Shown piece by piece: positions 1 through 57,130 of a DNA stretch of 57,130 nucleotides. Source of the stretch: Patescibacteria group bacterium (GTDB taxonomy: Bacteria; Patescibacteriota; Minisyncoccia; Phycocordibacterales; CSBR16-119); NCBI GenBank assembly GCA_030917865.1, contig JAUPTX010000004.1, positions 1-57,130 of the forward strand, read 5' to 3'. Both the position numbers and the translations under genes were made by a program. Under the pieces are notes generated by a model. The model saw nothing but the letters and a program-made list of their open reading frames with translations, was not told the DNA's origin and made no database searches. Positions within the stretch are counted from its first letter, which is position 1. Each line of letters opens with the position of its first letter.

Positions 1-327
1 ACCTTATCACTATTTTCAATCCTATATTGTTTTTACACCGAAAAGGATTTTGTCGTTTCTGTCGGATTGTTCGCCGCCCTCATCTACATCTCTTCACTTT
101 TTAAGTCTTTGTTTGGGAGGGCAAAGATTTCGGCGGATGAAGTTCGTGTCACCGAGGTTCTCTATAGGTTTACACCAAGATACCCAGACGAATCGAATTT
201 TTCCAGGGTTCAGTGCTGGCACATGTCGATGGACATGTTGGCTTTCGCCGGACTTTGGGTCACTGTGTTCTTTGAGTCTTGGGTGTTGCCGTGGATTGTT
301 GAGATGATCCATGCCACATACAGTTAA
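1..327 (+). CDS. Orphan membrane protein, 5'-truncated by window edge (cassette-type unit 1)
   Basis: Frame of ORF 67..327 is open from base 1 (TLSLFSILYCF...); two hydrophobic segments; GC-richer codons; followed by a long hairpin. Confidence 0.6.
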   Translation, partial: TLSLFSILYCFYTEKDFVVSVGLFAALIYISSLFKSLFGRAKISADEVRVTEVLYRFTPRYPDESNFSRVQCWHMSMDMLAFAGLWVTVFFESWVLPWIVEMIHATYS

Positions 328-332
328 GCCAA

Positions 333-361
333 CATCCCCGCGCACGAAGTGCGCGGGGATG
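333..361. terminator. 13-bp GC-rich hairpin between convergent genes
   Basis: catccccgcgcac-gaa-gtgcgcggggatg, perfect inverted repeat followed by ctttgtttt. Confidence 0.8.
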
Positions 362-368
362 CTTTGTT

Positions 369-1883
369 TTATAGCTCCTTCAAAGGATTTGGATGTTTTA
401 TCCCTTCTATTCTCTTATACGCGAGTTCAGAAGATATTAGACATATTGGCATACCGATTCCTGGGTTTGTCCCAGCTCCAACATAGAAAAGATTTTTAAT
501 ATGCTTACTTTTGTTATTTGGTCGTAAAATAGTTTGCTTTAAAGTATGAGCAAGCCCTAAAGCTGTGCCACCAAAGGCGTTGTAATCTGCCTTGAATTCT
601 TCGTGAGTATACATAGATTCGTATTCAATAATCTCTTCAAGGTCGGCAATATCTAAATCTTTTTTCATCATCGCGATAACTTTGTCGCGATATTCTTTTT
701 TCTGTACGTCGGTAAAAGATAGGTGTGACGCGACAGGTACGAGTACAAACAAAGTTTCTTTTCCGGCCGGCGCCACAGATGGGTCACTTTTAGATGGACA
801 AGAAACATAGTAAGAAGGATCGTCAGGGAATTTTGGATTATCGAAAACTTCTTTGAAATTTTTCTTCCAGTCTTGTGAAAATCGTAAGTTGTGGTGAGTG
901 AGAGAGTCAACTTTGCGAGATAGTCCCAAGAAAAGTATAAACGCAGAAGGTCCCATCACTGCTTTGTTCCAATATTTTTCATTATAAGTTCTTTGACTAT
1001 CATCTTTGATTAGGTTCATTTCTGTGAAATTCATATCGGCGTTAGACACTACGAAATCAGCGTAGATAAATTCGTCACTTTCTGTTCTTACTCCTTTTGC
1101 GATACCTTTTTCGCTCAAGATTTCTTTAATAGGCGAAGATGTGTGAATATGCACATCGTATTTTTTAGCGATGTTTTCTAAAGCCTCTATTACTTTATAA
1201 ATTCCGCCGTCTGGGTAGTAAACTCCCATATCAAAATCGATGAAATTCATCATGTTGTAGAGAGCCGGAGTTTTGTCTGGTGCAGATCCTAAGAAAACCA
1301 AAGTATATTCTAAAATCTTTTTTAGTCTGTCATCAGAAAACCATTTATTTAAATAGCTTTCCATTGTTTGAAATGGATTCATTCGAAGGCCTTCTTTTAA
1401 GAAATCTTTTTGCAAGAAATCAAAAATAGAGTTGTAGTTTCTGTACATGAATTTTTCTTTTGCGAGTTCGTATTGCTCGCCAGAGATTTTTAGATATTTT
1501 TTGATTTTTTCTCCTGAACCAGGCTCTAACTTTTCAAAAGTTTCTAAGTCTTTTGAAAGATCTGAGTACATATCTAGTACAGGATACTTTTCATCGCCAG
1601 GAAAGAAAACCCTATAAGAAGGCGAGAGTTTAGTAAGCTTTAAATACTCATTCACGTCTTCGCCTAAAAGTTTGAAAAAGTTTTCAAACACATCTGGCAT
1701 AAGATACCAAGACGGTCCCATATCGAAAACGAAACCGTCTTTTTCAAAGACACTCGCTCTTCCGCCAACTTTTGCGTTTTTTTCATAAAGGCTCACTTTG
1801 TAGCCCTTTTTGCCAAGAAGACACGCAAGACCGAGTCCGCCGATACCTCCACCGATTATCACTACATGTTTTTTCGATACCAT
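369..1883 (-). CDS. crtI: Phytoene desaturase (CrtI family)
   Basis: N-terminal GGGIGG FAD motif, FDMGPSWYLMPD, C-terminal GTALGLAHTLKQT..RP and GAGTNPGIGMP. Confidence 0.92.
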   Translation of the reverse strand: MVSKKHVVIIGGGIGGLGLACLLGKKGYKVSLYEKNAKVGGRASVFEKDGFVFDMGPSWYLMPDVFENFFKLLGEDVNEYLKLTKLSPSYRVFFPGDEKYPVLDMYSDLSKDLETFEKLEPGSGEKIKKYLKISGEQYELAKEKFMYRNYNSIFDFLQKDFLKEGLRMNPFQTMESYLNKWFSDDRLKKILEYTLVFLGSAPDKTPALYNMMNFIDFDMGVYYPDGGIYKVIEALENIAKKYDVHIHTSSPIKEILSEKGIAKGVRTESDEFIYADFVVSNADMNFTEMNLIKDDSQRTYNEKYWNKAVMGPSAFILFLGLSRKVDSLTHHNLRFSQDWKKNFKEVFDNPKFPDDPSYYVSCPSKSDPSVAPAGKETLFVLVPVASHLSFTDVQKKEYRDKVIAMMKKDLDIADLEEIIEYESMYTHEEFKADYNAFGGTALGLAHTLKQTILRPNNKSKHIKNLFYVGAGTNPGIGMPICLISSELAYKRIEGIKHPNPLKEL

Positions 1884-2704
1884 AGATATGTTTTAAAAGT
1901 TATAATAATTTTTTGGAAAATATTTGTTTTCGCTCTTTTTCGGAAGACATCGTAGTCTTGTTTTTCTATTTCGTCTAATATCGCTTCATAAAGATTAGAA
2001 GAAAGTAGTATAGGAAACTTTGCTTTTGGGTGAATGAATTTTATACCGTCTCTTGATTTGTTAAATAAAATTCTGGCTTGGTCTATTTTAAATTTTACAA
2101 AAGGTCGGCACATTCTTTGGTTTTTGACATCTTCTAAATCTAGTTCGTATTTTTTTAGTTCATCTTCTGGAATATATATACGACCTCTTTTTTGATGGTC
2201 GTCTTTTGTGTCACGTAAGAAATTAGTGAGTTGCATCGCTTCACCTAGAGCTTTTGCATAAGGTTTGGCTTCTTCTGTTAGGCTTCCTGTGATTTGAAGC
2301 ATAATAAGTCCGATAACAGTTGCCGAGCCGTACATGTAATCTTCTAGTTCTTTCATATTTTTATATGACTTCTTTTCTAAATCCATTTGCATGGATTTGA
2401 TAAAGCTTTCGGTAAATTCTTTTTTAATTTTCCATTTTTTAGCGACTTTTATAAAAGCTCGCATTTCAGGCCTTGCCACACTTTCACCTTTTTCTGCTTT
2501 TCTCCAGTCCGCTATCCAGCTTTCAAAATCTTCTTTGGCTTTTATTTTATTTTCCGTCTCGTCGACTATATCGTCGAGTTTTCGAACCCAGGCATAAAAA
2601 GCATAAGTTGCGAGTCTTATTCTTTTAGGAAAAAATCTTGTTGCGAAGTAGTAGGCTTTTCCGTGCTTTTTTTGTACTTTTTTACAATACTGCCAGTCGT
2701 TCAT
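1862..2704 (-). CDS. crtB: Phytoene/squalene synthase (CrtB)
   Basis: YYFATRFFP, RKLDDIVDE, MQLTNFLRD and GRIYIP motifs; probable start ATG 2704, just after the crtE stop. Confidence 0.9.
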   Translation of the reverse strand: MNDWQYCKKVQKKHGKAYYFATRFFPKRIRLATYAFYAWVRKLDDIVDETENKIKAKEDFESWIADWRKAEKGESVARPEMRAFIKVAKKWKIKKEFTESFIKSMQMDLEKKSYKNMKELEDYMYGSATVIGLIMLQITGSLTEEAKPYAKALGEAMQLTNFLRDTKDDHQKRGRIYIPEDELKKYELDLEDVKNQRMCRPFVKFKIDQARILFNKSRDGIKFIHPKAKFPILLSSNLYEAILDEIEKQDYDVFRKRAKTNIFQKIIITFKTYLWYRKNM

Positions 2705-2705
2705 T

Positions 2706-3674
2706 TTATTTATCTCTTTTTGATATTTTTTCAAGAAGAGCTAGCCAGCTTTCTTTTTGATCTACGCCTTCTATTAATTTCTCTGTCTTTTTTATCAAAG
2801 TGTTCTTCTCTTCTTCAATTTTTTTCAGTGTTCCTGATTTATCGATGAGTTCTTTTATTTTTTGTTTTTCTTCTTTGTTTAGTTTTTTACCAAAAACTTT
2901 TTTAAAGAATTTGTCATTTTTTAGATTAAGAGAAATTAATGTGGCTTGCTTTGATTCTATGTCTTGGAAAGTTTTTTTGTTTAGTTTTTTCTCGTCTCCG
3001 AAAATATCTAGTAGGTCGTCGTCGATTTGGAAAATTATCCCTAGGTTTTCACCGATTTGGCTGTATTTTTTATCAAGATTTTTACCAGCCAAAACAAGAC
3101 CTATTTCTATTGGTCTTCGGAAAGTATATCTGGCTGTCTTTAAGATATTTTTCTCCATTAATTCTTTTTGAGAAAAATCTTTTTGATGGGGAAGAGTGGC
3201 GTCTATTGCTTGGCCAACAATAACTTCTTCGATTAGCGTTTGGAATAATCTAATAGATTCTTTGTTTGTGTTTTCGTCTATAAAGCATTCATATGCCCAG
3301 TTGAAAACCATATCTCCTGCGAGCATTGCGTAGCTTTTAGACAGGTCTCCGTTTTTATGCAAAGTGTTTATCGTCTTCACGCCATGTCTTACAGAAGATC
3401 CATCCATTATGTCGTCATGAATTAATGCAAAAAGATGCAAAAGCTCAACACCAACCATTTGGTTTATTATTTCTTGATTTAGTTTTGAGTTGCCGTATGC
3501 GAGGTTGATAATATACGGACGTATTCTTTTGCCGTTTTCTGAAAGTTTGCTTATGTGACTGATCACCTTGTTAAATTCTTCGCTCTTGCTAACTTTCGCA
3601 GCTCTTTTGATTAAAGAATTTATTTTTTTGTTAAATATCGGTTCAAATTTTTCTCTAAACTCGGTCGGTGTCAT
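2706..3674 (-). CDS. crtE: Polyprenyl (geranylgeranyl) diphosphate synthase
   Basis: GKRIRP, first aspartate-rich motif LIHDDIMD, second motif FQIDDDLLD; operonic with crtB/crtI. Confidence 0.85.
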   Translation of the reverse strand: MTPTEFREKFEPIFNKKINSLIKRAAKVSKSEEFNKVISHISKLSENGKRIRPYIINLAYGNSKLNQEIINQMVGVELLHLFALIHDDIMDGSSVRHGVKTINTLHKNGDLSKSYAMLAGDMVFNWAYECFIDENTNKESIRLFQTLIEEVIVGQAIDATLPHQKDFSQKELMEKNILKTARYTFRRPIEIGLVLAGKNLDKKYSQIGENLGIIFQIDDDLLDIFGDEKKLNKKTFQDIESKQATLISLNLKNDKFFKKVFGKKLNKEEKQKIKELIDKSGTLKKIEEEKNTLIKKTEKLIEGVDQKESWLALLEKISKRDK

Positions 3675-3677
3675 AAA

Positions 3678-4601
3678 CTATTTTGTGTGTAAAAACATAT
3701 AAATATCTTCGATTGCTGTGACGGCGTCTCCTGCAGCGATGTTGTTTTGATGATAGAGAATATTTGTACAATCTCCAGCCGCCCAGATGCCTGGAACTTC
3801 AGACGATTTTCTCCATGGGTCAATTTTCACTCTCTTGTAGTCGTCCAAGGTCACAACGCCTTCCAGGAAAGAAGTGTTTGGTATTTGTCCAATTTCCACG
3901 AAAATACCTTTCGCGTCGAGAGTTTTTTCTTCGCCATCTACTTTAAATTTAATCCCTGAGACAAATTTATCTCCTAAAATCTCTGTGACTTCGGCATTCA
4001 AAATCCCTGTCATTTTTGGATGACTTAAAACTTTGTCTACTGTTATTTTATCTGCCTTAAATTCAGCGCCTCTGTGAATAAGTGTGACGCTTTTTGTATA
4101 AGCTAAAAGTTGCGCTGCTGTTTCAAAGCCGGCGTTTCCTCCACCCAAAACCACAACATCTAGTCCAGAGAACATCGGACCGTCACAAGTTGCGCAATAA
4201 GTAAGACCTTTGTGTTCGAGCTGATTTGCGCCCACCACTGTGTCTGGTAGTTTTCTTCGAGAGCTTCCAGACGCGACCAAAATAGTCTTTGTATCAAAAT
4301 TTTCTCCTTTGTTCGTAGAAACAGAAAATCCACCGTCTGTTTTTGCAACTTTTTCTACTAGAGAGCCTTCTTTTATTGTTAGAAATTCGCCTTCGTAGTA
4401 TTTTACATGGTCTTTGAAACTTTTTGCTAGATCTGCGCCAGAAATTTCTGGAGTTCCGATCCAGTTAAAGATTTTTTCAGAAACTACTGATTGTCCGCCA
4501 AATTCTCCTGCGATAAGTAAAGTTTTAAGTTGTTTTCTTGCTGCGTAGACTGCGCCAGAAGCTGCTGCCGGGCCTCCACCGATTATTATCAAATCAAACA
4601 T
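3678..4601 (-). CDS. trxB: Thioredoxin reductase-like FAD/NAD(P)H oxidoreductase
   Basis: GGGPAA, YCATCDG redox motif, GGGNAG, AAGD. Confidence 0.88.
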   Translation of the reverse strand: MFDLIIIGGGPAAASGAVYAARKQLKTLLIAGEFGGQSVVSEKIFNWIGTPEISGADLAKSFKDHVKYYEGEFLTIKEGSLVEKVAKTDGGFSVSTNKGENFDTKTILVASGSSRRKLPDTVVGANQLEHKGLTYCATCDGPMFSGLDVVVLGGGNAGFETAAQLLAYTKSVTLIHRGAEFKADKITVDKVLSHPKMTGILNAEVTEILGDKFVSGIKFKVDGEEKTLDAKGIFVEIGQIPNTSFLEGVVTLDDYKRVKIDPWRKSSEVPGIWAAGDCTNILYHQNNIAAGDAVTAIEDIYMFLHTK

Positions 4602-4701
4602 ATTTTTATAGCCAAAATCTTTTTTGGCGGATTTTAAAAATTTATAACCCTTGTATTATAGCATAAATTATACAAAGCTCAGCGCTTAAATAATTAAACA
4701 G

Positions 4702-4723
4702 AAAACCGCCATGAGGCGGTTTT
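4702..4723 (-). terminator. Intrinsic terminator after ftsZ
   Basis: aaaaccgcc-atga-ggcggtttt. Confidence 0.75.
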
Positions 4724-4739
4724 CTTTTCTATAAACTAT

Positions 4740-5975
4740 CTATTTCTTTCTTCGTAGAAATGCTGGAACAGCGCTCCAGTCGTCTTTGTCATCGTCATCT
4801 TCATCTTCGTCTTCATAATCAAACGCGTCTCCGTCGATTATTTCTATTGTTTCTTTTTCGTTTTTTGGCATTAGGTCGTCCATGTCGACTTCTTCTATTA
4901 CTTTCTTTGGTTTGCCGACAACTTCTTCTTTTGGTGTAGATATATTTTCTCTAGCTTCACTTAGTTGTTTTTGGATAGACATTTCTGTTTGAGCTTGGAA
5001 TATAGATTTCTTTGGTGCTCCTGTAGGGAAACCTGTCGCGATAACTGTAATCTTTATTTCTCCTTTCTTTAGAGATTCGTCTCGTGTTGTACCGAAAATC
5101 ACTCGTGCATCTTTGTCGATAGACTCTGTGATTATCTTTGCGGCGATGTTTGCCTCTTGGATACCAAGATCATCTCCACCAGATATAGAGAACAAAACTC
5201 CTCTTGCGCCGTTGATAGAGATTTCCAAAAGAGGTGAATTAATAGCCTTAAGAGCAGCTTCTTCTGCGCGGTTGTCTCCTGCAGCTTTCCCGATACCCAT
5301 AAGAGCAGAACCCGCGTCAGACATTATGGCTTTGATGTCGGCGAAGTCTACGTTGATGATACCAGGAGTTGTGATTAGGTCTGAGATACCTTCTACAGCT
5401 TCTTTTAAGATGTTGTCACACATTGCGAAAGCGTCTTTGAAAGTAGTTTCTTTTTCGGCGATGGCAAGAAGTCTGTCGTTTGGGATAACAACAATGGCAT
5501 CGACTTCTTTTTCAAGCTCTTTGATACCTTGTTCTGCGAGTCGTAGTCTGTGTTGACCTTCGAATGCAAAAGGTTTTGTAACAACGGCAACTGTTAAGAT
5601 GCCTTGTTCTTTGGCGGCTCTGGCTACTATCGGCGCAGCACCTGTTCCCGTTCCTCCACCCATACCAGATGTGATGAAAACCATATCTGCACCTTTTAGA
5701 ACGTCTTGAACTTCTGACTTTGTTTCTTCGGCAGCTTTCTTACCAACTTCTGGATTCATACCTGCACCAAGACCTTTTGTTAGATTTTTTCCAAGATGGA
5801 TTTTTTTATCTGCAAGAGATTTATGAAGATCTTGCGTGTCTGTATTCATCGCGATGAAATCAACACCGTTTACTCTCGATGCAACCATGTGATTAACTGC
5901 GTTTCCTCCTGAACCGCCAACACCAACAACCTTTATTCGTGCAAACGTTTCTATATCTGGGTTTATTTTTGCCAT
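4740..5975 (-). CDS. ftsZ: Cell division protein FtsZ
   Basis: [18 protein letters not shown] tubulin signature, INVDFAD, C-terminal VPAFLRRKK. Confidence 0.98.
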
Positions 5976-6079
5976 ATGCCAAATTCTTTTCTAGTAATAA
6001 TGTGAACTCTATAATACCAGAAAAGGGAATTAAGGGAAAAGGGTTGACAGTACTGTTATAGTATGACTTTTTGGAATAG

Positions 6080-6114
6080 TTAAACAGCGCGGGCCGAAGG
6101 CCCGCGCTGTTTAA
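6080..6114. terminator. 16-bp perfect hairpin between ftsA and ftsZ
   Basis: ttaaacagcgcgggcc-gaa-ggcccgcgctgtttaa. Confidence 0.65.
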
Positions 6115-6146
6115 ATAAAAACTATAAACTAATATTTACAAACCAT

Positions 6147-7310
6147 CTACGGCATTAATTGCTTTCCGATGTTTTTAAACAAATCGCCAATAGATTTTAT
6201 TATTTTTGTGAATGGATTTGAATAGTCGTTACCACCTTGTACGTATTTGCCAGACATGCAAAGTCCATACACTACATACCAAGCCGGATCTTTTAATACT
6301 CCTGAACCGATCGCCCCCGCCATTGTTATCGGTAGGTTTAAAATATTTCTTGAAATTCTTTCTGTCATTTCGTTGTTTGTTGCGCCGCCGATTATTATCG
6401 CGCCACCAGCCAATCTGCCATCTTTTTTAAGTCTCTTTAAGAATTCTTGGATTAGTTCAAATATTTCTGTAACTCTTGCTTCGATAATATCTTCTATATC
6501 TCTTTGACTAAAGTCTCCAGTTATTTCTCCTTTTTTGATTTTTTCTGCATCACTAAGATTTATTTTAAGACCTAGTGCTAAATCTTTTGTTATGTCCATC
6601 CCACCAATCGGCAAAACTTTCACTGCGATAATATCTCCGTCTTCAAAAACAGCTAAAGATGTGGTTTCCGCTCCAATATCAACCAAAATACATCCTGCCA
6701 TTTTTTGTTGGTTGCTTACCACAGCAACAGAAGACGCAAGTGGTGCTGCGATTACATCTACAACATCTATCCCAGCATTTGTGACAGAATCAACCAAAGC
6801 TTCTAAGTGTTGGTTAACACAAGTTATAAATAGTGTGAAAACTTCTAGCTTCACTCCACGTAGGCCTTCTGGTTTGCCGTATAAATCTTTGCCGTCTAAT
6901 TTATAAAAATAGGGAATAGACTCGATAACATGTTTATTCAAAAGCTTTAGACTTTGTTCGCTTTCTTTTATTGCGTTTTGTACGTCGAGTGCCGTGACTT
7001 CGTTGTCGGCTCTGGATATTATCGAAGTTCCCCGAGACTGTCTTGATTCGAGACTTATACCGCCAATAGCCAGCGTTGCTTGTCTTATTTTAATACCAGA
7101 TCTGTGTTCAGCTTCTCTGACTGCTTTCATTATTGCTCTGGCAACTTCTTCTTTGTCGTTTATGTAGCCGTTTTTGATTCCTTTTGCTTCTGCCTTTCCA
7201 GTACCAATAATCCTAGAGCTTTTTTTGTCTCTTTCTTTTACGTGTTCAGCAACCATCACTTTGATAAGATGGCTACCAACGTCTATTCCAACTGTTATGC
7301 TTTTTGACAT
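6147..7310 (-). CDS. ftsA: Cell division protein FtsA
   Basis: GIDVGSHLIK, LVDIGAETTS, PIGGMDITKDLA; upstream of ftsZ. Confidence 0.95.
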   Translation of the reverse strand: MSKSITVGIDVGSHLIKVMVAEHVKERDKKSSRIIGTGKAEAKGIKNGYINDKEEVARAIMKAVREAEHRSGIKIRQATLAIGGISLESRQSRGTSIISRADNEVTALDVQNAIKESEQSLKLLNKHVIESIPYFYKLDGKDLYGKPEGLRGVKLEVFTLFITCVNQHLEALVDSVTNAGIDVVDVIAAPLASSVAVVSNQQKMAGCILVDIGAETTSLAVFEDGDIIAVKVLPIGGMDITKDLALGLKINLSDAEKIKKGEITGDFSQRDIEDIIEARVTEIFELIQEFLKRLKKDGRLAGGAIIIGGATNNEMTERISRNILNLPITMAGAIGSGVLKDPAWYVVYGLCMSGKYVQGGNDYSNPFTKIIKSIGDLFKNIGKQLMP

Positions 7311-7334
7311 GTGGATTTTATAAAAATAAAAGAT

Positions 7335-7730
7335 CTAAAGATTGAACATCTTTACAAACTTTTTTTCCATAGATTCCATTTTACTACCATGTGTCATTCC
7401 CTTCAAATGCAAAATTCCGTGGATAACTAAAAACCCTAAATAATTGATATATTTTTTATCAAAATTTTTAGCCTCTATTCGGATGGTCTCCAGGTTAAGA
7501 ATTATCTCTCCAGAGTTTTTGGTAATAGGGAAGCTCAAGATATTTTTATGATCTTTGTTCTTTTTAAATCTCAAACTAAGGTCTTCTATTGTTTTTTTAT
7601 TTACGAAAGTAATACTGAGCTCGTAGTCTTTGCCGATTATTTCTTCTTTTATACGAACAAAAGGCAAGCTTGGAAGCTTGCCTTTTGTCATTCTTTTAAT
7701 TTCTAGATTGTCTTTCTCAAAAATCTGCAT
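7335..7730 (-). CDS. ybeY: rRNA maturation endoribonuclease YbeY
   Basis: NILSFP, GEIILN, IHGILHLKGMTH metal motif. Confidence 0.9.
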   Translation of the reverse strand: MQIFEKDNLEIKRMTKGKLPSLPFVRIKEEIIGKDYELSITFVNKKTIEDLSLRFKKNKDHKNILSFPITKNSGEIILNLETIRIEAKNFDKKYINYLGFLVIHGILHLKGMTHGSKMESMEKKFVKMFNL

Positions 7731-7736
7731 TATTGA

Positions 7737-7964
7737 TTATTTGATTTTTCCAAGTTTTTGTAGTTTTTCTCTTTCTGTTTGCTTTTCAATTCTTTTCAAA
7801 GCATTTTTCTTTAAAACGAATTTTGAAAGTTTTCTTTCAGCGTATCTTAGAGATCTAACCTTTTTTACTAAACCTGAATCTTTAACCTTACGAGAAAAAC
7901 GTCGCATTAAGTTTGCGCTGTTTTCTCCTTGTTTTTTTGTTACTTCTATTAAAGCTTTTGCCAT
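7737..7964 (-). CDS. rpsU: 30S ribosomal protein bS21
   Basis: Basic 75-aa protein, EVTKKQGENSANLMRRFSRKVKDSG pattern; start ATG at 7964. Confidence 0.75.
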   Translation of the reverse strand: MAKALIEVTKKQGENSANLMRRFSRKVKDSGLVKKVRSLRYAERKLSKFVLKKNALKRIEKQTEREKLQKLGKIK

Positions 7965-8024
7965 ATGTGGGCATAGATTAACATAGTATTTTATAGAATG
8001 CAAGAGTTTTTCTGGGTAAAAAAG

Positions 8025-8053
8025 AAGCCCCCGCCTGTCTTTGGCGGGGGCTT
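8025..8053 (-). terminator. GC-rich terminator of unit 2
   Basis: aagcccccgcc-tgtcttt-ggcgggggctt. Confidence 0.8.
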
Positions 8054-8059
8054 GCGTAA

Positions 8060-8419
8060 CTAAGTCATGACAACGCCTCTAGATATTAGTTGGTCCTTTA
8101 GCTTTCCTTCTGGGAGCGGAACCCATTGTGGATTGGTATGTCTATTTATTAAGATTTCCAATTCCTTGGTTTTCCGGTTTTGCCTCAGGAAGCTACTATT
8201 AAGTCTGCCAAATATGATTCCTGGGTTTTTTCTTAGCTTGCCATCATTATTTTTTAGATAGTCTGGGGTTAGGTTGTAATAGTCATAGTCATCGTCGGAA
8301 TGGCGTTTAGTTGTTTTTTCTTTTTTTATTTTAGAGTACAAGATAATTATTCTGAACAATGAAAAAATAAATAATCCAATCCAAGATATTATCATCAGGA
8401 TGTTTACGTGTTTTTCCAT
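8060..8419 (-). CDS. Orphan single-TM protein (cassette-type unit 2)
   Basis: N-terminal TM helix; TATAAT and leader aaccaaaaagcactgacc upstream on - strand; own hairpin. Confidence 0.7.
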   Translation of the reverse strand: MEKHVNILMIISWIGLFIFSLFRIIILYSKIKKEKTTKRHSDDDYDYYNLTPDYLKNNDGKLRKNPGIIFGRLNSSFLRQNRKTKELEILINRHTNPQWVPLPEGKLKDQLISRGVVMT

Positions 8420-8468
8420 GGTCAGTGCTTTTTGGTTATTATATACAAAATTTAAGATTAGGGAATAT

Positions 8469-10370
8469 TTACAAAACCTGTTCCGGGTTTACTTGTATGT
8501 TCCAGTAAGCAGGTAGTATCTTTAGTTTTTCTAAAAGCTTTTTGTCTAATTTGTTAATTTTTGTAAAATCCCAATCTTTTTTGTCTAATTTTAAAAGCAT
8601 TGTTATTTTTGAATAGTTATTTCCAATCCTTGCTTCGTTTATTGTTGGAGAATATTCTTCGTAGGTTTTAGATAAATATTCTACAACTTCTTTTCTTTCT
8701 TTTTCGCTAGATTCATAAGAGACTTTTATAAGCGTGAAAAAGGGTGGATATTTAAATTTCTCTCTATTTTCTATTTCGTCTTTATAAAAACCAATCAAAT
8801 TTCTATTTCTTATATCTTCTAAGATTTTTTCTTCTGCGTATCTGGTTTGAACTACGATACTTTCTTTTGTTATCGAATTCAAAAGAACTAAAAGATTAAC
8901 TATCTTTTCGTATACATTAAAAGTCGGTATGTTGAACAAGCTGTCAAAAGATGTGATGCATATGTTGTCTATGTTTTCGTTTAAAAATGGAAGTACTGCT
9001 TCTGTGCAAACCAGTATCGCAGATTTTTCTTTTTCGAATTTATCTACTTCTTCTTTTAATTTTTTAACTGATTTGAAATTTGTTTTATCTATCAGATAAA
9101 TTTTTTCTTTTTTGAAATATTTGGTTATTTCTTCATAAACTTTTTCTGTGCCCACGCCAAGTGGTGCCAGATCCCAGCCTCCGCAGTTTTTACATTTTAT
9201 ATTTGCTTCTATTTTTTTATTTGTTTTAGAAGTTTTAAAATATCTTTTTCCTGTGTTTTTATCTTCAAAAAGTATTAGAGGTTCTCCGTCTTCTGTTAAA
9301 CTCGTGCCGCAGTCCCTGCAAATTGTGTTTGTTGCATAACCTTTGCGCAGAGTAAAAAGCATTATTTTTTCTTGGTTTTCAAGAGATTTTTTAATTTTTG
9401 ATAAAACTTTTTTTGAAACAACAGAAAAGTTTTTATCTTTCTCTTCTCTCATGTCGACTATTGTTTCTGGTTTTTTCTCTGGAAGTCGCCAGTTTAGAGG
9501 TTGTAATTCTCCAACTTCTAAATTTTTCACTCTCCAAAGAGTTTCGACTCTTAAAATACTATCAGCCAGGATAAGTCGCGAATTTGTCTTTTTAGCCAAA
9601 TTTTCTATCAAAATCCGAGAATCTATCTGAGGTTTTCCTATAGTTTTGTATCCGTTTGATTTTTCGCCTTCTATTACATAAGTTTTAAAACTTTCATTTG
9701 CTAGATACAGGAAAGATGGAGTTGTAAAAACAACAACAGGGTGAGCAGAGTCAGTGACTTTATTGTGACTTTTTATGAAAGTTTTTTTAGCTAGATCTGT
9801 CTTTAGAAAAACAGAATAGTCTTCTATTCCTTTTTTAAGATTTTCATAAAAGAAAAAAGCTTCTTCTTTTGTGCTAAAGAAAAAAACAACAGATTCTTTT
9901 TTAGCAAAAGATTCTCTGATAAAAGTTTTGTAGATAACAATTCGATCTTCTATTGGTGCTTGGAAAGCTAATTTTTCATTTTGGACACTTGTTTCATTTT
10001 TTTTAGATTTCTGATTTTTTAGATTAAGTTCTCCGAAATTTTCAAAGAAAATATTTGGCAGGATATTGTTTAAAATTTGCCCAGAACTACAAACAAAATA
10101 GTCACTAGTTTCTTTGATTGTTTCTAAAAAATCTTGACTAAAAGACGCGTTGCCGATAATGCTTTTGATTTTTTTGAAATTAAAATCAGCTTTTTTAATA
10201 TCTATTTTTTTGTTTGATGCGTCTTCTTCGTCTATCACCAAAGCTTTTACTTCTTTGTTTCTCACTGTAACAGTCACAATATCGCCAATTTTAACGTCTT
10301 TAGCTGAAAAATACGTCAAAGATTCTTTGTTTAGGGTTTTGATAAAAGGTGTGACGGTCACTATTTTCAT
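8469..10370 (-). CDS. priA: Primosomal protein N' (PriA-like, degenerate helicase)
   Basis: N-terminal LTYFS..KIGDIVTV, RKGYA..ICRDCG, CKNCGG..LGVGTEKV, RE.FKYPPF. Confidence 0.88.
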   Translation of the reverse strand: MKIVTVTPFIKTLNKESLTYFSAKDVKIGDIVTVTVRNKEVKALVIDEEDASNKKIDIKKADFNFKKIKSIIGNASFSQDFLETIKETSDYFVCSSGQILNNILPNIFFENFGELNLKNQKSKKNETSVQNEKLAFQAPIEDRIVIYKTFIRESFAKKESVVFFFSTKEEAFFFYENLKKGIEDYSVFLKTDLAKKTFIKSHNKVTDSAHPVVVFTTPSFLYLANESFKTYVIEGEKSNGYKTIGKPQIDSRILIENLAKKTNSRLILADSILRVETLWRVKNLEVGELQPLNWRLPEKKPETIVDMREEKDKNFSVVSKKVLSKIKKSLENQEKIMLFTLRKGYATNTICRDCGTSLTEDGEPLILFEDKNTGKRYFKTSKTNKKIEANIKCKNCGGWDLAPLGVGTEKVYEEITKYFKKEKIYLIDKTNFKSVKKLKEEVDKFEKEKSAILVCTEAVLPFLNENIDNICITSFDSLFNIPTFNVYEKIVNLLVLLNSITKESIVVQTRYAEEKILEDIRNRNLIGFYKDEIENREKFKYPPFFTLIKVSYESSEKERKEVVEYLSKTYEEYSPTINEARIGNNYSKITMLLKLDKKDWDFTKINKLDKKLLEKLKILPAYWNIQVNPEQVL

Positions 10371-10433
10371 GATTTAAATATAACATTTTGTACGTGTTTT
10401 AAGATATATTGACACTTGTGGTAAAATTCTTAA

Positions 10434-11165
10434 ATGAAGTTTTTACCGACAGTTTTAGATAAAACAATCAAAAGACCAGGGAACGATTCTGGAAAAGATC
10501 AGCACTTAGTTCCTGATCCTGAATATTCTGAATTCTGGGAAGCTTTTTATAAATCTCTTCGAAGTAAATTTAATTTTTCTGCGCCGGTTTTAGGTTTTGA
10601 AGAAAAAATCAACCCATACTTTGGATATTTTGGATACAGATTTCATCCTCACAAAAAAGAGCCAAAATATTTTCATTTGGGTGTAGACATAACAGACAAA
10701 TCAAAAACACCCATTTATCCTATTTTAGACGGAGTTTTGGAATATTCTGGTTTTGGAATTGTGAACGGAAATTATGTTTTCTTGTCCCACGACGAGGTAA
10801 AAACAGAAGATGGGCTAAAGCTTTACAGTTTGTATATGCACTTAAAAAGTCCGAGCGTTAAATTTTCTTCTTATGAAAAAATGTTAAGACAGATAAGTTT
10901 TAACCATTATCCGCAGATTAAAATTTCTAAAAATCAGACAATTGGTCTAATGGGTAGTACTGGTAATTCTGAGGGTGTACACGTGCATTTGCATTTACAG
11001 CTCGAATTGCGTGATGAAAAGGGAAATATTGTTGTGATAGATCCTTGTGAAGTTTTCGGCGTGTCGTCTTTTGCGAATCTGTCAGCAAGTATTTTAACAG
11101 AAGAAGATTTTGAAAAATTTAAAGAAGAAAACAAAGAAGGCCTTAAAAAATTTAAGATTGATTAG
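10434..11165 (+). CDS. M23 family metallopeptidase
   Basis: FHLGVDI, YMHL, IGLMGSTGNSEGVHVHLH. Confidence 0.88.
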   Translation: MKFLPTVLDKTIKRPGNDSGKDQHLVPDPEYSEFWEAFYKSLRSKFNFSAPVLGFEEKINPYFGYFGYRFHPHKKEPKYFHLGVDITDKSKTPIYPILDGVLEYSGFGIVNGNYVFLSHDEVKTEDGLKLYSLYMHLKSPSVKFSSYEKMLRQISFNHYPQIKISKNQTIGLMGSTGNSEGVHVHLHLQLELRDEKGNIVVIDPCEVFGVSSFANLSASILTEEDFEKFKEENKEGLKKFKID

Positions 11166-11181
11166 AAGTATTTAAAAAAAT

Positions 11182-11217
11182 AAAAGAACCCTCACTCTTT
11201 TGAGTGCGGGTTCTTTT
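11182..11217. terminator. Hairpin overlapping stop codon of unit 3
   Basis: aaaagaaccc-tcactc-tttt-gagtg-c-gggttctttt. Confidence 0.65.
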
Positions 11218-11536
11218 CGATGCAGACGGCTATCTTCTGGCTGTGTTGGTAACGCTTGACCTCGGTTGTTTGACCCAAGATCACAAAGACTTTAAAGTTT
11301 CTATTGAAGTGGTAGAGCTCTCTCTTCACCATCTCAATGGAAATTTGCTCGTCTCTTTTCGGTGTTTCCACTGGTGGCCACAGAAGCTTGTTACCATAAT
11401 CAAATTCAAATTCAAAAAGTACTATGTATTCTTTTGTGGGTTTTGAAACCACTTCATATTTCTGAGATGTTCCACTTTTTACATCTCCGATAAATGCTGC
11501 GTCTGAAAGAGCTTTGTTCGGTATGATCTTTTTCAT
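11192..11536 (-). CDS. Orphan protein (cassette-type unit 3)
   Basis: Probable start MKKIIPNK at 11536 after leader aaacaaaaacataacccag; GC-richer than neighbours. Confidence 0.65.
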   Translation of the reverse strand: MKKIIPNKALSDAAFIGDVKSGTSQKYEVVSKPTKEYIVLFEFEFDYGNKLLWPPVETPKRDEQISIEMVKRELYHFNRNFKVFVILGQTTEVKRYQHSQKIAVCIEKNPHSKE

Positions 11537-11617
11537 CTGGGTTATGTTTTTGTTTATAAAATACCATAAAAACATCATTTTTCCTAGTTGTTTACATGTG
11601 CTATAATCCCCTTACTT

Positions 11618-12631
11618 ATGGGATTTTTTAATAAAAAGCTTGGTATTGATCTTGGGACCGCTAACACTTTGGTGTTTTTACCTGGAAAGGGAATTGTTCT
11701 AAACGAGCCAGCGGTGGTTGCTGTTTCTGAGCAAGACAACAAGATTTTAGCTATTGGTATTGAAGCAAAGCAGATGATTGGTCGTACTCCCGACAATATC
11801 ATCGCGTATCGTCCGATGAAAGACGGTGTGATTGCAGACTATCGTGTCACAGAGGCGATGCTACGGTATTTTATGAACAAGGCTTTGGGTGGATTTAGTT
11901 TGATAAAGCCAGAAGTGATGATTTCTGTTCCTGCTGGTGTGACTTCTACAGAACGTAGAGCGGTAGTAGAGGCTGCAATAAAAGCTGGGGCAAAAAATGC
12001 ATATGTTGTGAAAGAGCCTATCTTGGCTGCTATTGGTGCTGGTATCCCTATTCATGAATCAAAAGGTCATATGGTTGTTGATATTGGTGGCGGTACTACA
12101 GACGTGGCGGTGATTTCTCTTGGGGGTATAGTGGCTGCGAACTCTGTTAAATGCGCTGGAAATAAAATAGATCATGCTATAGCTGACTATATTAAAAAGA
12201 CTTTTAACTTGGCTATTGGTGACAGAACAGCAGAACAGGTAAAAATTAAAATCGGCTCTGCTATTCCTATGGAAGAACCTTTGGTTGCGACCATAAAAGG
12301 TCGAGACTTTGTTCAAGGTCTTCCTCGGACTGCTCGAATCACTACAAACGAGGTCGCTCAAGCTATTGATAAAGAATTAAAGTTGATCATAAAAGCCATA
12401 AAAGACGTATTGCAAGAAACTCCACCAGAGCTCGCTTCTGATATAATAGATCAAGGGATAATCATGACAGGTGGTTCCTCTATGCTTAGAAATTTACCAG
12501 AGCTTGTTTACAGAAGAACAGGAGTTAAGGCTCGTTTGGCAGAAGATCCGCTTTTTTGTGTTGTGAAGGGTACGGGTATCGCATTAAATCACCTAGAGAC
12601 ATACAAACGTTCGATTATCTCAAAACGTTAA
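11618..12631 (+). CDS. mreB: Rod shape-determining protein MreB
   Basis: GIDLGTANT, PMKDGVIAD, VDIGGGTTD, MTGGSSMLR. Confidence 0.97.
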   Translation: MGFFNKKLGIDLGTANTLVFLPGKGIVLNEPAVVAVSEQDNKILAIGIEAKQMIGRTPDNIIAYRPMKDGVIADYRVTEAMLRYFMNKALGGFSLIKPEVMISVPAGVTSTERRAVVEAAIKAGAKNAYVVKEPILAAIGAGIPIHESKGHMVVDIGGGTTDVAVISLGGIVAANSVKCAGNKIDHAIADYIKKTFNLAIGDRTAEQVKIKIGSAIPMEEPLVATIKGRDFVQGLPRTARITTNEVAQAIDKELKLIIKAIKDVLQETPPELASDIIDQGIIMTGGSSMLRNLPELVYRRTGVKARLAEDPLFCVVKGTGIALNHLETYKRSIISKR

Positions 12632-12632
12632 A

Positions 12633-13304
12633 ATGAAAATAAATTTAAATAAAGAAAATCTACACCATGCGTATCTTTTACGTGGTGGAGAAAATACTAT
12701 ACCTTCTTTGTATGATTTTTTTGAAAGTATGGATTTTAAAGTTGTTCAAAATCCAGACCTTTTAGTTAAAAACACAGAAACTTTTTCAATAGACGACGCC
12801 AGAGCGGTAAAAGATTTTCAGCTACAAAAGTCTTCATTAGGTGGCAAGAAATTTATAATTATCGTCACAAAATATTTTTCTCATCCTGCTCAACATGCGA
12901 TGTTAAAAGTTTTAGAAGAACCAGCGAGTGACGTTCATTTTTTTATTGTCACAAATGAAACTTCTGTTCTTTTACCTACACTTAAATCAAGACTTATAAC
13001 CATCGATTCAGAAGAAGGAGAAGACGAGACTGTTTTGAAGGATGTTAAAGCTTTTATAAAAGGTGAAAAGGAAGAAAGATTAAAAGTCGTCGCAGCTATT
13101 GTGAAAAGATTTGAAAAGGAAGAAACGAGTATTCCTTTAAAGTCTTATGCTTCTTCTTTTTTGAATTTATTAGAAAAAGAAGTCGCGACTCACGAAGATA
13201 AATCTAGTTTTGATATTTTGTTTTTGTATAAAGTTAAAGACTATATTCACGATCAGGGCTCTTCGGTGAAAAATCTTTTAGAAACGTTGGCGCTGACTTT
13301 TTAA
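12633..13304 (+). CDS. holB: DNA polymerase III delta' subunit-like
   Basis: HHAYLL, AQHAMLKVLEEP, LLPTLKSR. Confidence 0.85.
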   Translation: MKINLNKENLHHAYLLRGGENTIPSLYDFFESMDFKVVQNPDLLVKNTETFSIDDARAVKDFQLQKSSLGGKKFIIIVTKYFSHPAQHAMLKVLEEPASDVHFFIVTNETSVLLPTLKSRLITIDSEEGEDETVLKDVKAFIKGEKEERLKVVAAIVKRFEKEETSIPLKSYASSFLNLLEKEVATHEDKSSFDILFLYKVKDYIHDQGSSVKNLLETLALTF

Positions 13305-13327
13305 TAAAAATTTGTTAATATATTTCC

Positions 13328-13882
13328 ATGACATACAATTTCAATTCTTTCAAAGAAGATTTACAAAAAGTCACAGAGTGGCTTAAAAAAGAGTACAACG
13401 CGCTACATACAGGCCAGGCGAGTCCTTCTGTTTTAGACGGTATTTTTGTTAACTCATATGGCACAAAACAGCCTGTTAAAAACGTGGCATCTATTTCCTT
13501 AGAAGATCCTCGAACCCTGCGAGTCGTTCCTTGGGACAAAAGCCAACTAAAAGAAATAGAAAACGGAATTTTGCTTGCAGATATTGGTCTTTCTGTTGCG
13601 ACAGACGATGCGGGACTGCGTGTTATTTTTCCTCAACTTACAGGAGAAACAAGAGAAAAATTGGTTAAAGTTCTAAAAGCGAAACTAGAGGACGCTCGTG
13701 TTTCTGTTAGAAAAGAAAGAGAAGCGATAATGAAAGATATTGAATCTAAAAAAGATGGAAGTGGATTTTCAGAAGATGATATTAAATTCGCTAAAGCCGA
13801 AGCTCAAAAGTTTGTCGACGAAACAAATAAATCTCTAGAACAAATCTTTTCTGATAAAGAAGCGATAGTTTTAGGTAAATAA
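13328..13882 (+). CDS. frr: Ribosome recycling factor
   Basis: HTGQASPSVLD, PWDKS, FPQLTGETRE, ARVSVR. Confidence 0.95.
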   Translation: MTYNFNSFKEDLQKVTEWLKKEYNALHTGQASPSVLDGIFVNSYGTKQPVKNVASISLEDPRTLRVVPWDKSQLKEIENGILLADIGLSVATDDAGLRVIFPQLTGETREKLVKVLKAKLEDARVSVRKEREAIMKDIESKKDGSGFSEDDIKFAKAEAQKFVDETNKSLEQIFSDKEAIVLGK

Positions 13883-14976
13883 TGTCTATTTTAATTTTTA
13901 TATTAATATTGGCTGTTTTAATCGTTGTTCACGAGTACGGTCATTTTATTTTTGCGAAAAAATGGGGTGTTAGGGTAGACGAGTTTGGGCTTGGTTATCC
14001 TCCACGCGCGAAAACCCTTTTTAAAAGAAAGGGAACAATCTTCACTTTAAACTGGATACCTTTTGGTGGATTTGTGAAAATATTTGGTGAAAGCGCCACA
14101 GAAAAACCTCTAACAGAAGAAGAAAAAAAAGTTTCTTTGGTTGGTAAATCAAAGTTCGCACAGGGGACTATAATGTTCGCTGGCCCTTTGTTTAACTTTA
14201 TTTTTGCTTGGATGATTATTTTAGCAACTATACTTATAGGTTTACCATCTGCTGCCACAGAAGATAATAGAGAATTTATAAGAGATGTTAAAACTGTTAT
14301 TGTAGATGTTTTGCCAAATTCTCCGGCAGAAATAGCTGGTGTTGAAGTTGGGGATCAAGTCAGAGGGATTTCTTTTAATGAAAATACTTTTTTGCCGGTT
14401 CAAGATATAAATATTGCTGAAGAACTTAAAAAATCTGATACTGAAGTTGTATTGTTAGAAATAACAAAAAATAAAGAAACTTCTATCAAAGAAATTAATT
14501 TAGCAGACTTCACTGTTGATGGAGAAAAAAAGATAGGAATTGGTTTCCAAGAAGTTGGTATTTATGAGCCGCCTTTTTTCAGAGGTTTTGTCGAAAGTTT
14601 CCATGTAACTGGAAAAATGATTAAAGATATTGCTTTTGGGCTGATAAATCTTATTGCTGATGCGGTCAAAGGTCGGGCAGACGTATCTAGTCTTACTGGT
14701 CCTGTGGGAATAGTTTCTTTAGTTGGTGATGCAAGTAGTCTTGGTTTTGTTTATTTACTTACTTTTATTGCTCTAATTTCAATAAATCTTGGAGTTATAA
14801 ATCTCATACCTTTTCCAGCTTTGGACGGTGGAAGAATACTATTTTTGTTTGTAGAAGCTATTATTCGAAGACCTATAAATACAAAAGTTGCTAATGGTCT
14901 AAATTCTATAGGTTTTATACTTCTGATAACTTTGATGCTTTTTATAACTTTTAGGGACGTAATACGCCTATTTTAA
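13882..14976 (+). CDS. rseP: Site-2 zinc metalloprotease RseP (M50)
   Basis: HEYGH, PFGGFV, AGPLFN, NLIPFPALDGG, PDZ domain. Confidence 0.95.
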   Translation: MSILIFILILAVLIVVHEYGHFIFAKKWGVRVDEFGLGYPPRAKTLFKRKGTIFTLNWIPFGGFVKIFGESATEKPLTEEEKKVSLVGKSKFAQGTIMFAGPLFNFIFAWMIILATILIGLPSAATEDNREFIRDVKTVIVDVLPNSPAEIAGVEVGDQVRGISFNENTFLPVQDINIAEELKKSDTEVVLLEITKNKETSIKEINLADFTVDGEKKIGIGFQEVGIYEPPFFRGFVESFHVTGKMIKDIAFGLINLIADAVKGRADVSSLTGPVGIVSLVGDASSLGFVYLLTFIALISINLGVINLIPFPALDGGRILFLFVEAIIRRPINTKVANGLNSIGFILLITLMLFITFRDVIRLF

Positions 14977-15051
14977 GACCCTTTGTAAAATTTGACATTG
15001 TTTTATAATAATGATAGAATGATTTCACTTTATAGTTAAAGTTAATTAGTT

Positions 15052-16083
15052 ATGGCAATTATTTCATTCAGACCAAAGCATGTAAGCAAGAAGCTTCTGT
15101 CTGTCCTAAAAGACCGTTCGCTCGATATTATCGCGAACAGATATGGTCTTTCAGAGGATTCGACAAGAAAAACTCTTGAAGCTATAGGTCAAAAATATGG
15201 CATTACACGAGAACGTGTAAGACAAATAGAAAATGCTGCATTGGCAGCTATTAGAAAATCAGATGTGATGAAAGAACACGAAGGTGTCTTTAAGGAGCTC
15301 GAAGATCTAATGAAATCTTTAGGTGTTGTTGTTCACGAAGATGAACTTTTATCGCATATTTCTGATGATCCATCAATCCAAAATCACATAAATTTCTATT
15401 TGGTTTTAGGTGAAGCATTTAATCAACACAAAGAAGACGAAAACTTTAAAACAAGATGGGCGCTAAGAAACGAACTTGTAAACAAAGTTGAAGAAGCTCT
15501 TAAAAATCTTTACAAAACTCTAGACACAGATGAACTTGTACAAGAATCTGAAATGATAAATCGTTTCTTGCAAGAAATAAAAGATATTTCTGACGAACAC
15601 AGAGATGAAGAGCTTTTAAGAAGATGGTTAAAACTTTCAAAGAAAGTTGCTAAAAATCCTCTTAATGAATGGGGAAGAGCTGAATCTAAAAATGTTAAAA
15701 CAAGAGGTGTTAAAGATTATACTTTCTTAGTTTTAAGAAAGCATGGAGAACCAATGCACTTTAAAGAAGTTGCTGAAGCCATAACTAAAACTTTCGGCAA
15801 AAAAACTCTAGCCGCTACAACTCACAACGAGCTTATCAAAGATCCAAGATTCGTTTTGGTTGGAAGAGGAAAATACGCTCTACGAGAATGGGGATATAAG
15901 CCAGGAATCGTAAGAGATGTTATCAAAGAAATTCTTCTTGCAAATGGCCCAATGACAAAAGACGAAGTTGTTGACGCTGTTCTAAAAGAAAGATTTTTAA
16001 AGAGAAATACTATTTTGGTAAATCTTCAAAACTCAAAATATTTCAAAAAATTAGCTGATGGAAAATACACAGTAGCTAAATAA
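15052..16083 (+). CDS. Sigma-70 region 4 HTH fused to RNAP delta/HARE-type winged HTH
   Basis: TLEAIGQKYGITRERVRQIE; C-terminal GEPMHFKEVA..HNELIKDPRFVLVGRGKYALREW. Confidence 0.8.
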   Translation: MAIISFRPKHVSKKLLSVLKDRSLDIIANRYGLSEDSTRKTLEAIGQKYGITRERVRQIENAALAAIRKSDVMKEHEGVFKELEDLMKSLGVVVHEDELLSHISDDPSIQNHINFYLVLGEAFNQHKEDENFKTRWALRNELVNKVEEALKNLYKTLDTDELVQESEMINRFLQEIKDISDEHRDEELLRRWLKLSKKVAKNPLNEWGRAESKNVKTRGVKDYTFLVLRKHGEPMHFKEVAEAITKTFGKKTLAATTHNELIKDPRFVLVGRGKYALREWGYKPGIVRDVIKEILLANGPMTKDEVVDAVLKERFLKRNTILVNLQNSKYFKKLADGKYTVAK

Positions 16084-16086
16084 CAA

Positions 16087-16112
16087 AATTCCCACCCTAA
16101 GGTGGGATTTTT
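16087..16112 (+). terminator. Intrinsic terminator
   Basis: aattcccacc-ctaa-ggtgggattttt. Confidence 0.7.
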
Positions 16113-16128
16113 GTTGTATAATGGTTTT

Positions 16129-16602
16129 GTGAAGAAAACTTTAATCACAATAGAATTATTCCTGACTCTTTTGGTTGTACTTTTGTTTGGTTTTTTGCTT
16201 TTTATTTTTACAAATAAAAAAATAGACAATAATGCCGTTTCTATTAGTCCAGTTGATACAAGCGAGCTTTATTGTGGTATTGCTGTGACGACACCAAATA
16301 TTGAAGATTCTGTGGTTTTACCCATCAGAGTTAGTGGCTATATAAACGGTTGTGGTTGGGAGCCTTATTTAAACTATGTTGCTACGCTAAAAATATTTGA
16401 TGAAGAAAATAAAATGGTTGGTCGTCCGATTATTATTCAGAAAAAGCCTGTTAGTTCTTCGCCTGTGTCGTATCAGTTTGATTTTGAAATAAAGACATTG
16501 CCTGTCTCAAATGAAAAAGTTTATCTAAAGTTTTATAATTTTAGTGTTTTTGAAAAGGAATACACTCTGCCTGTAAATTTATCCTCAGGGGTTGGCGAGT
16601 AA
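16129..16602 (+). CDS. Membrane-anchored exported protein (Ig-like beta domain)
   Basis: N-terminal TM; probable GTG start after TATAAT at 16117. Confidence 0.65.
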   Translation: MKKTLITIELFLTLLVVLLFGFLLFIFTNKKIDNNAVSISPVDTSELYCGIAVTTPNIEDSVVLPIRVSGYINGCGWEPYLNYVATLKIFDEENKMVGRPIIIQKKPVSSSPVSYQFDFEIKTLPVSNEKVYLKFYNFSVFEKEYTLPVNLSSGVGE

Positions 16603-16632
16603 AACCAAAAATAATTTAGTATTATATATAAT

Positions 16633-17862
16633 ATGGATTTAGAACCATTTCTAGTTGTATTTAAAAAAGTTCCAGAAATTTTAGCCAAAACCGCAAAGTT
16701 TTGGATACCAATTTCTTTACTGTATCTTGGCTGGAAACTTTGGGTTTCTTATGTAAGAGAGCAATGGCTTTCTTCTGTTAAATGGGTATTGCTAGAGATT
16801 CGAGTACCTAAAGAAGTTTTTAAATCTCCAGCTGCGATGGAGCTCGCACTTTCAAATGCATTATCTCAAGGTGGAGGTGTTGGAAACAATTATCAAATGT
16901 ATTGGCAAGGTAGAGTCATCAACTGGTTTTCTTTGGAGATTGTTTCTTTAGGTGGTGAAATACACTTTCTAATCAGAACTCCAGCAGGATTTCGTAGAAT
17001 AATAGAAACACAAATTTATGCTCAGTATCCACAAGCTGAGATTTTCGAAGTTTCTGACTACGTAGAAGAAGCCATAAAAGATATGCACAAAAGAGAATGG
17101 TCTTTGTGGGGCACAGAATTTAAATTAACAAAAGAAGATCCATATCCTATAAAAACTTATGTTGACTACGGTCTCGATAAATCTGTCGGATCTACAGAAG
17201 AGAATCAAAAAATAGACCCTATAACTCCGATGATAGAGTGGATGGGCGCCATTGGCCCAAACGAACAAGTTTGGTTTCAGATTGTAGTTCGTGTTTCAAA
17301 GTGGACATACAGAAAGCCTGGACTTATGGGTGGGTATACTGACTACCAGCAAAAGACAAAAGATATTCTAAAAGAATTGAAAGAAAAATTTGAGCCAACA
17401 GGAGACGATCAGTTTAAACGCTTGGCAATGACAGAAGAAGACAAGATGGCTATTTCTGCAATAAACAGAACTTTAAACAAACAAGGTTTTGATTGCGGTA
17501 TAAGAGCAATATACCTCGCACCGAAAGAAAATTTTGATGGTATGAATATTACCGGTCTTACTGGAATAATGAAGCAATACAATTCTTTTACTTTAAATGG
17601 ATTTAAGCCTGATAATACAACAGACGTTACTTATCCTTGGCAAGACCCAACTGGTGTTAAAAAAGTTCAAAAGAAAAGAGAAATGCTCGACGCTTACGCA
17701 CAAAGGTCATGGTTTTATCCACCTTATGTTAGGCCGCATTTTGTGTTAACATCTGAAGAGCTTGCGACTATATTCCACTTTCCTGGACGAGTTTCTGAGA
17801 CTCCAAGCTTGGGCAGAATAGAATCAAACAAATCTGAACCACCAACAAATCTGCCAATTTAA
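16633..17862 (+). CDS. Conserved CPR-type membrane protein of unknown function
   Basis: TM, WVLLEIRVPKE, FSLEIVS, QIYAQYP.AEI, EELATIFHFP, a pattern seen in Parcubacteria hypothetical proteins. Confidence 0.75.
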   Translation: MDLEPFLVVFKKVPEILAKTAKFWIPISLLYLGWKLWVSYVREQWLSSVKWVLLEIRVPKEVFKSPAAMELALSNALSQGGGVGNNYQMYWQGRVINWFSLEIVSLGGEIHFLIRTPAGFRRIIETQIYAQYPQAEIFEVSDYVEEAIKDMHKREWSLWGTEFKLTKEDPYPIKTYVDYGLDKSVGSTEENQKIDPITPMIEWMGAIGPNEQVWFQIVVRVSKWTYRKPGLMGGYTDYQQKTKDILKELKEKFEPTGDDQFKRLAMTEEDKMAISAINRTLNKQGFDCGIRAIYLAPKENFDGMNITGLTGIMKQYNSFTLNGFKPDNTTDVTYPWQDPTGVKKVQKKREMLDAYAQRSWFYPPYVRPHFVLTSEELATIFHFPGRVSETPSLGRIESNKSEPPTNLPI

Positions 17863-17865
17863 TTT

Positions 17866-18852
17866 ATGCATATTGATTATAGAAAACCTCAAAATAAATT
17901 AGGATTAAAACAAAAGATGCTGATAGTGACAGGTCTTTTAGTTTTGATAGTATCTCTTGCTTTTGGTGTATTTTTTGCTGCGCCTGCAAACTTTCCAAAG
18001 GGTGAAATTATAGAAATAGAAAAAGGAAAAAGTTTAGTAGAAGTCTCTGAATTTTTAAAAGAGAAAGGTGTTATTAAATTCCCGAGAGCGCTCGATGCTT
18101 TTGTAATTATCTTTGGTGGCGATAAAAGCGTTGTTGCCGGTGACTATTCTTTTGAAAGACCAATAACTGTTTTTGAGGTTGCTCATAGAATTATAAACGG
18201 AATACACGGAATAGATACTGTTAGAATAAAAATACCTGAAGGTGCTACTCGTGAAGAAATTGCTGATATTTATGAAGAAGAGCTTTTAAATTTTGATAAA
18301 GACGAATTTTTAAGAGTCACAAAAGATTTAGAAGGTTATCTTTTTCCAGACACTTATATATTTTTTGAAACAGTTAGAACTGGCGATGTGATAGAAAAGA
18401 TGCTTTCAACTTTTGATGAAAAAGTTGCACCTTTAATGTCAGATATTGAAAAGTCAGGAAAGACTCTTGAAGATATTGTGACAATGGCGTCTATTATTCA
18501 AAAAGAAGCTTATAATATTTATCTTGAGCAACAAACGATTTCAGGAATTCTTTGGAAGAGAATTGATAAAAAAATGAGACTTCAGGTGGATGCAACTTTA
18601 AAATATATAACAGGAAGAGGTTCAGCTAAACTTACAAGGGCAGATCTTGCGATGGAGCACGACTATAACACATATAGGATTTACGGTCTGCCTCCCGGCC
18701 CGATAGGTTCTCCTTCTTTAAAGACAATCAGAGCAGCTCTTTATCCTGTTTCATCTCCGTACTTTTATTATCTTCATGATGATTCAGGGCAAATATATTA
18801 TGCTGTTACGCACGATGATCACGTTAGAAACAAAGACAAATATTTAAGATAA
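17866..18852 (+). CDS. mltG: Endolytic transglycosylase MltG
   Basis: LEGYLFPDTY, MASIIQKEA, LQVDAT, YNTY..GLPPGPIGSP. Confidence 0.95.
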   Translation: MHIDYRKPQNKLGLKQKMLIVTGLLVLIVSLAFGVFFAAPANFPKGEIIEIEKGKSLVEVSEFLKEKGVIKFPRALDAFVIIFGGDKSVVAGDYSFERPITVFEVAHRIINGIHGIDTVRIKIPEGATREEIADIYEEELLNFDKDEFLRVTKDLEGYLFPDTYIFFETVRTGDVIEKMLSTFDEKVAPLMSDIEKSGKTLEDIVTMASIIQKEAYNIYLEQQTISGILWKRIDKKMRLQVDATLKYITGRGSAKLTRADLAMEHDYNTYRIYGLPPGPIGSPSLKTIRAALYPVSSPYFYYLHDDSGQIYYAVTHDDHVRNKDKYLR

Positions 18853-18853
18853 A

Positions 18854-19399
18854 ATGAAAAACAATAACTTAGCATTCGTAGATATAGAGACAACAGGATT
18901 TAATCCGGACAAACACGAAATTATTGAAATCGGTTTAGTTTTGGTAAAGCAAATAGGTGATGAAGGAAAAAAGTTTGAGATATTAGAAGAAGTGGAGCTT
19001 AAAATAAAACCAGAAAGAATAGAAGATGCTGATCCACAAGCTCTTAAAGTAAATGGCTATGAACCAAGTCAGTGGATTTTTGCTAATACTTTAAAAGAAG
19101 CAATGACTATTTTTGCCAAGAAAACAGAAGGTGCGATTTTCACAGCTCATAATTTAACTTTTGACTACTCTTTTATTGACCACGCTTTTAAGAAAACAGA
19201 AATTGAAAACAAAATGTTTTATCCAAAACTCGACACTATATCTGTTGCTTATGCAAAATTACACGCAAATCCTCAGATAGATAAATTTAGACTTCAAAAA
19301 CTTTGTGAATATTTTGGTATTAAAAACGAACGTGCACATACAGCTCTTGCAGATGCAAAAGCTACATTTTTGGTTTACGAAAAATTAATGAATTTGTAA
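18854..19399 (+). CDS. DEDDh 3'-5' exonuclease (DnaQ-like)
   Basis: FVDIETTG, AHNLTFD, AHTALADA. Confidence 0.9.
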   Translation: MKNNNLAFVDIETTGFNPDKHEIIEIGLVLVKQIGDEGKKFEILEEVELKIKPERIEDADPQALKVNGYEPSQWIFANTLKEAMTIFAKKTEGAIFTAHNLTFDYSFIDHAFKKTEIENKMFYPKLDTISVAYAKLHANPQIDKFRLQKLCEYFGIKNERAHTALADAKATFLVYEKLMNL

Positions 19400-19428
19400 A
19401 TAAATCTACCTCGTGTTAGATTTCAGAC

Positions 19429-20481
19429 GTGAAAAACAATAAGACAATTTTTGTTGGTGTTTCTGGCGGAGTGGACAGCTCCGTGTCTTTGGCTATTTTA
19501 AAAGACGAAGGATATAACGTTGTTGGGTGTTTTATAAAAACCTGGCAACCAGATTTTGTCGAATGTACCTGGAAAGACGAAAGACGTGACGCTATGCGGA
19601 TATGTGCAAAGCTCGGCGTGCCATTTTTGACTATTGATGCAGAAAAAGAATACCGCGACGCCGTTGGTATGTATATGGTTAACGAATACAAGGCTGGTAG
19701 AACACCTAACCCGGATGTAATGTGCAACAAAGAAGTAAAGTTCGGTGTGTTTTTGAAAAAAGCTAAAGAATTGGGTGCAGATTTTGTAGCCACAGGGCAC
19801 TATGCGAGAACAAAAGACGGTATACTTTTAAAAGGGGTTGATGATTCAAAAGATCAAAGTTATTTCCTTTGGACTCTTACAAAAGAAGAGCTTTCTAAAA
19901 TAAAGTTCCCGGTTGGTGGTTTACAGAAAAGTGAAGTTAGAAAAATTGCTAAAAAGTATGGGCTTTTAACAGCTGAGAAAAAAGACTCGCAAGGTGTTTG
20001 TTTTTTAGGGCCGATAGATATGAAAGATTTTTTGTCTCACTATATTGAGATTAACAAGGGAGAAGTCTTGGATATTTCAGGAAAGGTGATTGGTGAACAC
20101 GACGGTGCACTTTTTTACACACTTGGTGAAAGACACGGATTTACAATAACTAGCAAGACAACAAATGATAAAAGATTCTATGTTGTTAAAAGAGACCTTG
20201 ATAAAAATACAATAACTGTTTCGGATGATTTTGATCAGTTGCTAGGTGGGAGTGATAATAAAAAAATAAAATTAAAAAACGTAAATTGGAATGTTTCAAT
20301 TTCTAAAAATAAAATTTACGAAGCTCGCACTAGATATAGGCAAAAATTAGAGACGTGTCAGATAGAAGGCGATTTTGTGTTTTTTCAAAACCCACAAAAA
20401 TTTGTTGCGCCTGGTCAGTCGTTGGTTGTTTATGATGTAGATGTTTGTGTTGGCGGGGGAATTATTGACAGTAATTTATAA
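19429..20481 (+). CDS. mnmA: tRNA 2-thiouridylase MnmA
   Basis: SGGVDS, TPNPDVMCN, ATGHY, KDQSYFL, DSQGVCF, PGQSLV. Confidence 0.97.
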   Translation: MKNNKTIFVGVSGGVDSSVSLAILKDEGYNVVGCFIKTWQPDFVECTWKDERRDAMRICAKLGVPFLTIDAEKEYRDAVGMYMVNEYKAGRTPNPDVMCNKEVKFGVFLKKAKELGADFVATGHYARTKDGILLKGVDDSKDQSYFLWTLTKEELSKIKFPVGGLQKSEVRKIAKKYGLLTAEKKDSQGVCFLGPIDMKDFLSHYIEINKGEVLDISGKVIGEHDGALFYTLGERHGFTITSKTTNDKRFYVVKRDLDKNTITVSDDFDQLLGGSDNKKIKLKNVNWNVSISKNKIYEARTRYRQKLETCQIEGDFVFFQNPQKFVAPGQSLVVYDVDVCVGGGIIDSNL

Positions 20482-20492
20482 AGTGGTATAAT
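20465..20492 (+). promoter_or_regulatory. Consensus sigma70 promoter of unit 4, embedded in the mnmA 3' end
   Basis: TTGACA-N16-TATAAT. Confidence 0.85.
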
Positions 20493-20527
20493 GGTGAATG
20501 GATGCACAAACCACATCTACCAAACCC

Positions 20528-20689
20528 ATGCCACGGAAGAAAAAGAAGGATCCGATCCTGACCCAGCCTATTAAGGCGGGTAAGAAGGCTATCAAGGTTC
20601 GCCTTGATTCCCGAACCATCATCACTGTCGCCAACGAGAAGATCCTCGAATTCTGGCGTCAGCGTTACCCGAAACTGGAGGTACTTTAA
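20528..20689 (+). CDS. Small basic orphan protein (unit 4a)
   Basis: Probable start MPRKKKK after leader cacaaaccacatctaccaaaccc (alternative start 20498); GC-rich codons. Confidence 0.7.
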   Translation: MPRKKKKDPILTQPIKAGKKAIKVRLDSRTIITVANEKILEFWRQRYPKLEVL

Positions 20690-20700
20690 GATCTGCTAAA

Positions 20701-20901
20701 ATGGGAAAGAAGACCGGATTAAAACCACTTGTCTCCAACATGTTGGGGTACACCCCGGAGCGTGACCATCACGTTTTACCTGAGCCTGTTGTCAAAGATG
20801 CTATTCGCATCATAGGACCTGGTATAGAGGTGATGGTCCGTAAACCCCAGAAGGTTGCGGAAATCCTGGAGAGATATCCAGGATCTCGAGTGGTGAAGTA
20901 A
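20701..20901 (+). CDS. Small orphan protein (unit 4b), similar C-terminus to 4a
   Basis: Ends ILERYPGSRVVK versus FWRQRYPKLEVL in 4a. Confidence 0.65.
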   Translation: MGKKTGLKPLVSNMLGYTPERDHHVLPEPVVKDAIRIIGPGIEVMVRKPQKVAEILERYPGSRVVK

Positions 20902-20921
20902 TAACCAGGGGAAATACCCCG

Positions 20922-20951
20922 AAAGCCCGCAGGTGCAACCTGCGGGCTTTT
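20922..20951 (+). terminator. GC-rich terminator of unit 4
   Basis: aaagcccgcaggt-gca-acctgcgggctttt. Confidence 0.85.
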
Positions 20952-20985
20952 CATTTTTCTATCTTTAATCTATACTTTGAGCTAT

Positions 20986-22704
20986 ATGACAAGCAATCAA
21001 ATCCGTGAAAAATTTTTAAAATTCTTTGAATCAAAAGGTCACTCGGTAATACCTTCTGCTTCTTTAATACCTGAAAATGACAACTCTGTTTTGTTTACAA
21101 CTGCCGGGATGCAGCCACTGGTGCCGTATCTTTTAGGAAAAGAACATCTAAAAGGTAGAAGACTTGCGAGCTCTCAGAAATGTCTTCGAACAGGAGATAT
21201 AGACGACATTGGAGACAATAGGCATTTAACTTTTTTTGAAATGCTTGGAAACTGGTCACTCGGCGACTATTTTAAAGAAGAGTCTATTGCTTGGAGTTTT
21301 GAATTTTTAACTTCAAAAGAAAATGGTCTTAGTTTGGATAGTTCGAGACTTTATGTAACTTGTTTCGAGGGGGACGAAAGCGCTCCTCGTGACGAAGAGT
21401 CAAAAAACATCTGGATGAAAACTGGAATTCCTGAAAACAGAATTTACTTTTTGGGTAAAGAAGATAACTGGTGGGGTCCCGGAGAAAACGGACCCTGTGG
21501 ACCAGATACAGAAATTTTCTATGATGTGACGGGAAAATGCGGAGATTTGTCTCACGAAGATTTTCTGCGTGCTCAAAAAGAAGAAAAGGTAATCGAGATT
21601 TGGAACAATGTTTTCATGGAATACGAAAGTAAAGATGGAAAAGTCATCGGCAAACTCGCTCAGAAAAACGTAGATACTGGAATGGGCCTAGAAAGAATAA
21701 CAGCTGTAATAAATGGAAAAGACAATGTTTATAATACGGATTGTTTTGAGTATATTTTAAATTCTTTACCTTCTGGCGATGAAAAAAGTAGAAGAATAAT
21801 AGCAGACCATATGCGCGCCTCTTGTTTTTTGATTTCTGATGGTGTTTTGCCAGGAAATTCTGACAGGGCATATATTTTAAGAAGACTTTTAAGAGGCGCT
21901 ATTAGACATGGAAAAAAGATTGGTTTTGAAGGGGTTAGTTCTCTTGTTTTAAAAATTGCTGAAAAATATAAAGAAAGTTATTCATTAGATGTAAATTTTA
22001 TAACACCGATTGTTGAAGCAGAAGAAAATAAATTTTTGAATACTTTAGATAAAGGTCTAAAAGAATTTGAAAAAGGTGAACGAGATACGTTCCTACTCTT
22101 TACTTCATATGGTTTTCCTGTGGAAATGACAATAGAGCTTGCTCGTGAAAAAGGCGAAACTATTGATATTGATTTATTTAATCAAAAAATGAAAGAACAT
22201 CAAGACAAATCTCGCGCTGGAGGAGAGCAGAAATTCAAAGGAGGTTTGGCAGGAACAAGCGAGGCTATCGTAAAACTTCATACAGCTCACCACTTACTAC
22301 TTGCGGCTCTTCAAAAAGTTCTGGGGACTTCTGTAAAGCAACGAGGCTCAAATATTACAGAAGAACGTCTTAGAATGGATTTTTCTTTTGACAGGAAAAT
22401 GACAGATGAAGAAAAATCGGAAGTGGAAAAACTCGTAAACGAAGCTATCGAAAAAGATTATAAAGTTGTAAAAAGAGAAATGCTTAAATCTGAAGCTGAG
22501 AAAATCGGCGCAGAAATGGAATTTGGGGCAAAATACGAAGACATCGTTTCTGTTTACTTTGTAGAAAAAGGTGACGAGGTTTTCTCGAAAGAATTTTGTG
22601 GTGGTCCGCACGTAGAACACACTGGCATACTTGGCAAATTTAAAATCCAAAAAGAAGAAGCTTCTTCTGCCGGTGTTCGAAGAATAAAAGCTGTTTTGGA
22701 ATAA
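20986..22704 (+). CDS. alaS: Alanine--tRNA ligase, short form
   Basis: LFTTAGMQP, HLTFFEMLGNWS, DTGMGLER, HTAHHLL, EFCGGPHV; ends GVRRIKAVLE with no C-Ala domain. Confidence 0.95.
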   Translation: MTSNQIREKFLKFFESKGHSVIPSASLIPENDNSVLFTTAGMQPLVPYLLGKEHLKGRRLASSQKCLRTGDIDDIGDNRHLTFFEMLGNWSLGDYFKEESIAWSFEFLTSKENGLSLDSSRLYVTCFEGDESAPRDEESKNIWMKTGIPENRIYFLGKEDNWWGPGENGPCGPDTEIFYDVTGKCGDLSHEDFLRAQKEEKVIEIWNNVFMEYESKDGKVIGKLAQKNVDTGMGLERITAVINGKDNVYNTDCFEYILNSLPSGDEKSRRIIADHMRASCFLISDGVLPGNSDRAYILRRLLRGAIRHGKKIGFEGVSSLVLKIAEKYKESYSLDVNFITPIVEAEENKFLNTLDKGLKEFEKGERDTFLLFTSYGFPVEMTIELAREKGETIDIDLFNQKMKEHQDKSRAGGEQKFKGGLAGTSEAIVKLHTAHHLLLAALQKVLGTSVKQRGSNITEERLRMDFSFDRKMTDEEKSEVEKLVNEAIEKDYKVVKREMLKSEAEKIGAEMEFGAKYEDIVSVYFVEKGDEVFSKEFCGGPHVEHTGILGKFKIQKEEASSAGVRRIKAVLE

Positions 22705-22749
22705 AATCCCCAAACAAAACTTGTCACAACACTTCTTCTAACGCATACT

Positions 22750-23910
22750 ATGTGTATGAATCTCTTTAAGACTTCTAAAAAACAAGAAGAAGTTGTTGCT
22801 TTTTTTGATATTGGATCTGGTTCGGTTGGCGGATCTATAATTTTAGCCTCTAATAAATCTGCGCCAACCGTTCTATCATCTATTAGACAAAATCTAAAAA
22901 TAAAAGAAGATCTCAAAGGGGAAACCGCTTTAAAAGAAATGCTTTCTGCCTTAAAAGAGGTTGCAAACTATATACAAAAAGATAGTAAAATGGTTCCAGA
23001 CAAGGTTTATGCAATTCTTTCTTCTCCTTGGTCTTTTGCTTCTTTGAAAAATATAAAAAGAACTAGTACTACTAACTTTAAAGTGACAGAAAAGTTTGTT
23101 AACGATTTAATTCAAGACGAAATAGAAAATAAGAAAAAAACAAACTCAGCGTTGGATGTTTTGATAGACAAAAGGCTTGTCGACATAAAAGTTAACGGCT
23201 ACGAAATAGAAAATCCTTTTGGAAAACAGGTTAGAGAATTGTCTATAAATTTATTTATTTCAATGTCTTCTACGTACATAATAAACGCGATAGAAGACAC
23301 TATCATGTCTACATATCACAAGAACATAAAGTTTACCTCGCAAATGTTTTCGGATTTTATGGTGGTTAGAGATATTTTTGATAATTTAAATGATTTTATA
23401 ATTTTAAATATAGACGAAGAATTTACAGAAGTGTCCATAATGCAAAATGATAATTTGATACACTCGTCATCCTTCCCATACGGCAAAAACACTTTAATAA
23501 GAAAAATAGCTAAAAATATTGGTAAAAATACAATAGAGGCTAAGTCGTTAATATTTGCGTATTACAACAGTCACTTAACAGACAAACAGGTAAACTCTCT
23601 TTCTTCTGCTATTAAAAGTGCAAATATGGAATGGATAAATTCTTTAAAGAGAATATTTACTGGAGTTCTGACAGACATGGTTTTGCCCGAATATATTTTT
23701 ATGGTCACAGATGACTCAAGTAAAGAGTGGTTTGCAAATCTTACAAGTATGGGAAATTTTTCTGAATTCACAACCACAAAAAATGATTTTAATGTTATAA
23801 TCGGAGACAGTAAGATTTTAAAAGATTTCTGTAGTTTCGCCTTAAATGTTTTGCCGGACGATAACTTAACAATGCAAGCAATTTTTATTAACAAGATTAA
23901 CTTTTTATAA
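22750..23910 (+). CDS. FtsA/PilM-like actin-fold protein of unknown function
   Basis: FFDIGSGSVGG, ILNIDEEFTEVS, FPYGKNTLIRKIA. Confidence 0.65.
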   Translation: MCMNLFKTSKKQEEVVAFFDIGSGSVGGSIILASNKSAPTVLSSIRQNLKIKEDLKGETALKEMLSALKEVANYIQKDSKMVPDKVYAILSSPWSFASLKNIKRTSTTNFKVTEKFVNDLIQDEIENKKKTNSALDVLIDKRLVDIKVNGYEIENPFGKQVRELSINLFISMSSTYIINAIEDTIMSTYHKNIKFTSQMFSDFMVVRDIFDNLNDFIILNIDEEFTEVSIMQNDNLIHSSSFPYGKNTLIRKIAKNIGKNTIEAKSLIFAYYNSHLTDKQVNSLSSAIKSANMEWINSLKRIFTGVLTDMVLPEYIFMVTDDSSKEWFANLTSMGNFSEFTTTKNDFNVIIGDSKILKDFCSFALNVLPDDNLTMQAIFINKINFL

Positions 23911-23912
23911 AT

Positions 23913-25211
23913 ATGCATAGAAATTCTATACATGATATCAAGCCCTCATCTAAACTAAGAAGAAGTAAGGGATATGAGACTCGAAGACTTGAGCAAGAAG
24001 ACGAAGAGATAAATGTTCGTGTTAGAGGTAGAGAGGTTTATGAAGATATGTATGACGACAATCAGTCACGTGGTGGACGTGGTATTTGGTATATAGCTAT
24101 TTTTTGTTTGATTTCTCTTGGATTTGCATTGTCGTTTTTGTTCTCTGAGGCTACAGTGACCATAACCCCAAGAGTTGGTAATCTAAACGTAGACGAACTT
24201 TTGACTGCAACCAAAAATCCAATGGATTCTAAATCTCTATATTTTGAATCTGTTACTCTTTCTGGCGAAGAGTCTTTGACCGTGACAAATACAGAAAAAA
24301 AATACGTTGAAAATAAGGCAACAGGAAAAGTTAAAATATTTAACAATCATAGTACATCTTCTCAAAATCTTTTAATTGATACGCGTCTTGAGGCCCCAGA
24401 CGGAAAAATATATAAAACTGTAAAGGCTGTGACTGTGCCCGGACAAAAGAATGTGAATGGCAAGTTAACTCCTGGAAGTGTTGAGGTGGATATTTACGCT
24501 GATGCTGCGGGCGAAGAATACAACAAAGAAAACGGAACTTTGAAAATTTTTGGATTTAAAAATAATCCAAAATACAACAATTTCTATGCTGAAATAGTGA
24601 CTCCTATAAAAGGTGGTTTTAAAGGAGAAACTTTTGCGTTATCTGAAGAAGAAAATATTGAGCTAAAATCTAACTTAGAAGAAAAACTAAAATCTAGCCT
24701 GTTTGAAAAGGCTAGGGCCGAGCTACCAGATGGTTTCTTGGTATACGAAGATGCAACTGTTTTAGAAATGGGTGCTCCAGAAATTACATCTGTTGACGGT
24801 GCGACAAAGCTTGTTCAAAAAGCTAGTCTATACGCTTTTATCTTCAAAGAGGAAAATCTAACCAGAAACCTAGTGAGTGATCTAGTTGGAGATTTTGATA
24901 AAAACAAAGTTTATGTAGACGGAATAGAAGATATTTCAGTATCTTTGATGTCAAAAGATGAGATAGATCCTAAGTCGGCAACTTCAATATCTTTGTCTGT
25001 AAAAGGCGAAGCCAGAGTCGTTTGGGAGATAGATGAAGATATGGTTAAAGAAAAGGTTGCTGGGATAAGAGAAAGAGATTTTCAGGTTGCTATTACTGAG
25101 TTTAGGAACATCGATTCAGCATTTATTGCAATAAAACCATTTTGGAAATTCTCAACTCCTAAAAATGTTGAGCAAATTAAAGTCGTAAATACAGAGTCTA
25201 CACAAGACTAA
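23913..25211 (+). CDS. Membrane-anchored protein with baseplate J-like domain
   Basis: TM followed by ATGKVKIFN..TRL..DGKIYKT..VTVPG..GSVEVDIYADAAGEEYN. Confidence 0.65.
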   Translation: MHRNSIHDIKPSSKLRRSKGYETRRLEQEDEEINVRVRGREVYEDMYDDNQSRGGRGIWYIAIFCLISLGFALSFLFSEATVTITPRVGNLNVDELLTATKNPMDSKSLYFESVTLSGEESLTVTNTEKKYVENKATGKVKIFNNHSTSSQNLLIDTRLEAPDGKIYKTVKAVTVPGQKNVNGKLTPGSVEVDIYADAAGEEYNKENGTLKIFGFKNNPKYNNFYAEIVTPIKGGFKGETFALSEEENIELKSNLEEKLKSSLFEKARAELPDGFLVYEDATVLEMGAPEITSVDGATKLVQKASLYAFIFKEENLTRNLVSDLVGDFDKNKVYVDGIEDISVSLMSKDEIDPKSATSISLSVKGEARVVWEIDEDMVKEKVAGIRERDFQVAITEFRNIDSAFIAIKPFWKFSTPKNVEQIKVVNTESTQD

Positions 25212-25252
25212 TTTGACTTTGATTAATATTATTGTTACTATATCTCTTATAA

Positions 25253-25468
25253 ATGAATCAAAAGCAAGAGCAAAAATCTAATGGAACAATCGTCGAGGCT
25301 CTTCCAAACGCAATGTTTCGGGTTGTGTTGGATGGAGCAGAAAGCCCTATGATAGCTTATCTGTCTGGAAAGATGAGAAAGTTTAAAATAAAGGTTTTGA
25401 TTGGTGATAAGGTTGAGGTGTTGCTTGACCCTTACGGGGGCAAAGGAAGGATCACAAGGAGAATGTAA
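25253..25468 (+). CDS. infA: Translation initiation factor IF-1
   Basis: [24 protein letters not shown]. Confidence 0.97.
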
Positions 25469-25525
25469 TATATTAACAACAAAAACTTGCGTTTTTTTAG
25501 ATTATAAGGTAATATACGAAACTGT

Positions 25526-25551
25526 AAATTAAGGGGCAAATCCCTTAATTT
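25526..25551 (+). promoter_or_regulatory. Hairpin in the rpmJ-rpsM leader
   Basis: aaattaagggg-caaa-tcccttaattt just downstream of a TTGCGT..TAATAT-like promoter. Confidence 0.4.
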
Positions 25552-25580
25552 TGAGTTCTAAAAGAAATTAAAAATTTTTC

Positions 25581-25703
25581 ATGAAAATTAAAACTTCTAT
25601 CAAGAAAAAAGACCTAGCTCAAGGCGATCAAATCGTTAAGAGAAAAGGCAAATTATACAGAATTAATAAGAAAAATCCTCGTCGAAAAGCAAGACAAGGA
25701 TAA
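25581..25703 (+). CDS. rpmJ: 50S ribosomal protein bL36, zinc-free (type B) form; absent from ORF track
   Basis: Translates MKIKTSIKKKDLAQGDQIVKRKGKLYRINKKNPRRKARQG, between infA and rpsM. Confidence 0.93.
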   Translation: MKIKTSIKKKDLAQGDQIVKRKGKLYRINKKNPRRKARQG

Positions 25704-25722
25704 TTTTAGTTTATATTTTATT

Positions 25723-26103
25723 ATGAGAATTTCAGGTATAACAATCCCAGAGAGAAGATTAGAGATGGCGCTTACTGTCGTTTATGGTGTTGGTCGTGCG
25801 AGAGCTAGAAAAATTTTAGATGAAGCTCGAGTTGACTACAGTAAAAATCCAAAAGATTTAACTACAGATGAAGAAAACCTAATCAGAAAGATAATAGAAG
25901 ATAACTATACGATAGAAGGTAACTTGAAAAGAACAGTTTCTGCGAACATCAAAAGACTAAAAGATATCGGATCATACAGAGGATCAAGACACTCAAGAGG
26001 TCTTCCCGTAAGAGCTCAGAGAACAAAGACGAATTCTCGAACAGTTAGAGGAAACGTTAGAAAGACCATGGGATCAGGTAGAGTGATAGCATCTAAGACA
26101 TAA
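25723..26103 (+). CDS. rpsM: 30S ribosomal protein uS13
   Basis: ALTVVYGVG, IGSYRGSRH.RGLPVRAQRTKTN. Confidence 0.98.
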   Translation: MRISGITIPERRLEMALTVVYGVGRARARKILDEARVDYSKNPKDLTTDEENLIRKIIEDNYTIEGNLKRTVSANIKRLKDIGSYRGSRHSRGLPVRAQRTKTNSRTVRGNVRKTMGSGRVIASKT

Positions 26104-26107
26104 TAAT

Positions 26108-26542
26108 ATGGGAAAGAAAAGAATCGTAAAAACTAAAACAGGAGGCGTAAATAAAGAGCTAAAAAATAGAGCTCTTGCAAAATCATCAAAGAGAAAACTT
26201 GCTGATGGTATTTTGTTTGTCGAAGCTACTTTCAATAACACAAAAGTTTCTTTTTCTGATAAAAAAGGAAATGTTATTTTCTGGTCTTCTTCTGGATCAC
26301 TAGGATTTAAAGGTGCTAAAAAGGGTACACCTTTTGCTGCTGCAAAAGTAGGTGACCTAATCGGCGAAAAAGCAGAAGCTATCGGAGTAAAAGAAGCTGA
26401 GGCTGTTGTGAGCGGTGTTGGTACAGGTAGAGAATCTGCCATCCGAGCTTTCATGGCAAGAGGAATAGAGATAACAGCTATTAAGGACACTACACCAGTT
26501 CCTTTTAATGGACCAAAACCTAAGAAACCAAGAAGAGTATAG
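26108..26542 (+). CDS. rpsK: 30S ribosomal protein uS11
   Basis: ATFNNT, GFKGAKKGTPFAA, DTTPVPFNG. Confidence 0.98.
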   Translation: MGKKRIVKTKTGGVNKELKNRALAKSSKRKLADGILFVEATFNNTKVSFSDKKGNVIFWSSSGSLGFKGAKKGTPFAAAKVGDLIGEKAEAIGVKEAEAVVSGVGTGRESAIRAFMARGIEITAIKDTTPVPFNGPKPKKPRRV

Positions 26543-26565
26543 TATTAAAATATTAAAGAAGAATT

Positions 26566-27174
26566 ATGATAATAGGACCAAAATATAAAATTTGCAGAAG
26601 ACTAGGAAGCGGAGTGTTTGATCAATGCCAAACACAGAAATTTATGGCTTCTGAAGGCAAAAAATCTCCGAAAGCTAGCAAGGGGCCAAGAAAACAGCTT
26701 TCTGAGTACGGAATGCAGTTAAACGAAAAACAAAAAATTCGTTTCTCTTATGGTATTTCTGAAAAGCAACTATCTAACTACGTAGAAACAGCCACAACTA
26801 CAAAAGGTGCTATTGCATCTGAAAAACTATACGAACTACTTGAAACAAGACTTGATAATGTTATCTACAGATCAGGACTTGCTGTAACAAGAAGACTTGC
26901 AAGACAAATGGCTTCTCACGGACACTTTTTGGTTAATGGTGTAAAAACAAACGTTCCTTCTTACCACCTTTCTATTGGAGACAAGATTTCTGTAAAAGAA
27001 GGAAGTAAATCTTCTGTTCTATTCCAAAATACAGACAAGAAACTAGAGAAATTCAACGTGCCAGCTTGGCTTTCATTAAATGCAGACAAGCTTGAAGTTG
27101 AAGTTCGCGGTGTTCCTAAAAAAGACGACGCATTCCTAGATTTCAACACAGTTCTAGAGTTCTACAGCCGTTAA
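26566..27174 (+). CDS. rpsD: 30S ribosomal protein uS4
   Basis: SEYGMQLNEKQK, LETRLDNVIYR, LEFYSR. Confidence 0.98.
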   Translation: MIIGPKYKICRRLGSGVFDQCQTQKFMASEGKKSPKASKGPRKQLSEYGMQLNEKQKIRFSYGISEKQLSNYVETATTTKGAIASEKLYELLETRLDNVIYRSGLAVTRRLARQMASHGHFLVNGVKTNVPSYHLSIGDKISVKEGSKSSVLFQNTDKKLEKFNVPAWLSLNADKLEVEVRGVPKKDDAFLDFNTVLEFYSR

Positions 27175-27212
27175 TTAAATTTTGTTAGCTTATTATTAAT
27201 AATTAAGTATTT

Positions 27213-28193
27213 ATGATTGATACAAAAATCATCCTACCGTCAAAGCCTCGACTTGTTAAAGAAGAGGGAAACAAAGGGGTATATGAGATTGATAATCTAT
27301 ATCCTGGTTATGGACATACACTAGGTAATTCACTTAGAAGAATTATCCTTTCCTCACTTCCTGGTGCATCTATAACTTCTATTAAAATCTCTGGAGCAGA
27401 TCATGAATTTGCTGTACTTGATGGTGTTAAGGAAGATGTTATCAATATAATTCTTAACCTTAAAAAAGTAAGATTTAGACTTTTAACAGACGAAGTTCAA
27501 ACTTTGACTCTTAAGGTTAAAGGGCCAAAAGAAGTTTACGCTTCTGATATTAAATCAGCTGGTCAAGTAGAAGTTCTAACAGGAGATCAATATATCTGTG
27601 AAGTTACAGGAAAGATTGATTTCGAAATTGAAATGAATATTCAAAAAGGTCTTGGATACGTTTCAAAAGAAGAACTTCAAAAAGAAAAGATGGATATTGG
27701 TCACATCGCTTTAGACGCAATCTTCACACCAATCAGAAGAGTTGCATACGATGTAGAAAATATGCGAGTTGGTGATTCTACAAACTACAACAGACTAATC
27801 ATGTCTATTGAGACAGACGGAACATATTCACCAAGAGAAGCAATCGAAAAAGCTATAGAAATAATGATCGTTCAACTTCAAGCAATACATGATTTCAAAG
27901 GTCTTGATGAAAAACCAGAAGAAATCATCGAGGCTGTAGAAAAAGAAGTTAACGAAGTAAGAGAAGCTTCAAAAGACGGTAGTGATGACGAGAAAGAAAT
28001 AATGAAAACTCGAATCGAAGACCTAAATCTTTCAACAAGAACATTAAATTCACTTATAAACGGCAAAATCAGAACAGTCGGCGGTATCGCTCGAAAAACA
28101 GAATCTGATCTTCTAGAGCTAGAAGGTATGGGAGAAAAAGGAATCCAAGAAATTAAGAGGGCCTTGAGTAATTTTGGAATTCTGCTAAAGTAG
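27213..28193 (+). CDS. rpoA: RNA polymerase alpha subunit
   Basis: GYGHTLGNSLRRIILSS, DAIFTPI, alpha-CTD LNLSTRT. Confidence 0.98.
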   Translation: MIDTKIILPSKPRLVKEEGNKGVYEIDNLYPGYGHTLGNSLRRIILSSLPGASITSIKISGADHEFAVLDGVKEDVINIILNLKKVRFRLLTDEVQTLTLKVKGPKEVYASDIKSAGQVEVLTGDQYICEVTGKIDFEIEMNIQKGLGYVSKEELQKEKMDIGHIALDAIFTPIRRVAYDVENMRVGDSTNYNRLIMSIETDGTYSPREAIEKAIEIMIVQLQAIHDFKGLDEKPEEIIEAVEKEVNEVREASKDGSDDEKEIMKTRIEDLNLSTRTLNSLINGKIRTVGGIARKTESDLLELEGMGEKGIQEIKRALSNFGILLK

Positions 28194-28217
28194 TGTAGTA
28201 ATTTTATTTAAAACAAC

Positions 28218-28574
28218 ATGAGACATCATAATCACAACAGAAAATTCGGTAGAAAAAAGAAAGTGCGAAGCGCTCTTCTTAAGTCTTTGGTATTGTCTTT
28301 GATTGTATACGGAAGAATCCGAACAACAGAAGCAAAAGCTAAAGAAATAAGACCAATAGTAGAAAAGATGGTAACTAGAGCCTTGTCTGCCGACGTAAAC
28401 GCAAAGAGGGTTATAATGTCTCGACTTATGAACAGAGCACCTGAAACTAAGAAGCTGATCGAAGAGATTGCTCCAAAGTTTAAGGGTGTGGCTGGTGGAT
28501 ACACAAGAATCCTAAAGCTTCCTAACAGAAAATCAGATGGTGCTAAAATGGCATTGATTGAATTTGTAAAATAA
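28218..28574 (+). CDS. rplQ: 50S ribosomal protein bL17
   Basis: MRHH..RKFGR, IRTTEAKAKE, GGYTRI. Confidence 0.98.
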   Translation: MRHHNHNRKFGRKKKVRSALLKSLVLSLIVYGRIRTTEAKAKEIRPIVEKMVTRALSADVNAKRVIMSRLMNRAPETKKLIEEIAPKFKGVAGGYTRILKLPNRKSDGAKMALIEFVK

Positions 28575-28592
28575 GTATACTAATAAAACTTT

Positions 28593-28937
28593 ATGGAATA
28601 TAAAATTGACGCACAAAATAAGAAAATCGGAAGACTGGCAAGTGAAATTGCTATGATTCTTATGGGTAAAAACACTCCAGATTTCGAAAAGCATAAAATC
28701 GCAGGAAATACTGTAGAAGTGTTTAATGCGTCAAAAATGTCTATCGACGTTAAAAAACTAAGAGAAAAAGAATACGAAACATATTCAGGATATCCAGGAG
28801 GTCTTAAATTCACTTCTCTAGAAAAAATGCTAGAAAAGAAAGGATACGGAGAAGTTATCAGAAACGCAGTTCACGGAATGCTTCCAGCAAACAAACTAAG
28901 AGATCGATTAATGAAGAACCTAATTATTAAAGACTAA
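28593..28937 (+). CDS. rplM: 50S ribosomal protein uL13
   Basis: IDA..GRLASEIA, YSGYPGGLK, AVHGMLP. Confidence 0.97.
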   Translation: MEYKIDAQNKKIGRLASEIAMILMGKNTPDFEKHKIAGNTVEVFNASKMSIDVKKLREKEYETYSGYPGGLKFTSLEKMLEKKGYGEVIRNAVHGMLPANKLRDRLMKNLIIKD

Positions 28938-28942
28938 AAATC

Positions 28943-29356
28943 ATGACAACAGCTAAAACAAAAGATAAATACTTTGAGGCAGTAGGCAGACGCAAGACTT
29001 CAACAGCGCGTGTGCGTATTACCCCTTCAGCAAAAACTTCTTTTGTAATCAACGACAAGTCTATAAACGAATACTTTACAGTTGATTCTCTAAGAAAAGT
29101 TGTTTCTGATCCTTTTGATAAACAAGAAACTCCTAAAAATTTCTCTGTTTCTATCAAAGTTTCTGGTGGTGGTATCAACGGTCAAGCAGATGCTATAAGA
29201 CACGGTATCACAAGAGCATTGGTTAAATTCGATGAATCTCTACGAAGTCCAATGAAGAAACTTGGTTTCCTAAAAAGAGATCCAAGATCAAAAGAAAGAA
29301 GAAAGGCCGGTCTTGCTCAAGCTGCGAGAAAGCGAAAACAATGGTCAAAACGATAA
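28943..29356 (+). CDS. rpsI: 30S ribosomal protein uS9
   Basis: GRRKTSTARV, GGGINGQA, RDPRSKERRK, QWSKR. Confidence 0.98.
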   Translation: MTTAKTKDKYFEAVGRRKTSTARVRITPSAKTSFVINDKSINEYFTVDSLRKVVSDPFDKQETPKNFSVSIKVSGGGINGQADAIRHGITRALVKFDESLRSPMKKLGFLKRDPRSKERRKAGLAQAARKRKQWSKR

Positions 29357-29370
29357 AAAACTATTTTTCA

Positions 29371-29392
29371 AAAAACCTCGAAAGAGGTTTTT
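29371..29392 (+). terminator. Terminator of ribosomal protein operon
   Basis: aaaaacctc-gaaa-gaggttttt. Confidence 0.8.
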
Positions 29393-29397
29393 TGATT

Positions 29398-29439
29398 TCC
29401 CCTCATCTATGAGGAGGGGTGCCCGCAGGGCGGGGTGGT
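29398..29439. repeat. GC-rich REP-like palindromic element
   Basis: tcccctcatctatgaggaggggtgcccgcagggcggggtggt: two small hairpins, much GC-richer than its surroundings; single copy in window. Confidence 0.5.
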
Positions 29440-29461
29440 GTTGTATAAAAAATTATTATTT

Positions 29462-29656
29462 CCTACTTTTTCATTACCAAAAAGTAGGCAAAAGGCTAGA
29501 CCCACACTTCACACCTAAAAACAATAGATTTTAAGCCAAGAAAATGATGAACTCGCTTAAAAAGAAGTGATTTGGCACTTCTTTTTAGGCTTCAAACAGC
29601 ATCAGTTTCTAAGGCAAAATACTATTGTTTTCTTAACGGTGTTCTAGTGTAGGGTC
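29462..29656. other. Structured intergenic element: short hairpin plus ~160-nt nested rod
   Basis: cctacttttt/aaaaagtagg hairpin, then nested pairs gaccc/gggtc, acact/agtgt, acacc/ggtgt, aaaacaatag/ctattgtttt, gcc/ggc, tgatg/catca, taaaaagaagtg/cacttcttttta. Confidence 0.8.
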
Positions 29657-29678
29657 GGAAGTGGTTACTTTACGATTC

Positions 29679-29706
29679 TTGACAAAGTGTGTGTATGTGA
29701 TATAAT
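29679..29706 (+). promoter_or_regulatory. Consensus sigma70 promoter of unit 5
   Basis: TTGACA-N16-TATAAT with extended TG. Confidence 0.85.
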
Positions 29707-29768
29707 GTGCTAGAATATTGAACCCAAACTAGTCTGGTTTTAGAAAACCAGACGCAATACAACAGAAC

Positions 29769-30095
29769 ATGAAAGCGGAACTTTTGTTCGTATGTAAGGA
29801 CGCGGCTGGTGGATGTGGGCACGTTGGCCCACGTACAAGTTGGATATCTGTGGGAGACACCCTTGAAATGTGTCCTGTGTGTCTCCAAGACCACGCCTTT
29901 GCTGTGGACTTGGAGAACGTACATCGCCTCAAAGAGTGGGGAATGGACCCTGAACCTGTCCGAGAGCTGTTGAAGATCGAAGAGGCCAAGGAGATCGATG
30001 AAACCCATGACGCGATTGATCGTCAGCGTCAAGCAAACGGACACAAAAGTGGTTACAGAAGTATTCAAGGAGGTGGCTATGACTACGAATTCTAG
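29769..30095 (+). CDS. Orphan Cys-rich, zinc-ribbon-like protein (unit 5)
   Basis: C.....C.H and CPVC..DH; GC-rich codons; leader caatacaacagaac. Confidence 0.75.
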   Translation: MKAELLFVCKDAAGGCGHVGPRTSWISVGDTLEMCPVCLQDHAFAVDLENVHRLKEWGMDPEPVRELLKIEEAKEIDETHDAIDRQRQANGHKSGYRSIQGGGYDYEF

Positions 30096-30119
30096 CTCCT
30101 CGACCCAATTGTACGAACG

Positions 30120-30155
30120 ACGCCGACCCCAAGGGGTCGGCGTTCTTGTTTTTCA
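30120..30155 (+). terminator. GC-rich terminator of unit 5
   Basis: acgccgacccc-aa-ggggtcggcgt followed by tcttgttttt. Confidence 0.85.
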
Positions 30156-30173
30156 TGGTAAAATATTTTCTAT

Positions 30174-31847
30174 ATGACTCAATCAGACGCTTTAAAAATT
30201 CTCAAAACTGGAGCGAATGTTTTTCTCACTGGTGCGCCTGGTGCCGGTAAAACCTATGTATTAAATCAATACATCGAATACCTAAAAGAACACGATATAA
30301 ACCCAGCTGTCACCGCTTCGACTGGTGTTGCAGCTACGCATATCGGCGGCGTGACGATACACTCTTGGTCTGGTGTTGGCGTGAAGCAAAACCTCACAGA
30401 CTGGGATGTAGACGCTATAGAGAGTAAAAAATATCTTTGGAGTAGATATGAAAAAACAAAAGTTTTGATAATAGATGAGATATCCATGCTCTCTGCCGAT
30501 ATCTTGAATTCAGTTAACAAAGTTTGCAAAGCCTTTAAAAGAAACGAACTTCCTTTTGGTGGCATGCAGGTTGTTTTGGTTGGCGATTTTTTTCAGTTGC
30601 CGCCGATAGGGGAAAAGGGTCAAGAAGTGAAATTTGCTTTTGAATCGCCGGCTTGGAAAGAATTAAATCCACTCGTTCTGTATTTAACAGAACAACACCG
30701 TCAAGAAGACGACGCTCTTTTGGGTATTTTGGACAGGATCAGAAGGGGCGATGTAGAAGAAGAATTCGAAGAACTTCGAGACAGGCTAGAAGCAGAATTT
30801 GAAGATTTGGTGAGTCACACCAAACTTTACACTCACAATGCAGATGTAGATACGATAAACACTTCGCACTTAGAAAAACTAAAAGGCGACGAATATTATT
30901 TCGAAATGAATTCAAAAGGCAAGGGTAACCACGTGGAGCGCCTGAAAGAAAGTTGCCTTTCTCCAGAAAATCTTTGTCTTAAAAAGGGCGCAGTTGTGAT
31001 GTGTACGAAAAACAATTTCGAAGCAGGGTATGTTAACGGAACTTTGGGTGAAGTCACAGATTTCGACAAAGATACTGGTCACCCGATAATAATCACAAAC
31101 CACGGAAAAGAAATTATTATCGAACCAACTTCTTGGAATATAGAAGACGGTGACAAGATAATCGCCTCTATTTCCCAGATTCCTTTGCGACTCGCTTGGG
31201 CTATCACAGTACATAAAAGCCAAGGCATGTCGCTCGACGCTGCTGAGATAGATCTGGGTAAGGCTTTTGAATACGGTCAAGGGTATGTGGCTCTTTCTCG
31301 TGTGCGAACGCTAGAGGGGTTAAAACTGCTTGGCTTTAACGCACAAGCGCTGATGGTGCATCCGAAGATTTTAGAGATTGATAAAAAATTTCGTGGAAAG
31401 TCAGAACAGATTTTAGAATATTTACAGAAAAAAGAAGACGCTGATTTGCAAAAGTCGGCAGAAAATTTCATAACAAAATGTGGCGGATCGATAGAGAAAA
31501 TAGATGTACAAGCTAAACAAAAAGAACTTGATAAAACGAGCACGTTTGAGAAAACTCGTTTGCTTTTAGTGGATAAAAAATCAATCGATGAAATAGCTAT
31601 TGAAAGAGGTCTGACTAAAGAAACCGTGCTTTCGCATATTGAAAAGCTTTTAATGGAAAACAAGATTTCAAAAGAAGATCTGAGTCATATAAAACCAAAA
31701 GGGAAAAAGTTTAAAGACACGCTCGCGACTTTCCAAAAAATGTATGACAAAACCGGCGAACTAAATCTTTCTCCAGTGAAAAGCAAACTCGGCGCCGATA
31801 CTTCGTATTTTGATATACAGCTCGCAAGGGTGTTTTTGGAGAGGTGA
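30174..31847 (+). CDS. PIF1/RecD-like SF1B helicase with C-terminal HTH
   Basis: LTGAPGAGKT, IIDEISM, GDFFQLPP, PLRLAWAITVHKSQG, GQGYVALSR. Confidence 0.93.
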   Translation: MTQSDALKILKTGANVFLTGAPGAGKTYVLNQYIEYLKEHDINPAVTASTGVAATHIGGVTIHSWSGVGVKQNLTDWDVDAIESKKYLWSRYEKTKVLIIDEISMLSADILNSVNKVCKAFKRNELPFGGMQVVLVGDFFQLPPIGEKGQEVKFAFESPAWKELNPLVLYLTEQHRQEDDALLGILDRIRRGDVEEEFEELRDRLEAEFEDLVSHTKLYTHNADVDTINTSHLEKLKGDEYYFEMNSKGKGNHVERLKESCLSPENLCLKKGAVVMCTKNNFEAGYVNGTLGEVTDFDKDTGHPIIITNHGKEIIIEPTSWNIEDGDKIIASISQIPLRLAWAITVHKSQGMSLDAAEIDLGKAFEYGQGYVALSRVRTLEGLKLLGFNAQALMVHPKILEIDKKFRGKSEQILEYLQKKEDADLQKSAENFITKCGGSIEKIDVQAKQKELDKTSTFEKTRLLLVDKKSIDEIAIERGLTKETVLSHIEKLLMENKISKEDLSHIKPKGKKFKDTLATFQKMYDKTGELNLSPVKSKLGADTSYFDIQLARVFLER

Positions 31848-31876
31848 TTGACAAAACCTATATAATATGATATATT
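31848..31876 (+). promoter_or_regulatory. Sigma70 promoter of unit 6
   Basis: TTGACA-N17-TATATT, starting at the base immediately after the helicase stop codon. Confidence 0.8.
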
Positions 31877-31932
31877 ACAGACCAGGAAACCAAGTACAAA
31901 CCGCCGACGAAAGTTGGCTTAAAACAAGAATA

Positions 31933-32475
31933 ATGGCAACCACTACCACACCAAAAGAGTTGAATCTCGTGGAGAGGTTCATGCAGAATAACCAATTCTG
32001 CAGCGAATCGTACCGGTTCGAAACATTCCTGACCGAGGTACTCATGGCTCAGTTCGACGAATTCGAAAAACTGGAGCGCGAGAAACTTCATAATAGGGAG
32101 ATACCGAAGATCATGCGTGAGATCAAAGGCGACATCGCCAAGGCAAAGATCGAACGTCGGCGTAAGATCACTAAGGAATTCAGCAGTCTTCATATCGCCT
32201 TCCACATCGAAGGTAATCCTGAGAAGTGGCCGATAGCTATATCAAAGGAAACCTTCCCGAGCATGTTCAAGACGCACTACCGTCCCGATCTCACTCACTA
32301 TTTTGACCGTCACGACTGGTTGAAAAATGTTGAAGCTTGGAGGCGAGTCGGTATCTGGCGACAGGTTATTGGAAGGCTCTTGAAGAAAAAGGGTCTCAAG
32401 CTGACTCTGGAGCGAGACTTCACCGGATCAGGTTGGGGAGGGGGTGGAACCTGTGTCTTGGTTATCAGTTGGTGA
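31933..32475 (+). CDS. Orphan protein (unit 6)
   Basis: Probable start MATTTTPKE at 31933, downstream of promoter; GC-rich codons; ends GGGTCVLVISW. Confidence 0.75.
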   Translation: MATTTTPKELNLVERFMQNNQFCSESYRFETFLTEVLMAQFDEFEKLEREKLHNREIPKIMREIKGDIAKAKIERRRKITKEFSSLHIAFHIEGNPEKWPIAISKETFPSMFKTHYRPDLTHYFDRHDWLKNVEAWRRVGIWRQVIGRLLKKKGLKLTLERDFTGSGWGGGGTCVLVISW

Positions 32476-32493
32476 AGGAGTAACTATAAAGCA

Positions 32494-32526
32494 AAGAGCG
32501 CCCCGTAAGGCGCTCTTCTTCTTTTT
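32494..32526. terminator. Terminator of unit 6, convergent with the PaaX-like gene
   Basis: aagagcgcc-ccgtaa-ggcgctctt then T-run. Confidence 0.8.
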
Positions 32527-33050
32527 TACCCCTTAAAAATTTCTAGCAATTTCTCTTCAGAAATTGGGTCGATATATTGCGTGACGAGGATTATCAGTTC
32601 GTCGCCTAGACCCATATCTTTTTTAATATTCATAAACAGGTGCTCGAGCGGGTACGGTGAAAACCAAACAGAATTTTTCAAACATACAAAACCTGCTTTT
32701 TTCAAAATATATCGCAGAGAGTTTCTTTCACTTTTTCTGTCTTCTGGGATGTCTAAAATAACGATCCGCCAAAAGCCGTCCCAGTTTGTTGAAACCAGGC
32801 TAGTCGGGGAAGAGAGTTTGATATTGCGAAGCTTGTTTCGGCCTTCGGGCGTGATCTTGTAAAAAGAAGACCTTTCTGTATCTATTTCCTCCACCAAACC
32901 ACCCTCTGTGAGCCCTTTAAGCGTCCTGGAAACGGCGTATTTGCTGGTTTCGGCACTTTCCACGCCCTCAAACAAAACTTCTTTATTAGAAGCCTTTTTG
33001 CCGTTTAAAAACTCGAGTATTTTTTCTTGGATTTTGTTTACTTTTGCCAT
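32526..33050 (-). CDS. PaaX-like transcriptional regulator (winged HTH + Cas2-like fold)
   Basis: YKITPEGR, WDGFWRIVILDIPEDRKSERNSLRYIL..GFVCLKNSVWFSPYP. Confidence 0.85.
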   Translation of the reverse strand: MAKVNKIQEKILEFLNGKKASNKEVLFEGVESAETSKYAVSRTLKGLTEGGLVEEIDTERSSFYKITPEGRNKLRNIKLSSPTSLVSTNWDGFWRIVILDIPEDRKSERNSLRYILKKAGFVCLKNSVWFSPYPLEHLFMNIKKDMGLGDELIILVTQYIDPISEEKLLEIFKG

Positions 33051-33077
33051 TGACAATATTTTAACAGGCAATATAAT
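33050..33077 (+). promoter_or_regulatory. Consensus sigma70 promoter for grpE-dnaK operon
   Basis: TTGACA-N16-TATAAT overlapping the PaaX-like start codon. Confidence 0.7.
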
Positions 33078-33255
33078 ATTTTACAAGTATTTTGCGAGCG
33101 TAAAAAACTTGTCAAAATAATTTCAAAAATATATAATTAAGGTTGTTAAAAAAGAGAACTTGCCAAGTTAAAGATTTCTGTGAAAACGGGCAAGAAATAT
33201 TTAATTAAAAGCTTAATCAAGGTACTCAAACTAATAATTTGGTATCTCTAATAGG

Positions 33256-33834
33256 ATGATAAAAAGCGACAACAACGAAGAAGATGTAATTTTAGATCCA
33301 AGCGAAGATGCTGATTCTGATGTGGAATTCGAAGAATTCGGAGCGACTGAAAAAGATAAAATAAAAAAACTAAAAGAAGAACTAAAAGAGGTAAAGAAAA
33401 AAGCAGCAGACAATATGGATGGATGGCAAAGAGCGCTAGCTGACTATGCGAATTTGAAAAAAGATTCTGCCGACCAAGTGAAAGAACTCAAAGGTTATGT
33501 TCTCGAAGGTTTCATCGAAGAACTTCTGCCGGTCTTAGACTCGTTTGATATGGCGATGAAGAATAAAGAGACTTGGGAATCTGTAAACGAAAACTGGCGA
33601 AAAGGAATCGAGTATATTTATATCCAGCTGACAGGTGTTTTGTCTAACAACGGTATATCAGCTCTCGGTGAAGTTGGAGAAAATTTTAATCCAGATACGC
33701 ACGTGGCGATGGAGGAAATAGAAACAGATGACGCTGAAAAAGAAGGAAAAATTTCTGAAGTGATCCAAAAAGGATATAAAGGCAAGAGTGTGATACGACC
33801 AGCGAAGGTGAAGATTTATAAGTTTAGTAAATAG
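33256..33834 (+). CDS. grpE: Nucleotide exchange factor GrpE
   Basis: QRALADYAN, LLPVLDSF, FNPDTH, QKGY..VIRPAKV. Confidence 0.95.
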   Translation: MIKSDNNEEDVILDPSEDADSDVEFEEFGATEKDKIKKLKEELKEVKKKAADNMDGWQRALADYANLKKDSADQVKELKGYVLEGFIEELLPVLDSFDMAMKNKETWESVNENWRKGIEYIYIQLTGVLSNNGISALGEVGENFNPDTHVAMEEIETDDAEKEGKISEVIQKGYKGKSVIRPAKVKIYKFSK

Positions 33835-33837
33835 GTT

Positions 33838-34440
33838 ATGGAAGAAATTATTTCTATGCCGCCAGATCAATATAATCAGTTTCTTGTTCAGTATATTGAT
33901 ATTCTCGAAAAGACCAATCAGCAAATGACTTTATTCCAGAACCCTTATATGTTTATTGTTGCAGCTCTAACACTTCTTGTTACATTTATAGCTATCGGTG
34001 CAACTGTTATCTTGTGGAGACAAAGCAGGGAGTATAAAAAAACTTTAAAGTTATCAATTGAAAGTTATGAAAAATCTTTAAATGAAAAAGTAAAAATAGT
34101 TGAAGATGAAACTAAAAAAATGGTTGATAAAATAATTGTTTTAGAAAAGAAAAAAATGAGCGCCGCAACCAAAGAAGGTAAGGTTAGGATTGAAGAGAAG
34201 GTAAAGGAGTTAGAGGCATATAAAGATTTAATTGTCTCTAAAAATGTGTTATCTACAATTAGTATTTTAGATAAACCAAAATCATTGAAAGATTATTATG
34301 AGTTAAGTTCTGTCCCTTTAGAAATTCATAAATCCAATAGTATTTTTGCAAAGTGCGACAGTTGCGGTAAATCAAAAATGGTAGAAATTAAACTATCTGG
34401 AAATTATTGTGAAGAATGTGATGATAAATTATCAATTTAA
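33838..34440 (+). CDS. Hypothetical TM/coiled-coil protein with C-terminal CxxC..CxxC
   Basis: One TM, coiled coil, CDSC..CEEC; inserted between grpE and dnaK. Confidence 0.7.
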   Translation: MEEIISMPPDQYNQFLVQYIDILEKTNQQMTLFQNPYMFIVAALTLLVTFIAIGATVILWRQSREYKKTLKLSIESYEKSLNEKVKIVEDETKKMVDKIIVLEKKKMSAATKEGKVRIEEKVKELEAYKDLIVSKNVLSTISILDKPKSLKDYYELSSVPLEIHKSNSIFAKCDSCGKSKMVEIKLSGNYCEECDDKLSI

Positions 34441-34452
34441 TCTAAAAAATAT

Positions 34453-36357
34453 ATGAGTAAAATAATTGGAATCGATTTAGGAACAACAAACTCGGCTGTG
34501 GCTATCATCGAAGGTGGTCAGCCAAAGATTATTGAAAACGCAGAAGGTATGCGAACAACTCCTTCTATTGTTGCTCTGGCGAAAAACGGAGACACGATGG
34601 TGGGTGTGACAGCAAAGCGTCAGTCAATCACAAATCCAAAAAACACAATTTATCAAATCAAAAGATTTATTGGTCACAACTTTGACGAAGCAGAAGTTCA
34701 GAAAGATGTGAAAGCTATTCCTTTCGAAACTCGAAAATCAGCGAACGGCGGTATCGAAGTAAGGTTTGGTGAAGAATGGAAAAGACCAGAAGAAATCTCT
34801 GCGATGATTTTGCAAAAGATAAAAGCAGACGTAGAAGCACGAATCGGTGCGAAGGTGACAGAAGCTGTTATCACCGTTCCGGCTTATTTCAACGACGCTC
34901 AAAGACAAGCGACAAAAGACGCAGGTAAAATCGCAGGTCTTGAAGTAAAAAGAATCATAAACGAGCCAACAGCAGCAGCTCTGGCTTACGGATTCAACAA
35001 AAAGAAAGACGAGAAAATCGCAGTCTTTGACTTTGGAGGTGGAACATTTGACGTTTCTATCTTGGAAGTTTCTGAAGACACGATAGAAGTGAAGTCAACA
35101 GACGGAGATGCACACTTGGGAGGAAAAGACGTTGATCAAAAAATAATGGATTGGCTCGCAGAAGGTTTCCAAAAAGAAAATGGAATAGATTTGCGAAAAG
35201 ATGCATTAGCGAAGCAAAGACTAGACGACGCAGCAGAAAAAGCAAAGATAGAACTTTCAACTGCAGTTCAAACAGAAATAAATATTCCTTTCGTCACTTC
35301 TGGCGAAGCAGGGCCACTGCACCTTGTGCGAACTATGAAAAGAGCGGAGCTCGAAGAGATCACTAGAGAATTCATCGACCGTGCGATAGAGATCACAAAG
35401 CGCGCAGTAGAAGCTTCACCTTTTAGTGTGAGTGAAATAAATGAAGTTATCTTGGTTGGAGGTCAAACAAGAATGCCTGCGATACAAGAAGCTGTAGAAA
35501 AATTCTTCGGTAAAAAAGCAAACCTTTCTGTAAACCCAGACGAAGTTGTGGCGCTCGGTGCTGCTATTCAAGGTGGGGTTTTGCAAGGAGATGTGAAAGA
35601 CGTTCTACTTCTAGATGTGATCCCGCTATCTTTAGGTATCGAGACTCTAGGAGGTGTGGCGACACATTTAATAAAGAAAAATACAACTATCCCAGCTTCG
35701 CAGTCTCAAGTTTTCTCGACAGCTGCAGATAACCAAACTTCAACAGAGATTCACATAGTTCAAGGTGAGAGACCAATGGCTGCTGACAACAAATCTTTGG
35801 GACGATTTGTGTTGGAAGGAATCCCACCAGCACCACGAGGTGTGCCACAAATAGAAGTGACTTTCGACATCGACGCGAACGGAATCTTGAGCGTAAAAGC
35901 AAAAGACAAAACTTCAGGAAAAGAACAATCTATCAGAATCGAAGCGTCTTCAGGACTTACAGAAGCTGAAATTGAAAAAATGAAAAAAGACGCAGAGGTG
36001 AACGCCGAAGCAGATAAGCAAAAGAAAGATTTGGCTGATATTAAAAACACAGCAGAGATGACTCTTTTCACTGCAGAAAAAGCGATAAAAGATTCTGAAG
36101 GAAAGGTTCCAGAAGATGTTAAAAAATCTGTTGAAGAAAAAGTTGCGAAGCTTAAATCTGTGAAAGAGCTTCCAGAACATGCAGATGGCGGAGTTGCTAT
36201 AAAATCTGCAACAGAAGAACTTGCTACAGAAATGCAAAAGATTCATGAAGCGATGGCGAAGGCTGGACAAAGTGCTGAAAGCGGTGCGCAAGGTGGAGAA
36301 AATAATCCATCTGGTGACGCAGAAGGTCCGATTGATGCGGAGGTGAGTGATAGATAA
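34453..36357 (+). CDS. dnaK: Chaperone DnaK
   Basis: [37 protein letters not shown]. Confidence 0.99.
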
Positions 36358-36360
36358 TTT

Positions 36361-37005
36361 ATGGATAAAGATAAACTGCTTATCACTGGAATGAGTCCAG
36401 GCAATGGATACTTTAAACAAGAAGTTATAGACAAACTTCTTGTTTATTGTTCCGAAAAATATTCTAAAGTAGAAATTTGTATTCCTGATATTCCTGCAAT
36501 TTATACTTATCTTGCGCTTGGATATTCTGAAAATAAGGCTAGAGAAAAAGCCATACGTTTACAGGGAAATAATTATCGCAATAGAATAAATAATGTATTT
36601 ACTACTAGAAACTTAAATCCTGATAATATTAAAATTTGGAATTGGGCTAAAGATGGTGTTGAGGAAAATCCCATTTATAGGGAATGCTTTGATGCTATAA
36701 AAAATCTTTACGATAATAATATTGATTTCAAAAAAGATATAAATATGGCAACTGAAGAAGTCTTGGTTAATAATCAGTTTAAAAAGAAGGAATTATCTAA
36801 AGATGATATTGTTATGGGTGCACACTATATTATCTCTGAGTTTGCCTTTATTCTTTATATTTCAAAAACTATAAAAGATTACAATCATTTTATTTTCGGA
36901 TATCATAGGCCTTGGCCCGTTTGGGAAAAGTTTATTGCTGGGGGATATGATGGCGAGAAAAAAGATAATCTAAGTTTTTTATTGTTACCAAATTTTTCAA
37001 ATTAA
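36361..37005 (+). CDS. tRNA-dependent cyclodipeptide synthase (CDPS, NYH type)
   Basis: GMSPGNGYF (catalytic Ser, Asn), [13 protein letters not shown] (Tyr/Glu), GYHRPW; 214 aa, AlbC-like layout. Confidence 0.85.
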
Positions 37006-37012
37006 AATTCCA

Positions 37013-37924
37013 ATGAGTAAAGACTATTACAAAACATTAAACGTAGAGAAAAACGCGTCGAAGGACGATATTAAAAAGGCGTTTCGAAAACTCGCTCACG
37101 AATATCATCCAGACAAAAAAACTGGTAACGAAGCTAAGTTCAAAGAAGTGAACGAAGCGTATCAGGTTCTTTCTGACGACACAAAACGCGCTCAGTATGA
37201 CCGTTTCGGAAGTGCTGGGCCGAATTTTGGCGGACAGGGAGGTCAGGACTTTGGTGGTTTTGACTTCTCTGGATTTTCTGGTTTCGGTGGACAGGGTCAG
37301 GACTTTGAATTTGATCTAAACGATATCTTCTCGGCTTTTACCGGTGGAGGTGGAGGTTTTAATCCTTTTGGACAAAGAGTCAGGAAGGGAAGAAATATTA
37401 CTATCACCACAAACGTGACTTTCAAAGAATCTGTTTTAGGATTCACTCATAAATTCAAGCTGCCTTCTGAGAGCGTGATGTATAAGCAAAAGAAAGAAAT
37501 TGAAATTAATTTCCCGCCAGGAATTGAAAACGGACAGACTCTCAAAGTAGAAGGTTACGGAGAAGCTCCAGATGTGCCGTCTGGCAGTGCTGGTAGACCA
37601 GGAGACCTTTTGATAAAAGTTCATGTAGAAAAACACAAAACACTTCGAAAAGATGGATATAACCTGGTGACAGATTTGGATGTGAAGATAACAGACGCGA
37701 TACTCGGCGCGGAATACGAAGTCGATACAGTAGACGGAAAAGTCACTGTAAAAATCCCAAAGGGGATAAAGCACGGGCAAATTTTACGAGTGCGAGGCAA
37801 AGGTGTCCCAGTCGGAACATTTCAAAAAGGAGATTTGCTGATAGTTATAAATGTTAAAACTCCAGAAAAGCTAACAAAAGAGCAAAAGAAGTTGATTGAG
37901 GAACTGCAAAAGAGTGGGTTATAA
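37013..37924 (+). CDS. dnaJ: DnaJ-class chaperone lacking zinc finger
   Basis: J domain with HPD, G/F-rich region, C-terminal domain; no CxxCxGxG repeats. Confidence 0.92.
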
Positions 37925-37939
37925 AATATTTAAAAGTAA

Positions 37940-37971
37940 AAGAGCGTCGGGGTCTTAACCCCGACGCTCTT
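37940..37971. terminator. GC-rich bidirectional terminator (unit 7 / dnaJ)
   Basis: aagagcgtcgggg-tcttaa-ccccgacgctctt. Confidence 0.85.
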
Positions 37972-37985
37972 GCGCTGATGTGTTC

Positions 37986-38762
37986 TCACACGAACTCTAT
38001 GTCGCCACCTTTTTCGGGATCTGTCTTCCGCCATATATACAGCCCGCTTACCACAAAAGTGATGGTTATGATGCTGGCGATTGTGACCATGAAGAGCTTC
38101 TTACTCTCTTGGTCTGACCACTCAAACCCGAAGGGAAAAGACAGTAGGCCAAAAAAAATGGCCAGCACTACAATTTGTCCCCAATCATCGTGCGGGTAGT
38201 TGCTCTTGATTTTTGCCACAATGGTGGCAATGAGCCCAGCGCCGTATCCCCACCAGCCTAAATAGTTGGCGGCGATGATAGTTAGAATCATCGCTATTCC
38301 AACTAGAGAAAAAGTGGTTGGTGAATCATGCGGAACTATGGTTGCACAGAAAAGGCTTATGACTAGGCCAATAATAATCAGCCAAAATCTCAAGGGGTGA
38401 CCATAGCTGCTCTCTTGGAGGTGTTCTTTTGCGGTAACTATTTCCTTTCCGGTCATTTCAAATTCGTGGCTCGTTATTCTAGCATCGTTTATTAGAAATG
38501 GGAATTTCCCTAAATTAAATCTTGTCACATTTTCAGTGACCTTCTCTCTCTTCACAGATCCGCCATTCCTCATGATACGTATTTCTTCCCAAGTGAAGAT
38601 CCTTCCTTCGGGTTGTGTGATGGGCATAAGAGTGCTGTTTTCAAACCAGCTATATGTTCCGTCTTGGTTTTGCACTATCACCGACTCAGAGCCGATGAAA
38701 AAAGGTTGCGCAAGTGCCATTTGTGCGATTGCGATCAGGGCGAAGGCTATCAAGGTTCTCAT
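37986..38762 (-). CDS. Orphan protein with signal peptide and multiple C-terminal TMs (unit 7)
   Basis: MRTLIAFALIAIAQMALA|Q; leader aacaaaaaacaaacgaac; GC-richer. Confidence 0.75.
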   Translation of the reverse strand: MRTLIAFALIAIAQMALAQPFFIGSESVIVQNQDGTYSWFENSTLMPITQPEGRIFTWEEIRIMRNGGSVKREKVTENVTRFNLGKFPFLINDARITSHEFEMTGKEIVTAKEHLQESSYGHPLRFWLIIIGLVISLFCATIVPHDSPTTFSLVGIAMILTIIAANYLGWWGYGAGLIATIVAKIKSNYPHDDWGQIVVLAIFFGLLSFPFGFEWSDQESKKLFMVTIASIITITFVVSGLYIWRKTDPEKGGDIEFV

Positions 38763-38812
38763 GTTCGTTTGTTTTTTGTTCAAAGAAAATTTAGCATAAA
38801 TGGTGGATATTT

Positions 38813-38845
38813 AAAAGGTCGGCACGCTCCGCGTGCCGACCTTTT
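38813..38845. terminator. GC-rich hairpin insulating unit 7 from the cysS operon
   Basis: aaaaggtcggcacgc-tcc-gcgtgccgacctttt. Confidence 0.8.
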
Positions 38846-38848
38846 ATT

Positions 38849-39526
38849 TTAAAAATCTTTATAAAAAGTTTTCATTATGAATTCTCGAAGTAAGAATATT
38901 AAGAGAGCGAGAAGTATAAATCCAGAGAATTTTGCCATTATTTCTATAACTTCTCCTGCGACCGTGTATGGTTCAACCAAAGGCGTTATACCTAAAAGAA
39001 TTTGAAACGCCCAGTTTAGGCTCTTCGGTAAATCTGCAAGTGGTAAATTATGAAATTCAAAAATATAAATTAAACCACCAAACAGTACAGTAAAAGTAAA
39101 CAGAGCTTTAAAGTAGAAAAAGAAATCTATTTCTTGTTCTTTTTTTAATCTAGTTTCAATATCATTTGCAACTTGTGAAAATTTGAAAACTCGTAGCATT
39201 CTGAAAAGTCTCGATATTCTTATAACTCTCAAAGATTTTAAGAAAACAAAATTTCCAAAACCTAAAAGTGTCGGGAGTATCGAAAGCAAATCCGCGATAC
39301 CATAAAAGCTAAAAATATATTTTAGTTTGTTTTTTGTTGTGAAAATTCTGACCAAGTATTCTATAACGAATATAACAACAACAGCTATTTCTATTTTGTA
39401 GAAAATATTTGCATATTCTCGGAGGTCAGGAACAGTTTCTGCGGCGATAGTAGTCAAAGAAAAAACAGTCACAAGTGCTAGTAAATCTTCAGCTATCAAT
39501 ATGAGTTTGTTTTTGTTCATAGGCAA
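38849..39526 (-). CDS. Voltage-sensor-type ion transporter with atypical pore
   Basis: FVIEYLVRI, IADLLSILP, S4 LKSLRVIRISRLFRMLRVFK; no TVGYG filter. Confidence 0.8.
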   Translation of the reverse strand: MPMNKNKLILIAEDLLALVTVFSLTTIAAETVPDLREYANIFYKIEIAVVVIFVIEYLVRIFTTKNKLKYIFSFYGIADLLSILPTLLGFGNFVFLKSLRVIRISRLFRMLRVFKFSQVANDIETRLKKEQEIDFFFYFKALFTFTVLFGGLIYIFEFHNLPLADLPKSLNWAFQILLGITPLVEPYTVAGEVIEIMAKFSGFILLALLIFLLREFIMKTFYKDF

Positions 39527-39542
39527 AGTAGTTAATTAATAA

Positions 39543-40892
39543 TTAAAGTTTAAAAACCTCTGTTCCAGATTCTGTATCTTTTATTTTGTAACCAAGATTT
39601 TTTATTTCTTCTCTTATTCTATCAGATTCTTGCCAGTTTTTTTCTTTTCTTGCTAGATTTCTCGCTTCTATTAGCTTCAAAATATTTTCTGGTGCTTGTT
39701 CTTTTTTCCAGTCTTTAATCCCGAGACCTAAAACTGTATCAAATTTTAAAATAGTTGCTTTCTTTTCTTCATCTTTTACTTTTTCATCTTTTATAATTTT
39801 CCAGAGAGTTGCAAGAGCTTCGCCAGTGTTTAGGTTGTCGTTCATCGCTTCATCAAAAAGATTTTTATACTGTTCGTTTATTTTTCCACCTTCTGGTAGA
39901 TTCAGGTAATAACTCTTTAGTTTTTTAAGAGCGTTCGAAGACGCAGAAAGACCTTCCCATGTGAAGTTAACTATCGTTTTGTAGTTCGCTTGAAGTAGCC
40001 AATAGCGATAATCGATAGGTGAAAAGCCCTTTTCTTGTAAATCTTTTAATCGATAATCGTTCTTTAAGGATTTAGACATTTTCTTACCGTCTATCAAAAG
40101 GTGTTCGTTGTGAAGCCAATAGTTAACAAATTTGTGCCCCGATGCGCATTCTGATTGAGCTATTTCGTTTTCGTGGTGAGGAAATGTTAAATCAACTCCA
40201 CCAGTGTGAATATCAAAATGATCTCCTAAATATTTTGTAGACATTGCTGAACATTCTATATGCCAACCAGGACGTCCGCGACCAATAGGTGTGTCCCAAT
40301 AAACGTCACCGTCGTTTTGATCCCAAGCTTTCCACAAAGCGAAATCCTCAGCATTTTCTTTGTCGTATTCGTCTTTTTTAATTCTGCTTTTTGTATTGTT
40401 TTCTATTTTTTCTAAATCAAGACCAGAAAGTTTGCCGTAACTTTTGAATTTTTTGATATCAAAATAAACAGAACCATCATCGCCTTTATATGCGAAACCT
40501 TTTTCTAAAAGCTCCTCTGTCATTTGCACCATTTCTTTTATGTGATCTGTTGCTTTTGGTTGTTTTGTTGCCGGCTCGATATTCAGATCTTTCAACTCTC
40601 GGTTAAATTCTTTTGTGTAAAATTCTGTAAAATCAAGCAGGCTTTCTCCACGAGCGATAGAGTCGCGGATTGTTTTGTCGTCTATGTCGGTGATGTTCAT
40701 CACGTGCATCACATCGTAGCCAATGTATTTCAAATATCTTTTTAAAATATCTGCGAAAATAAATGCGCGGTAGTTGCCAATGTGCGGATAGTTGTAAACC
40801 GTCGGACCGCAAGAATAAAGGCCAACATGACCTTCTTTAATAGGTTTAAATACTTCCTCTTTTTTTGTCAGAGTGTTTAAAAGTTTGAGCAT
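39543..40892 (-). CDS. cysS: Cysteine--tRNA ligase
   Basis: CGPTVY..HIGN, DFALWK, GRPGWHIECSAM, KMSKS. Confidence 0.98.
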   Translation of the reverse strand: MLKLLNTLTKKEEVFKPIKEGHVGLYSCGPTVYNYPHIGNYRAFIFADILKRYLKYIGYDVMHVMNITDIDDKTIRDSIARGESLLDFTEFYTKEFNRELKDLNIEPATKQPKATDHIKEMVQMTEELLEKGFAYKGDDGSVYFDIKKFKSYGKLSGLDLEKIENNTKSRIKKDEYDKENAEDFALWKAWDQNDGDVYWDTPIGRGRPGWHIECSAMSTKYLGDHFDIHTGGVDLTFPHHENEIAQSECASGHKFVNYWLHNEHLLIDGKKMSKSLKNDYRLKDLQEKGFSPIDYRYWLLQANYKTIVNFTWEGLSASSNALKKLKSYYLNLPEGGKINEQYKNLFDEAMNDNLNTGEALATLWKIIKDEKVKDEEKKATILKFDTVLGLGIKDWKKEQAPENILKLIEARNLARKEKNWQESDRIREEIKNLGYKIKDTESGTEVFKL

Positions 40893-40934
40893 CTTTGTAT
40901 TTTAATATTTTTTCGGTTTAAATAAAAGACTTGA

Positions 40935-41858
40935 TTAAAGCCATTTCTTGTTTTTAAAATACACGAACATCACAAGTCCTGTTAGAACCATCGCTCCTAT
41001 AACCACGAAAAAGTCTGAGATTGTCTGGATCAAGATTATTTCATCGCTAACATTCATACCGAATACCTGAGTTATCAAGGTGATAGGTAGCATCATAAAA
41101 GTTATGATCGTTAGAGTTTTTATTGTTTCGTTTGTTTTGGTTGTCAGGAGAGTGTCGTTCGTGTCGCGCATGTCGTTTAGAAGTTCTTTGTACCAGTTTA
41201 TGTTGCTGTTTATCTTGTTGTATTCACTGAAAATCATACTCATACTAAAAGAAAATCCACTGCCAAACATATCTACGCCTGCAGACTCTACGGATTTTAT
41301 AACATCTCCGTGAAAGCTGATCGCTTTTTTAATTTTAATTATTTTTCTGTTTGTATAAGAAATACTGTTCACCGCATCTCTTTCTTTGCCGTTGTAAATA
41401 TCGTTTTCTATTTTTTCCAGATTTACAGCGACACCGTCGAGCTGATTGTCTAAATATTTATACAAATGTTTAAGAATATAAAAGAAAAGATAGCCAGGAT
41501 TTTGGTTTACGTTGTTTCTTTCTAAAATAGACTCATTTTGGAAAATTTTAGAGAAGTCGAAAAAAGGATCTATCGTTTGATAGTGTGTTGTTATTAAAAA
41601 GTCTTTGCTGATGATAAAGTCTATTTCTTTTTCTATTACAACTCTTTCTTTTGGGTCGATAAAAGGGAAGTGCATTACCAGATAGATAAAACCCTCTTTT
41701 TCATAGTAATCAACTTTTGATTTTAATGTCTCAGTCAGGAGTTCTTCGCCTATTAGTTTAGGAATTTTGTATTCATCTACTATTTCTATAATCTCGTTCC
41801 TGTTTGGCTTTTCTATATCTATCCAGGTGAGATTCTTTTGTTTGAATTTAGTGATCAT
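40935..41858 (-). CDS. corA: CorA family Mg2+/Co2+ transporter
   Basis: WIDIEKP, NETIKTLT, FGMN signature, KKWL end. Confidence 0.92.
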   Translation of the reverse strand: MITKFKQKNLTWIDIEKPNRNEIIEIVDEYKIPKLIGEELLTETLKSKVDYYEKEGFIYLVMHFPFIDPKERVVIEKEIDFIISKDFLITTHYQTIDPFFDFSKIFQNESILERNNVNQNPGYLFFYILKHLYKYLDNQLDGVAVNLEKIENDIYNGKERDAVNSISYTNRKIIKIKKAISFHGDVIKSVESAGVDMFGSGFSFSMSMIFSEYNKINSNINWYKELLNDMRDTNDTLLTTKTNETIKTLTIITFMMLPITLITQVFGMNVSDEIILIQTISDFFVVIGAMVLTGLVMFVYFKNKKWL

Positions 41859-41962
41859 AACTAGTCAGATTATAACTTAGATTTGGCTAAAAAAGTCTAT
41901 TAAATTGGGGATATTGGGAAATACTTGCATTTTTTTATAAATAGGTTAAAATACTCCCTGTT

Positions 41963-42277
41963 ATGAAATTCGCAGTAATTAGAACAGGCGGAAAGCAATA
42001 TAAGGTGTCTGAAGGTGAAATCGTGAAAATCGAGAAGCTTTTGGGCGACCACAAAGAAGGCGATAAAGTTGTCTTCGAAGACGTTCTTTTGGTTGACGAC
42101 GGAAAGTCAACAGAAATCGGAACTCCTAAGCTTTCAAACAAAGTAGAAGCTACAATCGAAAAGATTGATAGAGAAGATACAGTTACAGTTATCAAATACA
42201 AGGCTAAAAGTAACTACTTCAAAAAAAGAGGTCACAGACAACCATTCTTTAAAGTAAAAATAGCAAAAATCTCTTAA
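41963..42277 (+). CDS. rplU: 50S ribosomal protein bL21
   Basis: FAVIRTGGKQYKV, GHRQP. Confidence 0.97.
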   Translation: MKFAVIRTGGKQYKVSEGEIVKIEKLLGDHKEGDKVVFEDVLLVDDGKSTEIGTPKLSNKVEATIEKIDREDTVTVIKYKAKSNYFKKRGHRQPFFKVKIAKIS

Positions 42278-42279
42278 TC

Positions 42280-42304
42280 AAAAATCCCCCCAAAGGGGAT
42301 TTTT
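42280..42304 (+). terminator. rplU terminator
   Basis: aaaatcccc-ccaaa-ggggattttt. Confidence 0.75.
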
Positions 42305-42306
42305 GA

Positions 42307-42335
42307 TTGACCAATTTATGTTTTTTATGTATTGT
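42307..42335 (+). promoter_or_regulatory. Sigma70-like promoter of unit 8
   Basis: TTGACC-N17-TATTGT. Confidence 0.6.
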
Positions 42336-42354
42336 TATACAAAATCGAACCTGC

Positions 42355-42780
42355 ATGAGAAAGCTCTTTTCCTTAATTTTGGTCGTTATATCAACGACCG
42401 CAAGTCTCTTCGCGCAGATGCTGCCTACTGCCGACGGTGGTGGGTATTATCTGCCGCCCGAAAATCAGGTAGAGCGACCAATCGCACCTCCTGTTGGAGT
42501 GGGTTACCTGAAGATCTCTGTTATCGATGGTGGACATATTCGGTCCATCTTTATACCGTTGGATGCTGTGGATGCTGATCATTTCGTTCTACGTCCACGT
42601 ATTGTTGGCGAATCGAGTCCTCGGCCAATGGTGGTAGAGGTGCACAGGAGGGAAGATGGATACGTTATCGATCCGCAGTATTTGCCACTGTTTCGTTACC
42701 AAGGAGGAGTCCTCCTGTTCGGTGGTAAGTTCGTGGAAGCATTCGATGTCTATCCATCACACAAGGTGTATGGTCCATAG
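42355..42780 (+). CDS. Orphan secreted protein (unit 8)
   Basis: MRKLFSLILVVISTTASLFA|Q signal peptide; GC-rich codons. Confidence 0.75.
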   Translation: MRKLFSLILVVISTTASLFAQMLPTADGGGYYLPPENQVERPIAPPVGVGYLKISVIDGGHIRSIFIPLDAVDADHFVLRPRIVGESSPRPMVVEVHRREDGYVIDPQYLPLFRYQGGVLLFGGKFVEAFDVYPSHKVYGP

Positions 42781-42797
42781 AAAGGACTCAGCACAAT

Positions 42798-42824
42798 AAA
42801 GCCCCGGGTCAAGCCCGGGGTTTT
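42798..42824 (+). terminator. Terminator of unit 8
   Basis: aaagccccggg-tcaag-cccggggtttt. Confidence 0.85.
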
Positions 42825-42826
42825 GC

Positions 42827-42854
42827 TTGACAAAATATATAATTTGTGTATAAT
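42827..42854 (+). promoter_or_regulatory. Consensus sigma70 promoter of unit 9
   Basis: TTGACA-N16-TATAAT, 2 nt after the previous terminator. Confidence 0.85.
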
Positions 42855-42901
42855 ATAATAGAACCGCCCTCTTACCAGGGCATAAAAACGAAAATACCGT
42901 C

Positions 42902-43288
42902 ATGAAGAAGTTCCTTTCAATTTTCACCATCACCTTCGGGTTGGTGGCAGGTGTGAACGCGCAGTCGGAAACCCGGCCCCCTGATGGGTTTGGTCTTCCG
43001 GTGCCTGGATCCTCCGCAGAAGTATCTGCATGGGAGGAGGCGTGCAAGTTCAACACGGATGGTGAGACCTGCACGGTCACCATCCGTTACACCTCGGATA
43101 CTTATCCCTTGGAGTTTATCCAGGGTGACAAAGTGCTCGATGTTGTCTACGACAAGGACGCCGAAATCGGCTTCCAGGTCGTGGAAGGTGTGGTGTATGA
43201 GAAACTGCCTGGTGGCGGCTACTCGTACGTTCTGGAGATCAAGAATCCCCGGGGGCGCACCTATATCATGAAGAGGGTGGGCGCGTAG
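42902..43288 (+). CDS. Orphan secreted protein (unit 9)
   Basis: MKKFLSIFTITFGLVAGVNA|Q signal peptide; strongly GC-rich third positions. Confidence 0.78.
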   Translation: MKKFLSIFTITFGLVAGVNAQSETRPPDGFGLPVPGSSAEVSAWEEACKFNTDGETCTVTIRYTSDTYPLEFIQGDKVLDVVYDKDAEIGFQVVEGVVYEKLPGGGYSYVLEIKNPRGRTYIMKRVGA

Positions 43289-43304
43289 CCTACACTCTCG
43301 GAAC

Positions 43305-43336
43305 AAAAAAGCCTCGGCATATCGCCGGGGCTTTTT
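43305..43336. terminator. Terminator of unit 9 / recR
   Basis: aaaaaagcctcggc-atatc-gccggggcttttt. Confidence 0.85.
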
Positions 43337-43342
43337 CCTTTT

Positions 43343-43942
43343 TTATCTTCTATTCTCAAAAGCTGACATAAAAGTATCTTTGTCTGAATATTCAAGCTCT
43401 GTTCCTGTTGAAAGACCTCGTCCCAAAATTGATATTTTTATATTAAAATTTTCTAAAATCTTTCGTAAATATTCTAATGTGTTTTCTCCTTGAGGGTTTA
43501 CGCTCATCGCCAGAACTATCTCTTTTATTTTATCTTTTTTCTTTTCAATAAGTCTCAAAAGTTCTGTTTCTCGTATAAATTCATTTGGTGTTTTTGAAAG
43601 GACCGGTATTGATCCGCCGAGTACAAAATATTTTCCGTCATAAACACCCATTTTTTCTATGTTCTCTAAATCAGAATCTTTTTCAACTATCATAAGTTTT
43701 GAATCGTCTCTGTTTGGGTTGCTGGCGATAGGGGATAAGTTGCCACCTCTTTCAGTATAAAAAAATTGAAAACTTTCTTCACAAAGTCTTATATTTTTCT
43801 TTATATTTAAAATTGCATCCGATAAATCTTTCGTATATCCAGAATTTTTGCGTAACAAAAAATAAACAAATCTTTTTGCTTGTCTTTTTCCTACGCCAGG
43901 GAATTTCTCAAATAGTTCTGATAATTTATCAATGCTGTTCAT
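43343..43942 (-). CDS. recR: Recombination mediator RecR (zinc finger degenerate)
   Basis: FPGVGKRQAKR, YFVLGG, GENT, GRGLSTGTELEYSD. Confidence 0.93.
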   Translation of the reverse strand: MNSIDKLSELFEKFPGVGKRQAKRFVYFLLRKNSGYTKDLSDAILNIKKNIRLCEESFQFFYTERGGNLSPIASNPNRDDSKLMIVEKDSDLENIEKMGVYDGKYFVLGGSIPVLSKTPNEFIRETELLRLIEKKKDKIKEIVLAMSVNPQGENTLEYLRKILENFNIKISILGRGLSTGTELEYSDKDTFMSAFENRR

Positions 43943-43945
43943 GTT

Positions 43946-45343
43946 TTAAAAATCGTTAAAAGCCTCGTTTGCTCCAGTTTGTGTTGCTGCCACATATCCT
44001 TCCATGTGTTTTTCTATTGGTAGGAAAGTCGAGTTTTTCTCATCGAAATAAAGATCTGCTTTTCCGAGCGGACCGTTTCTGTGCTTTTCAACCAAAACCT
44101 CTGTCATACCAGTACTTTCGTTGTCTGATCTTGTTCCAACTTTGTCTTCTCGGTGGATAAACATAACAACGTCGGCGTCTTGTTCGATAGAACCAGAGTC
44201 TCGAAGGTCAGAAAGTCTGGGTTTCCCTCCACGTGATTCCACTGCTCGGGATAGCTGTGAAAGCGCTAGAACAGGAACATCGAGCTCTCTTGCCAGACCT
44301 TTTAACGATCTAGAGATTTCAGTCACTTGGTTAACCATAGAATCGTGGTTTTTACTTGTCATCATTAGTTGTAGGTAGTCAACCACGATTAAATCAAGGC
44401 CATGTTCGCTTTTCATTCTTCTGGCAACAGATTTCATTTTCATTATAGAGTTTCCAGCTTGATCGTCTATAAATATTTTTGATTTAGACAAAACATTTAA
44501 GGCTTCTTGTAGGGCGGTGAAGTCTTCTTCTGCAGAAAGTTTACCTGTTCTTAGCTTCCAAGCGTTTACTTTTGATTGTGCGGCAAGCATTCTTTGGGTT
44601 AGCTGATTAGCGCTCATTTCCAAAGAGAATATAGCAACAGATGCATTGAATTTTGTCGCAGCGTTTCTTGCTATATCTAGAGCAAGAGTTGTTTTACCGA
44701 TAGATGGACGAGCCGCGAGGATTATGAGGTCTGATCTTTGAAGTCCGGCTAAAATATTATCAAGAGAAGGGTATCCAGTTGGAACACCACGCATGCCTTC
44801 TTTGTTTTCTTGCAGTTTTTCAATTTCTTCCCATGTTTCGTGAAGAGACTGTTTTATGCTTACGAATTTTTGATTTCCAGAAGTGTTTGTCACCGCAAAA
44901 ACTTTCTTTTCTACAGAGTCTAGGATGTCTTCAACCTCTTCGCTTGTTTCAGCAAAAGCGGTTTCCGCCATATATTCACCGGCCTCAATTAATTTTCTTA
45001 GAACGTGTTTTTTGTGAACTATACCTGCGTAGTATTTTACGTTTGTAGAAGCTGGAACCGATCCAGTCAGTTCTGCGATATAGTTTCTTCCTCCGACGGC
45101 CTCAAGTTGATTCTTTTCTTTTAGGAGTGTTGTTACAGATAAAATGTCGATTGGTTCATTTTTGCTAAACAAATCGATCATTGTTTTAAATATTATTCTG
45201 TGTTTTTCTGCATAAAAAGATTCCGCAAAAACAACATCTATTATTTCATTTAATGCTTCAGGGCGAAGCATTATAGAACCAAGAACAGCTTTTTCTGATT
45301 CAATACTATTTGGAGGTATTCTCATGTTTTTAGTCTTTTCCAT
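43946..45343 (-). CDS. dnaB: Replicative DNA helicase DnaB
   Basis: AARPSIGKT, FSLEMS, DYLQL, LSQLSR, DLRDSGSIEQDAD. Confidence 0.98.
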   Translation of the reverse strand: MEKTKNMRIPPNSIESEKAVLGSIMLRPEALNEIIDVVFAESFYAEKHRIIFKTMIDLFSKNEPIDILSVTTLLKEKNQLEAVGGRNYIAELTGSVPASTNVKYYAGIVHKKHVLRKLIEAGEYMAETAFAETSEEVEDILDSVEKKVFAVTNTSGNQKFVSIKQSLHETWEEIEKLQENKEGMRGVPTGYPSLDNILAGLQRSDLIILAARPSIGKTTLALDIARNAATKFNASVAIFSLEMSANQLTQRMLAAQSKVNAWKLRTGKLSAEEDFTALQEALNVLSKSKIFIDDQAGNSIMKMKSVARRMKSEHGLDLIVVDYLQLMMTSKNHDSMVNQVTEISRSLKGLARELDVPVLALSQLSRAVESRGGKPRLSDLRDSGSIEQDADVVMFIHREDKVGTRSDNESTGMTEVLVEKHRNGPLGKADLYFDEKNSTFLPIEKHMEGYVAATQTGANEAFNDF

Positions 45344-45416
45344 AGGTATGATGATTTTAACATATTTGTTTAAAATGGGGCGTTCGTGTGGAAAGAGTGG
45401 AAAAGGCTAAATAGTT

Positions 45417-45444
45417 TTGACAAATTTAAATTTCGTTATATAGT
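45417..45444 (+). promoter_or_regulatory. Sigma70 promoter of unit 10
   Basis: TTGACA-N16-TATAGT. Confidence 0.75.
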
Positions 45445-45488
45445 TTAAGTTGGATTAGAACAAATTAAACCACCAAAACCAAGAAATC

Positions 45489-45878
45489 ATGAGTAAAAAG
45501 ACAACCTTTCGCTCAATGGTCGCTAATGTGACACTCTCTCAATCTATGCATGGAGAAGAGGACGTCAAGTTTCCTGCGGACACTGATTCGGAAGACTCCC
45601 AAGAAGTTGAAGGGGGTGATGACGAAGGTGAAGACCTTGACCCTGTGTCAAAAGAGGTCGGACAGATCTTTGATGAGTGTGGGTTAAAAGCCTTACACTC
45701 AATTGTCTCGCGCTCTGAAATGGAAATGGCTGAACGCAGACCGCTATCTGGAGCTTACGATGATGAGTCTCCTTCTCCCAAGCCCGTAAAAAAGCATGTG
45801 CGCAATGTTCTCGGTGTGAAAGGCAAGAATGCCGGGATATCACTGCTTCCATTTCCACACAGGCCGCACGGTAAATAA
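45489..45878 (+). CDS. Orphan acidic, probably disordered protein (unit 10)
   Basis: Leader aaaccaccaaaaccaagaaatc; D/E-rich middle, basic tail; GC-richer. Confidence 0.7.
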   Translation: MSKKTTFRSMVANVTLSQSMHGEEDVKFPADTDSEDSQEVEGGDDEGEDLDPVSKEVGQIFDECGLKALHSIVSRSEMEMAERRPLSGAYDDESPSPKPVKKHVRNVLGVKGKNAGISLLPFPHRPHGK

Positions 45879-45891
45879 GTCCGAATAGGGC

Positions 45892-45928
45892 AAAAGGGGT
45901 CGAGCATGACAATGGCTCGACCCCTTTT
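45892..45928 (+). terminator. Terminator of unit 10
   Basis: aaaaggggtcgagc-atgacaatg-gctcgacccctttt. Confidence 0.85.
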
Positions 45929-45962
45929 AATTTTTAGGTAAAGTTTGATAAAATGTTTTTAT

Positions 45963-46940
45963 ATGTCAAAACAAATTTTAGTCTCTGGGATTAAGCCAAC
46001 AGGAGATTTACATCTAGGTAATTATTTTGGTGCAATAAAACAGTTTGTTGAAATGCAAAAAAACAAAGGTTTTGATTCTTTTGTTTTTTTAGCTGATTAT
46101 CATGCTCTTAATTCGGTTCAGAATAGGGAAGAGATGAAAAAACTTTCTTTTGATTTAATTTGTGCTTATATTGCCTGTGGACTTGATCCTAAAAAAATAG
46201 TTTTATACAGACAATCTCAAATACCAGAGCACGCGGAGTTAACTTGGATTTTTAATACTTTGGTTACAATGCCTTGGCTTATGCGTGCTCATGCATTTAA
46301 AGATGCCGAAGCAAAAGATAAAGATATAAATATTGGAACTTTTGATTATCCAGTCTTAATGGCGGCAGATATTTTGATGTACAACGCAGACGTTGTCCCG
46401 GTTGGGAAAGACCAAATTCAGCACATAGAAATGGCGCGTGAAATTGCTAGAAAATTCAATCAAACTTTCGGCGAGGTATTTAAAGAACCAAAAGAAATAG
46501 TTAAAGAAGAAGTCGCGACAGTTCTAGGAATCGACGGACAAAAGATGAGTAAAAGTTATAAAAATGTTATTCCTCTTTTTGGATCTGAAGAAGATGTTAA
46601 AAAAGCTGTGATGGGAATAGTGACAGACTCAAAAGGTAAAGATGACGCGAAAAATCCAGAAGAAGTTGTAGTATATCAAATCTATAAACTTTTAGCTGAT
46701 GAGGCAGAAAGAAAGGTAATGGAAGAAGGTTTGAGAAATGGTGGACTTGGTTATGGTGAAGCTAAACAAATTTTGTTAAATAAAGTCCTTGCATATTTTG
46801 GAGCGATGAAAAAGAAATATGATGAGCTGCAGAAAAAGCCGAAAAAAATTTATGCGATTTTAGAAAAAGGCGAAAAGAAGGCACGAAAAATCGCTCAAAA
46901 GAAAATGCTCGAAGTTAAAAAATTAGTAGGTTTGATTTAG
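45963..46940 (+). CDS. trpS: Tryptophan--tRNA ligase
   Basis: SGIKPTG.LHLGNY, YPVLMAADI, VPVGKDQ, KMSKS. Confidence 0.97.
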   Translation: MSKQILVSGIKPTGDLHLGNYFGAIKQFVEMQKNKGFDSFVFLADYHALNSVQNREEMKKLSFDLICAYIACGLDPKKIVLYRQSQIPEHAELTWIFNTLVTMPWLMRAHAFKDAEAKDKDINIGTFDYPVLMAADILMYNADVVPVGKDQIQHIEMAREIARKFNQTFGEVFKEPKEIVKEEVATVLGIDGQKMSKSYKNVIPLFGSEEDVKKAVMGIVTDSKGKDDAKNPEEVVVYQIYKLLADEAERKVMEEGLRNGGLGYGEAKQILLNKVLAYFGAMKKKYDELQKKPKKIYAILEKGEKKARKIAQKKMLEVKKLVGLI

Positions 46941-46950
46941 TTAAAAAATA

Positions 46951-47550
46951 ATGGATATAAAATATATAAGATTTATAGTTTTTGTTTTGGTGATTGTTGC
47001 TCTAGTTTTTGTCTTAAACAAAAAAACGGTCTCAAATGAAAAAGTTGGACACCATGTTATGAGTGATGGAACCGTTATGAAAAATGGTGATACTCATATG
47101 CATGGCTCTATGATGGTTTCAAATGATCAAGAGTTTTTGGCAGGGATGATACCGCACCACGAAGAAGCAGTGTTGACAGCAAAGATCGTTTTGGAGAAGG
47201 GTGGAACTTTTCCAGAAATCAAAACTCTAGCTGAAAATATAATAGTTGCCCAAGAAAAAGAAATAGAAGATATGAAATCTTGGTATAAAGAAATAACAGG
47301 AGATGAATATAAAGATTCTGGAAACTACGATCCAATGATGAGAGATTTATCAAATCTTTCTAAAGAAGAATTAGACAAAACTTTTTTGGAAGATATGGTT
47401 GTTCACCATATGGGAGCTATCATGATGGCAGAGCAAGCTCTTGATTTTAGTGAAAATGAAAATATAAAAAATTTAAGCAGGGAAATAGTGAAATCTCAAT
47501 CAGAAGAAATAAAAGAAATGAGAAATTATTTAATAAGTAAATTTAAATAA
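46951..47550 (+). CDS. DUF305/CopM-like His/Met-rich ferritin-fold protein
   Basis: Repeated FL..MI.HH..A..MA and Q..EI..M motifs; N-terminal TM. Confidence 0.85.
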   Translation: MDIKYIRFIVFVLVIVALVFVLNKKTVSNEKVGHHVMSDGTVMKNGDTHMHGSMMVSNDQEFLAGMIPHHEEAVLTAKIVLEKGGTFPEIKTLAENIIVAQEKEIEDMKSWYKEITGDEYKDSGNYDPMMRDLSNLSKEELDKTFLEDMVVHHMGAIMMAEQALDFSENENIKNLSREIVKSQSEEIKEMRNYLISKFK

Positions 47551-47552
47551 AC

Positions 47553-47579
47553 AAAAACCGCCCTGATAGGCGGTTTTTT
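47553..47579. terminator. Bidirectional terminator
   Basis: aaaaaccgcc-ctgata-ggcggtttttt. Confidence 0.8.
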
Positions 47580-47584
47580 GTTTA

Positions 47585-48250
47585 TTATGGTCTTGCAACC
47601 AGTGTGAATTCTAGAGTGAAAATATCTTTTATAACATTGTCACCCAAGTTGTCAAAAAAGCTTTCTGATCCAAATCTTACGTTCCATTTTGATCGGTCAA
47701 CTTCTGCAACTCCTGCCAAAATTACATTTCCACTATCTGTTTTAACATCTGCATTAACTGAAAGTTCGTTTGTCTGACCTTTTAGAGTTAATTCTCCATT
47801 TAGTATATATTTATCTCCAGATTTTTCTACAGATTTTACAATGTATTTTGCTTCAGGGTATGTTTCCGTTTCAAAAAAATCTGCTGATTTTAAGTGTCTT
47901 GTTAAACCGTCTTGTCCGTCACCTTTTCCTGTTGTAATCGCCGCTAGAGAGTTCATATCGAAAACGATTTCTCCTCCTGACACTTTTCCAGATTCCATAT
48001 TTATAAATCCAGATTTAATATCTATCTTACCAGTGTCAAAATAATCAACTATGATTTTTTTGCCTCCGATCCATTTTATGTTGGCATCTTCTTTATTGAA
48101 AACAAATGTTCCTGATAAGTCTTTTGAAGGCTCTTCTCCTTTTATTTCTGGCGTTGATATGGTTATATCTCCAGACTGTTTGTTTTTACTAAAGTAAAAA
48201 ACTCCTAAAACTATAATTCCTAAAATTAAAATCGGTAATAATGCTTTCAT
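47585..48250 (-). CDS. YceI-like polyisoprenoid-binding protein
   Basis: HLKSADFFETETYPEAKY, GELTLKG, VDRSKWNVRFGS. Confidence 0.88.
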   Translation of the reverse strand: MKALLPILILGIIVLGVFYFSKNKQSGDITISTPEIKGEEPSKDLSGTFVFNKEDANIKWIGGKKIIVDYFDTGKIDIKSGFINMESGKVSGGEIVFDMNSLAAITTGKGDGQDGLTRHLKSADFFETETYPEAKYIVKSVEKSGDKYILNGELTLKGQTNELSVNADVKTDSGNVILAGVAEVDRSKWNVRFGSESFFDNLGDNVIKDIFTLEFTLVARP

Positions 48251-48325
48251 TGTTTTTAAATTATTAATAATTAATCCCATATCTGGAATTTTAACACATA
48301 TTTTTTGGTGCTATAATATATCTGT

Positions 48326-48538
48326 ATGAAAAAAATAAATTTAGGTTATTTTGTTAGAAATCTGTCAATAGTTGTTGGACTCGTTTTAATCTGGCGAGGT
48401 GTTTGGTATATACTCGACTACATCGACGTGGCGTTTTTAGGTGGAAGTCATACATTTTCTGCTTTAGGTGGGATAATTTTAGGACTTATAATACTTTACG
48501 CACCAGACGGAGATTTGAAAGAGATCAGTAAATTATAG
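48326..48538 (+). CDS. Small membrane protein
   Basis: Two TM helices, LIWRGVW motif. Confidence 0.65.
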   Translation: MKKINLGYFVRNLSIVVGLVLIWRGVWYILDYIDVAFLGGSHTFSALGGIILGLIILYAPDGDLKEISKL

Positions 48539-48541
48539 AAA

Positions 48542-48829
48542 ATGAAAAAATTTAGTTTTTCCGGAAAAGTCTTTGTTTGGCCAGGAGGTTTAGGCTGGTA
48601 TTTTGTTTACTTGCCGAAAGATTTAGTGGAAAAAATAAAAAAAAATTCTAGTGTTCACGGCGCCGGCTTTGTTAAAATTAAAGCAACTGTTGGCAAAACA
48701 GATTGGCAGACGTCACTTTTTCCTTTCAAGAGAGAAAATACCTTTCTTATTTGTATTAAAAAGTCAGTTCGAGAGAAAGAAGATGTTTTTCCTGGAGAAG
48801 AAATAAAAGTGTCTTTTTCTTTGATTTAA
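48542..48829 (+). CDS. DUF1905 family protein
   Basis: WYFVYLP, VKIKATVGKTDWQTSLFP, IKKSVREKE. Confidence 0.8.
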   Translation: MKKFSFSGKVFVWPGGLGWYFVYLPKDLVEKIKKNSSVHGAGFVKIKATVGKTDWQTSLFPFKRENTFLICIKKSVREKEDVFPGEEIKVSFSLI

Positions 48830-48838
48830 TTTTATCTA

Positions 48839-48980
48839 TTGCAATTTATAACATTCTGTGTTATTATACTAAAACAATCAAATATTGTTCTGTAGATTTC
48901 CGAAAGTTATAAAATTTCGATGTTCTATGTGCAATCGAGATTTTATAATTTAAAGCCAGATTTACTGGCTAGTTAACAAT
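48839..48980 (+). promoter_or_regulatory. Promoter and structured 5' leader of DEAD-box helicase
   Basis: TTGCAA..TGtTATTAT promoter; inverted repeat ttataaaatttcgat/atcgagattttataa and small hairpin agccag/ctggct. Confidence 0.5.
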
Positions 48981-50222
48981 ATGGACAATAAAAAATCTAA
49001 TAATAGATCTTTTAGTAAATCAAAAAGATTTTCAAAAGATAAACCAAAGGGAGGATTTAAAAAATTTGGAGGAGGTGGAAGAAGAGGGGCTTCTTCTAAC
49101 AAAAGACGAGGACCAAGAAAAAGTACAGCAGATGTGTCGAGATTCGTTAAGAAAGCGACACCTTCTGTAGAAGAAAAGGCCTTACCCATAAAGCATCTTT
49201 TTTCTGATTTTAATTTTTCAGAAGATTTACAAAAAAACTTAGAAAGTAAAAAATTCGTAACACCAACTCATATTCAAGACGAGTCCATTCCTTTCATTAT
49301 CGACGGAAGAGATATCGTGGGTCTTGCAAATACTGGTACTGGAAAAACTGGTGCATTTCTTTTACCTTTAATAGATAAAGTTTTCAAAGACAAAAAACAA
49401 AAAGTTTTAATTCTTGCACCTACAAGAGAACTTGCTATGCAAATAGACAAAGAATTTAGAGCTTTTTCTTATGGGATGAGAATATATTCTGCTATGTGTG
49501 TTGGAGGTATGCCAATCTGGAAACAAATAAATGACCTTGCTAGAAATCCTAATTTCATAATCGGAACTCCAGGAAGAATTAAAGATTTAAGCGAAAGAGG
49601 AAAAATAAATTATGGAGCAATAAACAATATTGTTCTAGATGAAGTGGATCACATGTTAGATATGGGCTTCGTTGAGCCAATAACAGAGATTTTAAATAAT
49701 CTTAAAAAAGAGAGACAGTCTTTGTTTTTCTCCGCAACAATGCCAGAAAATATTAAAAAACTAATAAGTAAATTCACAGAAAATCCTGTTATTGTAGAAG
49801 TTGCTTCAAAAAACAATATAAACAATATTGATCAAGATATTATCAAGGTTACAGAAAGTGAAAACAAATTCCCAAGACTAGTTGAGCTTTTAAAAGAGCC
49901 GGGTTTCGATAAAGTTATAATTTTCATTGAAACAAAAAGAGGTGCCGACAAACTTTCTAGCGATTTGTTTAAAGAAGGATTTTTGGTTGACTCTATTCAC
50001 GGAGACAAAAGACAAGGTCAAAGAAAAAGAGCAATCGATTCTTTTGATAGAAATAAAATAAAAGTTCTTGTTGCTACAGATGTGGCTGCTAGAGGTCTTG
50101 ATATTGATGGTATTACTCACGTTATAAACTACACAGTGCCTGGAACAAACGAAGACTATACTCACAGAATAGGAAGAACAGGACGAGGTGGTAAAAAGGG
50201 GGTTGCTCTGACATTCGTTTAA
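48981..50222 (+). CDS. DEAD-box RNA helicase (DEVD variant)
   Basis: ANTGTGKT, PTRELA, TPGR, DEVD, SAT, ARGLD, HRIGRTGR. Confidence 0.95.
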   Translation: MDNKKSNNRSFSKSKRFSKDKPKGGFKKFGGGGRRGASSNKRRGPRKSTADVSRFVKKATPSVEEKALPIKHLFSDFNFSEDLQKNLESKKFVTPTHIQDESIPFIIDGRDIVGLANTGTGKTGAFLLPLIDKVFKDKKQKVLILAPTRELAMQIDKEFRAFSYGMRIYSAMCVGGMPIWKQINDLARNPNFIIGTPGRIKDLSERGKINYGAINNIVLDEVDHMLDMGFVEPITEILNNLKKERQSLFFSATMPENIKKLISKFTENPVIVEVASKNNINNIDQDIIKVTESENKFPRLVELLKEPGFDKVIIFIETKRGADKLSSDLFKEGFLVDSIHGDKRQGQRKRAIDSFDRNKIKVLVATDVAARGLDIDGITHVINYTVPGTNEDYTHRIGRTGRGGKKGVALTFV

Positions 50223-50236
50223 TACTTTTTAGATGT

Positions 50237-50265
50237 TTGACATATAAATATAATCGTGTTATATT
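50237..50265 (+). promoter_or_regulatory. Sigma70 promoter of unit 11
   Basis: TTGACA-N17-TATATT with extended TG. Confidence 0.8.
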
Positions 50266-50294
50266 ACAGACAAACCAAACCGACCTTTAGAGAG

Positions 50295-50600
50295 ATGAAC
50301 TACAGCAACACCGCACACACTGGCTCTGAAAATCCGAAGAGTCTCGATCAGTTCGCCCTTTCTCCTGAATCCGGCGTAATGCCGATCCTTTCTGGGTCGA
50401 CGGCACTTGAAAAATTCAAGGCCTTACCCGAAACGGAAAGGTTCGGACGAATGTTTCAGGGAGCATTCTCTGGACCGGATGAGAAAGTTGAGCATTGGCT
50501 CAATACAACTCACGCGCAATGGCGCGTCACGCCCCGGGCGATGATACTGTGTGGTCGTATGAATGAGGTCTTGGACTTCATCCGAAGCGCCATCAAGTAG
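50295..50600 (+). CDS. Orphan protein (unit 11)
   Basis: Probable start MNYSNT after leader acagacaaaccaaaccgacc; GC-rich codons. Confidence 0.72.
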   Translation: MNYSNTAHTGSENPKSLDQFALSPESGVMPILSGSTALEKFKALPETERFGRMFQGAFSGPDEKVEHWLNTTHAQWRVTPRAMILCGRMNEVLDFIRSAIK

Positions 50601-50618
50601 CACGCCGACACGAATTGG

Positions 50619-50653
50619 AAAGCCTACCCGTACGGGGTGGGCTTTTCTTTTTT
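50619..50653 (+). terminator. Terminator of unit 11
   Basis: aaagcctaccc-gtacg-gggtgggcttt followed by T-run. Confidence 0.85.
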
Positions 50654-50695
50654 ATTTGCTAAAATATAGATATTAGTAAATTAATTTATCTCAAA

Positions 50696-51097
50696 ATGAA
50701 AAAAGGATACAAAGACAATATTGAAAAACTTACAATACAAAATCAAAGCTTTAGAAAAGTTTTATACACTGCAAAAAATATACAACTTGTTCTGATGTCT
50801 CTTCTTCCTGGTGAAGATATCGGGCTTGAGGTTCATCATGAAAACGATCAGTTTTTTAGATTTGAAGCAGGAGAGGGAAGGGTGTTTATTGATGGAACAT
50901 CTTACGATGTGGCAGACGGCGATGTGGTGATAGTTCCAGCGGGCTCTGAACATAATGTTATAAATATGAGTGACAGCGAAAGACTTAGTTTCTATACAAT
51001 TTATTCACCATCTCATCATAAAGACGGAATCGAAAGAATAACCAAAGAAGATGCAATGAGAAATGAAGAAGATTTTGATGGTGTTACAACAGAATAA
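50696..51097 (+). CDS. Cupin domain protein
   Basis: QLVLMSL.PGEDIGLEVH..DQFFRFE.GEG, VPAGSEHNVIN. Confidence 0.9.
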   Translation: MKKGYKDNIEKLTIQNQSFRKVLYTAKNIQLVLMSLLPGEDIGLEVHHENDQFFRFEAGEGRVFIDGTSYDVADGDVVIVPAGSEHNVINMSDSERLSFYTIYSPSHHKDGIERITKEDAMRNEEDFDGVTTE

Positions 51098-51122
51098 TAA
51101 TTAAAAAATTATTTTTATAAAT

Positions 51123-51338
51123 ATGAAAAATAAAAACATTGGCAAAACAGATAGAGTAATAAGAGCTTTACTTTCTTTTGTTTTAATTTGGCAGGGAATA
51201 GAAACTTCAAATATTGTAATTTTAATCATTGCCGGAATACTTCTTTTTACAGCTGTGTTTAGCTGGTGCGGTTTATATACTCTTTTGGGTATAAATACTT
51301 GTAAAGCATGTAAGGTCGAAGATAAGAAGGTTGATTAG
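51123..51338 (+). CDS. DUF2892 family small membrane protein
   Basis: KNIGKTDRVIR, WCGLYTLLGINTC. Confidence 0.85.
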   Translation: MKNKNIGKTDRVIRALLSFVLIWQGIETSNIVILIIAGILLFTAVFSWCGLYTLLGINTCKACKVEDKKVD

Positions 51339-51350
51339 TATAGAAACAGA

Positions 51351-51379
51351 AAAAGGGGGCGCCGTGGGCGCCCCCTTTT
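51351..51379. terminator. GC-rich terminator of unit 12
   Basis: aaaagggggcgcc-gtg-ggcgccccctttt. Confidence 0.85.
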
Positions 51380-51383
51380 CTTT

Positions 51384-52667
51384 TTAATGGTTCATCAGCC
51401 AAAAAGTGCCGATGGCTGCAACATAGCCAAGTGTTGCAGGTAATGACATTTTCCTGATATACCAACCGAAGTTAATTTTCAGGATACCCATTACTGCGAC
51501 ACCTGCTGCTGAGCCGATGATCAGAATGCTTCCGCCCGTACCAGCACAGAGAGCCAACAGTTGCCAGAATGTATGGTCTTGTTGGTATACTTCCACGCCA
51601 TACATTACCATGGCTGCCGCTACGAGTGGCACGTTGTCAACTATTGCTGACAGAACACCGATTGCTGTTGTGATGCCGTAAATGTTACCAATTTGGGCAT
51701 CAAGCATTTTACCGGTCAGTGCTAGCACTCCAGATGTTCCGAGTCCTCCTACTGCGAGTAGGATACCTAAGAAGAAAAGAATGCTGGTGTGATCGATTCT
51801 TCCAAGAACAGAAGATATCGTCATGTGTTGACGAGCCTTCCATTTTGGATGTCTGTTGTGTATGAACTCAGTGAAGGACACCAAGACACCAAGCCCCCCC
51901 ATTATCCCGAGGAAGGGTGGAAGGTGTGTGTAGTTCTTAAAGACTGGCACTGATATCAGAGATACAATGCCAAGCCAGAACACAGTGTTCTTTTCCCATC
52001 TTTCCAGATGCGAGGTACCACCTTCGGGACCTTCTTTGTGAGTCACCTGTTCGATTGGGCCACTCGTGGTAAAGCTGAGTGTTAGGATTGCCACAACAAG
52101 GCAAACAATGCTTGGCAACAGGAGAGACTTGATTACCCCCATTGCTGTGACTTGTCCACCCACCCAGAGCATGATTGTTGTTACGTCACCAATTGGAGAC
52201 CATGCACCGCCAGCATTTGCTGCGATGATTACAAGTCCCGCCAGCGTCCACTTGTCCTCTTGTTTGGCTACGAACTTGTTAAGTAGTGCCACCATAACGA
52301 TTGATGTCGTTAGGTTGTCTAGAACGGCAGACAGACAGAAGGATATACCTCCTATCAACCAGTATAGCTTTATTCTACTGGTTGCTTTGATTCTGTCCGT
52401 GATAATTCGGAAGCCTTCGTGTATGTCTATGACTTCCACGATGGCCATTGCTCCGATAAGAAAGAACAAGATGTTGCCAACGTCTACCATGTGATGAGAG
52501 AACGAGTGCGCCATCTCATCTCCATAAACAAGAGCGAGTATGGTCCAGATGAGAAATGAAATAAAGACAGCCGGGGCCGCCTTATTAAGTCTCAGTGGGT
52601 GTTCCAGCGCTATGGCTGCATAGCCAAGCACGAAGATGACAGAGAGTGTTATTTGTAGAGTATCCAT
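51384..52667 (-). CDS. nhaD: Na+/H+ antiporter, NhaD family (unit 12)
   Basis: FFLIGAMAIVEVID, LDNLTT, AANAGGAWSPIGDVTT, SAIVDNVP, GTGGSILIIGSAAGV; GC-richer than core genes. Confidence 0.93.
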   Translation of the reverse strand: MDTLQITLSVIFVLGYAAIALEHPLRLNKAAPAVFISFLIWTILALVYGDEMAHSFSHHMVDVGNILFFLIGAMAIVEVIDIHEGFRIITDRIKATSRIKLYWLIGGISFCLSAVLDNLTTSIVMVALLNKFVAKQEDKWTLAGLVIIAANAGGAWSPIGDVTTIMLWVGGQVTAMGVIKSLLLPSIVCLVVAILTLSFTTSGPIEQVTHKEGPEGGTSHLERWEKNTVFWLGIVSLISVPVFKNYTHLPPFLGIMGGLGVLVSFTEFIHNRHPKWKARQHMTISSVLGRIDHTSILFFLGILLAVGGLGTSGVLALTGKMLDAQIGNIYGITTAIGVLSAIVDNVPLVAAAMVMYGVEVYQQDHTFWQLLALCAGTGGSILIIGSAAGVAVMGILKINFGWYIRKMSLPATLGYVAAIGTFWLMNH

Positions 52668-52724
52668 CGGGTTCGGGTTTTCGGTTTTTTAAAAGGTTCT
52701 GTACCCGTTAGGGTTTCGGTATGG

Positions 52725-52752
52725 ATTTTACACAATTTTTATGATTATTCAA
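52725..52752 (-). promoter_or_regulatory. Sigma70-like promoter of nhaD
   Basis: On - strand TTGAAT-N16-TAAAAT, then leader ending aaaccgaaaacccgaacccg-ATG. Confidence 0.65.
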
Positions 52753-52808
52753 ATGAATTAATATAAAGAGGTGTTACAATGTTTATATTAAAAATCTTTT
52801 TATTTTTT

Positions 52809-53237
52809 ATGAATAAAGAAAAATTATATAAATTTTTGAGGTTGGCAATGTCTTTTATTTTTCTGTGGGCGTTTTTTGATAAAACTTTTGGCCTTGGTTT
52901 TGCCACAACGGCCGAAAAAGCTTGGATGGCTGAAGGATCACCAACATCGGGCTTTTTGTTAAACGCCACAAAAGGCCCTTTTGCGGATTTTTTTAGAAGT
53001 CTTGCTGATGTTGGTGCCATAGACTTTATATTTATGGCTGGTCTTTTAGGGATTGGACTTTCTTTGCTTTTAAATAAATATGTTAAGTGGGGATCTATAG
53101 CTGGAATTTTAATGATGCTTCTAATGTATTTGGCGTCTTTTCCACCGGAAAATAACCCAATAATAGATGACCATATAATCTATGCTTTGGTTTTTGCTAT
53201 AATAGCTTTTGAGTCAAAATTAAAATTTAAAAAATAA
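52809..53237 (+). CDS. DoxX family membrane protein
   Basis: LRLAMSFIFLWAFFDKTFGLG, GSPT.GFL, NNPIIDDH. Confidence 0.85.
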   Translation: MNKEKLYKFLRLAMSFIFLWAFFDKTFGLGFATTAEKAWMAEGSPTSGFLLNATKGPFADFFRSLADVGAIDFIFMAGLLGIGLSLLLNKYVKWGSIAGILMMLLMYLASFPPENNPIIDDHIIYALVFAIIAFESKLKFKK

Positions 53238-53243
53238 GTTATT

Positions 53244-53612
53244 ATGTTAAAGAAAATAATATTAGTTTTATTGGTTGTGGTTGCTGGTTTTTATATTTAC
53301 AATAGTGTGTCGGTAGAAGAAATGTCTTCTGTGTCTTCAAAATTAAAGGCAGATACTTTCACTGCCGTTTTGGAAGAGGTGAATACTGGATGTTTTGCAG
53401 ATGCAGAATGTTATATTGTCGCTGACGGTAAACATGTTACAGCTATTATGGGCTGGAGCACTGAAACTGTTGGAAAGGTTGAAGGTGTAGAAGGTTTTGG
53501 TGATTTAGAAAGCCATATTGGTAAAAATATTGAAGTTTATGCACAAGATTTAGGAGAAGGTAAATATACTCTATATGGCAGCGAGGGTTTTTATATAAAA
53601 CTTTTAAACTAA
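53244..53612 (+). CDS. Membrane-anchored exported hypothetical protein
   Basis: N-terminal TM; GCFADAECYI motif; AT-rich like core genes. Confidence 0.7.
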   Translation: MLKKIILVLLVVVAGFYIYNSVSVEEMSSVSSKLKADTFTAVLEEVNTGCFADAECYIVADGKHVTAIMGWSTETVGKVEGVEGFGDLESHIGKNIEVYAQDLGEGKYTLYGSEGFYIKLLN

Positions 53613-53619
53613 AAAATAT

Positions 53620-53760
53620 TTGAAATAAAAGTTACTAATGATAAAATATAAATAATTAAGTTCGTTAATTCGTTCTACATCGTATAAATTATTGTAGGTT
53701 GGGTGGTTTTGGTGCCCCGTAGAACGATTTCCCCTGCGTATGTGGGGGATTTCGTTTTTT
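53620..53760 (+). ncRNA. Candidate ORF-less small RNA unit
   Basis: TTGAAA-N16-TAAAAT promoter, stem tcgttctac/gtagaacga, terminator tcccctgc-gtat-gtggggga then T-run. Confidence 0.45.
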
Positions 53761-53761
53761 A

Positions 53762-53789
53762 TTGACTTTATTTGAATAAATCGTAATAT
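53762..53789 (+). promoter_or_regulatory. Sigma70-like promoter of unit 13
   Basis: TTGACT-N16-TAATAT. Confidence 0.65.
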
Positions 53790-53807
53790 GGTTAAAAATA
53801 ATGAGCC

Positions 53808-54197
53808 ATGAACATTTTAACCTTAACCCCCACGGAGGAAACTATCCTCGTAATGATTGGCGCTCTTTTTGTAGGTGTTGCGGCTATCTTGTTCGCTTAC
53901 TATGCCTCCTCTGTAAAACCCAAAAGGATTGATCTTAAGTGTAAGGGCTTTGAGAAGGAGGTTGACTCACTTTTTCGTTACATTACTAATGGTCGCCATA
54001 CTGCCGAATTAAGATCTGTGAAGAACAAAGAAGATCTGCGGTCGATAGTTGACGAACTGGTGAGTAAATTCGAAATATCGCACGAGGACGTTGGTGTTGT
54101 AAACACACTTTCGTGCTCTAGGGCTGAGATAATTTCCTGCCTTATGAAAAGGCTTAAGCGCGAAGGAGTTGTCCATATAACTCCAAGCCAGTATTGA
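53808..54197 (+). CDS. Orphan single-TM protein (unit 13)
   Basis: N-terminal TM, soluble helical tail; GC-richer. Confidence 0.72.
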   Translation: MNILTLTPTEETILVMIGALFVGVAAILFAYYASSVKPKRIDLKCKGFEKEVDSLFRYITNGRHTAELRSVKNKEDLRSIVDELVSKFEISHEDVGVVNTLSCSRAEIISCLMKRLKREGVVHITPSQY

Positions 54198-54203
54198 GTG
54201 TTA

Positions 54204-54232
54204 AAGGGTCGCCTGCGCAGCAGGCGACCCTT
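54204..54232 (+). terminator. Terminator of unit 13
   Basis: aagggtcgcctgc-gca-gcaggcgaccctt. Confidence 0.85.
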
Positions 54233-54244
54233 CCTATTTTAATA

Positions 54245-54272
54245 TTGACAAAATAATAATAAATGATATTCT
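54245..54272 (+). promoter_or_regulatory. Sigma70 promoter of unit 14
   Basis: TTGACA-N16-TATTCT with extended TG. Confidence 0.75.
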
Positions 54273-54308
54273 GCAAAAAGACTGTACAAACCAACAGTTA
54301 AGAAGAAA

Positions 54309-54731
54309 ATGAAGGAAGTAAAAACGTACCTGGTCCGCTCTAACCAGCGGGAAGCTCTAAATGAGCTTATTTTCGGTCAGCATGGAATTTTCAAGCTGGC
54401 TGTGGATCTGAATGGTTCCACGAAGGAATATGAGTTCCGTCGCTGGAAGATGCCGATCAACCCATCTCAGCTGGACAAAAGCACTTTGACCATGTTGGTG
54501 TCACAGCTCGACATCGACCTGTTGCCCAAGTTCAACGTCTTTGAGTGGAACATCACTCTTGGTTGTGTTAATGGTAAGAATAGTGGTGATTGCTTTTCCT
54601 GCGCTCTTCTTACTTCAGGCGATAAACAGGCGTTCGTCTTGAGCTTGCCTGAAGGTGGAAGGTTCTATGAAGACGTCGTCCGACCTCTTCGAGCCATGAG
54701 CCCGAGTGCTTCAATGGTGGGGCAATCATGA
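54309..54731 (+). CDS. Orphan protein (unit 14)
   Basis: Leader gtacaaaccaacagttaagaagaaa; GC-rich codons. Confidence 0.72.
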   Translation: MKEVKTYLVRSNQREALNELIFGQHGIFKLAVDLNGSTKEYEFRRWKMPINPSQLDKSTLTMLVSQLDIDLLPKFNVFEWNITLGCVNGKNSGDCFSCALLTSGDKQAFVLSLPEGGRFYEDVVRPLRAMSPSASMVGQS

Positions 54732-54749
54732 TCTGAGGTTCCGTCTTTT

Positions 54750-54781
54750 AGGGTCGGTGCATAGTGCACCGGCCCTTTTTT
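54750..54781 (+). terminator. Terminator of unit 14
   Basis: agggtcggtgca-tag-tgcaccggccct followed by T-run. Confidence 0.85.
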
Positions 54782-54803
54782 GTTTAAAAAAGAAAAAAGC
54801 CGG

Positions 54804-55025
54804 TCATATCCGGCTCAGTTTTTTCTTGTCGATGAGGTATTGAAGCCTCATCGCAATTGTGAACACTGCCATTCCTCCGAAGAAGAATAGTGTGGCAAGG
54901 ATGTATGACAGCAGCTGTCCAATGACATCTTCAAGATTGTTTCTGAAGATGACACCAAAGATGCCTATGTAGAAAGTCACCATTCCAAGTAATATCAGGT
55001 TTCTTTTTTCGAGTTTGGTTCTCAT
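54804..55025 (-). CDS. Orphan two-TM protein (unit 15)
   Basis: Promoter TTGACT-N17-TATAAA on - strand (55074-55046), leader aaacctgcacaaca; stop codon inside hairpin agccgg-tcatat-ccggct. Confidence 0.7.
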   Translation of the reverse strand: MRTKLEKRNLILLGMVTFYIGIFGVIFRNNLEDVIGQLLSYILATLFFFGGMAVFTIAMRLQYLIDKKKLSRI

Positions 55026-55094
55026 TGTTGTGCAGGTTTAATCCTTTTATATTTAAAAATAAACATAAAGTCAAATTTTTGTTATAATTTATTT

Positions 55095-55829
55095 ATGCTT
55101 AAAAAGATATCTGTATTATTTGTTTTAATTGTTGGAGCTTATTTGGTTTTTAATAATTTAGAAAAAAAAGAAAAAGAAGAAGTTGTTTTTCCTGTAGTTA
55201 AAGAAGAAGAGTCCACTGCAATAGAACTTTGTTTTTATAAAGAAAATTTAGTCAAAGATGGTTTATATGACAAGGCCTTACTTAAAATGTCTTTAAATAA
55301 AGATAAGGTCTCTGGGGAATTTAGAAATTTACCCGCAGAAACAGATAGTAAGGTTGGTGAATTTTCTGGGACTGTTTCTCCTGTTATACCAGAAATGATG
55401 GCCAGAATTGCAGATGCTTGGTGGAATTCTTATGCCGAGGGAATGAATGTGACAGAAGAGCTTCGTATTATTTTTGGTGAAGGCACAGCCTCTGTTGGGT
55501 TTGGTGAGATGGTAGACAGGGGAGATGGAGTTTATGTATACAAAGACAAAGAAAATATTGGTTATTGGCAGGATCTTACGGACGTATCTTGTGACTTTTT
55601 AGACGATAAGATTTTGGTTGAGAAATTTATAAGAGAGAATATAAAAGACTTGTCTCCGGAAAAACCTGTTTTGGGTGGGTCTTGGTATTCCTATAACATA
55701 AAAGTAAATCCTCAAAATAAAAGTGGTGAGTTTACTTATGAAGATGGTCACATAATAGGTGTTGCAACATTTACATACGAAAGAGATGGAGAAAGTGTTA
55801 ATATTCAAAACATATTAAAGATTAAATAA
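55095..55829 (+). CDS. Membrane-anchored exported hypothetical protein
   Basis: N-terminal TM; LCF..L.M....VSGE..GTV beta-rich domain. Confidence 0.75.
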   Translation: MLKKISVLFVLIVGAYLVFNNLEKKEKEEVVFPVVKEEESTAIELCFYKENLVKDGLYDKALLKMSLNKDKVSGEFRNLPAETDSKVGEFSGTVSPVIPEMMARIADAWWNSYAEGMNVTEELRIIFGEGTASVGFGEMVDRGDGVYVYKDKENIGYWQDLTDVSCDFLDDKILVEKFIRENIKDLSPEKPVLGGSWYSYNIKVNPQNKSGEFTYEDGHIIGVATFTYERDGESVNIQNILKIK

Positions 55830-55830
55830 T

Positions 55831-56316
55831 ATGAAAAAATTTTCTCTTCTTATTTTAATAATTATATTTGTGGTTGCTGGTTTTTTCTTTTTGAAAAATA
55901 AAAACCAAGAAGACATTTTAATCAAAACAGACATGCCAGAGAGAAATGAAAAATTATGTTTTGTTTATCAAAAATCCGCCACACAATCTGAGCCTTATTC
56001 AGTAAAAGAAAATTTAGAAATAAAAATAAGTGGAGAAAAAGTGTCAGGAGTTAAAAACGGAACCCAATCGGGTCCAGATATGACTAATGGCTATGAAGGT
56101 TTAATATCCGGAACTATCAAGGGTGATATTTTAGATGTTGTTTTTAGTTATGAAATAGAAGGATCTAAACAAAAAGAGCAAGAAAAATATCTACTTATAA
56201 AAGACGGTATAATGAAATTAAGATATCAGCTAAGAGAAGAAGATGGAATATTGGTGCCAGACATGTCTACAAATCCAAAAGAAATTATCTACAATAAATC
56301 AATTTGTTTAGAATAA
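55831..56316 (+). CDS. Exported hypothetical protein, probable paralog of the upstream gene
   Basis: LCF..LEI.ISGEKVSG..G.ISGT..EG..Q, matching motif order in 55095..55829. Confidence 0.72.
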   Translation: MKKFSLLILIIIFVVAGFFFLKNKNQEDILIKTDMPERNEKLCFVYQKSATQSEPYSVKENLEIKISGEKVSGVKNGTQSGPDMTNGYEGLISGTIKGDILDVVFSYEIEGSKQKEQEKYLLIKDGIMKLRYQLREEDGILVPDMSTNPKEIIYNKSICLE

Positions 56317-56381
56317 TCTATAAAAACTTATAAATTGACTCTTAAATAAAAAAGTGATTAGATAGCTAAAAACCCAACATC

Positions 56382-56723
56382 ATGATGCTCAAGATTGCAA
56401 TCGGAGTAGTGTTTGTGTTTTTACTTCGTTCCTTGTTGACATACACCATATTCATAGACTTCGAAGAAATAGGTCTAACAAAAAGCCAGATCGCATCTCT
56501 TCGCGGTAAAAAACCTTCAGAAGTGCTACTTGTCATGCTATGTGGCTACCATCAAAGGGGTCGATCTGAGCTTCTTCGTCCAGGCTTTGACCGCGATGAC
56601 TTGTACAGTGTTGCTATTGCTCTTGAGAGGGCATACGAGCGCAAATTTGGAGAAAAGCTGGGAATTAGCTCAAATGACAGGAATGAGGTTTTGTCAGAGT
56701 TTATAAAGAAATACACGAGATAG
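56382..56723 (+). CDS. Orphan single-TM protein (unit 16)
   Basis: TTGACT at 56335 (weak -10), leader aaaaacccaacatc, own hairpin. Confidence 0.68.
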   Translation: MMLKIAIGVVFVFLLRSLLTYTIFIDFEEIGLTKSQIASLRGKKPSEVLLVMLCGYHQRGRSELLRPGFDRDDLYSVAIALERAYERKFGEKLGISSNDRNEVLSEFIKKYTR

Positions 56724-56736
56724 TGTTCTTTTACAC

Positions 56737-56766
56737 GGGCCCGTTAATTAGCGGGCTCTTTATTTT
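56737..56766 (+). terminator. Terminator of unit 16
   Basis: gggcccgtta-at-tagcgggctc followed by T-run. Confidence 0.7.
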
Positions 56767-56805
56767 GTGATAATATTAATTTGTTTATAAATAATTTAAA
56801 AAAAT

Positions 56806-57130
56806 ATGAAAAACATAATTTTAGCAATACTTGGAATAGGTTTTATGGTTTTGGTTGTTATGATTTTTGGTAAAGATCAAAATCAAGAAACACAAACAGG
56901 TGGCATGACTACAAACGGCCCAGTTTTAGCTCTTTCAGAATCTGTCTGGGTTTGGGACAAGACTTTGATGAATGATGACACAACCATAATTCCTCAAAAA
57001 TCTGGAGCTTTCAGTATTTCATTTACTAAAGATGGAAATGTTTCTGGTACAACTGATTGTAATGGTTTTTCTGGAACATATACATTGTCAGGAGAAGGTG
57101 TTCTAACCTTTGGACCAATAGCTTCTACAA
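56806..57130 (+). CDS. META (HslJ-like) domain protein, 3'-truncated
   Basis: N-terminal TM; FSISFTKDGNVSGTTDCNGFSGTY..LTFGPIAST; runs off window. Confidence 0.8.
   Translation, partial: MKNIILAILGIGFMVLVVMIFGKDQNQETQTGGMTTNGPVLALSESVWVWDKTLMNDDTTIIPQKSGAFSISFTKDGNVSGTTDCNGFSGTYTLSGEGVLTFGPIAST

Follow-up and report, generated by a model that had tools for sequence, protein, structure and literature searches.

The analysis confirmed that dozens of short, GC-richer and fast-changing genes lie between the housekeeping operons of a tiny AT-rich genome. Sixteen of these units are found in the window, the 57,130-nucleotide stretch of a Patescibacteria contig analysed here, all at the positions where the first-pass annotation had placed them (Table 1). 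The dispersed set is distinct in composition and architecture, as that annotation had proposed, both genome-wide and in sister genomes. With a probability of about 0.5, the units represent an accessory gene pool with high turnover that is fed by horizontal transfer and resembles phage morons in its organisation. A literature search at listing level found no description of a GC-shifted cassette class in CPR genomes. The CPR label itself is consistent with pilin-like N-termini and with genomes of 0.5-1.0 Mb across well over 100 families of the order.

Composition of the gene class

Our own gene call yielded 504 genes. They were divided into high-GC3 (at least 0.42, n = 60) and low-GC3 (below 0.36, n = 413) genes, and 31 intermediates were dropped. 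The high-GC3 genes, ~12% of all genes, range from 0.42 to 0.86 against a main mode of 0.27, and are short and for the most part orphans. The expected bimodality was recovered in part. Two Gaussians (0.268, sd 0.052, 82%; 0.457, sd 0.109, 18%) fit the 504 genes better than one (BIC -1077 vs. -900), but the distribution is a broad right shoulder rather than two clean peaks. Every ORF of the 16 units lies at or above 0.42 except U2. The ORFs are unrelated to each other, as reported, with a single weak pair (E 4e-4) among 62 proteins, and NhaD is indeed the only recognisable product of the 17 unit ORFs.

The C/G-ending codons had been taken as a distinctive set, possibly tuned to another translation system. 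At codon position 3, high-GC3 genes are near-uniform (A.24, C.27, G.25, T.25), compared with A.37, C.13, G.14 and T.36 in ordinary genes. GC1 (.523 vs..459) and GC2 (.380 vs..325) are raised as well, and the proteins are richer in R, G, P and A and poorer in K, I, N and E. The shift is thus one of bulk composition, not of codon choice. It is seen at codon positions 1, 2 and 3 and for G as well as C, which speaks against a tuned set; adaptation to another translation system is not supported.

Expression format of the units

A GC-rich terminal hairpin followed by a T-run was found by our own scan in all 16 units. Its energy is -20 kcal/mol or lower in 12 units (U1-U5, U7, U9-U14) and -11 to -15 kcal/mol in the other four (U6, U8, U15, U16). 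At the unit start, TTGAnn-N16-18-TAnnnT is present in 10/16 units (U4, U5, U6, U8-U14) and a near-match in three (U1, U15, U16), and no -35 match was seen in U2, U3 and U7. Flush placement was reproduced; the -35 box lies 0-20 nt past the previous stop codon or hairpin in U4, U6, U8, U9, U11, U13, U14 and U16. One ORF per unit is the rule, broken by U4, which has two. U1 is only partly contained in the window, as its start and promoter are on a neighbouring contig.

This format is not equally common around ordinary AT-rich genes. A terminator of -12 or lower follows 43/60 high-GC3 and 71/413 low-GC3 genes (p 4e-17), and the promoter motif precedes 25/60 and 44/413 (p 2e-8), respectively. Both together occur in 18/60 vs. 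5/413 genes, and in 13/46 vs. 3/176 of those shorter than 200 aa. Independently of any ORF call, the 300 nt past 58 strict promoter matches have a median GC of 0.44 vs. 0.36 for the genome (p 2e-7). A second scanner found 40 terminator-like sites in 37900-57130, compared with 14.1 +/- 4.3 in shuffles. Loose promoter matches in the same region were at chance (56 vs. 52 +/- 7.8), so only near-perfect matches are informative.

The leaders had been described as A/C-rich and free of a Shine-Dalgarno (SD) sequence. Their make-up does differ (A/C vs. A/T), whereas the lack of SD is genome-wide and not specific: GGAG/GAGG lies upstream of 10/395 low-GC3 and 2/60 high-GC3 genes, not above the control window. 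The 61 promoter-leader regions share nothing past the consensus hexamers and show no extended homology. By sequence, the promoters appear to be of the sigma-70 type, that of the recipient, and not of the Bacteroidota type.

Table 1. Units in the window and associated features. Promoters are given as -35 box, spacer length and -10 box; terminator energies are in kcal/mol.
Feature	Position	Strand	Promoter	ORF	Terminator (energy)	ORF GC3
U1, 3' part	1-361	+		multi-pass membrane, ends 327	333-361 (-26.0)	0.54
U1, 5' part	contig C6		TTTACA-17-TAAAAA	first 51 codons
U2	8025-8450	-	no -35 match	8060-8419, 119 aa, N-terminal membrane helix	8025-8053 (-23.7)	0.39 (below cut)
U3	11182-11578	-		11192-11578	11182-11217 (-21.2)	0.46
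U4	20465-20951	+	TTGACA-16-TATAAT	two, small basic: to 20689; 20701-20901	20921-20951 (-24.3)	0.61, 0.51
Structured repeat copy	29465-29665	+	ends ~15 nt upstream of U5 promoter
U5	29679-30155	+	TTGACA-16-TATAAT	29769-30095, 108 aa, Cys-rich	30116-30147 (-23.0)	0.50
U6	31848-32517	+	TTGACA-17-TATATT, flush against groEL-like stop	to 32475	32494-32517 (-15.1)	0.57
U7	37940-38848	-		37986-38783, signal peptide, multi-pass membrane	37940-37971 (-26.5)	0.51
U8	42307-42824	+	TTGACC-17-TATTGT	42355-42780, secreted	~42798-42824	0.44
U9	42827-43336	+	TTGACA-16-TATAAT	42902-43288, secreted, Ig-like beta-sandwich	43306-43336 (-20.4)	0.70
U10	45417-45928	+	TTGACA-16-TATAGT	45489-45878, acidic	45892-45928 (-24.4)	0.44
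U11	50237-50653	+	TTGACA-17-TATATT	to 50600	50617-50647 (-22.0)	0.57
U12	51350-52752	-	TTGAAT-16-TAAAAT	51384-52667, NhaD Na+/H+ antiporter	51350-51380 (-25.9)
U13	53762-54232	+	TTGACT-16-TAATAT	53808-54197	54204-54232 (-25.0)	0.45
U14	54245-54781	+	TTGACA-16-TATTCT	54309-54731	54750-54776 (-21.8)	0.56
U15	54797-55074	-	TTGACT-17-TATAAA	54804-55025, small membrane	54797-54816, short hairpin (-11.0)	0.53
U16	56335-56766	+	TTGACT, poor -10	56382-56723, membrane-anchored	56737-56758 (-13.8)	0.43
GC-shifted 602-aa protein	C16:20126-21931			C-terminal module of Bacteroidia type

Turnover in sister genomes

In same-genus genomes, the same slots carry GC-rich TTGACA-driven ORFs that are either very diverged homologues or unrelated. 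Same-slot homologues were found for nine of the 16 ORFs tested, at only 26-70% amino acid identity, compared with mostly 70-90% for the core. These include U4 (52-70%), U7 (38% in G006, Z 14), U8 (30-37%), U10 (35% in G003; Z 6-7 to slot ORFs of G005 and G001), U11 (Z 8-10 in G003 and G005) and a remote case, U3 (Z 5.0 in G003). For the other seven, no same-slot homologue was found and the slots carry other GC-rich TTGACA-driven ORFs; for U2, U5 and U13 none was found in sister slots, U16 has no homologue, U14 none that is clear (Z <=2.7), and the U6 slot of G003 holds an unrelated 207-aa ORF with GC3 0.53. One contig of run X7, from a strain roughly 90% identical, skips U7 (37986-38849). As about half of the units have diverged same-slot homologues in sister species, they are not freshly installed.

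The same-slot homologues hold GC3 of.40-.62 at 26-56% identity, while synonymous sites of the core are nearly saturated. A single old transfer with subsequent decay is therefore insufficient, and either repeated replacement or a GC-holding force is needed. No decay gradient was seen between genus-shared (9 ORFs, mean GC3 0.53) and unshared (7 ORFs, 0.49) unit ORFs. The gene with GC3 0.86 differs from its G005 orthologue at 43/228 residues but at only 25/185 same-amino-acid codons; the median fraction in 15 core genes of this genome pair is 0.47. Recombination between species is visible at 32509-36294, which is 92-95% identical to G005, compared with 75-80% for the remaining core.

Sources of the units

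Among 598 relatives of the U12 NhaD found (one genome per species), the best come from five Flavobacteriales MAGs; at 57-60% identity, they are no more distant than the same-genus copies (46-57%). These five loci have GC3 of.85-.96 and flank GC of.62-.68. In the NhaD tree, five own-lineage and five Flavobacteriales sequences form a 100/100 clade within other Bacteroidota. The AU test rejects monophyly of the four same-genus copies (p 0.008), and NhaD is present in only 5/150 other genomes of the order. These data point to Flavobacteriales as the probable source. The GC-shifted 602-aa protein also looks Bacteroidia-like. Its C-terminal module occurs in 105/151 Bacteroidia genomes vs. 1/150 other genomes of its own order, residues 540-594 give a sub-threshold T9SS sorting-domain match (19.9 bits, cut-off 23), and its atlas neighbours are Por_Secre_tail proteins. 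At least these two members are foreign, as had been suggested for the ORFs, and at least some of the GC-rich genes probably came from Bacteroidota.

For most unit orphans, no outside source was detected. Only 28 representatives of the U9 family were found among 1.84 billion, and the GC3 0.86 protein has four relatives in 5.8 billion clusters; neither was found in the five Flavobacteriales genomes, barring one signal-peptide match (E 0.008). Two other orphans matched 0/151 Bacteroidia genomes. Matches to Bacteroidia enzymes that cover most of the GC-shifted PRPP synthetase show only 24-33% identity, and for the PurH-N protein the best Bacteroidia match (51%) hardly exceeds the best within its own order (45%).

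The units often encode products predicted to be secreted or membrane-bound. With a crude predictor, signal peptides ending in [AGS]Q were found in 7/11 high-GC3 and 6/70 ordinary cases, and Q21 is invariant in 16/16 U9-family members. Signal peptides with +1 Gln are described as a hallmark of Bacteroidetes (PMC5837995).

Alternative explanations

It is possible, though rather unlikely, that the units are native, vertically inherited and very fast-evolving genes with a GC content maintained in situ. Selection in strongly transcribed monocistronic messages, acting on mRNA stability, expression or codons, or else GC-biased gene conversion at often-recombining loci would then keep it high. The high GC3 and TTGACA promoters retained by diverged sister homologues, the missing decay gradient, the orphan families confined to the lineage and the recombination noted above would all agree with this, as would U9, whose promoter-leader (~70 nt) shares 84% identity with that of G005, compared with 45-48% for the protein. 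The gene with GC3 0.86 uses ATC (17/17), TTC (7/7), AAG (16/18) and, for Arg, most frequently CGT; this looks more like codon selection than like plain GC pressure, for which another Arg pattern would be expected. Chaperone-like genes (names guessed from size and neighbours) and IF-1 are also slightly high (GC3.31-.43), but ribosomal protein genes are at.20-.33, the class overall has no preferred codons, and GC1, GC2 and amino acid make-up are shifted too. NhaD and the T9SS-tail protein are foreign, and the effects reported for biased gene conversion on bacterial GC3 fall far short of a rise from 0.27 to 0.5-0.86. A chimeric assembly or binning contamination that put GC-richer DNA among AT-rich genes has a negligible chance. 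The bin does include contigs from another, related organism (C5 and C2 vs. C9; C14 vs. C16; 68-82% identity) and has a stated contamination of 3%, but the units are located within long contigs and directly adjoin core genes. Independently assembled sister genomes with the same architecture, and a 9.3-kb contig of another study's run that covers 47899-57130 without difference, contradict an artefact.

A dedicated, integron-like system that places foreign ORFs behind native promoters had also been proposed, and is very improbable. The uniform format, the flush placement and the re-use of slots across species speak for it, and a dispersed, structure-conserved repeat of ~175-200 nt ends ~15-25 nt upstream of the TTGACA box in five units, where it could be a recombination site. 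However, this repeat, which has no Rfam family, adjoins only five of roughly 60 units and has copies elsewhere. Other repeats in the genome are tRNA genes, short paralogue matches, near-duplicate contigs and contig-end overlaps, and the promoter-leader regions lack extended homology. No integrase or recombination site was seen in the window, in line with the first-pass statement that the units lack an integrase, attC site, terminal repeat or transposase; the dispersed repeat adjoining some units corrects that statement. Similarly improbable is a sharper form of the other idea first proposed, in which the products, or even the messages, function in a Bacteroidota host; this function would then explain the retention of host-like composition and export signals. 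The NhaD relatives in high-GC Flavobacteriales, the +1 Gln signal peptides and the T9SS-like tail fit this explanation, as does the glutaminyl cyclase family not found in the genome, a weak point since the genome is only 76% complete. But the promoters resemble those of the recipient, third positions, apart from a few genes, are near-uniform rather than donor-like, and all such signals can be relics of transfer. To our knowledge, no transfer apparatus or host is known for this presumed episymbiont, and the existence of a host is conjecture.

Comparison with known systems

Integron cassettes are promoterless, each ends in attC, and they depend on the IntI integrase and attI. The units are similar in that their ORFs are short, mostly orphan and of foreign composition, unrelated to one another and either dispersed or in arrays, and in that a structure-conserved element adjoins some of them. 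In contrast, the units have their own terminator and promoter (-35 match lacking in 3/16), and no attC-like site follows their ORFs. Flexible genomic islets and replacement islands occupy fixed slots between conserved genes and carry variable, often surface-related genes of atypical composition, with alleles too divergent for vertical descent. The units share the fixed slots and the variable, divergent, atypical genes, but they are single genes in a uniform expression format rather than clusters, shifted towards higher GC in a genome under 1 Mb. Gene transfer between ultra-small episymbionts and hosts, as in Saccharibacteria with Actinobacteria, likewise leaves foreign genes in a reduced genome with nearest relatives in one other phylum; here only two genes were traced to Bacteroidota. 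Phage morons are described as single genes added between conserved genes (PMC3594210), and the units are likewise single genes so inserted. They differ in lying in a cellular chromosome, not a prophage, in their number (~60, 12% of genes), in being GC-richer than the genome and in the persistence of many in the same slot across species. The one unit family scanned (U9) was not found in viral contigs.

Proposed organisation of the units

In the accessory gene pool favoured here, each unit is one short gene (once two) between housekeeping operons, apparently insulated by its own near-consensus sigma-70 promoter and strong intrinsic terminator. As in phage morons, this layout would permit expression of the unit while leaving its neighbours unaffected. 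The genes, or alleles repeatedly replacing them, would be GC-rich because they stem from GC-richer genomes, and the sources may include high-GC Flavobacteriales and other Bacteroidota. Fast turnover may result from gene loss, from replacement within the slot and from protein evolution that is near-neutral or diversifying. The sigma-70 promoters would be native to the recipient, and the uniform format would result from selection for insulated expression, not from a dedicated capture machine.

Architecture of the Units

The assembly (G000) comprises 462,646 bp in 17 contigs with 36% GC and is rated 76% complete; the window is contig C15 in its entirety. All 16 units between housekeeping genes proposed in the first-pass annotation (U1 to U16) were read in the window and confirmed, and the class of GC-shifted genes was then followed through the rest of the genome and into other members of the genus. 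Genes were called by a strand score derived from the first and second codon positions of long ORFs, in which GC content at third positions (GC3) plays no part.

The GC-rich hairpin terminators claimed for the units are present throughout. In the hairpin scan, a GC-rich hairpin and a T-run close 16 of 16 units, with an energy of -20 kcal/mol or lower in 12 units and of -11 to -15 kcal/mol in four. Promoters of the TTGACA/TTGACT type had been described for most units. TTGAnn-N16-18-TAnnnT is found at the start of 10 units and near-matches are found in three, but the -35 box is absent in three. The -35 box is commonly 0-20 nt from the preceding stop codon or hairpin. The description of one short ORF per unit has an exception in U4, which contains two ORFs. 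U1 starts on contig C6, which ends in the same 127 nt with which the window begins; the full U1 ORF is 159 aa long. Another exact 127-nt overlap is seen at the window end, which is the reverse complement of the end of contig C17.

Signals and Composition across the Genome

In our own gene call, GC3 is 0.42 or higher in 60 of 504 genes (high genes) and below 0.36 in 413 (low genes); these cuts were set after inspection of the histogram, and the 31 intermediate genes were left out. GC3 had been expected to be bimodal. A two-Gaussian fit (0.268, 0.457) is strongly favoured over one Gaussian (BIC -1077 vs. -900), but the distribution is single-peaked, with a wide shoulder at 0.42-0.86. The conserved gene for a PaaX-like regulator sits in this shoulder, and therefore GC3 alone is insufficient to define the cassette class.

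Terminators are present for 43/60 high genes versus 71/413 low genes, promoters for 25/60 versus 44/413, and both together for 18/60 versus 5/413. Among genes shorter than 200 aa, both signals accompany 13/46 high and 3/176 low genes. Strict promoter sites (TTGAC[AT]-N16/17-TAnnnT) number 59, compared with 39.2 ± 6.2 in local shuffles; 23 are upstream of the 60 high genes and 15 upstream of the 413 low genes. The median GC content in the 300 nt 3' of these sites is 0.44, versus 0.36 for the genome. In window 37900-57130, a second scanner detected 40 terminator-like sites versus 14.1 ± 4.3 in shuffles, and its loose promoter matches were at the chance level (56 vs. 52 ± 7.8). The class accounts for 17 of 74 genes in the window and 43 of 430 in the remaining genome.

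The class shift is one of bulk composition, not of a selected codon set. In the class, the four bases have nearly equal shares of third positions (A.24, C.27, G.25, T.25), compared with A.37, C.13, G.14 and T.36 in ordinary genes. C-ending and G-ending codons are both increased in all codon families. GC1 and GC2 are also raised, and the proteins are richer in R, G, P and A and poorer in K, I, N and E. Codon use within families is flat, without a defined preferred set common to the ribosomal protein genes, whose GC3 is only.20-.33. The flat codon use, the GC1/GC2 shift and the low GC3 of ribosomal protein genes rule out translational selection as the only cause. The proposal that codon usage is tuned to another translation system, such as that of a host, likewise finds no support in a bulk shift with near-uniform third positions. 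One class gene with sharp codon preference is the GC3 0.86 gene on contig C17. The tRNA set comprises 41 genes, and the first anticodon base is C or G in many of them.

The leaders had been characterized as A/C-rich and free of Shine-Dalgarno (SD) motifs. They are indeed A/C-rich, compared with A/T-rich sequences elsewhere. SD motifs, however, are seen upstream of only 10/395 low and 2/60 high genes, not above a control window. Since they are missing upstream of all gene classes, the SD-free leader is an organism-wide trait and was rejected as a mark of cassettes. Upstream regions are A-rich and G-poor genome-wide. A check of the anti-SD sequence in assemblies G000, G001, G003 and G005 yielded no 16S rRNA gene.

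Features and their positions (C-numbers, contigs of the same assembly)
Feature	Position	Strand	Remark
Structured repeat	window 29465-29665	+	
Structured repeat	C13:52165-52372		
Structured repeat	C17:9125-9335		
Structured repeat	C4:29075-29285		
Structured repeat	C5:257-470		
Structured repeat	C11:3125-3327		
Structured repeat	C2:133-320		
Structured repeat	C17:30950-31150		
Structured repeat	C9:65851-65961		
PaaX-like regulator	window 32526-33071	-	GC3 0.45; 92-94% identical in sister genomes
Stretch shared with G005	window 32509-36294		92-95% identical to G005 contigs; rest of core ~75-80%
U9 signal peptide	window 42902-42967		
GC3 0.86 gene	C17:48326-49012	-	~1 kb past window end; 228-aa orphan; genome GC3 0.27
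PurH-N protein	C3:6912-7598	-	228 aa; GC3 0.54
Secreted protein	C16:20126-21931		602 aa

Proteins Encoded by the Class

Only U12 among the 17 unit ORFs matches a family above a curated cut-off, in agreement with the earlier remark that NhaD alone is recognizable. U12 matches NF038006 (NhaD_1) with 164.8 bits (cut-off 80) and Pfam CitMHS with 101 bits; its score for TIGR00775, 360 bits, is under the cut-off of 577. Among 21 high-GC3 proteins of other contigs, three pass the Pfam cut-off: the PurH N-terminal half, PRPP synthetase and an M23 peptidase. A further match, to glucosaminidase, is under its cut-off. The ORFs were described as unrelated to each other, and among 62 class proteins BLASTP revealed one weak pair (E 4e-4), between the GC3 0.86 protein and the MGS-like PurH-N protein. 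The former has only 4 relatives among 5.8 billion protein clusters. The latter is a stand-alone PurH N-terminal half, composed of the MGS-like domain and the start of AICARFT/IMPCHase, and is found in only 7/150 other genomes of the order.

Many class proteins are predicted to carry signal peptides or membrane helices. U9 and its relatives form a small secreted domain, predicted as a seven-strand Ig-like beta-sandwich (pLDDT 79). This predicted fold shows no PDB match at E <= 0.001 and gives no function, and a viral-contig search with the U9 alignment detected no relative. The units have a three-base periodicity and encode signal peptides and a conserved protein family, which rules out structured RNA instead of protein; no Rfam family was found in the window.

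Slot Occupants in Sister Genomes and Strains

The collection includes seven genomes of the same genus, with core genes at ~75-80% nucleotide identity. Syntenic stretches of G001, G003, G005 and G006 (same genus; both window parts) and of G016 and G017 (other genera; last quarter only) were compared with the same gene calling. Core proteins are 40-96% identical to those of sister genomes, mostly 70-90%, and sister core genes have GC3 of.14-.44.

Sixteen unit ORFs, all except U1, were examined for homologues in the same slot. BLASTP found them for eight ORFs: U4a (65-70% identity), U4b (52%), U7 (38%), U8 (30-37%), U9 (37-47%, with two copies in G005), U10 (35%), U11 (26%) and U12 (46-56%). U3 has a remote homologue in the same slot (Z 5.0). 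With shuffle-tested alignment, additional ORFs from the sister slots proved similar to U10 and U11 (Z 6-10). For the other seven (U2, U5, U6 and U13 to U16), no same-slot homologue was found in the sister stretches. The same-slot homologues retain GC3 of.40-.62 and TTGACA promoters. Slots without a homologue are mostly filled by a different ORF, often GC-rich. For example, the slot 3' of the groEL-like gene contains a 207-aa ORF with GC3 of.53 in G003, which has no similarity to the 202-aa U6 (Z -0.5). In G001, the U12 slot is without NhaD. In ~90%-identical strain contigs, U8 to U10 are present and U7 is skipped (sequencing run X7), although the joint may hold other DNA; in run X6, U8 and U9 are without cover.

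The stretch of high identity to G005 looks like recent recombination between species. Contigs C2 and C5 (versus C9) and C14 (versus C16) are near-duplicates with 68-82% identity, and therefore the bin includes pieces of a second related organism.

Relationship to Bacteroidota

A search with a single NhaD protein gave no match. When the five own-lineage copies were aligned and used as the query against one genome per species, 598 relatives were found. The best five of them are from Flavobacteriales MAGs, with 57-60% identity over the full length, and are as close to U12 as the same-genus copies are. Their loci have GC3 of.85-.96. A tree of 19 rows places the five own-lineage and five Flavobacteriales sequences in one clade (100/100) nested among other Bacteroidota. 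In the AU test, monophyly of the four same-genus copies is rejected (p 0.008), and a grouping of all five own-lineage copies is not (p 0.053). Placements inside the ten-sequence clade are unsure because the own-lineage branches are long. NhaD is present in only 5/150 other genomes of the order.

Judged by foreign nearest relatives, tree conflict and patchy distribution among kin, horizontal acquisition is indicated for two members of the class, U12 NhaD and the secreted protein on contig C16. The last ~160 residues of the latter match many large proteins, and this C-terminal module is found in 105/151 Bacteroidia genomes versus 1/150 others of its own order; the matching genomes here, and in the 106/151 for the PurH-N protein, include G129, which is flagged as unpublished and enters no other result. 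Residues 540-594 match TIGR04183 (T9SS type A sorting domain) with 19.9 bits, below the cut-off of 23. The protein has no Pfam hit at 0.001, and its atlas neighbours carry Por_Secre_tail.

The GC-shifted secreted proteins have signal peptides ending in A-Q or G-Q, resembling the Bacteroidetes Q-rule. An exposed +1 glutamine is a Bacteroidetes feature according to PMC5837995. With a crude predictor, [AGS]Q ends were found in 7/11 high-GC3 versus 6/70 ordinary genes, and the signal-peptide glutamine of the U9 family is invariant in 16/16 members. Neither glutaminyl cyclase family was found in the 76%-complete genome.

Other members are less easily linked to this phylum. The GC3 0.86 protein matched none of five Flavobacteriales genomes; one of the five has a marginal match to the U9 profile. 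Orphans L023 and L017 matched none of 151 Bacteroidia genomes. PRPP synthetase shows only distant similarity to its Bacteroidia counterparts, and its relationships do not indicate acquisition from Bacteroidia. The case for an outside origin of the PurH-N protein is weak. The orphan misses, the tiny size of the orphan families, the distant PRPP synthetase and the indecisive PurH-N result argue against a general Bacteroidota source for the class.

A Dispersed Structured Repeat

The promoter-leader regions have only the hexamers in common; neither a common promoter module nor flanking repeats were found beyond the consensus. The only dispersed repeat family consists of a 175-200-nt element, of which G000 contains nine or more copies and the sister genomes many more. 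All other repeats of the genome stem from tRNA genes, short paralogue matches, near-duplicate contigs or the overlap of contig ends. The element forms two hairpins, one short and one long, with 55 pairs, 26 of which show compensatory changes; slid controls have 2-7 compensated pairs. Pairing holds in 96.8% of cells versus 82.7% in shuffles. It matches no Rfam family. At five loci, a TTGACA promoter starts ~15-25 nt 3' of the element. The first-pass annotation had noted no terminal repeat next to the units; five of them have this dispersed element upstream. Possible identities of the element are a small RNA gene, a mobile element and a hot spot of recombination. The units next to it are too few for it to account for the class. 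With only hexamers shared and the repeat at five units, the dedicated gene-capture route suggested by the first-pass annotation is left without support. No recombinase is apparent among the window ORFs.

Origin and Maintenance of the Class

The listings of a literature search included no report of a GC-shifted cassette class in CPR genomes. Judging from sequence signals, the units resemble phage morons, in which a promoter and a terminator surround a single added gene. The compositional feature of morons presented in PMC3594210 is seen here too: GC3 is.42-.86 in the class versus.27. The location differs: morons lie in phage or prophage genomes, and the neighbours here are a ribosomal protein operon (IF-1 etc.) and conserved core genes. 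Integron cassettes, which go with an IntI integrase and an attI platform, are promoterless ORFs with attC, whereas these units have their own promoters and a simple terminator hairpin after the ORF; the structured repeat is upstream, unlike attC, which follows the cassette ORF.

If the units were old, decaying imports, genus-shared units should be less GC-rich than species-specific ones. The mean GC3 is 0.53 for genus-shared and 0.49 for unshared units, opposite to this expectation. In the same genome pairs, 0.28-0.67 of same-amino-acid codons differ in core genes, so that core synonymous sites are near saturation, while the cassette homologues are still GC-rich. High GC content may result from repeated replacement by fresh GC-rich alleles. 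The incongruence of the NhaD tree supports replacement, as does the comparison of the GC3 0.86 gene with its G005 orthologue, in which 25/185 same-amino-acid codons differ versus a core median of 0.47, with 81% protein identity. The 92-95% identical stretch common to the window and G005 fits the same view. Alternatively, high GC content may be maintained by a local force, which would be selection or biased gene conversion; in one case only, that of the GC3 0.86 gene, sharp codon preference points to selection.

We consider the class to be a high-turnover accessory gene pool, organized in the manner of phage morons and supplied in part by Bacteroidota, with a probability of about 0.5. A more elaborate scenario is quite improbable. 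There, the class would be a genus-wide standing compartment of insulated one-gene units, fed continuously by high-GC Flavobacteriales as the probable host. Secreted products would keep Bacteroidota export marks, the +1 glutamine and a T9SS-type tail, because the host envelope is their site of action or processes them, and the 175-200-nt repeat would mark sites of unit exchange.

Ultra-small bacteria are thought to live on other cells, but few of their partners and interaction genes are known. The signature of a GC3 shift, an own promoter and a strong terminator selects ~12% of genes, which are fast-changing, largely secreted or membrane-bound, and partly Bacteroidota-derived. These genes are thus a narrowed set of candidates for interaction with a partner, and they hint at the lineage to which that partner belongs. 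The class also poses an evolutionary question, namely how genes with GC3 of 0.5-0.86 persist in a genome whose other genes are at 0.27, which strain-level data could answer.

Follow-up and report, generated by a model that had tools for sequence, protein, structure and literature searches.

Three small ORFs in a contig of a Patescibacteria group bacterium raise the question of why an ultrasmall bacterium of this lineage should encode exported proteins that apparently begin with glutamine once their signal peptide is removed. This habit, the Q-rule, is called exclusive to Bacteroidetes in PMC10653852. The initial annotation of the window, that is, the whole stretch of 57,130 nucleotides analysed, had described three cassette proteins with a cleavable-looking signal followed by Gln at +1, and on re-reading all three (3/3) were as described. 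It had taken this as the mark of a Bacteroidota export pathway and of a Bacteroidota donor or host. The features of the three units are collected in Table 1.

Table 1. Features of the three units (positions are those of the window; ORFs are named by their start position; signal peptides and Gln positions are predicted).
Feature	Positions	Strand	Description
Terminator of 38762 unit	37940..37971	-	Intrinsic hairpin, 14 pairs + T run
38762 ORF	37986..38762	-	258 aa, ATG at 38762; N-terminus read from ATG MRTLIAFALIAIAQMALA, then Gln; GC3 0.51
38762 signal peptide	38762-38709	-	Residues 1-18; Gln19 at 38708-38706
Upstream spacer/leader of 38762 ORF	38763..38811	-	Ends ...TTTGAACAAAAAACAAACGAAC just before ATG
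Promoter of 42355 ORF	42307..42335	+	Sigma-70-like, TTGACC-17-TATTGT; followed by short leader ...AATCGAACCTGC
42355 ORF	42355..42780	+	141 aa; N-terminus MRKLFSLILVVISTTASLFA, then Gln; GC3 0.44
42355 signal peptide	42355-42414	+	Residues 1-20; Gln21 at 42415-42417
Terminator of 42355 unit	42798..42824	+	GC-rich hairpin + T run between the two ORFs; stem called by the terminator scan on the - strand only
Promoter of 42902 ORF	42827..42854	+	Sigma-70-type, TTGACA-16-TATAAT, 12/12 matches
Leader of 42902 ORF	42861..42901	+	A/C-rich, starts GAACC 6 nt past the -10 box
42902 ORF	42902..43288	+	128 aa; N-terminus MKKFLSIFTITFGLVAGVNA, then Gln; GC3 0.70
42902 signal peptide	42902-42961	+	Residues 1-20; Gln21 at 42962-42964
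Terminator of 42902 unit	43306..43336	+	Intrinsic; head-to-head with recR, common to both

All three signal peptides showed a basic n-region, a hydrophobic core of 10-14 residues, A, L or V at -3 and A at -1. The type I features (basic n-region, core of 7-15 residues, polar c-region, small residues at -3 and -1, no Cys at +1) were present in 3/3 ORFs, the cleavage sites being predicted from the -3/-1 rule and a heuristic of our own. A signal peptidase I gene was found in the window's genome, G000 (PF10502, 117.9 bits, G000:C4:3-395). The mature 38762 protein, which begins QPFFI and matched no Pfam or NCBIfam family above cut-off, has an outside domain of ~100 aa and a hydrophobic C-terminal half with, as judged by eye, about four putative membrane spans. 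In AF2 models, the mature part of 42355 was predicted to form a small beta domain (pLDDT 81; best PDB match at Z 4.2), and that of 42902 (~108 aa) an Ig/fn3-like beta sandwich of seven strands, in which two Cys are conserved (pLDDT 76 overall, at least 88 across residues 40-128). The best structure match of the latter model was to an accessory domain of Endo-D, a GH85 enzyme (Z 7.8, rmsd 2.9, 84 aligned); fn3 domains matched as well, and all matches were of the generic beta sandwich.

The homologues of these proteins made a stronger case than the 3/3 count, because not one of them lacked the Gln. Collections of 5.8 billion and 1.84 billion proteins yielded no close homologue, and for none of the three ORFs was a homologue from Bacteroidota detected. 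Word-index searches returned 3, 4 and 3 matches, the query counted in each, and the profile search 23, all matches being short look-alikes or giant repeat proteins. For 42902, the set comprised 22 proteins (the window protein, P0002, P0003 and 19 of the 23 profile matches): the 21/21 with an intact N-terminus had A or G immediately before the +1 Gln, with variable -2, +2 and +3 positions, and the truncated 22nd member, P0010, likewise read NA before its Gln. The 42355 family had Gln in 5/5, and its alignment (A4, 5 members) kept 7 invariant columns only, A20 and Q21 among them. The 38762 family had it in 4/4, its homologues L017 (from G006), P0032 and P0033 all reading QPFFI from the predicted cleavage site onward. 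In the syntenic rplU-recR slot of five relatives, G002, G003, G005, G006 and G013, 13/13 ORFs carried a +1 Gln, although the ids of the 22 proteins above may overlap these loci. The slot and its gene families were common across the genus and extended to G013, which belongs to another genus. Judged from these alignments, the +1 Gln of the three ORFs is held by purifying selection.

We then asked how far the same Gln extends in the secretome. By hand reading, it was commoner in GC3-shifted than in core secreted proteins, with 7/8 versus 7/16 in G000 and 12/14 versus 14/29 in G003 (Fisher p = 0.003 for the two genomes pooled), which bears out the excess expected by the initial annotation. The same 7/16 core-GC proteins of G000 contradicted the idea that Gln-first is a trait of the cassettes only. 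Likewise, the view that core exported proteins are uncleaved anchors held within the window (46951, 48280(-), 53244, 55095 and 55831 have no polar c-region) but failed for the genome as a whole, which does encode core-GC proteins with a cleavable signal. Altogether, 14/23 hand-read secreted proteins of G000 and 26/43 of G003 were Gln-first, that is, ~60%. A uniform automated scan gave Gln shares of 7/39 (G000), 18/60 (G003), 7/34, 9/58 (G051) and 1/24 (G020), far below the hand-read ones because the scan includes membrane anchors. Whether 3/3 exceeds chance is a matter of the background chosen: with Gln at its frequency in the proteome (0.027), the probability was 2e-5; it was 7e-4 at the background of below 9% given for most Chlorobi in PMC5837995, and only 0.09-0.23 at the hand-read rate of G000 itself, 44-61%.

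A possibility is that some Saccharibacteria lineages simply have a Gln-first habit in their secretome, with no Bacteroidota link, the three ORFs being ordinary lineage-specific surface proteins. Such a habit could stem from a preference of the bacterium's own signal peptidase, or from spontaneous pyroglutamate protection of long-lived extracellular proteins. It agrees with the presence of +1 Gln in proteins of native GC3, namely 3/5 T4SS pilins, an SLT transglycosylase and fn3/DUF11 proteins, and with the Gln-first proteins of G009, whose GC3 is native (0.16-0.38). In G051, from another family and with 0 matches to the T9SS C-terminal sorting domain (CTD), Gln was the commonest +1 residue (9/58 by the automated scan, about 8/20 by eye). 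The native-GC3 proteins and the CTD-less G051 indicate that +1 Gln may be a wider habit unrelated to a host, and the Gln-rich core secretome and G051 mean that +1 Gln alone is no mark of Bacteroidota origin. The failure to find a glutaminyl cyclase also fits: searches for the plant and animal types (PF05096, PF04389) returned 0 in G000, which is 76% complete, and 0 in five family genomes 96-100% complete, with positive controls. On the other hand, G020, of the same order, had just 1/24, so the habit is not order-wide. Moreover, this explanation leaves aside what we found in sister genes, and we consider it unlikely, though still the most serious of the alternatives.

Indeed, other GC-shifted, Gln-first proteins of the lineage, with a Sec signal peptide, bore a T9SS type A CTD (PF18962) at their very end. 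The domain occurred in 19/19 other family genomes versus 3/41 in other families of the order and 0/14 controls; it passed the cut-off in 21/61 genomes and, across the class, in 12/300. A signal peptide was readable in 22/29 CTD ORFs, and 22/22 of those had +1 Gln. Among same-genus orthologues, CTD conservation was 0.44-0.62 versus 0.25-0.57 for the protein body, which amounts to equal conservation of the two. G000 itself has a 602-aa protein with a YPNP...GVY...VVK tail, scoring under the PF18962 cut-off (19.5-21.6 bits). Its look-alikes in the Atlas were clusters combining a beta-propeller and Por_Secre_tail, mostly from Bacteroidota (score 0.94), and its sole named weak match includes a Flaviaesturariibacter protein (23% identity, E 4e-6). 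The machinery that would handle such tails was not found: SprA, PorU, GldM and PorV were missing from searches of G003, G005, G008, G009 and G016 (96-100% complete), PorV alone having a positive control and SprA and GldM having none among 14 named genomes. Omp85 was found in 0/5 family genomes (96-100% complete) versus 7 diderm controls. In the three ORFs, Pfam and NCBIfam searches found no CTD, and hhalign of the 42902-family alignment (A1) against the lineage CTD alignment (A3) gave a probability of 0.8%. The three ORFs are tied to the CTD genes solely by class features: a shifted GC3, a +1 Gln, leaders rich in A and C, and confinement to the lineage. A habit of the secretome leaves unexplained both the +1 Gln in 22/22 readable CTD proteins and the tails in 19/19 other genomes of a family in which no T9SS was found.

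We therefore favor, at about even odds, a reading in which the three ORFs are real genes whose self-made, self-exported products are adapted to the envelope of a T9SS-bearing host. They would be expressed by the bacterium itself and exported via its own Sec system, and its own signal peptidase I would cut after small-x-Ala, leaving a Gln-first mature protein. The N-terminal Gln would turn into pyroglutamate and block aminopeptidases; pyroglutamate is reported to stabilise Q-rule proteins (PMC10653852). Such shielding by cyclised Gln is the most likely reason for the purifying selection, and, as the searches turned up no gene for a cyclase, cyclisation would be spontaneous or the work of a foreign enzyme. 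The class that includes the three ORFs may thus consist of surface or secreted proteins fitted to the envelope of a Bacteroidota or a relative. The class is read in this way because it contains T9SS tails in a family in which T9SS, Omp85 and cyclase were not found; a function shared with the CTD genes is presumed, as is the host.

Base composition set the three ORFs apart too. The genome median GC3 is 0.28, versus 0.44-0.70 in the three ORFs, and even dnaK and rplU reach just 0.31-0.35. The rise is located at synonymous sites, with both G3 and C3 up. The ORFs are members of an accessory class that is confined to the lineage, evolves fast, is shifted in GC3 and occupies fixed slots between core genes, and the persistence of this shift is unexplained by adaptation to a T9SS-bearing host. 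One could argue that the cassettes were recently gained from Bacteroidota, their Gln and the CTDs of their sisters being unselected relics of the donor. The raised GC3, the Bacteroidota-type signals and the Flaviaesturariibacter match of the 602-aa protein would fit, but close homologues were missing from both protein collections, slot and families are shared by the genus and G013, and Gln and CTD have been kept while the remainder fell to 17-50% identity. The promoters, besides, are of sigma-70 type. Since the families were found only as small, fast-diverging sets, a recent Bacteroidota donor is quite improbable.

Transcription signals pointed to expression in the bacterium itself. The three ORFs form separate units, each closed by a terminator of its own, and two have a clear sigma-70-type promoter; the initial annotation, too, had described the promoters, where clear, as TTGACA/TATAAT-type and not Bacteroidota-type. 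The spacer of 38762, lying directly downstream of a neighbour gene's terminator hairpin (38812-38846), showed no clear -35/-10 pair. The leader of 42902 forms a small CCCT...AGGG hairpin and is kept upstream of its G003 orthologue. The Bacteroidota-type TAnnTTTG was absent from the upstream spacers of the three ORFs, occurred 64 times in the whole window versus 72 expected, and was seldom seen upstream of other GC-shifted genes. These data bear on the idea that the genes are delivered to a Bacteroidota host and expressed inside it, in the manner of T-DNA, and so need host codons, a Q-rule signal and a T9SS tail. Such delivery would account jointly for the GC3 shift, the Q-rule and the CTD, and the genome has T4SS pilin genes; the perfect TTGACA-16-TATAAT promoter, the intrinsic terminators and the scarcity of TAnnTTTG speak against it, as does the fact that only terminator hairpins, and no direct or border repeats, were found around the cassettes. 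We regard it as very improbable. Just as remote is the view that the N-terminal segments stay uncleaved as anchors, or that the ORFs are spurious or chimeric: the gene caller initially favoured an antisense ORF (42917-43306), but the ORFs, the Ala-Gln site and synteny are kept in several independent assemblies, the models are predicted to fold confidently, the cassettes lie between core genes inside a 57-kb contig, and the conservation data largely refute it.

Returning to products adapted to a host envelope, the sorting tail of the sister genes, present in a family in which its machinery was not found, hints at a Bacteroidota-like host. The initial suggestions of Bacteroidota export shaping and of a Bacteroidota host are partly supported, as these CTDs point the same way; the Gln-rich core proteins and G051, and the lack of a CTD and of any detectable Bacteroidota homologue for the three ORFs, weaken them. 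The hosts of cultivated Saccharibacteria are Actinobacteria, according to PMC10633639. It is conceivable, if rather doubtful, that one Saccharibacteria family lives instead on T9SS-bearing Bacteroidota and secretes mimics of host cargo. If true, epibiont-made proteins would bear host export marks, a pyroglutamate-forming Gln and in some a T9SS tail, and the host's PorV/PorU surface machinery or its periplasm would accept, stabilise or anchor the mimics. The three ORFs would then be tail-less soluble or membrane-anchored members of an effector set.

Several known systems invite comparison. The 42902 model resembles small Ig/fn3-like secreted domains in its predicted seven-strand sandwich, but it scores at the level of unrelated sandwiches and has no sequence family, and a function cannot be read from it. 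Phage morons are units of one gene, deviant in composition, that each carry a promoter and a terminator of their own. Our ORFs are like them in being separate units with their own terminator, two with a promoter, wedged between core genes and foreign-looking in composition; unlike them, they are chromosomal, sit in genus-conserved slots, and showed no phage match and no flanking repeats. As for T9SS type A cargo (Por_Secre_tail, PF18962 / TIGR04183), the sister proteins end in YPNP...GxY...K-L-I-K-Q behind a Sec signal, whereas the three ORFs have no tail, and SprA, PorU, PorV and GldM were not detected in the lineage. The Q-rule substrates of Bacteroidetes differ in that the relatives of our bacterium are labelled Candidatus Saccharibacteria, not Bacteroidota, and that neither Omp85 nor either glutaminyl cyclase type was found in the lineage. 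They are alike in that a type I signal peptide is followed by a Gln that is kept while its neighbours vary; the Gln-first share in G000 and G003, ~60% as read by hand but 7/39 and 18/60 in the automated scan that includes anchors, compares with the mean of 71% of secreted proteins given for Bacteroidetes in PMC5837995.

The three cassette ORFs, which we name by their start coordinates, gave on re-examination the N-termini proposed in the initial annotation, each with Gln as the first mature residue (+1; table). All three signal peptides have a basic start, a hydrophobic core of 10-14 residues, A, L or V at position -3, and Ala at -1. The cleavage bond is in each case predicted, from the -3/-1 rule and an in-house heuristic, and the genome (462,646 bases in 17 contigs, of which the window is contig C15; 76% complete, 3% contamination, GC 0.36) encodes signal peptidase I. 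The ORFs form GC-rich islets (0.44-0.56) amid core genes at 0.29-0.36. One islet lies between dnaJ and an ion-transport gene adjoining cysS, and the other two ORFs share the rplU-recR interval. Each ORF is a separate unit with a GC-rich hairpin terminator 3' of it, and a search for repeats as cassette borders returned terminators only. Promoters were seen for ORFs 42355 and 42902, and no clear one upstream of ORF 38762. The Bacteroidota -7 motif TAnnTTTG was absent from the upstream spacers of all three and was not enriched in the window (64 matches vs 72 expected). The claim that these genes are transcribed by the bacterium's own polymerase stands.

Coordinates of the features discussed (window positions unless a contig or locus is named; arrow, predicted cleavage bond)
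Feature	Location	Strand	Description
ORF 38762	38762-37986	-	258 aa; N-terminus MRTLIAFALIAIAQMALA↓QPFF...
ORF 42355	42355-42780	+	141 aa; N-terminus ...TTASLFA↓QMLP...
ORF 42902	42902-43288	+	128 aa; N-terminus ...GLVAGVNA↓QSET...
Promoter, ORF 42355	42307-42335	+	TTGACC-17-TATTGT
Promoter, ORF 42902	42827-42854	+	TTGACA-16-TATAAT, perfect match
Leader motif	42861-42865, 42345-42349		AACC or GAACC
Non-secreted shifted ORF	45489-45878	+	129-aa acidic protein, GC3 0.44
Cyclodipeptide synthase gene	36361-37005	+	PF16715, E 3.6e-26
Doubtful shifted ORF, same genome	C16:49057-49320	-	71 aa, GC3 0.70, Thr at +1
T4SS-pilin-domain cluster, same genome	C4:15821-21184		PF18895, five genes
Minimal CTD ORF, locus L096	G013:C1, ~75996-76202		...TTSLLA↓Q
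Extended 42902-family member, genome G005	L005:2013-2810		~140-aa C-terminal extension

Conservation among homologues carries more weight than the bare three-of-three count. Synteny of the rplU-recR slot extends to four genomes of the same genus (G002, G003, G005, and G006) and to G013, a member of another genus. One to four small GC-rich ORFs occupy the slot in each genome, and 13 of 13 read small-x-small↓Q. When 1.84 billion representatives were searched with a profile of the 42902 family, only 23 matched at E ≤0.001. All 19 small matches retrieved carried [A/G]↓Q, with positions -2, +2, and +3 varying freely; the tally script sought such a site and is therefore not independent, and the same was seen by eye in the sequences. 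The 42355 family has five members, 17-39% identical to the window protein, and Ala-1 and Gln+1 are two of the only seven invariant columns of its alignment. In the 38762 family, the mature start QPFFI was found in four of four members. This is strong evidence that the +1 Gln matters in the three families.

We then considered how far the residue distinguishes the cassettes, each of which has a shifted GC3, from other secreted proteins. By hand reading of the scan lists, the genome encodes ~23 classical cleavable signals, two lipoproteins being left out, and 14 have Gln at +1: seven of the eight GC3-shifted secreted proteins and 7 of the 16 with native GC3. The one shifted exception, with Thr at +1, may not be a gene, although its N-terminus is signal-peptide-like. 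The native Gln-first set includes three of five T4SS pilins, an SLT transglycosylase, and fn3 and DUF11 proteins; the three pilins, all with native GC3, sit in a T4SS-pilin-domain cluster. In G003 (same genus, 97% complete), hand reading gave +1 Gln in 26/43, that is, 12/14 shifted and 14/29 native, and the difference between shifted and native proteins pooled over both genomes was significant (Fisher p = 0.003). The +1 Gln is a cassette trait only in part: it is commoner in shifted proteins, but native ones frequently have it too.

An automated scan, identical for all genomes, takes in membrane anchors and loses some true sites. It gave +1 Gln in 7/39 proteins of the genome under study, 18/60 in G003, 7/34 in G009 (same family, other genus), and, in two genomes of the same order but other families, 9/58 (G051) and 1/24 (G020). 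Gln at +2 to +6 was found 0-6 times per position. According to these heuristic, not firm, calls, Gln ranked first among +1 residues in four genomes out of five, including G051, which has no sorting tails of the type described below. The main rival explanation is that +1 Gln is a habit of the lineage, with no host meaning.

GC3 reaches 0.51, 0.44, and 0.70 in ORFs 38762, 42355, and 42902, respectively, compared with a median of 0.28 and a 95th percentile of 0.45 for ORFs of at least 150 aa in this genome. The shift sits at synonymous sites, and both G3 and C3 are raised. Translational selection was ruled out as its source, since dnaK and rplU reach a GC3 of only 0.31-0.35. About 42 ORFs of at least 100 aa, some of them doubtful, carry the shift, with or without a signal peptide. 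A window ORF with an A/C-rich leader, no signal peptide, and no family is one of them, so the shifted class is wider than secreted proteins. A/C-rich leaders are common to the class: AACC occurs within 45 nt upstream of 18/42 shifted ORFs vs 49/390 others, and in G003 of 31/56 vs 71/540. Within shifted genes, AACC or GAACC lies a few bases past the -10 box, and the 42902 leader is kept upstream of the G003 orthologue. The leader might act as a shared regulatory or start-site signal. Shine-Dalgarno use did not separate shifted from native genes, both being mostly without. One conceivable origin of the shift is exchange among GC-richer sister genera of the family. Incidentally, the cyclodipeptide synthase gene between dnaK and dnaJ has a GC of 0.29, below that of its neighbours.

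Sister genes of the shifted class carry the type A C-terminal domain (CTD) of the T9SS (type IX secretion system; Por_Secre_tail, PF18962/TIGR04183). A 602-aa GC-shifted protein of this genome has a weak match at its extreme C-terminus (19.5 bits with Pfam, 19.9 with TIGR04183), and two Gln-first G003 proteins score over the cut-off (32.7 and 29.6 bits). In the Atlas, the look-alikes of the 602-aa protein are clusters combining a beta-propeller with Por_Secre_tail, most commonly from Bacteroidota. When 61 genomes were searched in six frames, the CTD turned up in 19/19 other family genomes, covering all four genera, in only 3/41 genomes of the order's other families, and in 0/14 named controls. 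Class-wide, 12 of 300 genomes were positive, seven of them from one genus (g94); the positives lie in a few other families and offer natural replicates for the host idea. The tails are canonical: YPNP is followed by GxY and, at the extreme end, by K-L-I-K-Q, motifs also present in the tail of the genome under study. Among the 29 CTD ORFs recovered around matches, a signal peptide was readable in 22, and all 22 had +1 Gln. The ORF of the genome under study was cut at the N-terminus in the recovered locus and reads LSSG↓Q in full; in the other six, the N-terminus was cut or unclear. Between same-genus orthologues, tails were kept as well as bodies (identity 0.44-0.62 vs 0.25-0.57). One CTD ORF, in L096, is apparently a signal peptide fused straight to a sorting tail. 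The type B CTD (PF13585) was found in 0/20 family genomes, and no control genome matched it either.

The corresponding machinery was sought in five family genomes, 96-100% complete. SprA and GldM were not found, and no positive control matched; PorU gave only fragments of 13-16 bits. PorV, Omp85, and both types of glutaminyl cyclase were not found in these genomes, with positive controls; both cyclase families are also missing from the 76% complete genome under study.

Pfam and NCBIfam have no family for any of the three ORFs, none of which has a sorting tail, and hhalign found no relation between the 42902 family and the lineage CTDs. For the 42902 protein, the model is a seven-strand Ig/fn3-like sandwich that includes two conserved Cys (pLDDT ≥88 across residues 40-128), and only generic beta sandwiches matched it (Foldseek, VIA; best E 7e-3, Z 7.8). 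The confident model of the 42355 protein shows a small beta domain, and no PDB entry matched it at more than Z 4.2. The 38762 protein, for which the Atlas gave no usable match, has an outside domain followed by a hydrophobic C-terminal half, which reads by eye as about four membrane spans. Some 42902-family members (the G005 one, P0004, and P0008) carry a ~140-aa C-terminal extension that ends in Gly-x-Tyr and a Lys-rich stretch, which looks tail-like by eye. In four giant proteins (P0018, P0020, P0021, and P0026; 1034-2223 aa), 5-11 stretches apiece align with the C-terminal half of the 42902 profile, which suggests that the predicted sandwich is found in repeat-module form as well.

Collectively, we propose that the bacterium itself makes and exports the three proteins, and that their Gln N-terminus is under selection. 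By analogy with the Q-rule, the Bacteroidetes habit of turning +1 Gln into pyroglutamate, as set out in PMC10653852 and PMC5837995, pyroglutamate would shield them from aminopeptidases. Spontaneous Gln cyclisation can occur, according to PMC5837995; in these proteins, cyclisation might be spontaneous or due to a foreign enzyme. Because T9SS tails are family-wide and conserved, yet the genomes lack a T9SS, we suggest that the place of action of the shifted class, in which we would count the three tail-less ORFs, is the envelope of a host that bears a T9SS. A recent acquisition from Bacteroidota is improbable, because the genes are conserved inside the lineage and homologues outside it are lacking. 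Protein searches found no close homologue elsewhere. Tblastn with the three ORFs matched none of 50,697 phage records.

The Gln bias is accompanied by T9SS tails, present in every family genome, with no T9SS found. Should a host envelope be where these signals act, they would permit sequence-based host prediction for uncultured ultrasmall bacteria and would point to a route by which one bacterium borrows the secretion and anchoring system of another. Within a limited literature collection, we found no paper joining Saccharibacteria or Patescibacteria with T9SS, Por_Secre_tail, or pyroglutamate. The Q-rule is described, in PMC10653852, as exclusive to Bacteroidetes and linked to an essential glutaminyl cyclase. 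The present case differs in that the relatives are labelled Saccharibacteria and no cyclase was found, but the Gln bias is comparable and, in the three orphan families, strict.
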